A stretch of 64,000 nucleotides of DNA from Guillardia theta CCMP2712 (Eukaryota > Protista > Cryptophyta): assembly GCF_000315625.1 (NCBI RefSeq), contig NW_005434543.1, forward strand, positions 55,445 through 119,444. Reading direction: 5' to 3'. Below are positions 1 through 64,000 of the stretch, one piece after another (position 1 is the stretch's first letter; each line of letters starts with the position of its first letter). The translations under genes were made by a program, and so were the position numbers. Under the pieces are notes generated by a model. That model ran no database searches. It was not told where the DNA came from and saw nothing but the letters and a program-made list of their open reading frames with translations.

Positions 1-3000
1 GCACTCTCCAGCACAAGTCGAGCTCACCGGACGAGGCGCATGGACGCGGCCAGCAGGTAGGGCATGTAGGAGAACACGAGCATGAGCGAGATCTCGATCG
101 GGCTCGACGAGAGCTCGCGAAGGTGCTGCCACGTCATCAGCAAGTCCGACCCTCACCCCGCAGCTCTTGCTGGACCCCATCCCCTCCCTCCCTCCCTCCC
201 TCCTCCTCCTCCTCCTCCTCCTCTTCGCACCAGATGCTTGAACGTCAGGGCAGCAAAGAGAGCGCAGGTAACGCCGATGACGATCGAGGCAGTGAAAGTG
301 AAGACAAACTGAACCTGAGCAACAACAGTCGGCATCGGCAACAACCATAACCCATCCTCATGCTCCTCCCCATTCCACTCTCCCTCTCCCTCTCTTCATC
401 CTCCTCCCTCTCCCTCCCCCTCTCCCTCTCTTCATCCTTCTCCTCTGCTTCTACTTACCGGAAAGTGAGCCATGGAATGATGTTCCTGGTTGATGTAATA
501 CTGCGATAGGATGGACTCGAACAGAACGATGGAGACCTGTCCCTTCATGAGAATCTCTCTTCCCTCCTTCGCTCCCTCCCCCACCCCCACCTCCTTCCCC
601 TCCTTATACTGCCTCCTCTTTCCAATCCTTCTCCCTCCTCTCCTCCTCCTTCCATATATTCCTTCCTCACTCCTCTCCACTCCAACTCCCTCCTTCTTAT
701 CTTTATCCCTTGTCCTCCTCTCTTTTCACACCCTCCTCCATTTCTTTCCTCTCACCCTGCTCCATGGCCTCCTGCTGCTACTCCTCCACCTTCTCTTACC
801 GCATCGTTGATGACAGACTCTCCAAAGGCAAGCATGTACAGTGTATGATCCACCTGAAAGAAAATCCATTCATCCTCCTCCCGGTCCTCCTCTTCCTCCT
901 CGTTCTTCTGCTCCTCCCTCCGGTCCTCTTCCACCTCCTCCTCTCCCTCTCCCTCCCCCTCCTTCGGTCCTCCTCCTCTTCCTCCTCCTCCTCCTTCTCA
1001 CAAACACAATCGGAATCATTCCTGCAATTCTTACAACCTGCATCCCTCCTACGGTCTCTCCCCTCCTCCCCCTCACCTTGAGCGCCTGGAAGATCGCAAG
1101 GGTGGCGACAGGATCGGTGGACGCGAGCAACGCTCCATAGATGATGCTGATGAGAAGTCAAACGAGGAGATGAAGGGAGAAGAACTAGGAGGAGGAGGAG
1201 GAGGAGGAGGAGGAGGAGGAGGAGGAGGAGGAGGAGGAGGAGGAGGAGGAGGAGGAGGAGGAGGAAGGAGGAGGAGGAGGAGGAAGGAGGAGGAGCAAGT
1301 TGCGATTGAGTGGAAAGAGGGAGGGGAGCCGGGAAGAGATAGGCAACGGGGGTTCGAAACCTGTTCAAGAATGAAAGTTTGTATACAAGGCCCTGCTGAC
1401 CCAACCAGAAAGTTCCTGCGCCAACAACCATAGCAGAGATGATAGTTCCTGAAAAAGTGTAAGTGAACACAGGAGGAGTAGAAGGAAGAGGAGGAGTAGG
1501 AGTAGGAGGAGTAGGAGTAGGAGTAGGAGGAGGTGGTGGTGGTGGTGGAGGAGGAGGAGGAGGAGGAGGAGGAGGAGGAGGAGGAGGAGGAGGAGGAGGC
1601 TGGAGCAGATGGGTACTGGGCAATGACCTACCGAAAACAGCGAAGACAAGAATGGTGGGGAAGTTCCGGAAGAACGAGGCCTTCTTGAGACAGTAGCCGC
1701 TCTCTATCGAGTAGACAGAAAAGTCAAGAGCGGGAAGAGCGAAGATGAAGCAGGAGTGGCAGAGGGAGAGGGAGAGAGAGGGGGGAAGGGGGCAGAGGGA
1801 AAAAGAAAGGGAGGGAGAGGGGGAGTCAAAAAGTTGGACGGAGTGTGGAAGGAAGAAAGGAGAATGAAGAGGAGGCAGGCGGGCGGGCAGGCGGGGGAGG
1901 AAAAAGCTGAGGAGGGGGAGGAGGGGTTGAGAGATTGAGTAGGATTGGCATACCGAAAAGGATAAGAGGAAGGAAGAAGAGAAAAATCGAGTTTGCGCGA
2001 ATAAAAATAAAGTGCTGGCGCAAGAAATAGTCAGAAAAGCACAACAAGCAAGCCAGGAGAAGAGAAGAGCGGGAAGGCAGGAGAGGAGGAGAAAAAGATA
2101 AAGAGAGGAAGAAGAAAGGAGAGGAGGAGAAGACGGCAGAATAGAGGAGGGGGGAGGAGAGATGGGAGGGAGGAGAAGTGAAAATGAGACCTTATTGTCT
2201 ACTCCCATTATACGTATCATGAGGCCAACGATTGCTCCGATCATGATTGCTGGAGAACATAGTCAAGTTCCACCTCAGCCATTACAAACCATCATGTTTC
2301 ATGAACAGCAGTGAGTAAGAATACCACAAACATACTTACATGCATCCACATCCATACTCACAAACCTAAGTACTAGAGTCCATCCATAGGAAACCATAAA
2401 ATACAAACAGAAAGCCACATGTACAGCATGCATCCAAACAAACATCTGCGCAACTCCCTCGAACGAGTATTTTGGTCATCACCTGAGATAGAGTCTGGCA
2501 AGAACTTGAACCTTGACAAGTTGATCATGTAGATGAAGATTGTGCAGATGCCCACGAGAGAAAGAGCGAAAACCACTCCCCATGACTCGTTATACAACTT
2601 CTTAGGCTCGTGCGAGCAGTCGATACCACTGTAGCCTGGCCCAACAAGACATGAGAAGAGGGAAGAAGTACAAGGAGCCAACAACACCATGTCATCAACA
2701 AGGTAGAACAACAGTCGACACCCTCAACTTCAACTCATCATAACCCAGGACTAGACCCTCCCAACATCACACAACATCTACTCAGCCTCGATTTCTCTTC
2801 CTCATACCTGTCTGGCAGGTGCAGATACCCGTCTTGAGATCGCAAACCCCGTTGGGATGTGTGCAGTTGTCAGGGCACTGAACCTGAGAGCAGTCCAACC
2901 CGCCAAACCCCTTGTCGCAATCGCAAGTTCCGTCTAGGGCATGGCACCTCCCGTGCCCCGAGCAGTCCGCCGGGCACAACTGGGTAGCACAGTAGTGACC

Positions 3001-3294
3001 AGTGTATCCTGCCTCGCACGCGCAAGAAGCCTCCAGGTTCCTCTCCTCGCAGTGGCCGTGTCCTGTGCAGTTGCGAGGACAGAACTGACTCTCGCACGGC
3101 CCAGTGACCGGGAAGCGAGTGCATCCTTGCCCGAAGAGCGCGGGTATACACGCCTGCATTATACCAAGTCAGGGAAGGGAAGGAAAGAAGGAGCAGGAGA
3201 GCTGCACGGAGGATAGTACAGAAGGGGCAGAGGAGAGCGAAAAGGAGGAGGACGAGGAGGAGGACGAGGAGGAGGACGAAAATGAGCTGGAGCG

Positions 3295-3340
<46 letters not shown>

Positions 3341-3597
3341 AAGTAGGACTCGGAGACCTCATAATAGACAGTCTTCTTGCAGTCGTTGGTAGTGTCCGCA
3401 AGGTTCATGAAGGGCCTGTCGAGGAGATGCTGGAGATCGAGGGAGGATGAAGCTACGGATGAGGACGAATGCTTCGCCAGCAGTCTCTTCACTGAGTCAC
3501 TCTTATGACCGTCTACCTCCCCGCACACGAGGAGCGCTGAGAGTATGAGAAGAGCCTTGCAGCCCCAGGTAGCATCGCGGTACCGCGCGAGTCTCAT
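1..3597 (-). CDS. Na+/H+ exchanger (CPA1, NHE8/NHX-like) with N-terminal signal peptide and EGF/tenascin-like repeats; multi-exon, 3' end runs off the window
   Basis: Exon translations give the NHE motifs ESGYCLKKASFFRNFPTILVFAVFG, GALLASTDPVATLAIF and LAFGESVINDAV. The exon at ~2810-3160 has repeated C-P-x-x-C-x-G-H-G-x-C...C-x-C-x-x-G-[YF]-x-G-x-x-C units. The N-terminus at ATG 3597 is hydrophobic. Confidence 0.85.
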
Positions 3598-4535
3598 CCC
3601 CTCAAGATATCTTAGCTCCCTTGGGGTGGCTCCTGCCCTGGCTGTCTACCCTTCACCTTCCTTCAACCTGAACCAACAACTCTGCTCGCTGGTAAGGAAA
3701 CGACCTGCCGAGACGTCAGCATGGCGAAGCGATGAACAAACATGGAAGCTCGAAGGCATCGACATCATCCTTCATGTACCCTTACGTCGTTCAACTCAGC
3801 GCTACCATTCTGTCTACCACTCCCTCCGATACGCCTGTCCCTCTCGTGACCTGCGGGCTTGATGAAGCTCTATCCTGAACATTGCATACGTGCGATGGGC
3901 CGCGTCAATTTGCAAGCTTCTATCCATACATTACGCAGTGATGTTATCTTGTGCCGGAATTTGTTACACAACTTGCTATCTTCTCAATCGCCTCCCAGGA
4001 TCCTTGTGTGTGCTGTTCAATACTCCAACTTCGAGCCTTGGTTCTCACCCTCTCATCCTTTGATCTGACACATCAGCTTGCACGCATCTCCTCAGAGTTG
4101 ATCGATCCTTCCCTCCTCATCCTCCCCTCCTCCCCTCTCTCGCTCCCCTCCCCATCCCTCTCTTCATCCTCCACTACGACGCCACGTACGCATTTTCATC
4201 CCTCCCTCCACAAATAGAGGCTAGTTTTAAAATGTTTTACTCAATAATTTAATATTGGTTTTCTTCAAATGCTGTAGGGGCTCCCTGCAGTACTAGTACA
4301 TTCTATTCCTTATAACTGTAAAAGTTTATTTATGGTATTGTAGTGGGTGTTTTTAATTTTAAAACAAGGTTGTACTGCTTATAGAAAATGATTTTTGAAA
4401 AAGATTAGCTAATTCATTTAATCCAGATCTTTTCAAACAGTTTCTAAAATGATTCCGATAATTCTCGGCTAAATATTCAAAGTTTCATGGACAGTTTTGC
4501 ACCATGAAATTGTAAAGTCGGGGGAGCGCAGGAAA

Positions 4536-6722
4536 ATGGAGGAGATTGAGCACCTGGATCAAGAGATCAGAAAGGCATGCAAGCAGATCGAAAAGGAGAT
4601 GGACGAGGTAAAACCTTCACTTCTCCTCCTTCTCCTCCGCCGCCACCACCACCACCTCCTCCTCCTCCTCCTCCTCCTCCTACTCCTCCTACTCCGCCTC
4701 GGCCACCATTACCTCCTCCTCCTCCTCCTCCTCCTCCTCCGCCACCACCACCACCACCACCACCACCTCTTGCTCATTCCGACCAACGCCAACATCAAAA
4801 CCGACACCAACACTCCATCAACTCCCTCCGACATCCTTCTCCTCCATCACCACCACCGTCATCGTCGTCCTCGTTGTCGTCTGCATCGTTGCCATAGTCA
4901 TCATGCTTATCAGAATGTTGTGCCATTGACCACAACCTCCTCCAATACCACCTCCTCCCCTCCACCACCACCGCCACCACCACCCTCCGGCATCCTCATC
5001 CTCTTTATAGTCCACTGTCGCTTCGCTTTCGCGCTTGTTCTTGTTCTCGCAAATCCTCCTTGCCCGTTGAAGCTACTTGCAAACTGTGGCTTTCTAGCTC
5101 TTCTCTGTGCTTGCATGTATCAGAGCTGCTAAGGGTTTGTTGTCTAAATGGAGCATTTGAGTTTTGATATCAACTATGATCGACTTCGAGTCCTGCCCCT
5201 CTCCTGTTGCAGATGATGCTTTCTTTGCCGTTGATTCTGTGAAATATCGAAGTCATCACATATCAATTGATCATCCAGCCGTGATGTTAGTTTCTGTAGT
5301 TCTCAGTCTAGTCATGCTCCTCTTGGTCAACGGGTCTAAAGAAATGATCAGGTGTCAAAGCCGAAGTCAAAGCTTTCAAGAAGACAGAAGGAGGACAAAG
5401 TGAGTGAACTGCTAGCAAATGCAGGTAAACATGTCTACAAGTAGATTGTTTGTATGAATGATGTTTTCCCTCGAAGCGCGGGCAAAAGATTCATACTCAA
5501 GCTTTCGTGTCGAGCTCAGGCATGAGAGCTTTTGCGCAGGATTTCATCCATTGAGCTTATCATGCAGAGAAATCCTAAAGGAGAAGGGGATGGTGTCTTA
5601 CACTGAGTGGGAAAAGAAAGGACACGAACATCATCGAAAAATATACAAGTAAACAGTGACACCACATAACAAATATCTGACTTGCTTGTCAAGAATCCAG
5701 CAGGAGCTTGAAAGTCTTCAAAAACAAATACAAAATGCTCCCAAGTATGATAGACGGGTACACAAGTTGAGAAGTGATATGCTATGCTGCTCTACAGGGA
5801 TGCTGGGGATAGGGATGCCAAGGACATCAATACATGGGAAGCAAAAGAGATAATAGAAGAAGGGAAGAAAGTTCAGGTGAATAGAATTCCGCATTCTAAG
5901 ACTTGCATTCCGATGACACGTCTCCCCAGAATGAAAGCGCCAAGGCTTTATCGAGGTAGAGATAGAATTTCTTCATCTTGAGCCTTAGCTCTCCGTATTT
6001 TAGGTCACAAAAACTGATGGAGGAGTCGGAAACAATAGCCAAAGACACAAACTTGGCTTTGAAAAATCACACAGAACAAATGAAAGCGACTAACGCAGAT
6101 ATAAGTACAGTTAATGTGGGTCCATTGCCATTTTGCTGATGTTTGTTCTTTGCTCAGCTGAAGTGAGTGAAGATCTACGAAGAGCGAACCAAGTTCTAAG
6201 ACAAATATCTCGAAGAATAGCCAGGTACAAAGACTTTGTAATTCGAGCCCTCCAACGCATGCTTTCAACATTATGTCTCATTTCTCTTGTTGCCTTTTTT
6301 AACGGATATCCTTAGCGACAAAATGATTCTTTGCCTAATCCTTATTCTGGTGAGATGAGAGATCTTCTGAACCTGAATGTTGTCATGTTTGCCTCACCAC
6401 AGATTGTCGCCATCCTCGGAATTGTCATCGCAAAGGGCATGGGGAAGCTATCAGGTTTGCATTACAGCGCCGAACAGAACGAAGTCGACTGATCAATTGG
6501 TCAGGTGGATCTAGTGGTACATCCCCTATCGATTGCTCCCTCGATTTCACCAAGACAACAAGTGCCTGTCTGAGTGCAAGGGCGGTAAGCTTCTTTCTGT
6601 GTTCTTCTGCGTCATGCTTACGTGACTTTGAGACTACTGCTCCTATCTCCACACCTGCTCCTGGAGGGAGGCGAAGCTCAGATACAGGTGATGATCTGTT
6701 TCTTCCATTGGATCCTTCCTGA
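4536..6722 (+). CDS. Qb-SNARE, NPSN/Vti1-like; multi-exon (3' end approximate)
   Basis: Helical N-terminal exons (MEEIEHLDQEIRKACKQIEKEMDE), then a SNARE heptad region (QKLMEESETIAKDTNLALKNHTEQMK...EVSEDLRRANQVLRQISRRIA), then DKMILCLILIL...IVAILGIVIA as a C-terminal transmembrane anchor. Confidence 0.65.
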
Positions 6723-6799
6723 AATCGCTTGAAGAATCTATATCACTTCGTTTCAAGTCGGAATCTGTTCTATCAAATGGAGGACGAAAATCGACATGA

Positions 6800-7620
6800 A
6801 TTTTGTATTATATGGTTGAGCGACAGCCTACAACTCCCATTGTGAGATAGATGTGAAATTACCCATGTTCGCCCTTTCTATTGTTTTGTAATGTTTTCTT
6901 CAACTTGAAGTTGTCCAGCACACTTTAAGAAATACTTTTCTATCTACACTAAATCAGACAAGTACTCTAACATCCTTAGAATTTGCCAAATGTAACGTCT
7001 TAAGAGCAACAGCATCATTTGATAGAGGCCATGAAGACCTTTTCTAGCTCCCTTGTCGCATGCAGCATCATTTGTTGTAACTGATTCATGTTCGATTCAG
7101 TTGCAAGTGAGTACGACAGAAGATAAGATACCCCATGCTTCCTTGTAGAGTTGTATTCAGCTCGCAACTCTTCACGCTGGAGTTGATCTTGCACTAAAAT
7201 AAGTTGTTGCTCTTCTGTTCTATCAAGTTCACTGCAGAAAACATTGGAGATTAGAACAGGTACTGTGACTTACATAAAAAGACACTACTGCATATCTTTC
7301 TTCAGTAGTTCAAGTTCGTTGGTCAAGAACTGCTCCAATCTTGTGAAAAGCTCTGCATATGATTGTGGTCCCACATCTTCTTGGACACTTTGCATGGTCG
7401 TATCCTCACTGGAACAAAGAAATCATTTGCAGAAGAAAGAAATTGTCCTGGATCATGAAAGAAGATATCGAACTATCAATATGTTCGGTGACGCATTGCA
7501 CACAACAGTTGATTGCCCAAGAACAACAAAAAATACAGATGATGTCAAAAAATAATTATTAGAGGAGACACGAAGACTGATGTTGTTTTGCCGCATCTCT
7601 CGCATCATCTTACCATGTTT
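6800..7620 (-). CDS. possible small multi-exon hypothetical coiled-coil protein (boundaries approximate)
   Basis: Minus-strand segments read EQFLTNELELLKKDMQ and ELDRTEEQQLILVQDQLQREELRAEY between GT-AG-like boundaries. No family recognised. Confidence 0.25.
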
Positions 7621-7728
7621 CGGCACCCGAGCCTGGGTCTGTCATTGTCCGCAAGTTTGTGGCGAAATGGCGGGCGGGAACTGGGGCTCTGGGGCGGACC
7701 CGTGGAACCACTTAGTTCAGGATCATAC

Positions 7729-8530
7729 ACTGATTTTTAACTTAACTTTGAGTAAAACTGATCGCCGAGTCGGACAGTGTCACTGATGAGTGGACTCAGG
7801 TGGCGGCCCCGGGCCGGCCGGGTGGCCGGGCCGGGGCCCGCGGCCCGGTAGTCGGAGTCACACCGTCTGACTGTCCCAAGCCTTCAACTGAATCATACTG
7901 AGTCACTCGAGTCCTGCCGGGCCCGGGGGCGCCCGGCCCCGGGCCCGGGCATGTGATGATCCATTACACTGGCCTGACTAACGGTCACTGATCGGACGTC
8001 AAGTTTCCTGATCGGACTGACTTTGTGAGCCGGCAGTGAGTGACTCAGCCGCCGCCCCGGCGCCCGGCGCACTGCCCCCGGCCCCGCGGGCCCGGCGACC
8101 CCGCGGCCGGCCGGGGCCGGGGGCCGCCGCCTGGCACTGTCATTCCGGCCAGTGTCGGAGGCTGCCCAGGCTGGCACCGTCGCCGCAGTGGCACGGGGCG
8201 CGCGCAGCCACCGGGCGGGCACTGGCACTGACGCGGGGCCCCCGTCACCGGGTCGCCGCCGAGTGACTTGCCAGCCGCCGGGCCGCGCAGCGGCCCGCCG
8301 CCCGGCGCCCCCGGCCTTGGGCGGAGTAGTAAATTTTCAGATGAGCAAGAGCAGCAGGTAGACGTCCGATCCCCCACCGAGCTCCGGATGTCCTCCTGGG
8401 CCGTAGTGCCATAGCCTACGCGCCGATTCTACTCAGTCAGCGTCCGAAAGGGCCGGGCCAGTACTTGCTTCGGAAGTTCACGGTAACTTTTAAGCCGGGC
8501 CTACTAGGCTACTGCCGGGCTACACTGAAA
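7729..8530. repeat. GC-rich intergenic module (copy 1) preceded by the 27-bp motif ACTGATTTTTAACTTAACTTTGAGTAA
   Basis: Dense CCGG/GGCC/CAGTG/TGACTCA words. The 27-mer at 7729-7755 is the exact reverse complement of 57772-57798. Confidence 0.6.
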
Positions 8531-8938
8531 AGTCATCAGGCATCGGGAAGTCCGACCCAGTCACTGTAATGGCGGGAGAGAGGAGGGAGGGGAGAGGAGG
8601 GGATGACTTGGAAGGGCTGTGAGGTGACTTGGAGCCTGATGCGAGAAGAAGAAGTGACAGTGAGATCGTCTGAGTGAGAAGAACAAGACTGTATCAAAAA
8701 TACTTGAGTTGTTTCGCTCAGAAGCGTCTCAATCAATCTTTCATGCTTGACAAGAAGGGAGCAGAACTTGCCTTGGTCGTCACAGTTCGACGGGATGCGG
8801 AGGTTCTGACGTGCGGGTTTCACGTGACCACACGTATCATATGACTGCATATGCTGTGAAGGTGTGAAGAACAGAGCTTGGAGGATTGTTTCTTTGAACA
8901 AGAGTTTCAGTTATTGAAACGCTTGTTAAGTTTGAACC

Positions 8939-11900
8939 ATGAGCAGTGCAAGTTATGACTTCATCACACTTCTGATGAGAGATAAGAACCATCCCGAGAA
9001 AGAACAGGTAAGACAGAAGTTCTTCTTCGATTCTCATCAACCTTGTTTGATTGAGACCCACGTCTTCCAGTGCCTGCTCACCGACGAGCTGAAAGATTTT
9101 CAAGACAAGGTGTTTCGATCTGCAACCAGGGTTGTGTGCAAAGCGTTGAAGAAGTATGTGATCCTATCACACGAGCGGCAGAATCGAGACGATGCCTTGC
9201 AGGAAAAGATTCGGGGCATCATACGAAACAAGGGAAGGAAGAAGAGTGGATCTCAGCAAGAAAAAATCTCCTTGTGCAGAGCGAAGAAGCAGAGTCGATT
9301 TCACCTCCACCTTGAACTGGATGATCCTGAAGACGTTGAGGAGGAGTCATACACCTTCATCAAGACTCTTGTTCAGCCGCTCAAGTCGTACAAGAGTGAG
9401 AGCAACCCTGTGATTGACATCGTCAAAGAAGGCAACGTGAAGCTTCTGAAAGAAATGATTGCCAGGAGCAAGAAGAGCGTCGCCAAGCCGAAGCTCAACC
9501 GCGGCAAATCCTCTTCCCTCCTCCTCATGTCGTCTCCAGTAGCACAGAAGCAGAGGAGGTTTTCGCTGCCCGGCATGCACGATGACAGCCCCTTGAGCAG
9601 ACTGATAAACCAGCGAGACGCGTACGGGAGGTCTGCTTTCACCACAGCCCTCGAGCATCGAAACTGGGAGTGCGCCAAGATCCTCATGGAAGAAGACAAG
9701 ATCGATATGTCAGTCGTCGACATCTCGGGCAACACAGCTCTGCATCTGCTGCTGGGATCTGACGAGCACGACAAGTGGCAGGACATTTTGCAGTCGATGA
9801 TACAGCACCACTTCATGGACGTCAACGCTCGTAACCGTGAAGGCACCACTCCCCTCATGATCGCTGCGTCCAACCCAGACGTCGAGACCTACGAGGAGGG
9901 AAGTCTCATGGAGACTCTTGTCGCCCTCAAGGCGAACCCGCTCCTCACTGACCTCGGCAAGAGGACAGCTCTTGACTACGCGGCTTCCAGCGGCAACCTC
10001 AAGAACCTGGAGCGGTTGATACGGCTGATGCGGCTCTCCCAAGAGCAGCTTGACGGAGTTCTCTTCAACCTCGTCGACAGCCCTCAGGCGGCTCAGATGC
10101 GGACGTTCGAGTTCCTGGTGCACCAAGGAGCGTCGCTCGCGTGCAAGAAGAAAGGTGACTCGCTGCTCAACGCGGCGGCGAGGAACAATCAGCTCAGATG
10201 CCTCGCCCTCCTCCTCGAGCGACTGCCGAGAGCCGAGCTCAAGTATCGCAACCCCAAGGGCTTCTCAGCCCTGCACTCGGCAGTTGCATTGGGTCGTCAG
10301 GAGGCAGCAGAGCTGATCATGAACAAGATGTTTCCCCCGGAGACCCCCAAGTCGTCTCGCCGCGAGGACAAGCAGCGCGGTGAGGGAGCAAGGAGAAGAG
10401 GAGAGTTCTCCGACATGATAGACGACAAGCTCATAGAGGCTGCCGTGCAGTCCAACTCCGCCAAGATCATCTTGAACTCTCTCCAGACGGCTCCCCAGCT
10501 CAAGAACGTGGAGATCAATGTCGACAAAGACCTGCCTGAGTCCTGGCGAGCCAAGTTCGGAGAGGACTTCTCGGAGGAAGAGGTTCGAGACAACATCGCC
10601 ACCATCTTCAAGCTCATCGACACCGACGGCAGTGGCTCCATCACCGTCGACGAGATGATCGGGGGGCTGCAGCGTCAGGGGATTTTCCTGAGCATGACGG
10701 CAGCCAAGGACCTGATCGCGTCCATGGACGTGGACGGGACGGGAGAGATCGAGCTCAGCGAGTTCGAGAGCGCAATCAAGGGAGGGCTGAAGCGACGAAC
10801 AAACCTCCTGTGCTGGAGCATCAGCAACCGTTTCACCGACGTCGTGGAGTACCTGCTGGACATCGGAGCCGATGTCAACAGGACGGATCCCGGCGGGGAG
10901 AAGATGTCTCCTCTCATGCTCGTTATCTCCTGCCTATCTCTGTCCTCCTGGTCCCAGTACGCCATCAAGAGCATCATCCAGGAGGACTCGGACTCCCTCG
11001 CGCTCTCTCTCGGCGACGTCTCCTCCATCACCTCCATGACGAAGCCGCAGATCTGCGCGTCGGTCGAGTTGCTCAAGGACATGAGAGGAAACCCCCTCAA
11101 GTCCCCGTCGGGAAAACCTCTCTTCACCAGGAACCCTTGGAGGTCTCCTCCTTCCTCCTTCCCTGTGCCGTGCTGTGATATTCTTCTCCTCTCCTCTCCT
11201 CTCCTCTCCTCTCCTCTCCTCTCCTCTCCTCTCCTCTCCTCTCCTCTCCTCTCCGCTCTTCTCCGCTCCTCTCCTCTCCGCTCCTCTCCTCTCCTCTCCT
11301 CTCCTCTCCTCTCCTCCCCTCCGCTCTTCTCCGCTCTTCTCCGCTCTTCTCTCCTCTCCTCTCCTCTCCTCTCCTCTCCTCTCCCCTCCCCTCTTCTCCC
11401 CTCTCCTCTCCTCTCCTCTCCTCTCTTCTCTTCTGGTCTCCTCCCCTCCCCTCTCCTCTCCTCTCCTCCCCTCTCCTCTCCTCTCCTCCCCTCTCCTCTC
11501 CTCTCCTCTCATGTCTCCTCTCCTCTCATGTCTCCTCTCCTCTCATGTCTCCTCTTCTGCCTCTCTCTCATGTTTGACTGCAAGTTCCGCAGCTTCTCCT
11601 GGAACGGGCTCAAGGCGATTTGCTCCTCCAAGAACTCTGACCTGAGCAAGCAGATCGAGTCCTACACCAAGGAGCTGGAGGACTACAAGGAGATCTACCT
11701 CCTCCTCCTCCGCTGCCCTGCCCTTGACCTCGACCTCGAGGTGCGAGGCAAGACGGCGGCAGCCCTAGCAGCGCAGTATAAGAACTGGATGGTGTACGAG
11801 GACCTGATGGAGATGGGGGCAAGCTCGTTTCACCCGTCCGTCCTTTACGCCCTCGCAGTCTCAAACTCTGAGAAGCGACTGCGCGAGAGTATCGCACTAG

Positions 11901-14387
11901 CGCAGGAGGGCGCCTTGACCGAGGCGGCGGTACAAGACATCTTCGACGCGACCTGCGAAGCAGGAGGAGTGGAGTGCGCGTGGGTGCTGCACGAGTTCAC
12001 GGTGAGGAAGGGCTGGAGAATCGTGAGGCCCGGGCATCTGAAGCAGGTGGTGCAAGCGGGGCAGAGCTGGATCATCGACCTGGTGTCGCACTTCGATCGC
12101 AGCCGGGAGTCGCTTGGGGTTGCGCTGATCGAGAGCATCAGCCATGGCGACCTCAAGTGCTTCAAGAAGCTTCTCGAGATCAAGGCTGACCCCAACTTCG
12201 AGCCTGCTTCAGCTGGGGAGCACCGCTGCCCTCTGACGATAGCTGGGAGTCTGTGGTGTCGGAACGGGTCGATGAATCACCTTGAGATGATCTTGGAGCT
12301 GATCAACAAGCAAGCAGACTTGCTCCGATGCGACGAGGACGGGAGGAACGTGGTCTCTTGGGCCTGCGTCAAGGGGCACGAGCGGCTGCTGCGGACGAGC
12401 ATCAGTGCCCTGAGGTCACGAGCAGTGAGCAAGGTGGAGGAGGCGATCAACCTCAAGGACAAGAATGGCAAGACTCCCCTCATGCATGCTGTGCTCGCCT
12501 GCAGCAGTGGTTGTGTCCAGCAGGTCCTACAGGCAGGAGCGGACGCAAACGTCCTGTCGACTCCTTGCGAGGAAGGCGACATCCCGATGACCGCCCTCGC
12601 CTACGTCACCAGCATGGCTCAGGACGCCGCGCCTGAGTTCCTCCTCCCGCTGGTGCGATGCACGGACAGGCTTGACCTGAGGGACGCGTGTGGGGACTCG
12701 TTCGTGACCTGGGCAGCTCGCTGGGGCCACGCGGACGCGTTTCGGCTGGTGCTGGAGAAGGGGGAGGGAGCGATCGGGCTGTATGAGCCGGACGCGGGAG
12801 GGCTCTCGGCGCTGGAGTTGGCGTGCATGGCGAGGCATCGCAGCATCTGCAAGATGATCGTCGACACGTGGGACATGCGGAGGACGACTCCTGACTCGGT
12901 CAAGAACAGCGAGTACGCCGGGATCTCCCTGCTCCAACGCTGCCTCGACTACGACTGGCCTGACGTGCTGCTGTCGCTGATCAAGAACCTCTGCCCCTTC
13001 GATAAGGACCACCCGGTCGTCAAGCGAGCTGTCTACCACTGCCTCCAGCGCAAGTGGTTCGACTGCCTGCGAGCGCTGCTGCGACCCCCCCGGAGCATCG
13101 ATCCGACCTCGAGGAACGTGATCGAGAGCAGCCCCCTGCTGCTGGCCAGCAGGCGGAACGACGTGGAGGCGCTGCAGGAGCTGCTGAGGGCGAACGTGAG
13201 GGAGCTGGAGATGGCTGTCCTCTGCTGCATCTTCTACGGGTACATGTCCAGCTTCAACCTCCTGTGGAGGACCCCCTCCCTCACCCCCTCCCAAGACTTC
13301 CTCCGAGCTTGCGCCTGCCTAGCCAGCCTCAGGAACAACGTGACGATCCTGCAACAAGTCATCCGGAGAGCCTCGCCCTCCGTCAACATCCACAGCAAGA
13401 GCCCCAAGCTCAGGTTCCTCATGAAGGAGTGGTGCAGCAACCGCGTCCTCATCCGCGACCTCCCGGACCTCCACAGGTACCTCGAGATCGAAGACCCCAG
13501 CGTTCCTCTCCTCTGCGCCGTCAGCCATGGCCACCTCAAGTGCGCCACCCTCCTCCTCGAGTCCAAGGCAGATCCCCTCGTCTCCGACTACCATGGCGTC
13601 TCCGCCATCACCTGGGCCTGTGCCGTCGGCAACATCGACGTGGTGCAGGCTCTGCTCAAGGTGGGAGTGTCGATCAACCTGGAGCCTTGCACGCTCTCCT
13701 TCCAAGAGCTCCGGAGCTTCTACGCCAAGGTGAAGATGCGACAGCTGGGAAGTCTGGCGTACGTGAAGAAGACGAGGCTGGTGGACCTGCTGGAAAACAA
13801 GACCCCGACCATCCACATGTCTCCTCTCTTCGCCGCTCTCATGAAGGGCAACCCCGACGTCGTCAGGCTCCTCATGGAGGCTGGGGCCCGTCGCTCGGAG
13901 CTCGTCTACTGGTGCGAGGGCGCCTTGAAGGTGGATCCTTCTGTCGAGCCCCTCGTCTCCGACATGCTCCTCCTCGCCACCGAGTACGAAGACTTCAAGA
14001 CCTTCGGGCCCTTCGGCAACCCGGCCTACACCATCAACTTCTCTGACGCTCCTCTTGTCCCCTCCTACGGCTCCCTCCACTCCATCATCGTCCAGTTCTC
14101 TGCCACGGAGTGGAAGTTGGAGGCAATCCAGGTGGTGCATCGGGTAAGGCGATCGCGTGCCTGCTGCTGTCTGAAGCTGCTGCAGGTGGACGACGAGTAC
14201 CTGCCCCTCACAGTCCATCACACCTCCTCCTCCCTCGCGGGCAGATTCCTCGAGGCCGGCAACCTTCACCTCGAGCGGTTCGACCTGAGGGAGAACGAGT
14301 TCATCATACAGGTACGTCAGGCTTCTTCTGCTGCTTATTGCCGCCGCCGCTCCTGCCCCTGCCCCTGCTCCTGCTCCTGCTCCTGCC

Positions 14388-14436
<49 letters not shown>

Positions 14437-14746
14437 TTGCTGCCCCTGCCCCTGCCCCTGCTCGTACTCTGGCGGCCATGACGGTGGAGGGCAGGCCGAG
14501 GTTGCCATCTTGGAGGGTCACATTCACGCGCTGAGGTTCACAACCAACCAGAGGGTCTGCAAGTGGCTGGGAGTGAAGTCAGAGCCAGACAGGGGCAGCA
14601 GAGTGGTCACTGTTGCCCCAGCTGGACGAGAGGTGGTGGGGTTGTTCTCAGCTTGTGAGGACCGGTTCTACCAGATGGGCTTCATCACGAGGCTCAGGAT
14701 GGGGGACGTGTCATGGAGGCCGAAGAGGATGCAAGAGAAGGGATGA
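8939..14746 (+). CDS. large ankyrin-repeat protein with an EF-hand pair and a C-terminal jacalin-like domain; three predicted in-frame introns (11143-11592, 14144-14185, 14312-14494); true start may lie upstream
   Basis: Many G-x-T-[PA]-L-[HM]-x-A ankyrin motifs (GNTALHL, GTTPLMIAA, GKTPLMHAV). EF-hand loops DTDGSGSITVDE and DVDGTGEIELSE. The C-terminus FDLRENEFIIQ..IHALRFTTNQ..APAGREVVGL resembles a beta-prism lectin. Confidence 0.85.
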
Positions 14747-14790
14747 GGAGAGCGCTGCTTGTTCGAGGTGGTCACTAGCAGGAGGAGAGA

Positions 14791-14930
14791 AGGAGCGTAA
14801 GAGGACAGGAGAAAAGTAGGAGAGGAGGAGCGTAAGAGGACAAGAGAAAAGTAGGAGAGGAGGAGCGTAGGAGGACAGGAGAAAAGTAGGAGAGGAGGAG
14901 CGTAGGAAGACAGGAGAAAAGTAGGACAGG
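14791..14930. repeat. minisatellite, 35-bp unit x4
   Basis: AGGAGCGTA(A/G)GAGGACAGGAGAAAAGTAGGAGAGG repeated head-to-tail with few substitutions. Confidence 0.9.
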
Positions 14931-14997
14931 AGGCAAGTTGGAGGAGAACAGAACGAGCGTATGAGGAGCACAGCGGGCGAGTGGGAGAATTGTTGCG

Positions 14998-15079
14998 GTA
15001 AACAAGGCGTGTAGACAAGGCGTGTAGACAAGGCGTGTAGACAAGGCGTGTAGACAAGGCGTGTAGACAAGGCGTGTAG
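14998..15079. repeat. minisatellite, 13-bp unit GTAGACAAGGCGT x6
   Basis: Direct tandem copies with no spacers. Confidence 0.9.
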
Positions 15080-15299
15080 TCCGTGGGAGGCAAGACGAGG
15101 AGAAGTGAGCAAGTATGAGATTCTAACTGCAGGACGGACAAGACCAACAAGCTGATATTGCATGTCGGGATGTTTGAATCTGTAACGATGTACTTACATT
15201 GAGTTACCATATGTACAGTCTTCCTACTATCTTACACCTGCTCCCTTGACTTCATCTGTATATGCCTGCATGTAATCTGTATACCTCAGACTTCTTCTC

Positions 15300-15909
15300 T
15301 CCCCCCCCCCCTTCCTGCGTCTTTGTACCATAGTCTTGCCGCCTTCACCGCACGCGCAAGAGGCTGCTGGCCTCTAGTCCCACGGTCAGCTAGAACGAAG
15401 GCTTTCTCAGCTCTGAATCGAACCCTGCTGGCCAGTCAAACATACCGACAAACCCCAAGTTCAGACATCACCGAAGTCCCACGAGGGCCCGCGGGCCGAG
15501 GACGCGTCGCCCTGCCCAAGTCTGGCATACCCCAGCTGATTCCCAGCGCCATATGGAGTCTCGTAAGGAAGAGTGTTGCTCTGGTGAATGTCAACCCCCG
15601 ACCAGTGGCTGGCCGTTGCGTTCTGCATCGGTTGAAACACCCAGCTGGACCCGGTTGACATGCAGTCAGTCATCCACGAGAGGTGTCCTGACTGCAGAGT
15701 GTTGTGCTGCCCGAGCTGAGAAACCGAAAGCTCATCAGCTAGGGCCCAGCTGGGATTCGGTGAGGGCCTCACCCTTGCACTACTCCTCGAGACCGGATCG
15801 AGCAGGTACCGGTCGTGCTCCTGTATGTAAGGTGAGAAGAGAAAGATGACGACGGAAGTAGTAGAGCAGGAGCAGGAGCAGGAGTAGTAGAGCAGGAGCA
15901 GGAGTAGTA

Positions 15910-15984
<75 letters not shown>

Positions 15985-16471
15985 TAGGCGAAGAGGAAGG
16001 AATAGGCGAAGAGGCGAGGAGTTTGACCGAGGACAAGAGTGAGTGCTGGTCCTCCATGTCCAGCCCTCGGGGTAGCGCCACCCCTGACGCCTCGCCCGCA
16101 AAGTTTTGATGGAAAGAAGTCTCGACCGTCCTCTCTGCCCTCCTCTCCTGCTCAGCCACGTCACTCAGGAAAAGTCCAGCAGCGGTCAGAGCTGACCCCC
16201 GTGTAGAAGCCATGGTAGCTGTCCGAGTGGAGGAGCAGCTGCTGCAGGGGTTTCAAGGATGAAGAGGACGGGGAGAATTTTCTCACCTCGGCAGCAGGAG
16301 TGATGTGCTCTGCTTGATAGTCCTCCTCTATGTGCTGGTGATAACTCGTGCTTGTCAACAGCTCTTCCGGTACACCGCTTGCTCGTTCCCGTGCAGCGCG
16401 ATATGACCTGATCGCACTCGCCGATCAGTGCCGTTGACTTCATCACCATCACCATCACCATCATCATCATC

Positions 16472-16503
<32 letters not shown>

Positions 16504-17446
16504 CTCCATCATCACCATCATCATCACCATCATCATCACCATCATCATCTCCATCATCTTCTCGTCAGCACGATCATGCTCTTCAACTCACCGGTCAACA
16601 TCCCTCGGCTGCTCTCTCTTGCTCGTGTACAGCATGACTGTGCTGGTAGTGCCGCTATGGGCTCGTCCGCCTGCCTCGGCATGCTGCTCAAAGTGCAACT
16701 TTTCAATCTTGTGACATCCAGTTCCCAGCTCCCGTTCACCTTGGCTACCTTGGTGGGAGGAGGATCGAGGCACCACTTGGCCTTCTCTTCGGCAGAAAGA
16801 TTCTGACGAGAAGGTGAGAAAGAGCAGGCGGATGTGAGAAAGTGAAGATTGGAGGAGCAGCGGGTGGAGAGAGAAATGCCGAGGTAGAAGGAGAGGAGAG
16901 GGGAAGAGGAGGGCATGAGCGCAGGAGGAGGAGTAGTAGCAGGAGTAGTAGTAGCAGGAGTAGTAGTAGTAGGAGGAGGAGGAGGTGGTGGTGGTGGAGG
17001 AGGAGAAGGAGGAGGAGGAGGAGGAGGAGGAGGAGGAGGAGGAGGAGAGGGGGGGGGGAGGGAGGGAGGGAGGGAGGGGAGGGGGAGGGGAGGGGAGGGG
17101 AGGGGGAGGGGAGGGAGGGAGGGACGGGGANNNNNNNNNNNNNNNNNNNNNNNNNNNNNNNNNNNNNNNNNNNNNNNNNNNNNNNNNNNNNNNNNNNNNN
17201 NNNNNNNNNNNNNNNNNNNNNNNNNNNNNNGGAGGAGGAGGAGGAGGAGGACACTTGGAAGGAGGCACGTACATGCCATTCACGAGCTACCCTTCGCATG
17301 CACTCTTGGTGCTCTAGCTCCGGCTCCTACACATCTTATCAGCCTCTCGCCCTCTCCTCGCAGTTCCCAACCTCTCGGCGGATACGATGAACAGCATCGC
17401 GTACAAAGAAGTTGAAGGCTGCCCACATAATTATTCTACAATACAA

Positions 17447-17486
<40 letters not shown>

Positions 17487-17700
17487 CTCTTCCTCCGTCT
17501 TGCTCCTAGTCCTGGTCGCGGTCCTACAGCCCTCCGCACTCACCAGAAATCCTCCGATCGCTCATTTTTCTTTTCAGTCCCGCCAACTCGATCTGAAAGC
17601 TTTGGATTAGAGCACAGGCAGGGCAGGCAGGGGGGAAGACAAGGAGATGAAGGTAAGTGCCAAAGGAAAGAAAGTTCAGAGGTGAACTTGTGAGTCGAGT
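15300..17700 (-). CDS. hypothetical multi-exon protein (spans an assembly gap; boundaries approximate)
   Basis: Complex-sequence segments (e.g. NLSAEEKAKWCLDPPPTKVAKVNGSWELDVTRL) alternate with microsatellite-filled introns. No family recognised. Confidence 0.35.
17131..17230. other. assembly gap (100 N)
   Basis: Run of N. Confidence 1.
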
Positions 17701-18143
17701 ATATACATGTGTATGAGTCGAGTGTGTATGCGTGCATGCGTGTTTGTGTATATGTATTTGTGTATTTATGTATGTATACATGTACGTATGTGTGCACATG
17801 TATGTATGTATGATTTACATGTGTATGGATGGTTTATGTACATGTATGCATGTAGGTAGGAAGGTAGCCATAAGATAGCGAGAGAGAAAGAGGAAGGGGG
17901 TAAGAAGAAGCGGGTTGGAAACGAGAGAGCGGAAGGGAGGAGAGCAGTGGAGGAGCTCAGTAGTATAGTGCGATAGTAGGACGGGAGGGTTGTCGTGACC
18001 TGCGGTTCGCTGCCTAGACGCGTTTGAGATCTGAATCCTGTGAGAGCGTCAGAGAGAGGAGGAGGAAGAGATCAAGCTCGTGCCTGCATCGTCAATCTCC
18101 TGCTGCTCCAGCTGAATCACCCTGATGACGTCATCAGCAAGAC

Positions 18144-18216
<73 letters not shown>

Positions 18217-18735
18217 ACCCTGCCTCTCACTAGTCCTCGTCCACCTTCCTTTCTTCTTAACCCCCTGCTCCAACTCCCGCACCCTTTTCCCACTCCGAAT
18301 GTTGCTACCTGTTCTTCTGTTCTTCGGCCAAGTTTGCCCAGAGCATTTCTATCTTCTTCATTCTCTCCATCTGTAGCATCAAGATCAGTACGACCGTGAG
18401 GGAACAGAAGGGACTGTCTGCCTGTGAAGTTTGCGGCTCCTGATTATTGAGCCGAGCTGTCATGATCCTGACGAACTTCTCATACCTGTCCAGAAGCAGC
18501 AACCATTCAGAAGCTTCCCGTGCCTCCTCCTCCTCCTCTGCCCCTTTCCCCCATTCTTTTCGTTCACTTTCCTCCATCCCTCTCCCATTCTCTCTTTCCT
18601 CCCAGCCCTCTTCTCCTCTCCAGACCTGCTGTCTCCCCCGCCATCGACCGGTTCCTTGGATGTGCGCTTGTTGGAACCACTGACACCGGCATGGTAGAAG
18701 CTTCTTCCCACTCTTCGTCCTCATCCTCGTCCTCA

Positions 18736-18779
<44 letters not shown>

Positions 18780-19212
18780 TGTCTTCCCCTGGTACATCAA
18801 ATTCGCCTTCTGCCCAACGAGTCTCCCGTACGCCATCTGCAGCCCGACATTGCTCAGTCTCAGCCTTCAACTTCTCAACATCTACAGCACCTGCTCCATC
18901 CCCAACGTCCGCCCCCCCGCCGCATCCTGTCGACGTCAACGATCAGGCTTGACCACCAGGACAGTCTACGAGGAGACGAACTTTGACAGATGCGCGAGGA
19001 AGCTCGACCTGCCCTCGTCTCGATCCCACCATCCCCTGCAAGCTACAACACCAACACCTCCGTTACTTGCAACGAAATCTGCCGCTTCTTAGCTACCTGC
19101 CATGCCCCGGGTTCATCGCGTCCCCCGTCAGCTGCCCCAAGGACATGGATGTTCTCGTCCTCGTGGCATCGGGAGGGAGAGGAGAGACTTCATGGTCGAC
19201 TCGAGGAGCGGT

Positions 19213-19312
19213 NNNNNNNNNNNNNNNNNNNNNNNNNNNNNNNNNNNNNNNNNNNNNNNNNNNNNNNNNNNNNNNNNNNNNNNNNNNNNNNNNNNNNNNN
19301 NNNNNNNNNNNN
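19213..19312. other. assembly gap (100 N)
   Basis: Run of N. Confidence 1.
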
Positions 19313-19379
19313 GAGAGACTAACGTTAACTCTAAGGCGAGCAACCGCGTCTCTCACGAAGAAGTTGAAAGCTTGAAAGT

Positions 19380-20026
19380 CATGTAGTCAGAAGCTAGCGT
19401 GTTGTCAAGTCCTGCGACAAACCTGATATCCTTCGGTCGTTCACCCCTCTCTTGAGGCCGTTGAGAACAACCTGCCACGATCATCATGCGTCTCCCTCAT
19501 GGGGGAGGCAAGCAAGGGACCTTGGGTCCTCCCGTCTTTCCTGACTTCTTCTGCTGAATCTCATCTTCCTCGACCTGAGCTTTGATAATCTGCTCTCAAG
19601 TTTAACCCCCCTCCCTCCCTCCCTCCCGTGTAGCTGCTGACCATCTCTCGTTCGCTCAACGGCATCGTTCTCCACATCTCTCCGATCTGCTTCATGCGCT
19701 CGGTCTGGTTCAGCTTCGGGTCTTTCTCCTTGAGCTTCGATGTCATGGCCTTGACAAACACCTGGTACCTGAAACCCCTGGAGCGTCAGGCACCTTCAGG
19801 CAGGCACACGGGGCTGTGCTGGCTGACCTGCTTCTTTCTTGGCCCGCGGGTCTTGTCTCATGTATGATGACAGGAGCAGCAGCTGAGAGAGGGGAGTAAG
19901 AACGCGAGCATGCTCAACGGGGCAACGACCTGGTGCCACTGAAGGCACGTGGGATCCTGTCCCGGACTGAAACGGGACGCGGGACCCCATTCCAGCAGTC
20001 TTCTTTGACGCGTTATCGGACATCAT
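19380..20026 (-). CDS. small HMG-box (YABBY-C-like) DNA-binding protein, multi-exon; 3' end uncertain
   Basis: One exon reads YQVFVKAMTSKLKEKDPKLNQTERMKQIGEMWRTMPLSERE, matching the HMG-box pattern Y-x-x-F...P......K-x-I-G-x-x-W-x-x-[LM]. Confidence 0.7.
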
Positions 20027-20489
20027 GCCACGTCATTGGGTCTTTTCATGTCATGGTGGCGGCAAGGCCGTGTCTCGTCAATCGGCAAGGGAGCGAGACG
20101 CAGGCGTTGTTATGGGCATCGCGCCGATCTAGCAATCTGATAGTGGAAACGAAGTCAGAAGAGCGATATCGCATCACATTTCATAGCAACATCGTCATGA
20201 ACTTGTTGCTAGACTGACTCAAAGCTGTCAGAGTCGTGATTCCCTATCAACACTCACGATCCCAGCCCGCATGCGCGCACACTACGTCTGGCACATGCTG
20301 ACAGTTAAAACTCTTCTCTCCTCTTCTCAACAGAAAGTTCGACATCGCTATCACTTCCTACTAATCCACACTGCACTGCAGTGACGACAAGATCCGCTCG
20401 CCTGACCATCGCCGCTCGCCTCCATTCATCCCCTTCTGCTCCCCGTCGCATCTCGGCTCCATCCTCCCATTTCGTGCCCCCTTCTTTTT

Positions 20490-21660
20490 TACCCCCGCCA
20501 TCGCTCACCCCACCCCCTTTCCACATTCCCGAAACTACCCCACCCTAATGCTCTAGTCACCATACTAGGATTCTTGTACCCCTGGAAGTTTTGACCCCAC
20601 CCTCCAATTTCTCACTCTATACCCCTATTTCACAACTTTACACACAAACCTACCCCCATTTGTTCATCACCCACCCCAATATATATCCAAACTATTCTGT
20701 CGACCCCTGTCCACTAAACCTTCATTATACCCCACCCCCTCTCAGAGAATCCATCTTAACCCCCACCCCCCATCTTCTCTCATTATTCCCTCGGTTCTTC
20801 CTCTCCTTCACTCCCTCCTCACTCCGTACCTACCCCTTTAACAACCCACCCCACCTCCATGTACCTTAGCGGAGACCCAGGAGCTCTTATACCCTACCCT
20901 TTGGTGCCTTACCGTACCCTGAGTCAACCCGCTTTTATTACCCCTACCCGTGTGCCCTTGGCTGTTAAGCCCCAGGACCCCCACCGAACCACTTGAGTAC
21001 CCCTACCAACACAGAACTAAATTATTGTTAATTATAATATTAGTTATAGTAATCCCCGTGACGTAGTTTTCAAGGATCTTTCCCCATTACCACCTCCTGT
21101 TTTGACCTGACGCAGGTGTAGATAGTAGGGGTGGGTCCCAGGACGGGGTTTTTTTGGGGGTCATTTTAAACCTTTGGAGCTGACCACCCCTGCGGCAACA
21201 ACCCCATGATCGAGGATACAAGGGGTAAAAAGGGGGTGAGAGGACGTGCACCCCACCCCACCACCTCGCCGGACTCTTGATATGCCAGGGGTTCTGTAAT
21301 GCTAAATTTGGGGGGTGGGCAAGGAGTCAAAAAGGGGTGGCGTCAGCTGACTACCCACTGAATTAAAGCTAGGGCACCGCTGGCAAAACTACCCTACCCC
21401 TCCTTCCCAGAATGCTTGCTCCTTCAACCACCCCCACCTTGCAAGATATGTGCACTTGCAAAAATGCTGACCCGAACGGTGTGACAACAACCCCACCCCA
21501 CCCCCCAAAATGATATATTACAAGGGGTACTCACAGGGTTGCGAGGCGTCTTTTAACCCCTGTAGAAAGCACCCTCACCCCCAACTTTCCCACGCTCTAC
21601 CCCCTCACTTCCCCTTGGCATCTTCCGCTCTCGGAGTCATTCACCTCCCACACAGCACCC
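20490..21660. repeat. C-run-rich non-coding tract (ACCCC/CCCTACCC words), copy 1
   Basis: Repeated CCCTACCC, CCCCACCC and ACCCC words with no credible ORF. A similar tract lies at 61040-61960. Confidence 0.5.
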
Positions 21661-21829
21661 AACGAATGCAGGAAGAGGACCCGGTAGTAGAAATACGAAT
21701 TCTAAACGAAACCACTTGTTTTCATGTCAAGAGTCTTCAATATCACAACGTTTGGGGCACTTCTGTCAGCATGGCTGTCATGGATGAAAGTTGCAATCAC
21801 TGCAACTCCTTGAGATTCATCGTGTAAGC

Positions 21830-22340
21830 CACCGGCTACTGGCCGGCTATGGCAGCGGCACCGCCGCTTCTCTCTAAGAGTAATAAACCTTTACTCAAAG
21901 TTAAGAATAAACAAGCGGATCATCCGATCATGGCATCAGTGCCACCGGCGTGCTCCGCCGGGCGGGCCCACTGGCTGGCAACCAAGGGGGCGGGCCCAGC
22001 GGCGGCCCCGGCCGCCGCCCTGCAGCGCCTTTACTCAAAGTGCCAGGCACGCGGTCCGGTCACTGCCGCGTCACCCGTGCCACCGGGATGATGATCGGAT
22101 CGGCCCGCCGCCGGGGCGGCCGCCGGGTGTGGCATTCCGAAGTTCACTGAGCCTGGCCCATCAGTAACTTAATGATTCGGAGACACTCGGCATTCTAGGT
22201 TGAATGCCGGATACCGTACGGCCGGAGCCCGGCCTCCTTTGAGTTGAAAGAAGCACTGTGACTCCGACTCCGACTGGCCCGGCCGGCCCCCGCCCGGACC
22301 CCCGGGGGCGCGGCCCGCGGCAGTGCGAAGCCTGGATAGT
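21830..22340. repeat. GC-rich intergenic module (copy 2) with partial motif TTACTCAAAGTTAAG
   Basis: Motif at 21891-21905 and TTACTCAAAG at 22031-22040. Same word composition as 7790-8530. Confidence 0.55.
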
Positions 22341-22838
22341 GTGGTCAAACTTCGTGATACGTGACTGGTCAAATCAGCGGCCGCAATGGAAGTGCGGGAT
22401 GGGTCTAGAGGAGACCCGGGCGGGGGGAAAGAGAGGGAGAGGGAGAGGTGAGGGGAAGGGAGAGAGGGAGAGAGGGAGATTACTGTGTAAGGGGAACTTG
22501 TGCCCGAGAGACAGACTGAGGCCAGGAGGGAGGAGATCTCAGCTGACAGGGGGCGAGGTAGAGGGACAGATTCCTCTATCCTCGACCATCTGATCCGTAA
22601 CCAACTGCTCCTGTTGCTCCTCCTGCTCCAGCCTCCTCGTCCTTCTGCTTCTTGTCTTGTCGTCAAGGAATCGTTTGTCAGCATGGGGGGCATAGTGATC
22701 CTGAGATGGATTCTTCAAGCTCGATGCCTGACAAAGAAAGAAATGAGCGGTCTATTCGACCGGGACAGTTAATCTTATTGAGCAACAAACTTGTCTCCTT
22801 CAGACGTCTTCGACATCCTGACGTCAAGCTGAACGCAG

Positions 22839-24073
22839 ATGGAGACTGTTGAGCGAATGGTAGCACATGTATCTGCTGCTGATGCCAAGGAGGTCAAAGA
22901 TGAGCTGAGGTAAGATATATCTTTGGGTCGACAAGCATGCAGCTTGCGCGTTTGTGTGTTCTTTCTCGTGAGTTTGACGTTCCTTCACCTTAGGAGCAGA
23001 GGATGGCTTGACAGGAACGTCAAGGTTGTGCTGATGAGCATCAGCGACATTGACAAGGGCGTGGTCATAGATGTGTCTTCACCTCAAAGAGTCGATCCTC
23101 GGGATGCTCATTGCGTTTTCCCCCTCACTGATAAGTTCTCGTCAGAAAGGTCCCACCAGGAAACCAACGGCGTGAGGCAATTTGAAGTCGCTGGACAACA
23201 AGTCACAGTGAGGAAAGTCCTGTACAGAAGCATCCAAGAGCAAGGGAGGAAGGAGAAGAAGAAAGAAGACATCGCTAAGAAGGAGCCAAGACAGGCGTCT
23301 CGGACAAGCTCAACAAACAACGGCTGGGGTTACAACAAGTTCCACGGGAGCTGGAGGACAGTGAACAAGTCAGGAGAGCAGGAAACAGGAGTCATCCCGA
23401 GTGTATCGGGAGAGGACCACGTTGCGATCAAGGTAAGGGAGGCGAAGTCGTAGTCGACTCTCCTCAAGGTCTGAGCAGGAGGCTCTTGCTGAAGGAGAAC
23501 CCTTCATCATCCGTGGACTGAGCATGGGGGCATGTGTCGGCCGATGGACCGCCGAGTATCTTCACGAGAGGACCACGGACAAGGTCCTCGCAGCAGGCGT
23601 CCACGTCTGCCCTTACAGGACCGTCGACCTGGCCGGGCATCGCCTGCCCAACAGCAAGAAGAACTTTCACTTCTGCGAGATGACCTTTGTCGACTTCATT
23701 CGCCGCTGCAACCCGGACAAGTTTCAGCACCTCCAGCCCCTTCCTCCCGTCGTCGAGGAGGGGGAGAGGCTCTACCTCCGCAGCGTCGCTGCTGGGCAGG
23801 ATGCTGCCAAACGCGCCTCTCACATCCACGAGACTTTCCCGGAGCTCGCAGAGGACCTGACGCTCCCTGCGGGGATAGTCTATCCTCCTGCCAGGTACCA
23901 CAGCTCCGTCCTCCGTGTTGCTTCGGGGATACTGAACTTTGGACGCACTACGATGTCATGGACAACATCCTCATGCAAGTGAGCTCTTGCTGACAGCACT
24001 CCCCCTACCACCCAGCTCGTGCTCGTGCTCCTGCTTCCTGCGCCTGCTCGGTCCACATCCTCAACCCAGATCT

Positions 24074-24137
<64 letters not shown>

Positions 24138-25130
24138 GCTCCTGCTCCTTCACCTCCACCTCCAGCTCCAGCTCCTCCTGCTTCTACTTCTCCCCCTGCT
24201 CCTCCGTCTCATCTGGCTGCTATCCGCAGGTGACTGGATCGAAAGTCGTCACGTTGTGGCCGCCAGTAGAGGATCAAAACTTGTACACTCAAGGGTCGTC
24301 GTCGAGGGTCGAGAGCATCTCCAACCCTGACCTCGCTCTTCATCCTCGCTTCTTTGAGACATGGCAGAGTCGGCTCGAGGGAGAGCTGAAGCCGGGAGAT
24401 GCAGTCTACATACCCCCACTCTGGTTCCATCATGTTCGGATGCCCTCCTTCAGCGTTGCCGTCAATGTCTTCTGGTGAGTGTCTCCCAGCTCCTCCCCTG
24501 CTCTGAACCCTGCTCCCTCCCTCCTGCACTTCCTTCGCTCCTTCCCACCGTCTCCTCGTCTCTGCTTCTCCCTCTTTCCTCCTCCTCTTTCCTCCACTTC
24601 GTTCCTCTTTCCGCGCTCCATATGTGCTCCCTCACTTGACTGTTCTTGTCTTTGTTCTACCAGGTGCGGGTCTAGCCCAGACCTCTACAACCCCAAGGAC
24701 TTGTACGGGAACAAAGATTTGCCTGTCCTTGACCAAGTGAGAGGAGGAGGAAGAGGAGGAAGAGGAGGAGCAGGAAGAAGGGGTGGAGGAAGAGGAGAAG
24801 CAGGAAGAAGGGGTGGAGGAAGAGGAGACGCAGGAAGAAGGGGTGGAGGAAGAGGAGAAGCAGGAAGAAGGGGTGGAGGAAGAGGAGACGCAGGAAGAAG
24901 GGGTGGAGGAAGAGGAATTCGAGGTGTGGATGGCAGAGGAGGAGGAGGAGGAGGAGGAGGAGGAGGAGGCGGGAATTTTGTTTTCCCCGCAAGCTGAGCC
25001 CAGACAGGCGCTGGCACTTGCGGCTCGAGCTGGAGCATCGCTCTCCAAGATCCCTCAACCCTTTCGCAGGTTCTTGTTGAGCTCCTTTGATGCACATGAT
25101 GATGGTAGAGAAGGGTGATGGTGATGCTGC

Positions 25131-25171
<41 letters not shown>

Positions 25172-25176
25172 ATGGA

Positions 25177-25213
<37 letters not shown>

Positions 25214-26586
25214 ATGATGATGATGATGATGATGATGGCAATCATGATTTCTCATTGTGACTCGCGTGCTTGCTTATCTCATATCCTTGACAACAACGTG
25301 AACCTGCAGCTTCTACGCTCGACGAGCGGCGCACGCACTCTTGAGGGCAGCTGAACAAGCCGACAGTCGAGCAGAGGACTCGTCCTTGCCAGAGGACGCG
25401 GGAGAGGGAGGCCTGCTGGAGGAGGACGTGGCGGGTGCGCTCACAGGCAAGGTCTGCATCGTGACAGGAGCAGGAGGAGGGATAGGATGGGAACTTTGCC
25501 TGCTCCTCGCGCGCAGGTCGAGCATCTCGTTCCCTGTCCTCTTCTCCTCATTCTGCCTAGGGGAGCGACGGTTGTCATGGCCTGCAGGAGACACAGCGCG
25601 TCTGTACATGACGAGCCCAGCTTGACCCGAGCTGGGAGAGCAGCTGGACGAATCCGAGGACTCACTCGAAATCATCGGGTGGGATGACGACAAGCTTCTC
25701 TGTTACTGACAGCTGGGAAGGTGTTTGTGGAAGAGCTGGACCTGGAGCGACCTGATTCCATCAAAGACTTCGCCAAGAGGATCTGGAGTCGCTTCGGGTC
25801 TCCCCAGCTGGGACCCAGCTGCCGCTGACCCGAGGTTGCCAGGAAGATCCATCTCCTTGTCAACAACGCTGCCTGCGCGCCTGCGGTGCGGCAGGAGACG
25901 GAGGAAGGGATGGAAGCGCAGGTAGGAGGACAAGCTCGGGCCTGACTACCCTGATCGCCCTCCAGTTTGCTGTCAATGTGCTGGCTTGCCATCGGCTGAT
26001 CAAACTCTTCCTCCCCCAGCTCGGTATCCAGCAGGTTGCCACCTTTACCGCCTCTCACAAACCTCCTCAGAATCAGACGACAAACCCTGTCACATCCTGA
26101 ACGTCGCGTCCAAGTATGCTGGCAGGCTACAGGTCGGCGGATAGCTGGACGTTTAAAGTTGAAAATGGTGACGCCTTTCTCAGCACGAGGACCTTCAGTT
26201 CTCTTCGCGGCCCTACAGCTCGCATGCTGCTTACATGCAGGTGGAGTCGAGCTGGACTTGATGCGTCAAGACTTTGACACCTCGCAGTCCAAACAAGCTC
26301 TCCGGATGCTGACATGGGGGTGGGCAGACAAGCTGAGAAGTGATGGGGGGACGTGACGAGGCTGAGCTGAGCTGATGGCAGGCACTTGCGTGAAGGTGAA
26401 CGCTTGTCACCCTGGGGTTGTGGCGGGGACGAAAGTCGCGACGTCGCTGGGGCTACGGCAGGGAAGTCAAACCGCCAAGGTGACGAGAGAAGGAGCGAGA
26501 GAGAAGGGATGAAGTCATGTCACGCTGCAGGAAGCTGCCGAGAGTGTAGTCAACATCATTACAAACGAGGTAAGAAAAGCGAAAGA

Positions 26587-26652
<66 letters not shown>

Positions 26653-26737
26653 TGATAATGATGATGATGCTGATGATGATGATAGTGATGATGGAGATGA
26701 TGGAGATGATGGAGATGATGATGATGGAGATGATGGA

Positions 26738-26774
<37 letters not shown>

Positions 26775-26945
26775 ATGGAGATGATGATGGAGATGATGAC
26801 GAAGATGATGATGATGATGGCCAATGTGCAGGAATTCCAAGAGCTTTCTGGCAAGTTCTTCGCGGACGGTTTGCAGGAAGAGTGTCAATGGAGAGAGGAT
26901 CCGCAATGCCAGGAGCTAATGAGAGCGTTGGACGAGTACAACTGA
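22839..26945 (+). CDS. TYW5: TYW5-like JmjC tRNA-wybutosine hydroxylase fused to a C-terminal short-chain dehydrogenase/reductase domain; multi-exon; apparent frameshift at 23925-23928
   Basis: LWTHYDVMDNILMQV, VTGSKVVTLWPP, PGDAVYIPPLWFHHV, AVNVFW, DLYGNKD and FYARR follow the TYW5 motif order. The same exon continues to GKVCIVTGAGGGIG, and later exons give LLVNNA, FAVNV, ILNVAS and VNACHPG (SDR). Confidence 0.8.
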
Positions 26946-27019
26946 CAACAAACATCATCGATTCCTCATGTGAACCTTTGGTCTTTACACTCATTTACAT
27001 ATTCACATCTTTCGCATTC

Positions 27020-27410
27020 TTTTCTCCTCAAATCTTGAACTTGTCGAATGGAACCACCACCGTCATGCTCTTTCCTCTCCCTTGCTCCTTGTACTCGATC
27101 CTGCAAGGCCCATCAACTCCCCAGCTGACCCTCCACCTCTCACCTCAGCTGTAGCCTCATGGGCCTCTGACCATGCAGCTGATTTGCCAGCTGTATCCTG
27201 AGCGAGGAGGACCCCTGACAACCCTTGTCAAACCTTCCCAGCTCGCCTTTAGCTCACCTGTCTGCCGGGCGGAATGAAGGAAGAGGAGGATGGACCCTGT
27301 GAGGTAGGTAAGGACGGAGAGGAGGGAGGAGGAGGAGGAGATGTCGACGAGGCAGCAGAGAGTGCTTGTGTTCCAAACCTGCAGATCTATCAGCCTGAAA
27401 ACCACCACCA

Positions 27411-27444
<34 letters not shown>

Positions 27445-28445
27445 CACCACCATCTCCTCGTCCTCGTCCTCCACCACCATCTCCTCGTCCTCCTCGTCTT
27501 CCACATCCTCCTGCTTGACACCTCCCCGTCTCACCTGTGCCTGTCGCAATAGTAGCCTCCATCCTCCCTCGTCTCCCTCGCTGGCTCGCAGAGAGGAGGA
27601 GACGGGCGCCTTCGGGCTCGCGGCAGGGGAGGCGGACGAGTCGCGCTGAGGAGCCTGAGGAGATTCAGAGATGACGTGGCAGAGGGGAGGATGACCTGTC
27701 GTTCAGCTGGAGTAGGAGCTTGGAAAGTTGGTCCAGCCACTGCTGGGGGGCTGACTACCGGTGTCCTCTCCAGCTGGGCTCTTGGTGAGGTGATACCACC
27801 TAGAACGCTCCTCCTGTCTCGGCTCGGAGGGACCGACCTCCCCCTCCCCTTGGACGACATCGCCTGGTGGACCCTCAGCAAGACTAAGAGAGGAGGGATG
27901 GAAGGAGGAAGGAAGAGGGTAAGATGAAGAGGAAGAGAAGGAGGAGGAGGAGGAGAGGGCACGCGAGGAGGAAGCATAGAGGAGACCTGGATCTTGAGAG
28001 TGCCAAACGAGGAGGTGGGAGATGTGGGCGATGAGGTAGCAGGTCTGCTGGGAGTCAGCTGGGTACTCGTCGGCACCTGCTGCGAGCTGGTTGCGTCCTC
28101 GTTCAGAGCGACTGAGCTGAAGGTAAGCAAGAGCACCAACGGGGGTGACCGACCTCGTGAAGGCGCAGCAGCTGCAGGAGCCCGAGGAGGAGGAGGGGCG
28201 AGGGCGAGCTGGGGAGCAGCTGAGCCGCGGGCGCCATGGGCGGGGATGCGCAGGGCGGGAGTGAGCTCGGGGCGTCGGAGAGGAGGGGGAGGGAAGGAGG
28301 AGGGGGAGAAATCTTCGGAGAAGGGGTTGAGGACAAGAGAAGCAATGGCAGGAGAGGCGACGATGGAGGTGAGAGGGTCGGAGATGTCCGGAGAGGCTTC
28401 CTCCTCCCGCAGGATCGGCGACATGGTGAAGATCCCCGCTCCCAA

Positions 28446-28544
<99 letters not shown>

Positions 28545-29101
28545 ATGGTATGTTGTCTCCATCCCTCTTTCCTTCGCTTCCTCCCTCATTGCACCCTGTT
28601 GCTCATACGGATGCACGAGCAGCCCTGCTGAGCGGGTCGTCGCCGCAAGTACTTGCGCGCTGGACGGAGGAGGAGGAGGAGGAGAGTCGAACTTGATCTC
28701 TTCCTGCCCTTGATTGTGCTGCTTCCTTTGACCCTCCACTGCCCTGCGCTCCATCTTGTCGCACGCTTCAGAACCAGCAGCATGTTCAAGCACCTTCACC
28801 TGAGCTCTTGGCGCTGGCCCCTTGCCCCTCACAGGGATTCCGATCTTGATGTCAAACCCGCCAGCCCGAGCAGGAGGAGGGGGAAGAGCAGGAGAAGAGG
28901 AGGAGGAGAAAACCGCTCCCTGCGTCCGCCCCCAGTTCTCGTCCGGCTTCGCCGCCACCTCGGGGGCAGAGAGCTTCTCAGCTCCTGCTCGCAGTGCCGA
29001 GCTGAATGGGGCGAGCTGAGAAGACAAAAGTCGCAATGAGAGAACAAACTGAATGATGAACGACTTACCTTTGGTATCGTTCCTCCTGCTCCCTTGCTCC
29101 T

Positions 29102-29190
<89 letters not shown>

Positions 29191-30140
29191 GTTGCTGTGG
29201 CAATGGAGCAGGTGGGGCAACTTGATGTGTCGAATGCGCTTGTTGTTCAGCTGCCTCCCTCCCTCCTGCTGTCTCCTTGTGAGGGACTTTCGCTGCTCCT
29301 CCGCGCTGTCCTGGCTTTGGGATCGCCTGTCCGCACGAGGTCAGCCGGAGGAGGAGGAGGAAGAGGAGCATACTCACAGGGATCTGAATGCGCAAGGGAG
29401 AGCGAGGAGGAGCGATGGCAGGTGGAGCAGTGATGGAAGAGGAGGGAGGAGGAGGGAGTGACGAGGAGGAAGGGGGAGGAAGAGAAGAGGGAGGGGGTGG
29501 GGGGATAAGTTTCGAGGCAGGAGGAGCGATGGGAGTGGCAAGGCTGACAGAGGTTGGAGGAGGCGAGGAGATGGCAGAACGAGGAGCTGGTAAGATCGAT
29601 GAGGAGAGGGGAAGAGGAGAGGCAGAGGGAGAAGAGGCGGAGGGAGGAGGAGGAAGGAACGAGGGGGTGCGAGAAGACTGAGCTAAGGAGGAAGGAGGAG
29701 CAGAGGAGGAAGAGAGAGCAGAGGGAGCAGGAGGAGCAGGAGGCAGGCTGATCTTGACGATCTGAGGAGCGGCAGCAAAGGGTTTCTTGAGCTCCGACAG
29801 GTCCTTTTGGAAGGGGGAGAGGGAAATGGAGTGGAAAATAGGGAGAGTGGAGAGAGGAGAGAGGAGAGAGGAGAGAGGAGGAGGAGGAGGAGGAGGAGGA
29901 TAAGGGAAGGAAGGAGAGAGTGCTGTTGGTACCTTGTCTTGAACTGATCGACGAATTGTGAGGAGACAACAAACTCTCTGATGAAGGGATCGAGGGAGGG
30001 CGGGAAGGAGACTGTGAACAAGACAGAGCTCTCTCCTTCCTGCTGCTTCAGGGCTCCAGAGCCTTGCGGGGGAGGAGTGCTGGACAAAATCTGCGCCGCA
30101 GTCGTCGCATCCATGCTCGTTATTATTGTTGCTGCTGCTA

Positions 30141-30174
<34 letters not shown>

Positions 30175-30900
30175 TGTAGGTACAGGAGAGGTTGTCGGCA
30201 GCGGATTTGTTGTCAAAGATGGACTTGATGGAGGAGGAATTCTCCTCCGCCAATTCAGTCTCGCGGGTTCGACAGCAGAGGAACTGCGTTGGGAGGGAGA
30301 GGGAGAGGAGGAGGAGGAGGAGACCTTCCAAGAACAACTCGATCCTCCTCCATCGCAGATCGCATCTACAGAGACTTGAACGAGACTGGCAGCAGCGGGC
30401 TCGACTGTCAAGGGAGAAAATCTCGTCAGCGATGGAAGAGAAAGGCAGCTTCAAGAGGAGCAGGAGAGGAGGGAGGGGAAGCAGTAAGTACGAGGTGGAG
30501 GAGGACAAAACAGGTGGCAGAGAGGTTGAGGGTAGGAATGAAGAGGAGGAGGAGGAGGTCAGGAAGGGGAGGGAGGTAGAGGGATACCTGTACGAAGTTG
30601 GCAAGATAATCCTTCTGCATGAAGTCACGAGTCTTCTTACGAAGTCCTGGAGAGAAGATAAATACATGCTGTGCAGAGCTCTACTTTCAACACACCCGAG
30701 GTTCCAGGCTTCTGACCGCTGTAAGGGGTCGTGGGTTTGGTGGTCACCTTGAAGATATCCGGTTGTCCTCCCCTCAACCTCCTGCAAGAGAAACAAATTC
30801 AGAGGTACACATCACCAACTCCGAGAGACTGGCATCACATGTTGGTAGAGCTGGTCGTCGCCAAGCTAAGCCTTCCAAAAGGGCTGCAAACAACAAGCAG
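27020..30900 (-). CDS. hypothetical Pro/Ser/Gln-rich multi-exon protein (boundaries approximate; 5' end near the gap)
   Basis: Long minus-strand ORFs 27531-29036 and 28829-30796 contain exon-like segments, a polyQ tract and microsatellite introns. Confidence 0.4.
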
Positions 30901-30989
30901 ACATTTCAGGTTGAAATAAGCGTCGCATGCTGATATATGGAAGGTGATTCGCATAGCGCTGCTGAATATTGGTAGAACAAAGCATAGTG

Positions 30990-31089
30990 NNNNNNNNNNN
31001 NNNNNNNNNNNNNNNNNNNNNNNNNNNNNNNNNNNNNNNNNNNNNNNNNNNNNNNNNNNNNNNNNNNNNNNNNNNNNNNNNNNNNNNNN
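30990..31089. other. assembly gap (100 N)
   Basis: Run of N. Confidence 1.
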
Positions 31090-33515
31090 TTGCTCTCTCG
31101 ACCATGTCGATCCCCCGAGTCGCTGACGTTACTGAGCAGCGAGATGAGGACAGCACTCCGGTGCTTCTGCAGCGTCGGAGGAGGAGGAGGAGGAGGAGGA
31201 GGAGGAGAGGTTTCCACAGGAGAGGGGGAGGGGGAGGGGGAGGGCTCTATTTCGCACGCTTCTCCCACCCATACGTGCTGGCAGGACGAGCAGCCTGTCT
31301 GCGAGACGAAGGAGGTGCTAGCAAGCAGCGTCGAGTTCCCGTTCAGCAGCTCGAGTTGCCACAGCTCTCCGCTCCCTCCCGCCCCGCTCCCCTCCCCAGC
31401 TGCAGCACAGGTGGCTGCCAGCCCTGCGCTCCAGCTCATCCTTTCCTCTCCTCGGCTGCACGCCTGCCCGCACTCCTTGTAGCCCGGCGGCAGCTGGAGG
31501 TAGTAGGAGGAGGAGGTACCTCCCCAGCTCCAGAGACAGGGCACGCCTTGAGGGTTCTTGAGGAGGAGGAGGAGGAGCGAGTGATTGGAAGGCGCCGTCC
31601 AGACCAGGAGGACACTCGGGTCAGCGCTGGCGGGATCAACACAAGTGCTTCTGAGCGTCAGCGAGTACTCGTCCCTGCAGTGCCAGTCGCTCCCCCCGCA
31701 CACTCCGCACGAATCATCGACCTTCCCGCTGTTCGGCACCCCGTCGCACCCACTGCATGACGACCCGTCTCCCCCGCACACCCCGCACGCGTCCTCCTCC
31801 TTCCCGCTGTTGGGTACCCCGTCGCATCCTCGACAGGAGGACCCGTCTCCCCCGCACACCCCGCACGCGTCCTTCTCCTTTCCGCTGTTGGGTACTCCAT
31901 CGCAGCCAGCACAGGACGAGTTGTCTCCTCTGCACACCCCGCACGCGTCGACGGTGCCAGCCTGGACGACGAAGGGCTCGCTGCAGGTGACGGGAGAGGA
32001 GGAGGAGAAGGTGACGTAGCTGTCGTAGTAGCAGGCGCGGTAGAGACCCTGCCTACTCGGGAGCTGCAGCCCAGCCGTCTCCTCCCTGCTCACTGTGAGG
32101 GACCCTGACGTCTTGCACGTCTCGCTGGCTGCGCAGATCCTCCTGAAGCACACGGAGCAGAGGAAGGGAGAGGAGGAGCAAGGAGCGTAGCAGGGCTCTG
32201 CGCTGGTATCCTGCAGCTGGCCCTCCTTGGGGTAGAATCCCCGCACCCCTGAGATGGTCTGGAGCTCCATGATCCCAACTAGCGCAGAGCGGAGGATGGA
32301 GGAGGAGGAGCTGATACTTGCGCTGTCGGGGAAGAGGGAGGAGGGGACCTTGTAAAGGATGGGGAGGGGCTGGCCGAGACAGAAGGAGGAGGAGGGCAGG
32401 GAGACGTTAAACTGCAGCTGCAGGCAAAGCGATGGATCGCCCGTCATCTCAAACCTCTGCACTGAACCCACTGAGTACTCTAGGTCTTGAGACAGCAGAC
32501 TCTCTCCTCCTCCTCCTCCTCCTCCTCCTCCTCCTCCTCCTCCTCCTCCTCCTCCTCCTCCTCCTCCTGCCCCCACCTTGACGTACCGCACCTCATACCA
32601 GCCCAGCACCAGGAAGTCATCCGGCAGGCTGACAGTCGTCCTGCCCCGCACGCTCGAGCTCAAGTCCAGCTGAACGACCACGAGACAGTCGGTGGGAGAG
32701 AAGGGGAGACTCGCGCCCAACTTGCAGAGCGCAACGAAGTCGGACAGGGAACGGTTGCTGGGCACCTGCCACCAGATCCCCAGCTGCCTGGTCCTGGAGC
32801 AGGCGAAGGAAAACATGGAGGGAAGGATGCCGACGGCAGGGGGGACGGCGCAGGAGTCGTCGCTGCCTCCGCAGTGGCCGCACTTGTCCGGTCGTGTGGG
32901 GAGGAGAGGAGGAGGGCGGGGGATACCGTCGCAGCCCTGACGCAGTCAACGTGAGGAGACACAGGAATCGAGAAGCAGGTAAGGAGAAGCAGGGGAGGTA
33001 GTAGTAGTAGTAGTGGTAGTTGTAGTAGCAGTAGTTGGTGGTGATGGTGATGGTGATGGTGGGGGAAGAGGAGGATGGCGAGAATCGACGGATGATGGGA
33101 GAGGAGAGGAGAGGAGAGGAGAGGAGAGGAAAGTATAGGATAGGATAGGATAGCAAGAGCAAGGGAGCAGAGGCTTTCCTTTCTTCCACTCACCGTGCAA
33201 GCAGCGTTTGTACCATTGCACACCCCACAGACATCTAGTCGCGCACCGCTGAAGGGAACGCCATCGCACCCAACGCAGCTGCTCCTCCCCCCGCAAACTC
33301 CGCACTTGTCAAACGTCAATCCGCTGTTGGGGACCCCGTCGCAACCCGCGCAGGTGGACCCGTTCCCCCCGCAGACTCCGCAAGGGTCCAGCTGGTCGAT
33401 CAGGTCAAAGGGCTGGCTCTGGGCGGCGATGGAGGGGCTGAGAGGGGAGAGGAAGTACTGAAAGCGATATCTCCCCATTCTTACTGGCCGCAGGAACTCA
33501 CTTCCTGTGAGACAA

Positions 33516-33560
<45 letters not shown>

Positions 33561-36500
33561 TCGCCTGCTGCTGGCGCAGAGCTGCACGAGCTCGCTTGCT
33601 CCTCCAGACTGCTGCGATTGAACAGCACGAGGCCGCTCGTCGAGTCGCTGCTCGACAGGTAGGAGCTCGACCCCAGCAGGCCTCCAGCACCCGACCTCAC
33701 CTCCTTGGGCTGCGTGTATGCCCAGCCCAGCAGAGGCCCAGTAGAGCCGTCGGCAGCAACTCGCCCGTACCCCAGGATGTTGGCAGGAGGGCGAGTGGAG
33801 GGAGCGAGCCAGAGGACGGAGACGGCTTGTCCCATGCAGAACAAGCTGCTCACTGCTCGCACCTGGTACCCCCGCTCGCAACTTGAGTCGCTTCCCCCGC
33901 ACTTGCCGCACGAGTCGAGCTTACTGGTCCCGTTCACCGTCCCGTTGCAGTCGACACAAGAGTTCCACTCTCCTTCCCTCCCCTCTGCGAGGCTGCAGTT
34001 CCCTCCTGCCCTTCTTGTCAGACCTCCGCCTCCATTCCCCGTCAGCCTATAAACTCTTTCCCTCTCCTTCTCCTCCCCCTCAAGCTACTCCCTCCCTCCC
34101 CTCCTCTCACCTTGACATTCTCTCGAGTCCTCGCACAACATGCCGTCGCTTCCTCCTCCTGTGCATCTTCGTACGGGCTCGCCGCATCGACCGCATCGAT
34201 CTCGTCGGTGGGGCCCGTAGGGAATGCCGAGACAGTCCAGGCAGGAGAGACCGTCTCCCCCGCACACCCCACACACGTCCTCCTCCCTCCCGCTGTTGGG
34301 TACTCCATCGCAGCCAGTACAGGACGAGTTGTCTCCTCCGCAAACCCCACAGGCATCCGCTGGAGCATCCAGCATGATTCCTGGGCTGCGTACAATCTCT
34401 CTCTTGAAGGACGAGGAGGAAGTGGAAGAGGAGGAGACAGTGAAGTACTTGAAGAAGAGGTACGTCCCGTTCACCTCCTCGTCCCACCAAAGTCTGCTGG
34501 TCAACAAGCTCATCCCTCCTGCGTACCCTGAGGGCACAGGCATGTCCGGGGACAGCGGCACGTGCGGCATGACCGACCAGAACAGGGCAATGCGGTCAGA
34601 GGACGAGTGGTTCGAGGGAGCGCGCCAGATCACGGAGACTAGCTTCCCCGCACACACCCGCTCCTCCTCTCCTCCCCATGTCGACTTGCCCGATCCCTTC
34701 ACTATCAGCGCATACGTGTGCTTGCAGGTCTCGTCGCTTCCCCCGCACGTCCCGCAGCTGTCAACCTTTGCGTCGCCCCATGGCACCCCCATGCAGTCGA
34801 GGCAGGACGTGCCGTCTCCCCCACATACCCCGCACACGTCCTCCTCCATTCCGCTCCCCTCCCTCCCGTCGCATCCCACACACTCGTTGAACCGAGCGTC
34901 GCTCGGCCTCCCGCACCAGCCGCAGAGGTCAAGGACCTTTCCTGAGTTCACAACCCCATCGCATCCTGCGCAGCTCTCGTTCCTTCCTCCGCACACACCA
35001 CACGCATCTCGACGCGGCAGGACCAGCAGGTCCACACCTGACTGTCTCGTCTCCTCCTCCCTGCTCCCGGCCTGCACCAGGAGGATGCGATAGCTCGAGT
35101 TGGGCTGCACGTTGCTTGGAAGCAGATCGCTGTACAGCGTCACGGTTGCGCTCCTAGGGCACCCGACGCAGCCGCTCCTGGCACACCATGGCGGCGAGTC
35201 GAGGGCCCCGAGGCAGGACATGCACTGGCCACAGGAGGAGGAGGGAGGGTAGACAAGAACACTTCTCCACAGCCCATCTCCTGACTCCACGATGACAAAC
35301 GACTGTATCCTGCTTGTTGGCACCACGAGCGTCAGGGTGGCGACCGTCGGGTCCCCAACGCAGAACTTCGCAGGACGAGGAGGGAGGAAGAGGGGGCAGG
35401 AGCTGTTGTCCCCGCCGCACACACCACAAGCATCAAGAGCCCTGCCGCTCCAGGCTACTCCATCGCAGCCCAAGCACGAGACGTTTCCTCCCCCGCACAC
35501 TCCACACGCGTCCACCGTCTTCCTGCTCCACACTACTCCATCGCACCCGCGGCATGTTGAGTTGTCCCCTCCGCACACCCCGCACGCGTCCTCCTCCTTC
35601 CCGCTTAGAGGCACCAGGTCACAACCGGCACAGCTCGCATTGTTCCCCCCGCACACCCCGCACACGTCCATACTGAAGTTGAGGACGAAGGGGAACTGAT
35701 CGGCGACTTCATACCCGTCCCGTGCACAGATCCCCAGCAACTCGTCCCGCAGGCCCACGCACTTGAGGTACCGCAGTTGCAGTTGAAGGAGGAGGCCTCG
35801 TTCCCTCACCTTCACCCCCAGCGTCACACTCCCGTTCCTCCTGCCCTCCTGCACCCTCGCGAAATGGACGCACTGTGCGAGCTCCCCGCAGTCAGCAGCT
35901 TCTTCACAGATCATTGACGGTTGACTTGAGCAGAATCCGCTCCATACCGAGTAGGAAGAGGAGGAGGAGGAGGAGGAGGAGGAGGAGGAGGAGGAGGAGG
36001 AGGAGGAGGAGGAGGAGGAGGAGGAGCTTGTGCCTGTGGGCCCATAAACTCCGATCAAATCAGCCGAGCTGTGGTTGGAAGGAGAGCTCCAACGGGCAGA
36101 GAGGAGGAAGGAGCTTTGCTGGGGGCGCAAACAGATTGCACTTGCTCCCCTCACCCTGTAAGGATCCACACACGAGTCGTCTCCTCCTCCGCACACCCCG
36201 CACAGGTCTACCTGCTTCCCGCTGTTCGGCACCCCATCGCATCCTGCACATGTTGAGTTGCTCCCTCCGCAGACCCCGCACACGTCTGCGGGAGGTCCAA
36301 CCGCCAAGTCTCCGCTCCTCGCCAGCACGTTGCATCCTCCCTTAGACCACTGCACCAGATCACTCTCCCTGCACGAGCAGGAGACGGCGAAGAAGAGGAG
36401 GCGGCCCTGTGCTGACGTCACATCCTTCCATATGCTGTCCTCTTGCCATCTGAGAAGACCACTCGTCCCTCGAGGGGGGGGGAACGGCCGGCAGCTGTAA

Positions 36501-37650
36501 GGCAGGACGTTCCCAGAGCGAAACAGGCAGAGTACGCAGCTGCTGCTCCTGTTGGAGGGGCCCTGCCACAGGAGCTTCGCTCCTCCAGCTCCTCCTCGAC
36601 ACACTTCCCCTGATCAGCACGTCAGTCAGGTAAGGGAGGAAAGAACAGGGCAGGACCTGAAAATTCAACCATGTAGGGGAGGGCACAGGACGAGTCGTTG
36701 CCCCCGCAGTTGCTGCAGGAGTCAAACCTTAAGCCGCTCCCCACCACCCCGTCGCATCCCGTGCAAGTCTTGTTGTCTCCTCCGCACACGCCGCATGCGT
36801 CGAGCACCTTCCTGCTGTTAGGTACACCATCACAGCCCCTGCAGGAGGAGGCGTCTCCTCCGCACACTCCACAAGCGTCAAACGCGAGGAGCGAGTTTGG
36901 TTTCCCATCGCAACCTGTCAAGTTCGAGATCAGCAGGGAAGACACGACGAGGAGCAGAAGTAGATGGCCAGTAACAGGACTGGGCAGGATGATACAAGGG
37001 GATCAATGGGTCGACTATGACAAGGATACAAAGAGGAGGAGGAGGAGGAGGAGGAGGAGGAGGAGGAGGAGGAGGAGGAGGAGGCCACCAGAGCATGTCG
37101 AATTGTCTCCTTCACAAACTCCACACGCGTCAAACTTCCGGCCGCTCCAAGGGACTCCATCGCATCCTGCACACACGGAGCTGTCCCCTTGGCACACACC
37201 GCACGCATCGACTACCCCCACGAGCTGCGCCTGTTGGCTACATCCCACGATGGTGCCGTTGCTCAGCAGGATCATGCATGCTCGGAAGCACAAGGGGAGC
37301 CTGGCCGCAGGAGAGGAGAGGTTCACTAGCAGCTCCTCCACCCCTGAGGGAGGATGTGGCTCAGTTATGACGCTCGTTCTCACCAGCCAGGAATCTGCTG
37401 TCTCATTGCATACGCTGAGCTCTATCACGAACTCAAGATGGCTAGCGATGCTCCACTCTACTTGGACGGTCTCTCCGATGCATACGGATGTCTTTCCTCT
37501 CAGACTGACAGCAGTCGCCCTCAGCCTCTCCGCTCCTCCTCCCCACAACACCGCAGCCGACTTGATGTCCTGTCCAACCGCCGCTGGAAGCGGGAACCAA
37601 AGGAGGTTGAGGCATATCACAACCAAGCAAAGATTGAGACGTTCCCTCAT
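31090..37650 (-). CDS. large secreted Cys-rich repeat protein (about 25-27 D-x-CGVCGGD-x-x-x-C-x-GCDGVPNSG units) interleaved with ~100-aa beta-rich spacer domains; multi-exon
   Basis: Signal-peptide-like MRERLNLCLVVICLNLLWFPLPAAVG at 37650. The repeats are visible in ORFs 37015-37650, 36622-36945, 34085-36604, 32660-33937 and 30906-32816. The spacers share W-x-[AGS]-P-S-N-[HR]-S. Confidence 0.8.
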
Positions 37651-38149
37651 CTCCTTCTCTTCCTCGAACTACTTTTCCTGTTCGAGGCCATTTCTTTCCA
37701 TCACATGCCGCGATCCCTTTAAACTTTCAAAGTGTTGGGCATTCCCATTCCAGGATCTTTCTACCCTCACCCTTCTCCTCGATGGAGGATGGAAGCTAGT
37801 CCCCCTGCGCATCAAATTCCATCAGGCACAAACATCAAGTTGTTTCTGCCTCTGACTCGTCAGCTCGTTAGCACGACACGCAGAAATATTTAAACTCCCC
37901 CACAAGCAGCTGGGCATTGATCCATGTCCTTGGCTGTCTATGGCTGGTGTCCCTGACTTCCCTCCCCTGCGTCTTCATCTTCTCCTACCTCACAATCCTT
38001 TGACACATGCTTCCTCCTCACCTCTCCGTCCCTCTCCGTCCTCCTCCCCCGTTGTCATCCTTCCCCTCTGCCATGCACAAATCCCATCCCCTTTCGAATT
38101 CCACCAAATCGAAAACAATCAGTACCAATCGATTTGAACCGATTAAACT

Positions 38150-39040
38150 CAGTAGTCACACACTAGTCCGACTTCCGACTGCCGCACTGCGGCACTGGCA
38201 GTGCAGAGTCAGGCTTCGGTCAAGTTGCCGCAGTGCGGCCCGGCCGAGTGAACTTCCCGGCGAGTTCGCCACCGTGACTGACGGTCAGCCGGAGTACCGT
38301 AGTTCGAACGGTGAACTTCGGAACAGTGTCGGAACCGTCGTCCGCGCCCGCCGACCGAGGGTCACCGCCGAGCCTACCGGGCAGTTTCCCACCGCTCACG
38401 GTACCGTACTGTGATATTCGCCGTCATCATCATGCGGCCGCCGCGTGCCGCGCGCGGCATGATATGGACTCAGCGGCTCAGTGGGTGTCACTGTGACATC
38501 TTAGCCTCATACAGTCTATCACTCATGTGAGTGCTCCTCCGACTCTATTGAATTCTGGTTTCGTGTATATTAAACTCGGTCTCAGTCAGCAAAAACTGTC
38601 AGGCTCAGCCTTGTTTCAACTCAGTTGCCTAACTTGACTTGGGGTCGACCGTCATTATGATGTCAGTGCCGCAGTGCATCATTTACAGTACCGTTTGGCA
38701 CAGCGGCCTTCAACTTGGCAAGGCCGGGCGGCCGCAGCCTCCCGGTGTCTGGCAGTGTGGCCGCGACTCCGGCTCAGCTGTGCGCGCGGCCCGGCGGCGG
38801 CGCGGCGTTCCGACTACGGCGGTTCAAGGCACTGAAGGCTGCCCACGGCCCGGGCCACTTGCGGCTTCGGAAAGCCGCCAGGACAAGTTCATCCGACCGC
38901 CGGTGTCGTGATCGGAGCTGCCAGCGGGCAACCGACACTCAGGCAGCCGGGCGGCCCTGACTGTGAAACTGCCACTGAGTTGCTGCTGAGTCCGATCTGA
39001 GTGACTGGGAAGTCAGTGCTGCGGTCTGTGCCAACCTCTT
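38150..39040. repeat. GC-rich intergenic module (copy 3), left flank of the viral-like island
   Basis: Same CCGG/GGCACTG/CTCAG-rich composition as the other modules. Confidence 0.5.
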
Positions 39041-39320
39041 ATTTTAGGACTCGAGGAGTCACCAGTGTACTAACTGATCATAGCACATGCAGTCTTGAAA
39101 CGAATGGCGAGCTACCTGAAAATGGATCCGGTTCGTAAAAGAAGGTTTCGGTTCTTAAAAAAGAAAAGATTTGCAACACAACTACACAACGATTTGTGAT
39201 GGGTCATCGGCAGCGGGAGGCTTAGGATACGCGTTGCAAATGCGTCAACTATGTTCCTGACGTTGGTACTGCTTCTAAGACAGTGAAGGCCAAAAAGAGG
39301 CATGCAGCGAAATGCCTGCA

Positions 39321-39713
39321 TCAATTCTCATGCGGCAACTTCCAACCAGGAATCAAGCTTTCCCTTCGGTACTGAAGCCGTATCGTACAGCCCTCTCGCG
39401 TCCACAGATGCTTCAGCGCAACCCCCAGGTCGTGGTCCGACGTGATGACGATCTCGTCCTCCTCCTCGTCCGTCCACGACAAGCAGCCCCCAGACATGGC
39501 CGACTCCAAGTGGTACATCAGCTCGCGATAGGCTCCCACAGGCATGCCCGTGGAGCTGACGCTGACCGACAGGATGAGTCTCCGGAGCAAGATCCCGCCC
39601 TTGTCATGACAGGTGATCTTGAAATTGGCCTGGACGCACCGGCGAGCTGGATGGTGAGCGTCTTGAAGGGGAGCAGGAGGAGTAGGGATGATGAGAGTTG
39701 CAGAATTGGTCAT
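39321..39713 (-). CDS. small PB1-domain protein (acidic OPCA motif)
   Basis: LSWTDEEEDEIVITSDHDLGVAL matches the PB1 OPCA pattern [YW]-x-D-E-[DE]-x-D-x-[VI]-x-I-x-S-D-x-D-L. An upstream FKI gives the conserved beta-1 Lys. Confidence 0.65.
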   Translation of the reverse strand: MTNSATLIIPTPPAPLQDAHHPARRCVQANFKITCHDKGGILLRRLILSVSVSSTGMPVGAYRELMYHLESAMSGGCLSWTDEEEDEIVITSDHDLGVALKHLWTREGCTIRLQYRRESLIPGWKLPHEN

Positions 39714-39939
39714 GGTCCGATACGATTGTCCAGTTATGTTGATAGCAAGCTAGAAGAAAATAGAGAGCAACTCAAGACTGTAGAATACGATGAGGATGGC
39801 AAGGTTGAGACAGAGGGAGGGAAGGATGTGGGGTAAGAAGTAAGCACTGTATCGTGGTGCAATAGCAAGAGGAGAAGAGAGAGTATAGGTGGATGGGAGA
39901 GCTGGATGAGGCGCTCCATTGTCCATTGAGCATCATGGC

Positions 39940-40326
39940 ATGCTTGCATTGATCAACAAGGCTGAAGAGAGCGTGTTGTTTTCCGACTTGGGCGGTGATA
40001 TCTTTGCCGTCTACTGCAAGCGAGCTCTTGTCGAGCCAGAATCTAGATCCGTGGAGGAGGTCGGCATGATCCCCGAAGGGTGTGTGATGGATGCAAGTAG
40101 TAGCAACCATGTTGCCAACGCACTGGCAAGGCTCTGCTTCATCTGTGCCGCTTGCAGGCACTGCGAGAAGCTCAGACCTTATGAAAGGACACTGAGAGCT
40201 GTGTGGTTGTTTACAGAGTGTGAGAGGCCGGAATTCAACAAGAACGTTCACGACCTTGCCTGGCTGAGTGCATGTGCCAAGGAGTCGACCAACTCTTTCC
40301 ATTGGTCCGTTCTTCCTTATAGCTGA
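39940..40326 (+). CDS. hypothetical protein with a CxxC-x-x-CxxC cluster
   Basis: Intronless ORF, first ATG at 39940, contains CFICAACRHC. Confidence 0.45.
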   Translation: MLALINKAEESVLFSDLGGDIFAVYCKRALVEPESRSVEEVGMIPEGCVMDASSSNHVANALARLCFICAACRHCEKLRPYERTLRAVWLFTECERPEFNKNVHDLAWLSACAKESTNSFHWSVLPYS

Positions 40327-40395
40327 TCGTTTCAAACATTAGTTTATTAGCCAAATAATTCTAAATCCTCATACCTATCGGTTTTGTTTTCATGT

Positions 40396-42675
40396 TCAAT
40401 ATGAAAAGAATCGGCTTCTGCCTATAATATCTTTGAGTGATGTCATGTTGTTATTGTGCACAAAGACCTTATCTACCTCCTTCTCTTTTGTAGTGTTCCG
40501 ATCTGTGTCGGCATCGTTTGAAATAACAGTATCAATAAGTTTGTCCACATCCCTGTCTTGATCAATGTTTTCTACTTCAAACCTCTGTAGACCCACTGGG
40601 CCAGGATTGATCTGGGCCATATCTTGAATGTCTGTTCCCATAATGTTGATATTGTTCATCCAACCAGGCAATAAGTTATTATTCCTTGCAGGCTGGGGTG
40701 CTGGCATCGGTTCACCCCTCTGATAAGGGAACTGTGGAGCATCATCGCGTACTAGCCATTTCTGAAATCCTGTCTGCTGTATTCCCTTGGTTGTATCCAA
40801 GAAGTATTCTAAGTAGAGCATTGGTCTCTCCTTTACATCCTCGAGTAGAAGTTTCAGCTCATTTACCGATCTCCTCACTTCGTATTTTGTCCTGAATATG
40901 TATACAAGAGTCCTTGTGTCGTTTGTGTTGTACTTTCTTAAGGAGGAGTACGACCCATCCCTAAGGTTCATAGTAGCCTGCAGGCTTGCCCCTGCTGCCT
41001 TGCATATGTGTGTGTGTAAAAGAGGATGTCTCGATATAAAGGTGATAAACTCCCGCCTGCTGAGTTTAAACTCTGTCTGCATTTTCCTTGGATCCCTGCA
41101 TATGTAATTCTCCAGGTTCAGACCCTGTTGCAAGAAAACGTCTTCCACAAGATTGAACGCATCGTCCAATGAATTCCACGCGATGGGTGAAAGGGTCCTT
41201 AATTTCTTCTGTGCCTTGACATATTGCTCTGCCAATGTCCTCAGGTACTTGACGTTGAACATGCTCTTCCTTGCTACCTCGGCGTCAAAATTGACCTGCA
41301 CTCTATCTTCTGCATTGGGGATATTTGGATTGATATCATTAATGTTTATCACACCTGGGATATCTATCACATTGTTCGCATTGTTTCGTTGGGCCTGTCT
41401 TACCCTTTCTACCACCATACGCCTGTATTCCGCCGGATTGTTGTTGTATAGCTCAATGTAACCTTTCAATGGATTGAGTTGCATCTCCAGCAACTTTTCC
41501 GCGTTCTTGCGCAGGACGTCGTAGGTTATGATCTCATTCCCCGACGGTATGGCATGATATACGGGTACCATGACCTGGTCCATGCTCAGCATAGTGGCGG
41601 CACCTGCAATCGACTGCGCCACGGATATCTCCAAAATCACGGCCTCTGTCCACTTGTAAAGGATCAACCTCTCCTGCTCCGTTATATTTGCCTCGGGCTG
41701 TAGGTTATACACATGCCCCTCGACACTCCGGTTTGTGATGTAGTTCCTTATATGTCTGTCCGCTGCTCTTTGTTGGCTGTCCTCTGGGTCCCATTGCCTC
41801 CAATCGTTCTCTCGTCTGTATTCGTCTATGTTGATCTCATCGTCGTGGTATGCGTCTAAGTGCTCTATACCTCTTTCAGATGTCAAATCTATGCATTCTC
41901 TTCTGTCAACTTCATCATCGCCATCGATGTTTCTATATTCGTTCATATCTTCATTTATCTTTACCCTCTTGTTTCTTTCTTCATTGAGTATGTTTCCACC
42001 TGAAGACCATCTTTTTGATACTACAGTGTCTATTCTGTCCTTTTCACCAATTAAAAATGTCCTGTTGTGCAATATCTTCCTTTTTCTTTGTCTTTGGGGT
42101 CGGTTCGGATTTTGTGGTGGGTTTGGTGGTACTTGATTTGGTTGTTGTTGTTGATTTGGTGGCTGGTTTTGTGGTTGGTTTGGTTGTTGATTCGGTGGTA
42201 ATAGATGATTCGGATTTGGTTGTTGTTGATTTGGTGGCTGGTTTTGTGGTTGGTTTGGTTGTTGATTTGGTGGTAATAGATGATTTGGATTTGGTTGTTG
42301 TTGATTGGGTTGTGGGTTATGTGGTGGGTTTTGTGGTTGATTTGGTGGCAATAGATGATTCGGATTTGGTTGTTGTTGATTTGGTGGCTGGTTTTGTGGC
42401 TGGTTTTGTGGTTGATTCGGTGGTAATAGATGATTCGGATTTGGTTGTTGTTGATTTGGTGGCTGGTTTTGTGGTGGTGGGTTTGGTGGTCGATTTGGAG
42501 GTAATAGATGATTCGGATTTGGTTGTTGTTGATTTGGTGGCTGGTTTTGTGGTGGTCGATTTGGAGGTAATAGATTGTTTCGGCCTGGTGGTTGTTGATT
42601 GGGTTGTGGGTTTGGTGGCTGATTTGGTGGTAATAGATTGTTTCGACCTGGTGGTTGTCTGTGGTGATTTGACAT
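40396..42675 (-). CDS. hypothetical ~759-aa viral-like protein with N-terminal Pro/Asn/Gln repeats and a basic NLS-like stretch
   Basis: Long intact ORF with first ATG at 42675. RPQRQRKRK follows the repeats. Minus-strand AATAAA at 40343-40348. Confidence 0.8.
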   Translation of the reverse strand: MSNHHRQPPGRNNLLPPNQPPNPQPNQQPPGRNNLLPPNRPPQNQPPNQQQPNPNHLLPPNRPPNPPPQNQPPNQQQPNPNHLLPPNQPQNQPQNQPPNQQQPNPNHLLPPNQPQNPPHNPQPNQQQPNPNHLLPPNQQPNQPQNQPPNQQQPNPNHLLPPNQQPNQPQNQPPNQQQQPNQVPPNPPQNPNRPQRQRKRKILHNRTFLIGEKDRIDTVVSKRWSSGGNILNEERNKRVKINEDMNEYRNIDGDDEVDRRECIDLTSERGIEHLDAYHDDEINIDEYRRENDWRQWDPEDSQQRAADRHIRNYITNRSVEGHVYNLQPEANITEQERLILYKWTEAVILEISVAQSIAGAATMLSMDQVMVPVYHAIPSGNEIITYDVLRKNAEKLLEMQLNPLKGYIELYNNNPAEYRRMVVERVRQAQRNNANNVIDIPGVININDINPNIPNAEDRVQVNFDAEVARKSMFNVKYLRTLAEQYVKAQKKLRTLSPIAWNSLDDAFNLVEDVFLQQGLNLENYICRDPRKMQTEFKLSRREFITFISRHPLLHTHICKAAGASLQATMNLRDGSYSSLRKYNTNDTRTLVYIFRTKYEVRRSVNELKLLLEDVKERPMLYLEYFLDTTKGIQQTGFQKWLVRDDAPQFPYQRGEPMPAPQPARNNNLLPGWMNNINIMGTDIQDMAQINPGPVGLQRFEVENIDQDRDVDKLIDTVISNDADTDRNTTKEKEVDKVFVHNNNMTSLKDIIGRSRFFSY
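42120..42660 (-). repeat. coding tandem repeat, ~75 bp (25 aa, QQQPNPNHLLPPNQPQNQPQNQPPN); 5 good and 2 degenerate copies
   Basis: Directly visible in both DNA and translation. Confidence 0.9.
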
Positions 42676-42717
42676 GATCAATTCTTCTTCTTTTCTTCAA
42701 AGGGACGGGTTATACGG

Positions 42718-42742
42718 TTTATATGGTAATGTAGATATAAAA
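42718..42742. promoter_or_regulatory. back-to-back TATA boxes of a compact divergent promoter
   Basis: TTTATA at 42718-42723 (TATAAA on minus) and TATAAAA at 42736-42742, inside the 95-bp gap between ATGs at 42675 (-) and 42771 (+). Confidence 0.5.
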
Positions 42743-42770
42743 CTCAATGCTCGTGGATACATTATAGAAT

Positions 42771-43151
42771 ATGAGCCGTGTTGAAAGACTAAGGAGTAGC
42801 GTGGGCAAGGTCTGTAATGTAGAGAAGTTCGGTGGCAAGTGCTGTGTGAGCAAGAATGACACCGTTGTACTTTACGATTACGATGAATGGAACGATAGCA
42901 TGCAGGATAAAATCAAGACTAAATTCCCAAACGTCAGCATCACTTGCACCAATGATAAGGCGAGCCTTTCGGGGTTAGTGATTGTATTTGTGTTGACTGA
43001 TTCTGATAGTGATGTCACTTACTATGTGCTTTGGCACGTTTTTGTGAACCTCATGGTAGCTTTTTGTATATACTACGTCCTGATGAGCAAGGTATGCCAA
43101 TGTGGTTGTTCAAGTCTTCATAGCAACCTTCTAATGTGCGACCGGATCTAG
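42771..43151 (+). CDS. hypothetical protein with a C-terminal transmembrane helix
   Basis: 126-aa ORF with hydrophobic YYVLWHVFVNLMVAFCIYYVLM. AATAAA at 43194-43199. Confidence 0.7.
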   Translation: MSRVERLRSSVGKVCNVEKFGGKCCVSKNDTVVLYDYDEWNDSMQDKIKTKFPNVSITCTNDKASLSGLVIVFVLTDSDSDVTYYVLWHVFVNLMVAFCIYYVLMSKVCQCGCSSLHSNLLMCDRI

Positions 43152-43289
43152 CCATAATTTTTCAAAGCAGTTCACATATAAATGAGGAAGTGAAATAAAC
43201 AATATCAAAGAAACAATTGTCAACGCAGCAAGGAATACCAACAATATTTAACAGACTTTTTATCGTTTCGATTCTATTATTGACAAGAG

Positions 43290-45011
43290 ATGAACCAACA
43301 TAACGTAAATTACACATACCATCCCAGGAATGCTGGGTTGCAGGAGCTGGTTGCACCCCAGAGCAATGCTCCTATCCCTCTAGACAAGACTGCTATAGAG
43401 AAGTTGCAGCACCTAAACAAGATCTACAATGAAGGTAAGTATACCAGGATCTGGTTTATTATCAGCTTCTTCATCCACGCTATCCTTTCTTTCCTTCTTC
43501 TGGTTTTAACCCTGTACGGGATGGGGAGGAATGTAGGAAATTTCCCTATCCTACGGACTTCCTTCACGTCCAAATACGGCGATCTTCCCGACACCATCCA
43601 CCCTACCCTTTATGGTATCACCACAATCCTTACTGATCAGGACAAGGGGTTCATGCCAGTGCCAACAGTCCCGGTCAGCTTCCAGGACGTTCCCATCACG
43701 GACGACAGGCGGAAGGACAGCTACTACTACTGTGTCGATGGAACATTGAACTATACCTCTGCCATTGGTGGGACTATCATGGACCAGACCAGAGCCAAGG
43801 GGATCTGCATGGTTGAGCGTTACTCTGCCGTTGCAAATTATGAGAATCATGAATCGAGCATGACATTCTCCTCTGCATGGAGTCCCATGTTTATGATCAC
43901 CGTCTTGATGTGGATCAGCACCTCCTGGCAGCTTCTCTATGTCGACTTCAAGCAGCTCGGTGGTGTGGATAAGAGGTACTACTATGCCGCCTGGCACATC
44001 CTCACCCTCTTTGGCATCATGGTCTTCTCTTATGTCAGGACGAATGATCGGATGGTTCCTAGGAATAACATCATGTTTGCCATTGCTATCTTGGTCTTTA
44101 GCATCATTCAACAGATCTACATCATGAACCGCCATGGAGATATCATCAAGATCTCCGATACTGAGTACCACCGCCAGGATGAGATCAACTTCATCCGCAA
44201 GATGTACCAGGCCATCGAAAACAATGCGAATAGTAACAGGGTGAAGAAGATCTTTACAGAGAAGCAGCTAGGATTCATCGTCCTTCTCTCCGATTGGCTC
44301 TTGCTCCCCCTGTTCTGTATCAGCATCTTCTCTCTTCTCTCTAACAACGTGCTAGAATGGGTCTTCCAGGCCACCTACGTTAGGTACCAATTGATCATCT
44401 TGGGTTTTGTTCTTATTCAACAGCTCAAGGTGGTAGAACAGGTCACTAACATGAAGATGAAGATGTTTAAGAGTTCTAAGAACAGGGCATTGGCTTATGA
44501 ATTCCATCCAAGGCTTGTGATCCTCTTTGCCATCCTCTTTGCCGCTATCAATGAGATCGTGAGCATGACCGATACCTGGACCTCACAGCACGATCACACG
44601 GTGACCCGGACATATTCAAGCTTATACCTTGCCACCATCGTCCTCTACTTCGCCACCGTATCTTATTGCGTTTTCCGCAGGATTGGATCGACTGGTGGGA
44701 CTGTGAGTGAAGATGGTAACGTCTATGGCGTTACAAGGCAGGACGACAAGAGCGGTACAATGATCAACATGGCATCATCCTTTTTGCGGATCGTCTTTGT
44801 AGGCATCCTTCTTGCATATCTTTTCAATGACTATAACAAGTACTCGTGCTGGTCGAGCAGCAAGAGCAAGAGCCTATTCTGTGGTCATGCCAATGCTCTG
44901 AATAATCTCAACAATAGGGATTTCTTGAAGCCAATCGCCATTACGAGTGGAAACGCTACCAGTGTCTACGAGACGCTTTTTAGCTCCATCACCTATGCAC
45001 CCATGATTTAG
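43290..45011 (+). CDS. multi-pass membrane protein, tentatively heliorhodopsin-like (retinal Lys position apparently Arg)
   Basis: 573 aa with about 9 hydrophobic segments. The first helix has a His (IISFFIHAILS), followed by a long Cys-containing loop. The last helix has S-S-F-L-R where heliorhodopsins have S-x-x-x-K. The CDS is well supported, the family call is weak. Confidence 0.6.
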   Translation: MNQHNVNYTYHPRNAGLQELVAPQSNAPIPLDKTAIEKLQHLNKIYNEGKYTRIWFIISFFIHAILSFLLLVLTLYGMGRNVGNFPILRTSFTSKYGDLPDTIHPTLYGITTILTDQDKGFMPVPTVPVSFQDVPITDDRRKDSYYYCVDGTLNYTSAIGGTIMDQTRAKGICMVERYSAVANYENHESSMTFSSAWSPMFMITVLMWISTSWQLLYVDFKQLGGVDKRYYYAAWHILTLFGIMVFSYVRTNDRMVPRNNIMFAIAILVFSIIQQIYIMNRHGDIIKISDTEYHRQDEINFIRKMYQAIENNANSNRVKKIFTEKQLGFIVLLSDWLLLPLFCISIFSLLSNNVLEWVFQATYVRYQLIILGFVLIQQLKVVEQVTNMKMKMFKSSKNRALAYEFHPRLVILFAILFAAINEIVSMTDTWTSQHDHTVTRTYSSLYLATIVLYFATVSYCVFRRIGSTGGTVSEDGNVYGVTRQDDKSGTMINMASSFLRIVFVGILLAYLFNDYNKYSCWSSSKSKSLFCGHANALNNLNNRDFLKPIAITSGNATSVYETLFSSITYAPMI

Positions 45012-45035
45012 ATTTATAAAGGTTTTATTAAATCT

Positions 45036-45356
45036 TTAAAGTGGATATAGCAATTCATAGTCTAATTCACTGTCCTTGCACTTCTTTACATACCGGCTTA
45101 AGGTGATAAGGTATAAGCTGTATAGGTAGATGGTTGATGTGATGACATAGAGTGAGGTGCAAGCCGGGGACTTGGTAGCGTCCTGGCTAGACTTTTGTAG
45201 GTGGTACTGTATAGTGTTTGCTTCGTATCGATAGTTGATAGGGTAGGGCCTGGAGATCGCATCTGCAATCTCTATGGTCAGGTTGTCGGGAATGTATAGA
45301 GTGATGAGCACTGTAAGGGTAAAGACTGTCACGAAAAGGATGGCACTGATTTTCAT
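45036..45356 (-). CDS. small membrane protein with two hydrophobic segments
   Basis: The ATG at 45356 (MKISAILFVTVFTLTVLITLYI) avoids overlap with the upstream gene. Minus-strand AATAAA at 45024-45029. Confidence 0.6.
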   Translation of the reverse strand: MKISAILFVTVFTLTVLITLYIPDNLTIEIADAISRPYPINYRYEANTIQYHLQKSSQDATKSPACTSLYVITSTIYLYSLYLITLSRYVKKCKDSELDYELLYPL

Positions 45357-45360
45357 CGCC

Positions 45361-45876
45361 TTAGTGTTTCTTCCATGTCTTCTGCTCAGGTGCGTTGAAA
45401 TACGGTAGCATTGTGAGTTCATACGTCAACTTGGTGTCCATCATGCAATATTCCTCAAGCTCCTTCAACCTGCCCTCCTTCGCCATCTTGACCGCCTCAT
45501 AACCATTCGAAGTCTTGGTCTTGAGATTGTTACACATCAACGCGCTATCCAACGAGAATGTATGGTTGTGGAGTGACTTGTACTTGTGAAATATATCTAC
45601 TGTCTTTAACAGCCACATCGCAACCCTGTCCGGATCCGCCTTGAATTGCACCTGTACAAATGGTATGTCGAACTGTATCCCGTTGAATGTGCATATCTGA
45701 TCCGCGTCATCCAACTCTCTCATGAACTCTTCCGCTCTCTCCCTCTTTTCCTTGAAGTCACCGACAGTGAAATGGAAACTTTTCTCTTTCCCTATGGCAG
45801 GGTCATAGATGCATATGCAGGTGATTGAATCTTTGTAAAAGTTTAATCCAGTCGTTTCTATATCAAAGGCGAGCAT
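45361..45876 (-). CDS. stand-alone DEDDy 3'-5' exonuclease (RNase H-like fold)
   Basis: ExoI FDIETTGL, ExoII TFNGIQFDIPF, ExoIII EEYCMMD. Confidence 0.85.
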   Translation of the reverse strand: MLAFDIETTGLNFYKDSITCICIYDPAIGKEKSFHFTVGDFKEKRERAEEFMRELDDADQICTFNGIQFDIPFVQVQFKADPDRVAMWLLKTVDIFHKYKSLHNHTFSLDSALMCNNLKTKTSNGYEAVKMAKEGRLKELEEYCMMDTKLTYELTMLPYFNAPEQKTWKKH

Positions 45877-45936
45877 ATCCCCTTCGATACGCTTATGGGT
45901 CTGGCCCGACTATGAAATGATCGATTCTAAAAAGTT

Positions 45937-46236
45937 TTATGAACACCAAGACCTGCAGGTGCGCTTGACGATGGCGTGGACTGAGTTGTGCTTGCTGTTG
46001 CTATTATCATGAAGGCTGCTAGTTGGATCGATGACAGTCCCTAGTCTTTGCGTGCATACAAGGATGTAATCGTTTAGCTCCTGCCTTTTTCTTGTCTGTA
46101 TAATCTGCAGATGGTCCGTTGCGGACGAGCTCTGTATCATGGATTCTTTTTGTAAGAGGCTCTTGAGTGCGGGTGAGGTAATAACGTGATTTTGATTATG
46201 TTTAGAGGATGAGCTGCCATTATTTGAGGATTGCAT
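45937..46236 (-). CDS. hypothetical protein
   Basis: 99-aa ORF that fills the gap between its neighbours without overlap. Confidence 0.5.
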   Translation of the reverse strand: MQSSNNGSSSSKHNQNHVITSPALKSLLQKESMIQSSSATDHLQIIQTRKRQELNDYILVCTQRLGTVIDPTSSLHDNSNSKHNSVHAIVKRTCRSWCS

Positions 46237-46260
46237 TTTTGATCGTGTTAAAACAAAGAA

Positions 46261-46896
46261 ATGAAATCAATACTATTTCGAACCATTTTTTTAAGTGTGT
46301 GCTTATCCATTGCTCTAGCGAATGATATATTGACCGATCACGAAAGTCTGTTCGTTTCTAAGATGCAGGAGGTCTTTATGATAAAGGATGGAAGCATTAT
46401 AGTAGACCCTAAAGATACGACCATTGTCTCTGCACTCCGAAAGGAGATTCGATCTATAATCACAAATTACACCGGGGTGAGCTCGTTGGATGACTTCCGG
46501 AACTCTAGCATAGTCAATGACGATGACATCGTCCTGGTGATCATGCTCGCTGTAATGGGAAACTTCCACAGAAGGAGTGTAACGAATGCTGATGTCTATG
46601 ACGACGTACAGATCGTCTTTGACCCGTTGGACGGCAAGTTTGTCATACTCCAAAACCTAAGGGATACAGAGATGACGGTCTTCAAGGCACTCTTGGTAGT
46701 GTCAGTGGCAGGGCTCCTTCTGATCTTCATGATGGACAAAGACGATAAGAAGAATAGGATTGAAGAAGAGGAGAGGAGGAGGCAAGAAGAGGAAAAGTTG
46801 CGGCAAACGAACGTGAACCTAGAAGCTTTATTCGGCCGAGCAGTGACACCATTGCATACAAATCAAGGAATACATACAATCAAGTTTAGGAAATGA
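46261..46896 (+). CDS. type I membrane protein (signal peptide, TM, charged tail)
   Basis: Signal MKSILFRTIFLSVCLSIALA, TM ALLVVSVAGLLLIFMM, and N-glycosylation sequons NYT and NSS. Confidence 0.75.
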   Translation: MKSILFRTIFLSVCLSIALANDILTDHESLFVSKMQEVFMIKDGSIIVDPKDTTIVSALRKEIRSIITNYTGVSSLDDFRNSSIVNDDDIVLVIMLAVMGNFHRRSVTNADVYDDVQIVFDPLDGKFVILQNLRDTEMTVFKALLVVSVAGLLLIFMMDKDDKKNRIEEEERRRQEEEKLRQTNVNLEALFGRAVTPLHTNQGIHTIKFRK

Positions 46897-46898
46897 TT

Positions 46899-47210
46899 TT
46901 AATCCTTGTCTTGCTTCTTAATGCTGTAGCCGTAAGCATCTTTGATCTCAAAGACTTCAGTGTAGAACCCGCTATCTATCATGAAGTTCAACGACTTTAG
47001 GGAAGATATAACCTTCTCGTTTTCTCTCTGTACTTCACATTTACGGGTGAAATTTGGACAGTGGATGATCTTGTTCAGACATTGCCGCTCGTCCTTGCTG
47101 TAACAGACATTCTCTCGGAGGATTGACGCTATCCCCTTGATGACTATATGGCACGATCTTACCGGGAACGGGTGTAGTACGAATAGCAGCAGTATTATTT
47201 TTGAGTACAT
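46899..47210 (-). CDS. small secreted Cys-containing protein
   Basis: Signal-like MYSKIILLLFVLHPFPVRS and 5 Cys. Converges on the neighbouring stop with a 2-bp gap. Confidence 0.6.
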   Translation of the reverse strand: MYSKIILLLFVLHPFPVRSCHIVIKGIASILRENVCYSKDERQCLNKIIHCPNFTRKCEVQRENEKVISSLKSLNFMIDSGFYTEVFEIKDAYGYSIKKQDKD

Positions 47211-47319
47211 TTCGAATACAACTTGTCACGGACCTTGGAGTTAAGACCTTGAACACAAATCTCTTCAAATCACTCCCCAGTTTCATTGTTTTTCAACCAA
47301 AAAAGGAAAATTACGTCTT

Positions 47320-47574
47320 ATGGGGGTGGGATTTGACGCACTTATCCTGGACGTACAGGAGAGTTCAAACCTCGTCATCGTCTGCCCATTGGAGGAGGCG
47401 TCGGTGATTTGCATAGAGACAGACAAGAACTTGCGCTTTCTATCTAAGCTCTCTCCATATACCCTGGTCCGTATAGAGGGTACAAGTTGGAACCTACAGA
47501 AGAAGAGGTTCGTGGGTGGAGATATCAATATCTTCAACGTCGATTACAGTCATGGCTTTGCAGTGGAGTGTTAG
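47320..47574 (+). CDS. small beta-rich hypothetical protein
   Basis: 84-aa ORF with a short overlap onto the next ATG. Confidence 0.5.
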   Translation: MGVGFDALILDVQESSNLVIVCPLEEASVICIETDKNLRFLSKLSPYTLVRIEGTSWNLQKKRFVGGDINIFNVDYSHGFAVEC

Positions 47575-48472
47575 GATCAAGTACAGCCCAACGGAGTCCA
47601 TTTACAGAACCGTTTCCGCCGAGCTCGATACATGTGGAACATGTGATGTCTTTATTGTGGGCATGGATAAAGCAGTTTGGGTCAAAGACTGCACCCTGAA
47701 TAAGGAGAACAGTGGGTTTTCATTTGAAACCATTGCATCCAAAGACATAAAGCAATTCAAGAAAAACAATGCATGCATAGAATTGATTAATATGCCATTA
47801 TTATGCATGTCATCGAATCCATTGGTTGTCTCCCTTTATGAGGGTGATCTTTATGGTTTTTATCCAGAACAGGGCATTAAGATCTTCAATGTATGCGGGA
47901 AGATCGTCACTATGAAAAGGTGTGATGTGGATGACATATTCAAAAAGGAATACACACCCTGTTTGATCAACAAGCATAGGCAAGTAGTGAGTCTATCACA
48001 TTTGCATGGGAATCTTATGTTCAAGCGACATGGACACTTTCTACTTTTCAAGGGGTTCAAATCGTTGAATGACTTCAATCATGTCATACATGAAGTCTTG
48101 AAAGAAGATATACTGGATAGTAGCGAGGCCCTAATTGATATGCTGTCTGTAAAATGCAACCTTGGCAAGTACATTGGAGTTTCGCATGATTGCCACCTGC
48201 AGAAGCAAATCGAGAAAAAATATAGAGAGTGTGTTTATTTCATACCAAGGACGGACGAGCAGAACAACTGTCTCTACTTCAAGATAACTGATCTGAGGAG
48301 AATGACAGGCAAGTTCTCCTTCAGGCACAAAATACACTGTTGCATCAGCAGAAAAGGCTGTTTCATCGCTAGGATCATATGGAACGGAAAGATAATCTGG
48401 GAAGAGAAAGCACATAATGAGCTGATTGAGATTGTAGGCCACTTGAAAGATCTGTTCAATGAACTCATATGA
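47552..48472 (+). CDS. divergent TATA-binding-protein-like protein
   Basis: GNLMFKRHGHFLLFKGFKSLNDFNHVIHEV resembles the TBP TALIFxSGKMVxTGAKSEDD helix. IDMLSVKCNLGKYI resembles IQNIVxSCDxxFPI. HCCISRKGCF resembles the second-repeat LIFxSGK. First ATG at 47552, AATAAA at 48520-48525. Confidence 0.5.
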   Translation: MALQWSVRIKYSPTESIYRTVSAELDTCGTCDVFIVGMDKAVWVKDCTLNKENSGFSFETIASKDIKQFKKNNACIELINMPLLCMSSNPLVVSLYEGDLYGFYPEQGIKIFNVCGKIVTMKRCDVDDIFKKEYTPCLINKHRQVVSLSHLHGNLMFKRHGHFLLFKGFKSLNDFNHVIHEVLKEDILDSSEALIDMLSVKCNLGKYIGVSHDCHLQKQIEKKYRECVYFIPRTDEQNNCLYFKITDLRRMTGKFSFRHKIHCCISRKGCFIARIIWNGKIIWEEKAHNELIEIVGHLKDLFNELI

Positions 48473-48539
48473 ATCAGTGTACAGAGTTATTTAATTGTAT
48501 ATCAATCCAATTGCAAGATAATAAAAGCAAACGATTGAA

Positions 48540-49952
48540 ATGATACTTCCTAAACTTTTTTATCAAGAGATGAAGAAGATCAAGAGGGTAGAGAAGGATC
48601 CTATCAGTTCAAAGAAATCAAGGGACAGCGTTAAGATACTCAAGTCTAACAAACAGTATGATAAGGATGACATAATCAGGCCAAGGTTTAGAAAACTGAA
48701 CACACCCATGGGCCCTTCGAGATTCGTACCTCTCTCTACTCTCAGAGAGATAGAACTAGAGGATGAAAGCTTGCCCGAACCCAGTAAGGAGTATGTGGAC
48801 TACGAGACCTTGAAACCCTCCAATATCGAGGAGCTCAAGAATGAAGTCAGTGATCTCGTTGAAGAGAACAGCCTCACTTTAGAAGAAGCTGCTGATCTTC
48901 TAGACAAGGCCTATGGGCCAGAGAGGATCTTTGTATGGTTCGTCAAAATCATCATTTTCAACGCATTCATGCTAGGAACACTGGGGTTTGCCATGAGCTT
49001 CCCGAATACCAATTCATCCTTGCCATCCTTTACACTCTGGTCGGCCTGCACCGTTGGGTTTGCATCATTCGTATCCCTGTTTGGTTGTATATTCATTGCC
49101 TTTTCAAGGAGAGTGGTAGAGCTACGTGTGGGTACATTCATGCACGCCATTAACTCGGGTCTTTCCATGTTAACTTCCGTTTCAGTACTTTGGTTCTTTT
49201 ACGGTCTCTTGACGATAGGGAAGAAGGATAGCCCCACAATCATAAACAACCTTTCCAAGCTCTTATGGCCCTTGACGTTTCCTCTGCAAGGCGCACCCTT
49301 CGTGATCGGTGCGTCGTTTATTATCGTCCTCTTCCTCCTCTTCCTTGTGACGTCATACAAGTCCACGCCAGTGAACGGTTCGAATCGAATCTTCATCAAT
49401 CATGGATTCCTTTTCATGGCATCCTTCATGAAAGCATTTATCCAGATCATGTCGAATCGGGGTTACGTTGTCTGTGACCTGAGGGGAAATCCATGGGCTG
49501 GCAATGCAAACACCATATACAGCCTCTGGAACCGCTCGTATGCTATCTGGATCACCGTCAACTCACTTCTCGCAATATCCTTTCTGATCTCGCTCATCGG
49601 CGACCTTAAACTCGACAAGAGGCTTGGGCCTGTCAATGGGAAGTATTTCCCCTATGCAAGGGTAGTGCACAGTGCATTCATCTCTATTGCATACTTGGGA
49701 TTCATGCTTTTTGATGTTAGGTCGTCACAGGGTACACATGACATCATTCAAGCTAGCACTTCCATAGGTAGGACCATGAAAAAGGAAAAGGCGTTTCATA
49801 CCATCTACAACTTCTGCGTGCTTGGACTGTGTGCATTGACCGCCGTCATGGATATCGATTGGTTCCATCTGGTCATCAACGATAGGAAGAGATCGGGTAT
49901 TGACAAGGATAAATTCCATTCAACGCAGATGGAGTATAAAAAAGAGCAGTAA
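48540..49952 (+). CDS. multi-pass membrane protein with a charged N-terminal domain
   Basis: 470 aa with about 8 hydrophobic segments after residue ~125. AATAAA at 49964-49969. Confidence 0.8.
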   Translation: MILPKLFYQEMKKIKRVEKDPISSKKSRDSVKILKSNKQYDKDDIIRPRFRKLNTPMGPSRFVPLSTLREIELEDESLPEPSKEYVDYETLKPSNIEELKNEVSDLVEENSLTLEEAADLLDKAYGPERIFVWFVKIIIFNAFMLGTLGFAMSFPNTNSSLPSFTLWSACTVGFASFVSLFGCIFIAFSRRVVELRVGTFMHAINSGLSMLTSVSVLWFFYGLLTIGKKDSPTIINNLSKLLWPLTFPLQGAPFVIGASFIIVLFLLFLVTSYKSTPVNGSNRIFINHGFLFMASFMKAFIQIMSNRGYVVCDLRGNPWAGNANTIYSLWNRSYAIWITVNSLLAISFLISLIGDLKLDKRLGPVNGKYFPYARVVHSAFISIAYLGFMLFDVRSSQGTHDIIQASTSIGRTMKKEKAFHTIYNFCVLGLCALTAVMDIDWFHLVINDRKRSGIDKDKFHSTQMEYKKEQ

Positions 49953-50020
49953 ACTCCATGACAAATAAATTTAGAAATCAATAATCAATAACAACCTGAC
50001 AATGAATCAAAACCCAGAAT

Positions 50021-50336
50021 ATGATCTCAAGAAAAAGTAACACTTACTTCAAACCCGATGTCAAGGTAAGCATTGATGTGTATGTATGTGAATCTTATAG
50101 CTTACGTTTATGCTCAGATTGACATCAATAAGAAAATGCATGATTTCTTTCACATCTATTACACCAAATCGCGAGGAAACTGGGTATACCAGGATGGTTG
50201 TTTCTTTATTTCTTTGAGTATCATCGGATACTTCATTTCCTATGCTATCACTTTCGAAGCATACTATCCAGAGATGGAGGTGTTAGCTATCGATTATTAC
50301 CACCATGACTTTCTTGGATTGAAGAGGGACTGGTAG
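50021..50336 (+). CDS. small hypothetical protein with one predicted 52-nt GT-AG intron (50066-50117)
   Basis: ATG at 50021 gives 15 codons, then AAG|GTAAGC...TGCTCAG|ATT rejoins the frame of ORF 50073-50336 in phase 0. AATAAA at 50357-50362. Confidence 0.6.
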
Positions 50337-50366
50337 AGTGTTGATTCTTAAGTTTGAATAAAACTT

Positions 50367-51185
50367 TCAAGAGCATTGACTCATGATCAAGACATCGATG
50401 GGTTCAAACGGTCTTCCACCATTCATCACCCTGCCAAAGACACGGATAGAATCTCCATAGGAGCTGCCATTCATGTAAAAGGGCTTTGGGTAGATGATGT
50501 TCTTCTTGTAAAGGCTCTTTGTCGCCTCATTCTTGTAATTCCCCATTGCATTGCGTTCAAAGAACTCCCTTCTTGTCCTTTCAGCGTCATTGTTCTCGTC
50601 TTGATCCAATGGTTGCAGATTGTTGTTATAGATCCTCTTGCCATCCTTTGAAAATCTCGAATGCTCAAAGTCAAAATACCACTGGAGATAATCACCCGTG
50701 TAACAATGGAAATGGCCATTCATGATCGTCGCCATCCCACATACAAGCACAGAAGCTATGTTGTCCCCATGGTTCATTGTGGCCCAGGCGAGGGCATTCG
50801 CAACACCCTGGAACTGGAACTCGGGTATCAACTGCCTTGCAACAGACTTGGCATGATTATATTCAAGCTGCGTCTCGGATGCATATATGTCCATAATCTC
50901 CTGCTTCAGGTCATCTGTGACTTCACCCAAAGTAGTGATAACGGGTGGATAGGCCTGCCGATTCACCTTGTAAGTCATGCGATTGACGGGATTGAAGGGC
51001 TTTGCAACACAAAGAACCAACTCGTCTTTATGCATGCAATACTTGTACTTATCGAGATGGATCCTGTGGATGAATTCTGGGTTACTGAGGATTTTCAATG
51101 CATCCTCCGACACCCTACATGCAATGATATGCTTGGAAGCAGAATCCACCCTGGTCCCAGTGATCTGGCCTACGCTAGCGTTCAT
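50367..51185 (-). CDS. putative capsid triplex/cement-like protein, paralogue A
   Basis: Motif order DELV..VITTLG..FQGVA..G-x-x-T-I-x-NG..GD-x-x-QW..RVFGRV..G-x-P...DVLI. This resembles beta-tulip decoration/triplex proteins. First ATG at 51185. Confidence 0.55.
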   Translation of the reverse strand: MNASVGQITGTRVDSASKHIIACRVSEDALKILSNPEFIHRIHLDKYKYCMHKDELVLCVAKPFNPVNRMTYKVNRQAYPPVITTLGEVTDDLKQEIMDIYASETQLEYNHAKSVARQLIPEFQFQGVANALAWATMNHGDNIASVLVCGMATIMNGHFHCYTGDYLQWYFDFEHSRFSKDGKRIYNNNLQPLDQDENNDAERTRREFFERNAMGNYKNEATKSLYKKNIIYPKPFYMNGSSYGDSIRVFGRVMNGGRPFEPIDVLIMSQCS

Positions 51186-51263
51186 TTTGCGATACAAATA
51201 TAATGCTTCTTAATGGATTTATTAGGAATAACATAAACCCTTAAATACAAGCCTATTGGCACA

Positions 51264-52133
51264 TCATGGAAGGAAGACATTGGTAATCATGATATCGACC
51301 TGTTCCCAAGGGCCTCCACCATTGATAACCTTCCCAATCACTCTCTGAAGGTCACCGGTGGCGATCTCTAAAATATTGCCCTGTGCGTCCTTCCTTGGCA
51401 TCAAGGACTTCATAAAGAAGACGTTATGCTTCCCCTGGTTGTACTGTTTGTAGGTCCCGTACATGTTCCTCCTTGCAACCGATTCCAATTCAGCCTCGCG
51501 CCTCGCGACAGGGTCTGAGTTGCCCAAATATCTCCTCCTTGCAACCCTCTCTACGGTACCGGGCCTGAGATGGGCTGTGTCCGGGTGCCTGTAACCTTCC
51601 ACATCGAACATAACCTCTTCGAAATCAAAGTACCACTGAACTAGATCACCCGTAAAGGCTGGGAAATTTCCATTGATGATCGTGACCATCCCACCGATCA
51701 GGGCGGATGCAAAGGTGTCACCACTCAAGTCCGATGCCCAGCCTGTCCCGACACTGATGCCCTGGAACCTGAGCTGTCTGGGGAATGGATATTGCGTATC
51801 CTCAGCGACAATGTTATCAATCTCGATATTGTTGTAATAATCTAACAACTCCCTCTTATTCTCTTCTGTCACCTCCTGGCCAAGCGTCGTAATCACGTAG
51901 GGATAGCATACCTTCCTTGTCGTATTGTCTGTCCTGACCGAGCAGTTCATGACGATCTCATCTTTCTGCATAGCATAGAGATACTTTTGTTTCAAAATCT
52001 TTTCCATCGGCTCACCCTGCTCCCGGAAAAAGTCTTGATCCACCCTGCATGCCACAATGTGCTTTGCAGATGAATCAATCCTCGTGCCGGTTCTCTGGCC
52101 GATGCTCACGTTGTTGCTAAAGATGCTAGTCAT
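51264..52133 (-). CDS. putative capsid triplex/cement-like protein, paralogue B
   Basis: Collinear similarity to 50367-51185, e.g. GTRIDSSAKHIVACRV, YPYVITTLG, GGMVTIINGNF..TGDLVQWYFDFE, RVIGKVINGG. Confidence 0.55.
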   Translation of the reverse strand: MTSIFSNNVSIGQRTGTRIDSSAKHIVACRVDQDFFREQGEPMEKILKQKYLYAMQKDEIVMNCSVRTDNTTRKVCYPYVITTLGQEVTEENKRELLDYYNNIEIDNIVAEDTQYPFPRQLRFQGISVGTGWASDLSGDTFASALIGGMVTIINGNFPAFTGDLVQWYFDFEEVMFDVEGYRHPDTAHLRPGTVERVARRRYLGNSDPVARREAELESVARRNMYGTYKQYNQGKHNVFFMKSLMPRKDAQGNILEIATGDLQRVIGKVINGGGPWEQVDIMITNVFLP

Positions 52134-52222
52134 GTGTTATAGTCTTATTCCTATTTTATTTTTATAGTAAGAAGGCCCTGTTAGTTTATATACATTCATA
52201 AGTGGTTCCAATGTAATAAAGT

Positions 52223-53188
52223 CTAACACTTCTTTTTATTCTTGCTGTTATAGACTATCGCAGCGTCCTGTAACCTTCTACCCTTACACTTGTTGCATCT
52301 CCCCTTACAGCACGGGCATGCACTCTTCTTGAGATCGATCGCAAACTTGGACGATGCATTGGCGAGTGAAGAGGGTAACTTGTAAATGTTGAGGAGTGTT
52401 GCATTCCCATAAACAACGGTTGTGATGCTTGTCTTTTTGAAGTAATCTTTGTCGATGCCCAAGTTACTGATAATAGAATCCAAAGGATAGATCTTCAAGG
52501 CATCCATAGTGGTGTAACAACCGTAGGGCGCGCAGAAATGGACGTGGAGTTGGTAGACACTTGGAAGATAATGCACATATGCCATGATGTTATGAGCATT
52601 GTGCTGTGTAACACTCTGGATATAATCAATACAGGTCATCTTCATCTTCCTCAACATGGGTATGTGCCTAGCGTCCAGATCTCTCAATGTCCTCAACTTC
52701 CTATCCTTTACAATACACAGCCAATTGTATACACTTCCATTGTTCATGGCGTGGGTATCGGGAAGGAATACAAACTCGTCTGTCTCTATGAGGACGGAGT
52801 CCTTCTCTCTCGTGCCATCCAATATCTCATAGATCCACTTGTTCTTGTTTGAATTTACTTGCGTTTCGATGTAGTCTTGCATTGGAGCCCCAAAAGCGAT
52901 TGAAGGGGTACAGTTCACAACACACCTCTCATGATAGAATACAATATCCTTGAGTGCAATGTCTTCACTCCTAATTTTTGTTGTCTTGACATGTTGAGAT
53001 TCGGATGATGTATCTGATGAACTCTCGGATAAATTCACTGACGAACTTTCAGATGAATTATCGGATGAATCCAGATCGCTTACACTTATGCGACAGTCAC
53101 TTGTGAATTTAAAGTTTTTGAACACATTATTCATGCCCATGTCCTTTGTCTTGAAATCAATTATATCCTTACTATGATGCATGATCAT
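52223..53188 (-). CDS. DcpS-like m7GpppX diphosphatase (scavenger decapping enzyme, HIT family) with a C-terminal Cys cluster
   Basis: WIYEILDG..E, FVFLPD, LRTLRDL...HIPML and YVHYLPSVYQLHVHF match the DcpS C-terminal domain (human HYLPSYYHLHVHF). First ATG at 53188. Confidence 0.85.
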   Translation of the reverse strand: MIMHHSKDIIDFKTKDMGMNNVFKNFKFTSDCRISVSDLDSSDNSSESSSVNLSESSSDTSSESQHVKTTKIRSEDIALKDIVFYHERCVVNCTPSIAFGAPMQDYIETQVNSNKNKWIYEILDGTREKDSVLIETDEFVFLPDTHAMNNGSVYNWLCIVKDRKLRTLRDLDARHIPMLRKMKMTCIDYIQSVTQHNAHNIMAYVHYLPSVYQLHVHFCAPYGCYTTMDALKIYPLDSIISNLGIDKDYFKKTSITTVVYGNATLLNIYKLPSSLANASSKFAIDLKKSACPCCKGRCNKCKGRRLQDAAIVYNSKNKKKC

Positions 53189-53270
53189 GAATTTATTTGA
53201 AATTTCCTTACAGAAGGTTCTAAAAACCAAAGCTCCCTATATACCCGACTACAGGTATCTATATGACTTT

Positions 53271-53921
53271 TCACTGATCACCACTTCTCTCATCATTTTT
53301 TTCTTCATCTCCAGTCCTAACCTCATCACCGTTCTCATCTCGCATGGCCATAGCAAGGAGATCATCGGAATCATCCAACCCAATCTCACGATAATGGAGC
53401 TCGTTGTCATACTTTAGGAGCTTGGACTGGGCAAGGATGAGCTGAGCTCTGTTGACCTGGATCTTGTGGCTAAGGTCCTTTCTCCTAAGCTTCAGAGCAT
53501 CAGTCTCCACCTTCCTAAAGGGTCTCTTGGGCTTCGGTGCCTTCTTTGGCTTTGGATCCTTGGGCTTCTTCTCTTGTGTCTCAGTCTGGGACTCCTTTTT
53601 GGCCTTCTTTGTTTCTCTCTCCTCGGTCGAATCCTCCTTGCTATTTTTTGATTTCTTGTTCGCAGTAGCAGCCCCCTTACTTGAACCCTTCTCTTGCTTC
53701 GCTTTTGCTTTGCTCTTTGCTTCGCTCTTTGCTTCGCTCTTTGCTGCTTCACCCTTCGCTTCACCCTTCGCTTCGCTCTTTGCTCCCCCCTTGTTTTTTG
53801 GCTTCTTCTCTTTCGAGATTTGCTTGGATTTGATTTCCTCCTCGGTCTCTTCAACTTCTTCTTCCTCCTCCTCCACTTCTTCATCCATCCCCTCCATCAA
53901 GTCACGAATACGGTTATCCAT
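53271..53921 (-). CDS. Lys/Glu-rich low-complexity protein with a C-terminal coiled coil; possibly DNA-binding
   Basis: Acidic N-terminus, AKSE/AKGE repeats, KKPKDPKPKKAPKPKRPFRK. First ATG at 53921. Confidence 0.7.
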   Translation of the reverse strand: MDNRIRDLMEGMDEEVEEEEEEVEETEEEIKSKQISKEKKPKNKGGAKSEAKGEAKGEAAKSEAKSEAKSKAKAKQEKGSSKGAATANKKSKNSKEDSTEERETKKAKKESQTETQEKKPKDPKPKKAPKPKRPFRKVETDALKLRRKDLSHKIQVNRAQLILAQSKLLKYDNELHYREIGLDDSDDLLAMAMRDENGDEVRTGDEEKNDERSGDQ

Positions 53922-53967
53922 ACTGTCCTCTTGATTCAAGATAGAGCTTGTTGCTGAAATTCCTGCA

Positions 53968-54963
53968 ATGGAAATCGATCAATGCAAGAAGATGGACATA
54001 ATATGGGACTGCATGGGTTGGATACAAATGAATGTCGAATGGGGTAGGGTGGTACCGATCATATCGTCGTTTGCAGTTGCAGTCCTAGTGAGACTCTCAA
54101 TATATTATGTCGAAAGAATCAAAAAAATGGGTTTAAAAACAGCCTTTCGAACAGGTTTGAACGGATGGTTGTATCCAAAAAAAAAGAACCCTGCCCATGA
54201 TGTCAAAATCAACCCTTATTTTTTAATATTGAAAAAAAGGAGAGAGATGAAATTACCCTTACAGAAGAGCAACTATGTATTTCAGTTCATGGTTGAGATG
54301 GATCGGTTGAAACAAAAAGAACGCATCATGAAGGAACTATACAATATAGATGAAGAGAAGGAAAATAATAAGGATTGCATAATCCAAGATGAGCAATTCT
54401 ACGAATCACAGCTATTGTACGAGAATGGTGCATTCATGTGCACGCCTGCATGCCTCCTCTTCTCTACAGCAGTAGTAGGAATGGATGTGTGTTCATGCCC
54501 ACCGACCAAAAGCCAGATGAACTGCATCATGACATCGGCATCAAAAATCCAATCATTACTTCTGTCCAAGGACGATAGAAATCACATGTTCTCCATCCGT
54601 GACGTCATCAACCACGTCAAGATACCCGATACCTATCAGAGGGTGGAGATCGTGGGATCTATAGCTAGGTTGCCAGAAGACTTCATCACAAACTTCGAGG
54701 ACGACAACGAGCGACGACAATGCATCATGGATCTGCATGGAGCCGTTATGGCACTTAGGAACAACACGGCACTCGTCATAACACTGAAAAGAAACGCGCA
54801 CACAGTGGCACTCTACAGAAAATCGGCAAAGAAACACTATTACTTCGATCCACTCATTGCGACAGTGAAGGATGTTGGTGATTCAAGCATGGCACTGTTT
54901 GAGGTGTTCAAGATCGCCAGGATGGCAGAGGAATTCACTGGCCTTATCATATCAAAAGAATAA
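53968..54963 (+). CDS. papain-like cysteine protease (putative deubiquitinase/deconjugase) with an N-terminal TM segment
   Basis: SQLLYENGAFMCTPAC gives a candidate oxyanion Gln and catalytic Cys. AHTVALYR...YYFDP gives His and Asp. Confidence 0.55.
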   Translation: MEIDQCKKMDIIWDCMGWIQMNVEWGRVVPIISSFAVAVLVRLSIYYVERIKKMGLKTAFRTGLNGWLYPKKKNPAHDVKINPYFLILKKRREMKLPLQKSNYVFQFMVEMDRLKQKERIMKELYNIDEEKENNKDCIIQDEQFYESQLLYENGAFMCTPACLLFSTAVVGMDVCSCPPTKSQMNCIMTSASKIQSLLLSKDDRNHMFSIRDVINHVKIPDTYQRVEIVGSIARLPEDFITNFEDDNERRQCIMDLHGAVMALRNNTALVITLKRNAHTVALYRKSAKKHYYFDPLIATVKDVGDSSMALFEVFKIARMAEEFTGLIISKE

Positions 54964-54981
54964 CAACGATTTATTCACATC

Positions 54982-56391
54982 TTAATAAACAATGAAACAA
55001 TGAGATTTCAAACTCCATACATTCCCAAGCCCAAGATCAAGTTCCTTCTGAAGGTAACTAGAAGCATTGGCATCCCCAACCTTGTGGCTGAAGTTGAACT
55101 TCATATCATACTTTGAGTTGATGCTCCCAATCTCATAATTCCCCCTAGAGATGTTCTTGAACATGTCACCCTCGATACACTTGATCTTCTGTGACATTGT
55201 CTGCAACGCCTTGTCAATGAAACGGTTGGAAAGCTTCCGCTCCTCTTCCGTCATCTCGGTCTCCAACGCCTTCTGATACTCCCTGAGCAACGATGCGCTC
55301 TTGATCCACTTACCCTTCTGCTGAGCGGTGAGCTTCTTCGCAGATTCCGTCATCTTGCTGTCCGGTCTCATCTTCAAGACACCCTTATAGACCTGGGACC
55401 GGATGTGTGTATTGCAAACATCTCCAAGCGCCTCGACCACCTTGGGGGCATGCATCCTGACCAACTCATAACGGAAGCTGCCATGGAGCTTGTGGAACAT
55501 TTCAGTAGGAACGCTCAAAAAGACAGAATAAAGGTTGCTATCGTCTTCCACATCTTTCTTTGATGATGCACCGGCAAGGTTGCCCATATCTACAGAGATC
55601 ACCGCGAGTGAATGGTTGGGCTCGGGGCTGTAAGGCAAATAAAGGTTATCAATCACATAAGTGTCACCCTTCGAGTTCTTTGCGATCATCTTATGCCTTA
55701 CAAGGTCGATCCCCTTCTTCCCAAGCGAACGGCTCCACGACTTGACGTTCTCAATGTGCTGTGACCAATCGAGTTCGGTGCTAGTGCTCATCTTGGCGAT
55801 TGCCTTGGCACTGAGACGGTAGGTTCCATATTGGCTCTTGACATCCCAATCCTTACCCTCACCATTCTTGCTCGTAGCCAATGAATACAGCTTTGTGAAC
55901 ATGGCGCCAGAGATCAAGGTCTCTGGGATCTTGCTCTCGATGTTGACTTCACCCTCGTTTTGAAGGTTGCTGCCCATCTTATTCTTGCCCGACTTTGACC
56001 AATCTTCCTTGATCTTGGAGATATGGTCGATGACGGCGTTCTTGAGCTCGTCGAGAGTGTCAAACAATGAATTGTATGGCGTCATGATCTGCTTCAGGTG
56101 CTGCTTGTCGCATGACAGTGACTTTCCACTTGGTGGTGGAAGGGACACCTTCATCTCATTGGACGAGATCATCTTCAAGGGAGTAAGGTTACCATTGCTA
56201 CCCCCAGAATGCACGGTAGATTTGATCAATGTGTGCAGATCTTTGGCCTCGATGATGTTGAAATCATGACCCGTTCCACTCTCAATTACATGGTTCACAG
56301 TCTCACAGATGGATGAGTTCTCAAAGTTCTTGAAGTTTTTATGGATGCTGTCAGTGGCAAACGTTCCAGATGACTGTAGGATGTAGGACAT
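54982..56391 (-). CDS. hypothetical ~469-aa protein
   Basis: Long intact ORF with first ATG at 56391. Minus-strand AATAAA at 54970-54975. Confidence 0.8.
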   Translation of the reverse strand: MSYILQSSGTFATDSIHKNFKNFENSSICETVNHVIESGTGHDFNIIEAKDLHTLIKSTVHSGGSNGNLTPLKMISSNEMKVSLPPPSGKSLSCDKQHLKQIMTPYNSLFDTLDELKNAVIDHISKIKEDWSKSGKNKMGSNLQNEGEVNIESKIPETLISGAMFTKLYSLATSKNGEGKDWDVKSQYGTYRLSAKAIAKMSTSTELDWSQHIENVKSWSRSLGKKGIDLVRHKMIAKNSKGDTYVIDNLYLPYSPEPNHSLAVISVDMGNLAGASSKKDVEDDSNLYSVFLSVPTEMFHKLHGSFRYELVRMHAPKVVEALGDVCNTHIRSQVYKGVLKMRPDSKMTESAKKLTAQQKGKWIKSASLLREYQKALETEMTEEERKLSNRFIDKALQTMSQKIKCIEGDMFKNISRGNYEIGSINSKYDMKFNFSHKVGDANASSYLQKELDLGLGNVWSLKSHCFIVY

Positions 56392-56492
56392 TCTCTTTCT
56401 ACTATTGTTCGATAATTCTTTCACGCCTAGTGTTTGTATACAAAAAAGGATGTTGGTACAGGGACTGCATGTCAATCATGTTAAATACTTTA

Positions 56493-57239
56493 TTAACTTG
56501 CAAGGCGCATAAGGGTTGCCAGCGAAACGATCATAAATGTAAAGCTTGCAAACGCAAGATAGATTGAGCCCCAATCCTTCTTCAGAGCCAAAACCACAGG
56601 CCTGACAGTCATATCTCTAACCAATGTGTCAGCACTCAATACACTCCCATTGCTTTGCATGATATACTCTTGAACACCATCTCTGATCAGGTTTGTAAGC
56701 CTGAGCATGTCGAACCTATCGGATTCGATCATCAACACAACCTCCAATGCAATCACATCGATCCCAACCGCGCCAGACCCACCTATGTTGTAGCCTTCAA
56801 ACCAAGTTGTGTTGGGGAGTCCATAATCATTCAAGTTGTTGCTACTGAAAACTCCCGTCTGCTGCATCCAGCTCGGCAAATTGTACTGGCTAAGGTTGCT
56901 GTGAAGGTTGACGGCAGGGTTGATTTTCATCCGCATTGCCTTTTCATACAACCCCCTAAGACTCTGAATATAGATCCTCCACTCCTCGGCATGTTGCTGA
57001 TTGTGGAACTCTGTCAACGCAACGACGCGATATTCACGAAATGGCCCAAGGACCTTATGGAACGCACCTTCTAGTCGCTCCGATACCTTGGTATCCAACC
57101 ATTTACCCATACTAGGAATAGTCATGTCCCAATCCTTTGGATAGCGATCATAGACCCCGGCATCTTGCATTGTAAGATTGCGATCTACAAACAGATAAAG
57201 ACTGAGCCCCACCACCATACCAAAATCAAAAGGGATCAT
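56493..57239 (-). CDS. membrane protein with N- and C-terminal hydrophobic segments
   Basis: 248 aa. The TAA stop overlaps AATAAA (56489-56494, minus). Confidence 0.75.
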   Translation of the reverse strand: MIPFDFGMVVGLSLYLFVDRNLTMQDAGVYDRYPKDWDMTIPSMGKWLDTKVSERLEGAFHKVLGPFREYRVVALTEFHNQQHAEEWRIYIQSLRGLYEKAMRMKINPAVNLHSNLSQYNLPSWMQQTGVFSSNNLNDYGLPNTTWFEGYNIGGSGAVGIDVIALEVVLMIESDRFDMLRLTNLIRDGVQEYIMQSNGSVLSADTLVRDMTVRPVVLALKKDWGSIYLAFASFTFMIVSLATLMRLAS

Positions 57240-57539
57240 ACACTTAGAACGTGACCGTTTTTTTAAGGAGCCAAATCTCGAGATTTCGAACCCACGAAAG
57301 CAGACTTTTGTCGGGATATAGAGGAACTTTGTCAGGGCCGGCAGGAACTATCGGGGGGCTACCGGGTATGACTGAGAAAGGTTACACCCGACAATCGTCA
57401 TGGGACACCGGGCGGTACCGATCATGTTGTGGTACTAGAAAGTGATAACTGAAAATATAGCTCAACCATGGGTTTCAGTGGGTGATTATTATTATTAGCT
57501 AACCGACACAAAACATAAAAATTTCAAAAATTCTAAGAT

Positions 57540-58130
57540 TTCGGAATAGTCACGAAGTCACGGATCCGACCGTCGGATCCGTCGGATCGGCCCATGATCG
57601 GATGGCCACGGTCCCCGGGCCCGGCACCGCGGCACCGTCGCCGTGACTGCACCTCAGTGATCCGATGATCAGTGATGCCACCCGGGTTCCGGCAGTTGAA
57701 CGCCGGGCCGGGCGGCCCGACGGGCACTGGGCAAGTTACAGAGTCAGGGACCTGGACTCTTTTTCTTAAACTTACTCAAAGTTAAGTTAAAAATCAGTAC
57801 GAGGACAATCAGGAGAGTCGAGGAGGCTTGACCCTGACACTGTCGCACAGGCCAAACGGCGAGCCTCGGAGAAGAGCTGAGCAAAGACAGCGAGAACCAA
57901 ACCCAATCCTTCCAACTGCTGTCGGGTGACGGTCCCCCAACTGGCAAACTTAACTTACTGAGTGAGGACCCGGTCACACGGTGCTCAAAGCCAGTGCAGG
58001 CCGGGCGCGCCCGCCCAGGCTCGCCCGAACCGTCCCCCGGGCCGGGCGCCCCGGCCGGGCGGCCGCGGGCGACCCGGCGGGGCCCTCCCGGCGCACTGCG
58101 GCACTAGGCTACGGGCGAGTCTCAGTCTGA
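57540..58130. repeat. GC-rich intergenic module (copy 4), right flank of the island, containing the 27-bp motif
   Basis: TTACTCAAAGTTAAGTTAAAAATCAGT at 57772-57798. Confidence 0.6.
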
Positions 58131-58159
58131 GGAGCTTATAAAAAGGGCTTACAGGCTTC

Positions 58160-59540
58160 CTAGGCTAGTAGACTACTGGCATTTTTTTTACCTGGGAACT
58201 GCACTGCTAGAGTACCTCCTGCGCCATGGCTCCTCGGGGAGCGTGAGGAGAGATGAGAGTCGGGAGTGCGGGAAGGGTTGGGTCCGGGTGAGAGGAGAGA
58301 CAAGCAGAAGTGAAGGCGGGAGCAGAATGCAGAGAAGAGAGGGAGGAAGGCTGAGAGAAGGTTCTGACCAACATGGGAAGGGAGACTGTGGCTGAACCGC
58401 AACGGGAGGAGGCTCTGCAGGAAAAATAGAGCAGGGGACAAGTGTCTCAAGAGCGATGGGTAAAGGATGTGCAAGCTTCTATCCGCCGTCATGCAGAGCT
58501 CAGAGTTCACGGGCGCATCCAGCCAAAGGTTTTCACAGTTTCGATGCCTTGCTGATAGTTTGTCTTTAGGGTTAGCTGCGACCTGCTACCATCGCAGGGG
58601 TTTGGCTGATCGGACAACGATGATTGAGTGGATTGTGAGTTATGCTTGTTCTCTGTGAAGGAACTTCTCAAATCTCCTGGTTGACATCTGTCAAATCTCT
58701 TCCTGAAGCTTTTCTTGTACAGGTCATCGGTACACTCTGTGTCCTTCCAACGTATCTCCTCATGAGCGAAGGCAGCGGCACGGCGCCATGTCAGGAAGCG
58801 CGCAAGGAGCGCCTGGAGGTGAGCATGAAGCTTTTGTTCCCCTGGTGACACGGAGGCAGTCGGCAAACGCAGCAGACTACACCATCAGCTCCCGCATGGA
58901 GGTTTAACGGACAGGTGGGATCGCAGCTGGGTGTGGGGGGTCCTGCTAGATGTGTGCATCAGTGTAGGTGGCTGACATTTGATCGCTCTGAAATGAGTGC
59001 TGTCCAGCCAAGTAAAATTTACTGTTCGATCAATAATACTAAATAATTTCAAAGATGAGATTTCAGAGCAACCAAGTTTGTCCTTGCGCTTCACTTCGAG
59101 TCTTTCAGCAGTTCACCCCAGAAATCATCCTCTTGCTTAGCTTCAGGCTGCTGCTGCAGGAACAAGGCCGATGTCAAACCACACTCGTACCAGATAATGC
59201 ATGCAAGAGCAAACAACAATATCCGAGCAACGGAATACAGGAAGGAGAAGAAGGCACACCACAAGACATGTGCACGGCAGCAAGAAATGAGCAATGATTG
59301 GCATTCATATGCACTAACCAATTTAGCCTTTGCAGCTCGCTTTGCAGCTCTTTCTGCCTTCTTCTTTGCTGTTTGCAATCATCAGTCTTTCCCCACAGCC
59401 AACAAAAGTTGTGACAACACCTAGAGCTTCTTCTCTTGCCTCAATTCTTGCTTCCTTTCGATTCAACGCTCTGAAGGAACGTCAAGAACAAGAACTTGAA
59501 CACTCCTGCTTCACTCACCGTGTGCGGATTGCACCATAGA
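58160..59540 (-). CDS. possible small multi-exon host hypothetical protein (boundaries approximate)
   Basis: Short exon-like pieces ALNRKEARIEAREEAL, KKKAERAAKRAAKAKL and EAKQEDDFWGELLKDSK separated by ~50-nt GT-AG segments. Confidence 0.35.
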
Positions 59541-59623
59541 CGATGCCAAACGCAAGCGCCCCAGATCTTGCGAACTGAGACAACGTAAATCATGACAATA
59601 CTGCGATGTAGCTGACACAACTA

Positions 59624-59692
59624 ACACATCAACTGGATCAAAATACACACATCAAGTGGATCAAAATACACACATCAACTGGATCAAAATAC
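59624..59692. repeat. minisatellite, 23-bp unit ACACATCAACTGGATCAAAATAC x3
   Basis: Direct tandem copies with one substitution. Confidence 0.9.
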
Positions 59693-61039
59693 ACACACGG
59701 TTTCTGGACAACATCCTATTGTTTCCAACAACTTGGGCATGAGATACTCACAAAGTTAAGAGACTCGGATCCAATAGCCGTGGACATCCTGAGAAAATTA
59801 CTCTTTTCACAGGAGAAGTCCCCAGATAGCAACTCGGTAACTGCACAAGGATCAACGTTAGAAACAGAGCAAAAATTGAGTAATCTGGTTGAAATCATCA
59901 TACATCTAGATGATCACGATCATCACATGAAATAAATTCTTGCATCACGATATAAAAACTCAGATCTGCGGACGCCACTACAAAGTTCAAATTATACTCT
60001 GCCAGGAAACTATATCAAGAATCGCAACTTCTACAAAGTATCCTCATGCTTTTCAAAATAAAAGAGCAACATCAAATCAGCGAAAAATTGACAGCCCTAA
60101 ATCTCAACAAAATGAGGAAAATAAGAAGAACGAAAAATTTGATGTGAAAAATATCATCCATCCTTAGCCAACATTATCCATCGCAAGAGAATTGATTATT
60201 AATCCAAAGACCGCACGCAGTCGAATTCAAGGACACGATCTCCAAAACCATTCCACATTAATTCCAGTAGAGTTCTACATGCTTTCTGATAGAGTGTTGC
60301 TGCTGAGGAGCTCCAATCTCGGATCTTTAGTATTATCTCCAAAACAATCAGGTCTGTTGACCTTGATGTAAAACATGAGGGATTTCGAGTACAAACCCCG
60401 CCCCCTCCCCACCCAATTTGTCAAGATCCGGCAAACATTAGAGCAAGAGAGAACAGTGTACAACAGGTTCCCCCGACCATGATGTCAACATTCCAGCAAA
60501 TGAAACAGAATGAGGAAGATAACATTAGAATCAAACAAGCTCAACAAGCATCTTTGTGAACCCAACAGGTCGTAAGAAACAATTCCATTCCACTGACAAT
60601 GTTACGCAGAACAGAGCTGATCTTGATCGCACAAACTCCTGCAATTTCTTCTGAAACATCGCATATAAACCCATATCTTTGTATCTTCGGATTCTCGCAA
60701 ACGACGGTGACCAAAAAGATGTTTGTGTCGGGATACACTAGTCGACCTTTCGCCCATCCGAGTCGATATCCCTGTTTGCTGTCCTAGAGGAAGTTTTTTT
60801 CAACTTGAAGATGAACTCAAACGTGCCAATATGCATTTCTTGATGGAGAAATCCTGCCGCCGTATCTTCTGACTGTATGAGTCCCCCTCCAAAACTTCGC
60901 CAGGGACGTAGGAGGCAGTCTCCCACAAGATCTTCGTCGGAACTGTCTAGCACATAATATGTGATGCCATATACTCGATCATAGCAGTCAAATGTATGTT
61001 CGAAAGCGTACAACACATCATCTACACTGTTCTACACAT

Positions 61040-61960
61040 GATTCTTACGGTTTCCCTACAAATTCCCCTGATTCCCTCGTTCCCTTCCCAACCACTTTAC
61101 TCTCTTCCTCTCGTCGCACCCTTCTTCATCACAGCACATGCTTGTAGTAGTCAACGTGTACTCTACATTCATCGCTGTTTTCTCTCTTTCTCCTCCTTCC
61201 GTCCTCTTCTTATTCCTCATCTTCCCTCCTCATTCCCTGCCATTGCGCGTGCGAACCTCTGCCGCCGCTATGACCCTACCACCCTACCCTCCCTACACAC
61301 CCCACCCCCACACAACTACTCTCGCCTACTTCACCCCTCTACCCTACCTTCTCTACTCCAAGATGACCCCTTCAATACCACCTCCGTCTATCACCACCCT
61401 CTGATTCAGTACATACTACCCTGATTAACAATACCCTACCCCCTTTCACCCTGTCTATCCCACATTTCTGTGATGAGGATCCCAGGCACCCCACCCCCTG
61501 AAGGTACCCTACCTATCCTCCTCGTATTGTAATAGAGTACCCCCCGATAATCAACAGTACCCTTGAAAAATCACCTTCCAGACCCCCTCCAGCGTAGGGT
61601 ATCCACCCCTTATACCCCCTCTACTCAAACTACCCTACCATCCTCAATAGAGTTGTTCGGTACCCCCTTCTGACCTACAACCCTTCCATTTAGCCTCGTT
61701 AGTAGAATCCTAGGACTGCACAATGACCTCCCTATCATTGTTTGCTCATAGATCTTAAGCCACCTTGCTTACTGCTAGGACCTCCCTAGGGCCTAGCTAG
61801 CAACCTGATCTACACCACCTATCAGCAGCACCCAACCATGTCGAGGTCTTAGAGTTACCTTCACCCCCTCATTTACTGGTAAAATAACCGGTGGTCAGGG
61901 ACTCCTTGAGGATCCACTACCCCTCCTAGTTCCTGTGTCTCGATGTCAGTACCGGTCATC
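61040..61960. repeat. C-run-rich non-coding tract, copy 2
   Basis: CCCTACC/ACCCC words as in 20490-21660. Confidence 0.5.
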
Positions 61961-62151
61961 ACACTTATCCCCGTATTTCAATTGATCAAAGTTTTATTTC
62001 AATTTTGAAATGTGAGAGGAACATTTGGAGTCGGAACTTGTGATCACTGAGTCAAACTCGGGGACTCGGCGGTCCCGGCGGCCCGGTCGACAGCTACGGG
62101 CAGCGGGGGGATGAGGCGCAAACACTCCGGAATTAGCAGTTTAGCACTGTA

Positions 62152-64000
62152 ATGGTGAGGGGGGTAGCGGCGGCGATGCTGGGGCTGCTGCTGGCATGCG
62201 CGGTCATGGTAGTTCTGCTGAGAGCTGACAAGGAGGACACAGCTGGAACAAGTCTTCTTGCTCGCTCCTCTCCTCCCTCCATCCCCCCCTCAGGCTCTGC
62301 ATACCGAGAGACGATGAGGATGGCGAGGCGAGCCGACCTGTACAGGCAGGCCGCGTTCGATGATGCGGTGGAGGACCAGGACAAGAAGGTGGAGAAAGAC
62401 GAGAAGCTTGCGATGAAGATCGAGGAAGTGGACAAGAAGAAGTCAAGAGAGCGAGAAGTGAAGACTCTACTTGACATAGCCAAGGCGAGAAACAAGGCGG
62501 CAGAGATGGCTGATAAGCAGCTCGACAAGCGAGCTGAGAAGCTCCAGACTGACCGCGCCAAAGACGCAAAGGAACCGCGTCATGCTGATGAGGAGAAGAA
62601 GCCCGAACATGCAAGCGAGCAGCGAGCCAAGGCCGTCGCAGGGTCGGTGAAGCGCATGGCAACCGAGGCATATCAGGCGTATCAAGATGATCTCAAAGAG
62701 GCGGAGCGAAGAGACAAGAAGCGACAGGAATCGTTCATGAATGCAAAGAAGGAGGAAGAGAAAGAAGACAAGGAGGACGACGATGACCACCAGAGACAAC
62801 TCGCCATGGGGAGGAGGAAGCGGAAGCTCTGGTGGTGGGCCCTGAAACGGGAGGAGAAGCGAGACCTGGAGAGAAAGGCTCGGTGGAAACAAGATCTGAC
62901 CAAGGCCGAGAAGATGATGGAAAGGTTGAACCACCAGCACCAGCACCAGCAGGAGAAGCAGCAGGAGAAGCAGCAGGAGAAGCAGCAGCAAGACGCGAAC
63001 CATCATCATCATCATCAGCAGCAGCAGCAGCAGCTCCCACACAACTCTTCTGCCAGCATCCAACAAGGGCATGACTCGGCCTTGACCTCCTCCCGGGAGC
63101 AACAGGCTGTAGCCTCTGAGAGGCAGAAGGAGGGAGTGATGAAGGCGGATCCTGCGGTGTCGTGCAGTGTTGCTACACGAGGGTAGCTGACTTGTTGTAT
63201 GCAGAAGATGCCGAGAAAGGAGCGAGAAGAGAAGGCGAGCAAGGGGAAGGAGGCTCTACGGCAGGCTACAGAGCTCGTCGACCAGGTGCAGACTGCTGAG
63301 ATCCTCCGCAACCTCGCTTAAGGCAGCCCGCAGGCAAGGAGCAAGTTTCTGGAAGCGGACGCGAAGCATCAGGTGGCCATGGACGAGCTAAAGAAGGAGG
63401 AGCAGGTTGAGAGCTTGAAGAAGGTAGGAAGAACGTTCCTCTCCCCTCCGCTCACAACCCCGCAGCAGAACGACTGGAAGACGATCTTGAGCAAAAGCAG
63501 GTCCCCTCACATTGCCTCTTCCTCCCTCCCACCCTCCTTCTCTTTCTCCTCCTCCTGATCATCGACATCTCTCTTGTTCTTGTTCTTGTCATTGTCGTCG
63601 TCGTCATCATCATCCTTGTTAACCTCTCAGGGTCTCTCCCACTACCTTGCTCTCTTGTGCCATGTTGTAGTCCTTGTCTCATGGCCCTCCTCCCTACTTG
63701 TTGCTGCTCACTTACCCGTCAGCGATGGGAAGAAGGCGCGAGAAAAGATGAAGATGAAGGTGAGGGAGGGCAAGAGGTGGAGGGTCGAAGCGGAAAGTCA
63801 CAGAGGGTAGAGGTCGAGAGAAAGGACAGCAAGGGGAGACAGGGGGAGGGGGGTGAGGATGGAAGGAGGAGCGAGGGAGCGAGGGAGCGATTGAAGGGCC
63901 AGGTAGGAGAGCAGGATGGGACTGATTCAAGGTTGGCAGGTGAAGCTCTCACTTGAGACTGTTAAGAAGAGACAGCGAGAGCTGGCGGAGGCCGTGAACC
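62152..64000 (+). CDS. signal-anchored charged coiled-coil protein; multi-exon, continues beyond the window
   Basis: MVRGVAAAMLGLLLACAVMVVLL followed by Glu/Lys/Arg-rich helices. Confidence 0.65.

Follow-up and report, generated by a model that had tools for sequence, protein, structure and literature searches.

A partial endogenous element of probable mirusvirus origin in the Guillardia theta nuclear genome

The DNA analysed here, a 64-kb window of the 190-kb scaffold JH993095.1 of Guillardia theta CCMP2712, carries a compact block of genes that differs from its surroundings, and the question is whether this island is viral, and if so from which kind of virus it came. Mirusviricota are a phylum of large herpes-like DNA viruses of protists, and the original prediction was that a partial mirusvirus-like endogenous element lies in this protist chromosome. 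The distinct GC content, the contiguity with host sequence and the collinearity with large virus-like contigs uphold this, and we regard the island as likely to be an incomplete, endogenous remnant of a mirusvirus in the G. theta nuclear genome.

Bounds, composition and flanks of the island

The island extends from ~40,340/40,396 to 57,245 in window coordinates, that is ~17 kb (16,850 bp). Its GC content is 0.44 against 0.553 outside, which bears out a difference formerly judged by eye. In 1-kb bins the value stays at 0.41-0.47 throughout 40-57 kb and is 0.55-0.63 in the flanks, with steps at ~40.3 kb and at 57.25-57.55 kb. The predicted interval, 39,300-57,530, thus enclosed a real island but began ~1 kb too far out; we left out 39,300-40,340 because its GC is intermediate and it has no viral homologue.

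The island holds 18 genes (~19 had been claimed) with a coding share of 92%, and the intergenic spacers run from -62 to 138 bp with the single exception of one of 414 bp, so that the dense packing proposed earlier stands. We found 23 ATG-ORFs that reach 99 aa or more, whereas 200 shuffles gave a mean of 1.5 and a maximum of 6, and the longest reaches 759 aa against at most 190 aa in the shuffles. It should be noted that the ORF count alone does not mark the island, because the GC-rich flanks are also rich in long ORFs. Collinear homologues were found elsewhere for all 18 genes. As had been described, the island has no introns and no microsatellites other than in-frame coding repeats; microsatellites of period 3-6 are dense from 0.3 to 37.1 kb and are back after 59.6 kb.

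The flanks are host-like on both sides, in agreement with the prediction. To the left there is an ORF at 39,324-39,713 with a weak PB1 match along with an ankyrin/EF-hand gene, and to the right an ATP-synt_E gene model at ~59.1-59.8 kb. In the assembly the sequence runs unbroken from host DNA into viral DNA at both ends, and no runs of N occur within 9 kb of either junction. The element had been called intact, which fits 17 of the 18 ORFs, all full length, but not the island as a whole, a two-block remnant with one truncated gene at its edge. The Pol II-type signals that had been invoked amount to a few TATA-like heptamers, upstream of 3 of the 18 genes.

Two gene blocks and the junction between them

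The 11 genes on the left (block L) comprise membrane-protein genes, the gene of a 3'-5' exonuclease and small ORFs, and are collinear gene for gene with a 238-kb JGI metagenome contig (L017) and a Logan contig (L018). The first is a 761-aa gene without Pfam match (40396..42681, minus strand), whose N-terminal ~210 aa are Pro/Asn/Gln-rich 25-aa repeats encoded by a 75-nt tandem repeat; beyond the repeat it is 49% identical to residues 189-740 of a 742-aa protein of L017. It is followed by a 126-aa gene with a hydrophobic C-terminal segment (42771..43151, plus), which has homologues at the same position in L017 (68% identity) and L018 (74%), and by a multi-pass membrane protein of 573 aa with ~6 TM-like segments by hydropathy (43290..45011, plus). 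The latter is 49% and 68% identical over its full length to its L017 and L018 counterparts; it has no Pfam match at E<=1, and as a candidate rhodopsin it was rejected since no rhodopsin-family match appears even at E<=10.

A 128-aa gene with one TM-like segment (45036..45422, minus), again found at the same position in L017 and L018, overlaps by 62 nt the gene of a 3'-5' exonuclease from the RNase H-like superfamily, 171 aa long (45361..45876, minus; Pfam RNase_H_2 E=1.1e-15 and DNA_pol_A_exo1 1.5e-5). The exonuclease is 79% identical to its homologue in L018 and 60% to that in L017, and homologues lie within 10 kb of a triplex-like gene in 8 metagenome loci; PF13482 genes are listed for mirusvirus genomes (PMC12768974 supplement). 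Further along come four small genes: one of 99 aa (45937..46236, minus; 73% full-length identity to L018), a type-I-like membrane protein of 211 aa with a signal-like N-terminus, one TM segment and a charged tail by hydropathy (46261..46896, plus; 61-64% to L018 and L017), a Cys-rich gene of 103 aa with a hydrophobic N-terminal segment (46899..47210, minus; 57-64% to L017 and L018) and one of 84 aa (47320..47574, plus; 70% over the full length to L018, 47% to L017).

Starting at residue 9, the ~306-aa gene at 47552..48472 (plus; a 318-aa ORF if read from the GTG at 47,516) is 46% identical to its L018 counterpart and 31% to that in L017. It has no Pfam match at E<=10 and no meaningful match in a PDB sequence search, and was for the former reason rejected as a TBP; indeed no island ORF of at least 81 aa matches PF00352 even at E<=10, and the TBP-like gene of the original prediction is not borne out. 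Block L ends with a 470-aa protein (48540..49952, plus) in which ~7 TM-like segments follow a 125-aa hydrophilic N-terminus by hydropathy. Its homologues include a Hanusia phi transcript (66%), the 238-kb JGI contig (52%) and Logan contigs.

The blocks are separated by the 414-bp spacer (49953..50366), the longest of the island, where the synteny breaks. In L017 and L018 a PF18761 heliorhodopsin lies directly downstream of the homologue of the 470-aa gene; no heliorhodopsin gene or remnant is detectable at the island junction. From the other side, the gene order of two further relatives, L001 and L016, departs from that of the island after paralog B, the first gene of the right block. A rhodopsin-like gene had also been predicted, but no island ORF has a rhodopsin match in Pfam at E<=10. 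The 470-aa protein was rejected in this role: it matches neither PF18761 nor PF01036 at E<=10, and phmmer against the L017 and L018 heliorhodopsins gave nothing at the same threshold.

Block R consists of 7 genes with collinear counterparts in L001, L016 and L014, the last being a divergent second locus of G. theta that lies in another host scaffold. It opens with two adjacent Triplex-2-like paralogs, B (272 aa; 50367..51185, minus) and A (289 aa; 51264..52133, minus), 35% identical to each other; B is 89% identical to its counterpart in L001 and 92% to that in L016. Upstream lies a DcpS-like HIT-family protein with a Ser-rich N-terminal extension (52223..53230, minus; Pfam DcpS_C E=1.5e-21), predicted to be of the scavenger decapping / nucleotide hydrolase type. 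A DcpS homologue directly upstream of the triplex-like gene is found in 38 of 53 metagenome loci and also in L001, L007, L013 and L014. The next gene encodes a Lys/Glu-rich charged protein of 222 aa with a 12-nt coding repeat (53271..53939, minus; homologues in L001, L014 and L013).

The 331-aa protein at 53968..54963 (plus) has homologues in L001, L014, L015 and L010. Herpes_teg_N is the best Pfam match, below threshold, of those in L015 (E=9e-4) and L014 (E=0.019), and the island protein itself has no Pfam match; we regard it as a weak candidate for a UL36-type cysteine protease. The 469-aa protein (54982..56391, minus) is a 100% match to part of the NCBI gene model GUITHDRAFT_146690 of record JH993095.1. 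Its relatives, a Hanusia phi transcript among them, show 47-76% identity, and its AF2 model is poor (pLDDT 42.5). The last gene (56493..57245, minus) is the only truncated one: it comprises the C-terminal ~45% of a membrane-anchored protein and matches residues 303-555 of a 556-aa L001 protein at 60% identity; the N-terminal part of the L001 protein has no match anywhere in the window.

The triplex-like pair and the origin of the element

The pair of triplex-like genes formed part of the original prediction and is favoured by a confident model, by fold targets in common with Mirus_Triplex2 and by relatives beside mirusvirus-typical genes, although the fold matches are weak. The AF2 model of paralog A has a pLDDT of 87.6 and a pTM of 0.87. 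A fold search with it returned the 'Capsid triplex protein 2' of Lake sturgeon herpesvirus, an alloherpesvirus (probability 0.95), a Ranid herpesvirus 3 entry (E=1e-3) and the alloherpesvirus protein A0A384ZV55, as well as weak matches to the herpesvirus capsid entries 6nhj, 5vku, 6q1f and 6cgr and to phi29 gp8.5 (6qyy) and phage decoration proteins. The strength of these matches is low, with none in the PDB at E<=1e-3 and TM-scores of 0.2-0.3. For the published Mirus_Triplex2 group OG0000005, of 864-1047 nt, the best targets are 6qyy_A, 6q1f_c and A0A384ZV55 (PMC12768974 supplement). From the matching fold-search targets and the neighbouring genes, as distinct from direct sequence comparison, we infer that the paralog family corresponds to the mirusvirus Triplex2.

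The family is large: it counts at least 368 representative clusters at E<=1e-3, of which 87 remain at E<=1e-30, and members lie on metagenome contigs of 50-233 kb. Relatives' contigs above 100 kb measure 100-107, 128, 169, 233 and 238 kb; Ga0645784_00031, Ga0255759_10000010 and TARA_SAMEA2622628 scaffold_50 are among the family-bearing contigs of 100-238 kb. The family members have DcpS/HIT, heliorhodopsin, RING, ephrin-receptor-like giant proteins, NUDIX and Snf7 as neighbours, along with PARP_regulatory, protein kinase and glycosyltransferases, and one member on a metagenome contig lies near a TBP (E=1e-39). Large neighbour proteins of 811-1498 aa have no Pfam match, and one such family searched by sequence against the PDB gave none. 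No relative was found in IMG/VR.

The heliorhodopsin, ephrin-receptor-like, DcpS/HIT, RNase H-like exonuclease and Snf7-like families are all listed for mirusvirus genomes, in which DcpS_C and PF13482 genes adjoin. Of these mirusvirus-enriched accessory genes the island itself has DcpS_C and RNase_H_2; L017 and L018 have the heliorhodopsin beside their collinear block, and the ephrin-receptor-like and Snf7-like genes are on family-bearing contigs.

An unclassified lineage of large DNA viruses, merely sharing a few genes with mirusviruses, would account for the lack of annotated relatives of most island genes and of directly observed hallmark genes. We consider such a lineage improbable, as the paralog family has the fold-search targets and the length of Mirus_Triplex2, the gene neighbourhoods agree with published mirusvirus gene sets, and some of the samples whose assemblies hold these contigs have also yielded mirusvirus MAGs.

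A fragment of a Nucleocytoviricota giant virus is still harder to reconcile with the data and seems very improbable. Giant-virus insertions are common in protists, a VLTF3-type signal has been reported in G. theta (PMC5294986), and the PARP_regulatory, protein kinase, glycosyltransferase and heliorhodopsin neighbours occur in giant viruses too. Against this, NCLDV capsid, A32, D5, VLTF3 and PolB gave no match in the island or in 105 neighbour clusters, and the paralogs have their best fold matches among capsid accessory proteins of herpesviruses and tailed phages rather than among jelly rolls. The TBP among the neighbours also argues against it, since TBP is reported for 59% of mirusviruses and for 0% of Nucleocytoviricota (PMC10132985).

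We give equally little credence to an assembly artefact, in which a host scaffold would have been fused with DNA of a free or episomal virus of the culture. Transcripts of homologues are known from the sister species Hanusia phi, and viruses of this kind may therefore be active in cultures of cryptophytes; yet both junctions are gap-free, a remnant of two blocks, with its edge gene truncated and a syntenic gene missing, is unlike a free genome, and block R has a second, divergent counterpart in another host scaffold. Least probable is an element of the Polinton-like virus or virophage type, comparable to the PLVs known in G. theta, into whose size range the ~17 kb falls. The island lacks terminal inverted repeats, and none of its genes is a packaging ATPase, pPolB, primase-helicase, integrase or recognisable capsid gene; its edge gene is truncated, and contigs of 50-238 kb carry the relatives of both blocks.

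For the mirusvirus element, the arrangement suggests two collinear pieces of a far larger virus genome, joined at the 414-bp spacer; the larger genome would have integrated and most of it would later have been lost. As the original prediction held, MCP, terminase, polymerase and integrase are absent: a Pfam search of the window ORFs finds none. No HK97-fold MCP candidate occurs in the 64-kb window and none was recognised by sequence in the related stretches; portal, terminase and maturation protease have no Pfam match in any island ORF, nor have PolB, RNA polymerase A/B, TFIIS and TBP. A fragment need not carry portal, terminase or maturation protease. The element would presumably be unable to form particles alone, because capsid, portal, terminase, protease and polymerase genes are absent from the window. 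Mirusvirus capsid genes were reported earlier in this G. theta assembly (PMC10827195), and the island would be another case of the mirusvirus remnants already known in this species.

Comparison with known systems

With the PLVs of G. theta (Yutin et al. 2015, PMC4642659) the island has the host in common and a similar size. For this comparison PLVs were defined by TIRs, a jelly-roll capsid, an FtsK-type ATPase, a polymerase or primase-helicase, an integrase and a length of 14-40 kb; the island differs in having no inverted terminal repeats and no ATPase, polymerase, integrase or jelly-roll capsid genes, and in having relatives on 50-238-kb contigs. Like the GEVEs of algae, it represents genes of a large DNA virus that became fixed in the chromosome of a protist, and it shows non-host composition, truncation and gene loss. 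Unlike them it has no Nucleocytoviricota hallmark genes, and its putative structural gene resembles herpes-type capsid accessory proteins.

Endogenous mirusvirus regions are known from clade E03 of Cryptophyta, with G. theta GCA_000315625.1 included (Zhao et al. 2024, PMC10827195), and from Aurantiochytrium as AurliV-2 (PMC12606086). The island shares with them intronless, gene-dense viral DNA in a host scaffold with host genes on each side, a putative virion-module (triplex-type) gene and, in the former case, the G. theta assembly itself. It differs in being only ~17 kb long and made of two non-adjacent genome pieces. A screen based on the MCP would miss the island because it contains no capsid gene, and our literature search found no paper naming scaffold JH993095.1 or its island gene.

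The Triplex2 of mirusviruses (OG0000005, Medvedeva et al. 2025, PMC12768974) measures 287-348 aa in reference genomes against 272-289 aa here, and the island proteins share with it and with the herpesvirus Tri2 the best fold targets 6qyy, 6q1f (HHV-6B capsid) and A0A384ZV55. Unlike in Mirus_Triplex2, the gene is duplicated into adjacent paralogs in the island, L001, L016 and L019; the two copies are 35% identical, and each is 81-92% identical between relatives. One paralog may play the Triplex1 role. We speculate, quite tentatively, that this cryptophyte-associated lineage uses two specialised Tri2-type triplex subunits, or that one copy took over from Triplex1; that some ORFs have stayed intact through use by the host may also be considered, if with less force. 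If true, a dual-Tri2 capsid or a Triplex1-replacing copy would represent a so far undescribed form of the herpes-type capsid cement.

Composition and bounds of the island

The window belongs to scaffold JH993095.1 (189,962 bp, GCA_000315625.1), whose annotated GUITHDRAFT_146690 is 100% identical to the window ORF at 54,982-56,475. The low-GC, gene-dense and microsatellite-poor island of the original prediction was borne out by GC bins, coding share, shuffled sequences and a repeat scan. GC is 0.41-0.47 in every 1-kb bin of 40-57 kb and 0.55-0.63 in the flanks, with change points at ~40.3 kb and 57.25-57.55 kb. Short-period microsatellites are dense from 0.3 to 37 kb and again beyond 59.6 kb, and the repeats within the island are in-frame coding repeats only. 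The expected dense packing was seen, with 18 genes counted in 40,396-57,245 instead of ~19; the coding share is 92%, and intergenic distances range from -62 to 138 bp, except one of 414 bp. ATG-ORFs of at least 99 aa number 23 in the island and 1.5 on average in its shuffled versions, and the longest ORF of the island is 759 aa, compared to at most 190 aa in shuffled sequences.

The bounds first proposed (39,300-57,530) had to be moved on the left, as 39,300-40,340 has intermediate GC, contains an ORF with a weak PB1 match and gave no viral homologue, and was therefore excluded. At the right edge ~300 bp (57,246-57,550) with an intermediate GC of 0.43-0.49, in which neither an ORF nor a homologue was found, lie between a truncated viral gene and GC-rich host-type repeats. 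No inverted or direct repeats joining the two ends were found, and tRNA gene and Rfam searches of the window gave zero matches. The host part of the window contains three 100-N scaffold gaps (17,131-17,230, 19,213-19,312 and 30,990-31,089), none of them near the island, and no N runs lie close to either junction; we regard an assembly chimera as very improbable.

Searching the window for further viral DNA with all related ORFs returned only the ankyrin repeats of a host gene. This host ORF (8,939-14,746, 1,935 aa) encodes EF-hands as well as ankyrin repeats, and it resembles virus-like contigs only by the latter (Ank-RING protein of the related locus L066). The Pol II-type signals were not substantiated, since the upstream motif search gave only a few TATA-like heptamers, too weak for a promoter claim.

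Two collinear blocks and their relatives

The left block (40,396-49,952) comprises 11 genes, found in the same order and orientation in two contigs: L017 (JGI metagenome, 238,337 bp, 31-68% amino-acid identity) and L018 (Logan run SRR20069373, 46-79%); conservation extends even to the small ORFs (84, 99 and 103 aa). The right block (50,367-57,245) has 7 genes and shows collinearity to four further loci: L001 (Logan run SRR30872625, 48-89% identity); L016 from SRR20069373, whose paralogous triplex-like genes are 90-92% identical to those of the window; L019, a 5.6-kb contig with DcpS and both paralogs; and L014, a second, more divergent G. theta locus (JH993134.1:1-18,828) with GC 0.55-0.65 that matches at 25-59% identity over partial coverage. 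Beside its triplex-like gene L014 also has an AAA_11 helicase-like gene and a ~1,525-aa gene model. Beyond paralog B (50,367-51,185, minus strand), L001 and L016 no longer follow the window.

The blocks are joined by the 414-bp spacer. Directly after the homologue of the 470-aa gene that ends the left block, both L017 and L018 have a Pfam heliorhodopsin, and no heliorhodopsin gene or remnant was detectable in the window. The 470-aa protein has ~7 TM-like segments; the proposed rhodopsin-like gene was not confirmed, as this protein has neither a rhodopsin Pfam match nor similarity to the neighbouring heliorhodopsins of the relatives. The final gene on the right corresponds to just the C-terminal ~45% of its 556-aa counterpart in L001, the rest of which has no match anywhere in the window. 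Compared with the relatives, 17 genes are full length, and in this respect the island is intact as proposed; the edge gene, however, has a single truncation, and the heliorhodopsin that synteny predicts at the joint is missing. Run SRR20069373 contains close relatives of both blocks with GC 0.44 like the island, and its copy retains the heliorhodopsin.

The NCBI/JGI annotation models virus genes as spliced host genes (50,367-52,133 and 54,982-57,245). One 538-aa model fuses both triplex-like paralogs, which is why paralog A on its own had no exact database match, and GUITHDRAFT_146690 (649 aa) combines the 469-aa gene (54,982-56,391, minus strand) with part of the truncated edge gene.

Triplex-like paralogs and other island genes

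The most conserved genes of the island are two adjacent paralogs, A (289 aa, 51,264-52,133, minus strand) and B (272 aa), with a mutual identity of 35%. An exhaustive profile search (E<=1e-3) collected 368 representative clusters for this family, none with a named member. The AlphaFold model of the 289-aa protein, built on a 98-sequence alignment, is confident (pLDDT 87.6, pTM 0.87). Foldseek gave zero PDB matches at E<=1e-3, with TM-scores of 0.2-0.3; the weak list was mostly herpesvirus capsid reconstructions (6nhj, 5vku, 6q1f, 6cgr, 7fj1 and others, 250-300-residue chains) along with tailed-phage capsid decoration proteins, e.g. phi29 gp8.5 (6qyy). In BFVD the top matches were an uncharacterised protein of Ranid herpesvirus 3 (E=1e-3, probability 0.93), the Lake sturgeon herpesvirus 'Capsid triplex protein 2' (probability 0.95) and A0A384ZV55. 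The mirusvirus Triplex2 orthogroup OG0000005 (830 members, 864-1047 nt in reference genomes) has 6qyy_A, 6q1f_c and A0A384ZV55 as its best matches in Medvedeva et al. 2025 (PMC12768974, supplement). As the 289-aa protein shares both these fold-search targets and this length, there is a good but indirect case, made through named database matches, that the paralogs are putative Triplex-2-type capsid proteins.

In the same supplement a 201-aa DcpS_C gene of MIRUS_G_0022 carries the label 'Mirus_Triplex2', and the Triplex2 of MIRUS_G_0001 is 536 aa. In some published Triplex2 models a DcpS part may have been fused or merged in, which would agree with the conserved adjacency of DcpS and triplex-like genes.

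Clear Pfam matches were obtained for two island genes only, a 171-aa 3'-5' exonuclease (RNase_H_2, E=1.1e-15) and a DcpS_C/HIT protein (E=1.5e-21). The original prediction also included a TBP-like gene, and no island ORF matches TBP. On the strand opposite to the paralogs lies a 331-aa gene whose homologues in L014 and another related locus, L015, have Herpes_teg_N (UL36 protease region) as top Pfam match, below threshold (E=9e-4 in L015 and 0.019 in L014); we take a possible UL36-type protease as a lead, not a finding. No meaningful PDB match came from sequence searches with paralog A, the paralog-family profile, the 331-aa and 318-aa proteins and the profile of a 1,340-1,498-aa neighbour family. 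The AlphaFold model of the 469-aa protein (8 sequences) was discarded as too poor (pLDDT 42.5). The N-terminal Pro/Asn/Gln-rich 25-aa units of a 761-aa protein are encoded by a 75-nt tandem repeat (42,069-42,660, 5.4 copies, 91% matches), and the homologue in L017 gives no alignment to this region.

Gene neighbourhoods, origin and comparison with known elements

The contigs with members of the paralog family are 50-233 kb long and come from Tara, Canadian-lake and JGI assemblies; the long ones were examined over ~20 kb each. Of the 53 loci with sufficient upstream DNA, 38 have a DcpS-like gene directly upstream of the triplex-like gene and in the same orientation, an arrangement shared by the window, and an exonuclease homologue lies within 10 kb of a family member in 8 loci. 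Other neighbours are heliorhodopsin, RING proteins, NUDIX, Snf7, protein kinase, ephrin-receptor-like proteins of 2,400-2,800 aa and TBP (E=1e-39). According to Gaïa et al. 2023 (PMC10132985), TBP occurs in 59% of mirusviruses versus 0% of Nucleocytoviricota, the corresponding shares for heliorhodopsin being 64% and 5%. NCLDV capsid, A32, D5 and VLTF3 had no match among the 105 neighbour clusters, and we consider a giant-virus fragment very unlikely.

The mirusvirus gene tables place DcpS_C next to a PF13482 exonuclease, and also include ephrin-receptor-like giant proteins and VIPP1/ESCRT-III-like proteins (PMC12768974). Two of the Tara contigs come from samples (SAMEA2622628 and SAMEA2622605) that also yielded mirusvirus MAGs, and mirusvirus capsid genes of clade E03 were already found in the same G. 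theta assembly (Zhao et al. 2024, PMC10827195). The literature points the same way as the neighbourhoods, and that the island stems from an unclassified large-virus lineage seems to us a slim chance. IMG/VR scans with paralog A, the 469-aa alignment and a Tara family member gave no relative.

We think it likely that the island represents part of an endogenous mirusvirus, in which two pieces of a larger genome would now be fixed in the G. theta chromosome. The source virus genome probably exceeded 200 kb, and descent from a Polinton-like virus is given very little weight. The predicted partial nature of the genome agrees with our results: the window has no capsid, portal, terminase, protease or polymerase genes, so the island alone would not form particles. 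Intact ORFs fit the recent integration that had been proposed as an alternative to selection. However, the dN/dS values between island and L001 (0.08-0.24, with saturated synonymous sites) reflect selection during virus evolution and do not date the insertion, and GC is unusable as a clock since it spans 0.44-0.60 among the relatives.

The EukProt set of the sister species Hanusia phi has homologues from both blocks (P0005, P0268, P0256, P0258, P0260 and P0014), with 70% identity for the 469-aa gene, 66% for the 470-aa gene and at least four triplex-like proteins. As this protein set is transcriptome-derived, related elements seem to be transcribed there. Together with the relatives in two Logan runs they suggest a cryptophyte-mirusvirus pairing that can be studied with existing data.

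Remnants without a capsid gene escape capsid-gene screens, and the viral share of protist genomes would thereby be underestimated. The island offers a mapped example in a model alga whose public annotation calls virus genes spliced host genes, and the DcpS/HIT-Triplex-2-like pair is a possible synteny marker for mirusvirus contigs. Literature searches for JH993095.1, the gene and the sequencing runs turned up nothing, and the island was found in no paper. Mirusvirus signals in G. theta have already been published, as have endogenous mirusvirus regions in general; the island has no capsid gene, and three of its features are new: the conserved pairing of DcpS with a Triplex-2-like gene, the tandem duplication of the Triplex-2-like gene in the cryptophyte-associated lineage, and the two-block structure with heliorhodopsin absent at the joint.

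Follow-up and report, generated by a model that had tools for sequence, protein, structure and literature searches.

A tandem pair of anciently duplicated genes, probably encoding a capsid triplex protein, in an endogenous mirusvirus fragment of Guillardia theta

The gene pair and its surroundings

The stretch of DNA analyzed here (the window, 64,000 nucleotides of the Guillardia theta CCMP2712 genome) carries two separate, intact genes in head-to-tail order on its minus strand, referred to as paralogue B (upstream) and paralogue A (downstream). The original prediction had placed two head-to-tail reading frames in this interval, and both were present, with all three of the peptide pairs it quoted found in the translations. 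The features of the locus, in window coordinates, were as follows.

40300..57300 (approximate limits), no strand: endogenous mirusvirus fragment of ~17 kb, low GC (43.9%), gene-dense, intron-poor
45361..45876, minus: RNase H-fold 3'-5' exonuclease (f12); Pfam RNase_H_2, 1.1e-15; hmmsearch, 2e-79
50367..51185, minus: paralogue A (downstream copy), 272 aa from the ATG at 51185; putative triplex-family capsid protein
51186..51263, minus: B-A spacer, 78 nt, 30% GC, AATAAA inside
51264..52133, minus: paralogue B (upstream copy), 289-aa open reading frame; putative triplex-family capsid protein
52223..53230, minus: DcpS-like gene of the HIT family, adjoining B on its upstream side; Pfam DcpS_C, 1.5e-21; GenBank model 52223-52882
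53271..53939, minus: f48, Lys/Glu-rich 222-aa protein with homologues in L007, L009, and L010; in the module common to this virus group
53968..54963, plus: f50, 331-aa protein; hydrophobic helix at the N-terminus; Cys, His, and Asp blocks invariant
54982..56475, minus: f47, 497-aa protein, the only sizeable unassigned neighbor
56493..57239, minus: f49 remnant, the C-terminal ~45% of a 531-576-aa gene, at the right end of the viral block

The listed reading frame of A runs further, to a TTG start at 51197 (50367..51197, 276 aa); the ATG at 51185 is also used by the orthologue at locus L009, which is 89% identical. B closes with its own stop codon, and A opens with its own ATG after the spacer. 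This stop-spacer-ATG layout was kept in four loci, namely the window, L009, L010, and L011, with spacers of 78, 68, and 81 nt in the latter three. Judged from these features, the spacer is the boundary between two transcription units.

The window maps 1:1 onto G. theta scaffold JH993095.1, with a 100% match to GUITHDRAFT_146690. The GC fraction inside the ~17-kb block was 0.439 vs. 0.558 in the left flank (window positions 1-40,000). The right half of the block was syntenic with L009 and L010, and a host ATP-synt_E gene lies just beyond it at 59091-59787. The block is a mirusvirus fragment integrated in the G. theta nuclear genome. G. theta has been listed among the genomes with mirusvirus capsid genes, in clade E03 (Zhao et al., PMC10827195). 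Candidates for the major capsid protein (MCP), portal, and terminase were not detected in the window with profiles derived from the loci. The f49 gene was broken once, by truncation, as it aligned in one HSP to the C-terminal part only of the L009, L010, and L007 proteins. The f12 exonuclease family was found in 10 loci, including other mirusvirus contigs. By its motif pattern, f50 looks like a papain-type cysteine peptidase; it had no Pfam or PDB matches. The window copy sits within a truncated viral fragment, and the A and B genes may do nothing in G. theta itself.

Relationship, distribution, and age of the two copies

Paralogues A and B aligned by BLASTP over ~290 columns with 35% identity and 52% positives (E = 6e-52), collinear throughout and far past chance, which bears out the earlier claim that they can be aligned end to end. 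They had also been described as closely related; the paralogy held, but the closeness was overstated, given 35% identity and an ancient duplication. Synonymous sites between the two copies were saturated (pS 0.75), so their similarity reflects old paralogy; recent copying or gene conversion does not account for it.

In a census of ~85 loci, two full copies were found only in the window, L009, L010, and L011, and about 80 other mirusvirus loci had one copy each. The pair is also present in L094 and L095, so that the B-then-A order was seen in six related loci in all; a seventh, on one further contig, was recognized by gene sizes alone. Orthologues of the A type occur in L009, L010, L011, L094, and L095, and the pair was kept in every related locus having enough flank. 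Homologues of B numbered 60, including G. theta and Hanusia phi proteins; the H. phi protein set holds four B-type proteins, a hint of expression. A scan of IMG/VR with the family alignment gave no relatives.

In a neighbor-joining tree, the A clade was recovered in 200/200 replicates, the B clade in 189/200, and the two were joined in 139/200. The duplication is older than the divergence of lineages whose present identity is no more than ~42-48%. These comparisons support a single tandem duplication, which would have taken place in the ancestor of a cryptophyte-linked group of mirusviruses. The original prediction held that the two proteins are too alike to be a usual Tri1/Tri2 pair and may be a duplicated subunit, and the sister clades of A and B, together with the ~80 single-copy loci, agree with this.

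Comparison of the window with L009 gave pN 0.066 and pS 0.76 for A, and pN 0.132 and pS 0.68 for B (dN/dS ~0.08 for the latter). On these substitution counts, both copies are under strong purifying selection, and A is the more conserved of the two. Similarity to the single-copy members of the family was about equal (identity 0.36 for A and 0.35 for B). Likewise, of the 60 columns conserved in at least 90% of single-copy members, window A keeps 43 and window B 44. Because the conserved columns were kept equally, neither copy looks remodeled for a new role.

A virus group that has long kept two diverged copies offers a natural comparison, with paired orthologues for analyses of rates and interfaces. 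The order of a DcpS-like gene, then B, then A, could also serve as a simple marker by which to recognize this group of mirusviruses in metagenomes and cryptophyte genomes.

Family membership and evidence for a capsid role

Homologues of the A/B family were found on contigs of 48-128 kb. One of these, L004, shares its source, a lake-water sample, with the published mirusvirus MAG MIRUS_G_0262, to which it very probably belongs. In L008, the neighbors include heliorhodopsin-like and Herpes_teg_N-like genes. A gene of ~675 aa, the size of the published portal, lies two genes upstream of the family gene, and in most of the ~85 loci the family gene is immediately preceded by a DcpS homologue. An apparent DcpS-triplex fusion of 550 aa in L085 was rejected, as it proved to be a shadow reading frame in a different frame of GC-rich DNA. 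Single-copy mirusviruses have the family gene between two conserved genes unrelated to it, f2 upstream (~345-425 aa) and f3 downstream (~450-550 aa), and f2 or f3 is probably the second triplex protein. Assignment of A/B to a mirusvirus virion-module family is supported by this context.

The proteins themselves gave little by direct search. A and B had no Pfam matches at E <= 0.1, and the herpesvirus triplex families were absent when 45 family members were searched at E <= 10; there were no matches for A and B in PHROGs, by phmmer against PDB, or in a PDB profile search. In an AlphaFold2 model of B (pLDDT 81.3, pTM 0.80), compared here with the trunk beta-barrel and helical arm of herpesvirus triplex proteins, strands in 122-169 and 238-283 made up a beta core, and there were helical segments at 33-53 and 90-110. 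When this model was compared with PDB using Foldseek, 22 of the 32 matches listed were herpesvirus capsid entries with chains of ~250-350 residues, and four more were phage capsid decoration or fiber-base chains. The best E values were 0.058 for PDB and 0.0023 for BFVD, none being <= 0.001, with TM-scores of ~0.2-0.3 and alignments to triplex chains at rmsd 7-20 Å. The BFVD matches included a 'Capsid triplex protein 2' (E 0.0099), two entries named 'Capsid triplex subunit 2', one named 'TRI1', and phage structural and DUF2190 proteins with probabilities up to 0.99. Also among them was the Bufonid herpesvirus protein A0A384ZV55, which is the best match that a 2025 catalogue gives for a 349-aa 'Mirus_Triplex2'.

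The original prediction had called the pair triplex- or cement-like. The best fold matches were indeed to herpesvirus triplex and phage decoration proteins, but they were statistically weak, and the Pfam triplex families were unmatched. In the structural comparison that it had proposed, unrelated enzyme families gave no confident match. Given the weak fold match and the published annotation of mirusvirus triplex genes, we infer that A and B belong to a family of ~300-residue mirusvirus capsid triplex proteins with a beta-rich core and a fold most like that of herpesvirus Tri2.

Three known systems were compared with the pair. The closest is Triplex 1 and Triplex 2 of mirusviruses (Gaia et al. 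2023, PMC10132985; HMM labels Mirus_Triplex1/2, PMC12768974), which resemble A and B in lying in a virion-gene neighborhood and in having ~280-350 aa. The two published triplex genes lie side by side or with a single gene between them, as do the A/B family and its conserved neighbors, and the published 'Mirus_Triplex2' shares Foldseek targets with the B model. Unlike the published case, the family gene here occurs twice in tandem, and a second, unrelated triplex family was undetectable beside the pair; the searched parts of PMC10132985 and PMC12768974 make no mention of a triplex duplication. We equate the A/B family with a published triplex family on the basis of gene size and order together with these shared Foldseek targets; the evidence for the exact label is split. 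Size and order in MIRUS_G_0001 fit 'Triplex1', whereas the Tri2-like matches and a DcpS gene labeled 'Mirus_Triplex2' fit 'Triplex2'.

The herpesvirus proteins Tri2 (VP23 family, Herpes_V23) and Tri1 (VP19C family, Herpes_VP19C) are similar in size to A and B and provided the best named structural matches, but there was no sequence similarity and the TM-scores were low (0.2-0.3). The hosts also differ, an alga for the A/B virus group and animals for herpesviruses. The third comparison was with phage beta-tulip decoration proteins, for which we considered lambda gpD-like proteins, DUF2190, the phi29 gp8.5 base, and phiCD508 capsid chain C. The last of these was the top PDB match of the B model (probability 0.90, TM 0.44 on the target). 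Foldseek matches to phage structural and DUF2190 proteins had probabilities of 0.90-0.99 at E 0.003-0.17, with no PHROG match. These decoration proteins are single domains of ~110-160 aa, whereas A and B are twice as large and carry extra helical segments plus a variable insert.

Possible composition of the triplex and alternative readings

Triplex proteins are the hallmark tying mirusviruses to herpesviruses, and how the asymmetric triplex arose from symmetric decoration trimers of phages is a standing question. In the herpesvirus triplex, a heterotrimer of one Tri1 and two Tri2 at the three-fold sites of the capsid, Tri2 fills two non-equivalent positions, and a single Tri2 gene serves both; a duplicated subunit could hard-wire these two positions. 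The explanation that we favor, with a probability of about 0.6 for the whole, is an old duplication of a mirusvirus triplex subunit that left two specialized copies forming a heteromer. One triplex gene would have been duplicated in tandem in the ancestor of the cryptophyte-linked group, and A and B would both be made in the virions of these viruses as specialized versions of the same subunit. They would form an A-B heteromer at the place taken in other mirusviruses by two copies of a single protein, within a triplex that would clamp neighboring MCP capsomers. The formation of a heteromer and the positions of A and B in the triplex are part of this proposal. More tentatively, such a triplex might contain two dedicated paralogues, either one for each non-equivalent Tri2 position, an example given in the original prediction, beside a partner, or both jointly replacing the partner, an arrangement we consider possible but doubtful. 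A two-paralogue triplex would be the first case among herpesviruses, mirusviruses, and tailed phages of triplex asymmetry written into separate genes, and a natural snapshot of a heteromeric capsid clamp evolving from a homomeric decoration protein. If the copies are merely redundant, they would be ordinary paralogues within an endogenous viral fragment.

A Tri1-type partner was sought with hhalign and hmmsearch, and none was identified in the window or related contigs. Profiles of the triplex family, f47, f48, f49, and f50 gave hhalign probabilities of < 3% against the conserved neighbor families of single-copy mirusviruses (f2, f3, f4, f5, f11, and others). Two neighbors were considered as candidates; f50 was rejected, and f47 gained no support. 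For f50, suggested by its position, the hydrophobic anchor and Cys/His/Asp pattern spoke against a Tri1 role, and hhalign against the triplex profile gave 2%. As the only sizeable unassigned neighbor of the pair, f47 was a candidate partner by size. A word search for f47 gave eight close matches, and the full HMMER search gave 23 matches, none linked to f2 or f3; two remote relatives do not adjoin triplex genes. An AlphaFold2 model of f47 built from eight sequences was unusable (pLDDT 40.7).

The strongest competing explanation is that one copy now does the job of the second triplex subunit, so that the pair, instead of being two versions of one subunit with a separate partner, is the whole triplex gene set and the triplex consists of paralogues only. 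In single-copy viruses, one of the genes flanking the family gene is probably the second triplex protein, as noted above, and A occupies exactly the place that f3 has in those viruses. Moreover, profiles of f2 and f3 found nothing at E < 1 in the six-frame reading frames of the window, L007, and L009-L011 (hmmsearch --max). However, only 15-20 kb of context is available per relative and the window block is a fragment, so a partner could be elsewhere or too diverged. The equal similarity of A and B to single-copy members, with the same share of conserved columns, also argues against a change of role in one of them. We therefore consider this explanation unlikely, although it is the best placed of the alternatives to two specialized versions of one subunit.

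A less probable reading, to which we give little credence, is that the family has a non-capsid function, for example one tied to the adjacent DcpS-like HIT enzyme, and that the Foldseek matches reflect a generic beta-barrel. Every fold match was statistically weak, and the linkage to the DcpS-like gene is tight and near-universal, with an in-frame reading frame spanning the DcpS and family genes in one locus (L014 alone). The family alignment also contains 21 invariant columns, an unusually strong conservation that would be expected of enzymes more than of triplex proteins in herpesviruses. Against this, the match lists consisted nearly entirely of herpesvirus and tailed-phage capsid proteins and included no enzymes. 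In published mirusvirus virion modules, two triplex genes in this size range lie next to each other or are separated by one gene, with stronger fold matches reported for them, and both triplex proteins were detected in Aurantiochytrium virus particles (PMC12606086).

Very improbable is the reading of the pair as redundant or decaying DNA of a dead endogenous element, with copies that lack any functional distinction. The viral block in the window is a fragment, ~17 kb long, in which one gene at the margin is truncated, and L007, a second G. theta locus, holds merely a partial family remnant at host-like GC, as this reading would have it. Nevertheless, both reading frames are intact, pN is far under pS for each copy, the duplication predates the split of the ~42-48% identical lineages, and the pair persists in each related locus with enough flank; for the virus lineage, decay is already largely refuted.

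Finally, the pair could be one gene containing an internal repeat; a 538-aa GenBank model splices B to A over exactly 50367-52133 (scaffold JH993095.1), and mirusvirus genes can contain spliceosomal introns (PMC12768974). This is extremely improbable, since A and B each run complete from the conserved N-terminal motif through the conserved C-terminus, and the single-copy relatives are as long as one half. Moreover, a stop codon of B and an ATG of A were present in all loci, the spacer contains AATAAA, and prokaryote-style gene calls gave two genes on six other contigs. Two fused GenBank models in G. theta are corrected by the finding of separate genes.

The paralogous gene pair

~40.3–57.3 kb: viral block of ~17 kb containing the A/B pair, gene-dense, 43.9% GC
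45361–45876, minus strand: RNase H-fold 3'-5' exonuclease gene (Pfam RNase_H_2, 1e-15), also found in nine other mirusvirus loci
50367–51197, minus strand: gene A, as given in the ORF listing of the window
Between B and A, minus strand: spacer of 78 nt from the B stop to the A ATG, 30% GC, containing AATAAA
51264–52133, minus strand: gene B, as given in the ORF listing of the window
52223–53230, minus strand: DcpS-like HIT gene, directly upstream of B
53968–54963, plus strand: f50, whose product has a hydrophobic helix at its N-terminus and blocks of invariant Cys, His and Asp

The two minus-strand paralogous ORFs of the original prediction are real: their products share 35% identity over ~290 columns (BLASTP, E = 6e-52), the similarity is collinear from the N-terminal motif through the C-terminus, and all of the peptide pairs quoted were found in the translations. 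The most likely start of gene A is the ATG at 51185, the start position of the 89%-identical orthologue in L009, a closely related locus. The two genes are saturated with synonymous differences (pS 0.75), and the paralogy is old.

GenBank merges B and A into one 538-aa gene, exactly 50367–52133; B closes with its own stop codon. The GenBank model at 54982–57170 joins a truncated remnant of neighbour family f49 to f47, giving the 649-aa GUITHDRAFT_146690. Both fused G. theta models probably arose because eukaryotic gene prediction was applied to viral DNA with few introns. A 180-aa ORF antisense over A (50661–51203, plus strand), similar to antisense ORFs that cluster in 64 loci, was rejected as a gene and represents the shadow of the conserved coding strand.

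Family setting and predicted fold

Neither A nor B had a Pfam, PHROG or PDB sequence match, alone or as a 45-member profile. A word search with B recovered 60 relatives in three groups: close orthologues at 69–90% identity; a ~42% group, among them four proteins of Hanusia phi and one of G. theta; and a group at ~30–35%, whose contigs, up to 128 kb long, come from freshwater and marine metagenomes. The long contigs bearing family members are mirusvirus-like; one of them (L004), from the same sample as the published MAG MIRUS_G_0262, is very probably part of that MAG, and in another locus (L008) the neighbours are heliorhodopsin-like and Herpes_teg_N-like. The DcpS-like HIT gene lies directly upstream of the family gene in most of ~85 mirusvirus loci, the window included, often with a gap of <100 nt, and in one contig, L014, a single in-frame ORF covers both genes. 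The transcriptome-derived protein set of the related cryptophyte Hanusia phi contains four B-type proteins, each distinct, plus one homologue of f47 (P0012, P0014, P0015, P0016, P0072), which suggests that mirusvirus genes are transcribed in that culture.

The structure of B was modelled with confidence using AlphaFold2 with the family alignment (pLDDT 81.3, pTM 0.80). The model has a beta-rich core (strands in 122–169 and 238–283), helical segments at 33–53 and 90–110, a variable insert at 176–236, and an N-terminal arm that is poorly modelled yet bears the most conserved motif. Foldseek searches of PDB and BFVD returned no match at E <= 0.001. Among the 32 PDB matches listed, 22 were herpesvirus capsid entries with chains of ~250–350 residues and four were phage capsid decoration or fibre-base chains. 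Named BFVD matches comprised 'Capsid triplex protein 2' (E 0.0099), two 'Capsid triplex subunit 2', one 'TRI1', and phage structural and DUF2190 proteins. The herpesvirus chains matched in PDB are presumed to be Tri1 or Tri2, and 'ORF95-like' is presumed to denote alloherpesvirus triplex protein 2. With herpesvirus capsid and phage decoration chains dominating these lists, the earlier description of the pair as triplex/cement-like capsid genes receives moderate support, and the predicted fold points, with moderate confidence, to a triplex/decoration-type capsid protein most like herpesvirus Tri2.

One old duplication with both copies retained

Using tblastn on the fetched loci, two full-length copies were found only in the window and in its close relatives L009, L010 and L011, and one copy in all other loci. 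Three further contigs belong to the close group: B is followed by A in L094 and L095, and the third, judged by gene size, has two genes of matching sizes. The order is B then A throughout, and the spacer measured 68–81 nt in L009, L010 and L011. Neighbour joining on 258 columns with 200 bootstraps placed A-type sequences in one clade (200/200) and B-type sequences in another (189/200), and the two joined with all single-copy members outside (139/200). The single copy elsewhere and the grouping of the A and B clades support well the proposal that the pair is a duplicated subunit and not a Tri1/Tri2 pair; one gene for each of the two Tri2 positions would be a reasonable, putative mechanism.

Between the window and L009, gene A had a pN of 0.066 and gene B one of 0.132, with synonymous sites saturated. 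Single-copy members have 60 columns with conservation of 90% or more; window A keeps 43 of these and window B 44. Segment comparison showed that the N-terminal motif and beta core are conserved in A and B alike and that divergence is greatest in the helices at 90–110 and in the insert; conservation of the C-terminal strands is 0.69 within the A clade vs. 0.40 within the B clade. Low pN, the retained columns and this segment pattern together indicate that both copies have stayed functional as proteins from a time before the diversification of this virus group.

In single-copy loci, the family gene (f0, about 265–354 aa) is flanked by two unrelated conserved genes, f2 (~345–425 aa) on the upstream side, past the DcpS gene, and f3 (~450–550 aa) on the downstream side. 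Profile searches detected neither f2 nor f3 in the window, in L009–L011 or in L007, a second G. theta locus. Relative to other mirusviruses, A occupies the place of f3, and the group's module of f49, f47, f50 (opposite strand), f48, DcpS, B and A replaces the standard upstream genes. The f50 product, with only seven homologues in a word search and no Pfam or PDB match, looks like a membrane-anchored papain-type peptidase, possibly deubiquitinase-like, and this resemblance to a membrane-anchored cysteine peptidase ruled it out as the partner triplex subunit. For f47, a full HMMER search brought up just 23 relatives, none linking it to f2 or f3. Two readings therefore remain: the A/B pair works alongside an unseen partner subunit, or one copy of the pair has replaced that partner.

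Two published annotations describe two mirusvirus triplex genes, adjacent or one gene apart (Gaia et al., PMC10132985; PMC12768974). Which label f0 carries is subject to conflicting indications. The sizes and order in MIRUS_G_0001, a 954-nt 'Triplex1' followed by a 1611-nt 'Triplex2', and the Triplex1 lengths of ~280–348 aa in the 2023 tables favor f0 as Triplex1 and f3 as Triplex2. Reading f0 as Triplex2 is favored by a 'Mirus_Triplex2' label on a stand-alone DcpS gene in a published catalogue and by the 349-aa 'Triplex2' of MIRUS_G_0012, whose best match, Bufonid herpesvirus A0A384ZV55, was also matched by the B model. The label has no effect on the main conclusion.

State of the viral element

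The window corresponds base for base to the retrieved part of Guillardia theta CCMP2712 scaffold JH993095.1, and an ORF near the pair matches GUITHDRAFT_146690 of that strain at 100% identity. G. theta is already among the genomes listed with mirusvirus capsid genes (Zhao et al., PMC10827195). The GC content of the flanks is 55.8% on the left (window 1–40,000) and 51.1% on the right vs. 43.9% in the block, and a host ATP-synt_E gene sits just right of it. The left half of this low-GC block is also viral, because its exonuclease gene is common to nine other mirusvirus loci; its large ORFs of 761, 573, 470 and 318 aa had no relatives among the fetched loci. Module ORFs in the window are intact except for one right-edge gene, broken once by truncation so that the C-terminal part alone is left. 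Searches of the window with locus-derived profiles gave no candidate for MCP, portal or terminase, and the element is a fragment, not an entire virus genome. L007 (scaffold JH993134, 2046–10654) holds a second copy of the viral module at a host-like GC of 0.575. Of the triplex family it has only part of one member, and an A-type copy was not detected; this insertion seems to be older and decayed.

Elsewhere in the window, a 1935-aa ORF (8939–14746, plus strand) encodes ankyrin repeats and EF-hands, and a run of long minus-strand ORFs of 425–839 aa occupies 27531–36604 in DNA of 56–62% GC, the three largest (636–839 aa) having no Pfam match. Possible explanations for these ORFs are host genes, viral insertions of greater age, or shadow ORFs driven by GC.
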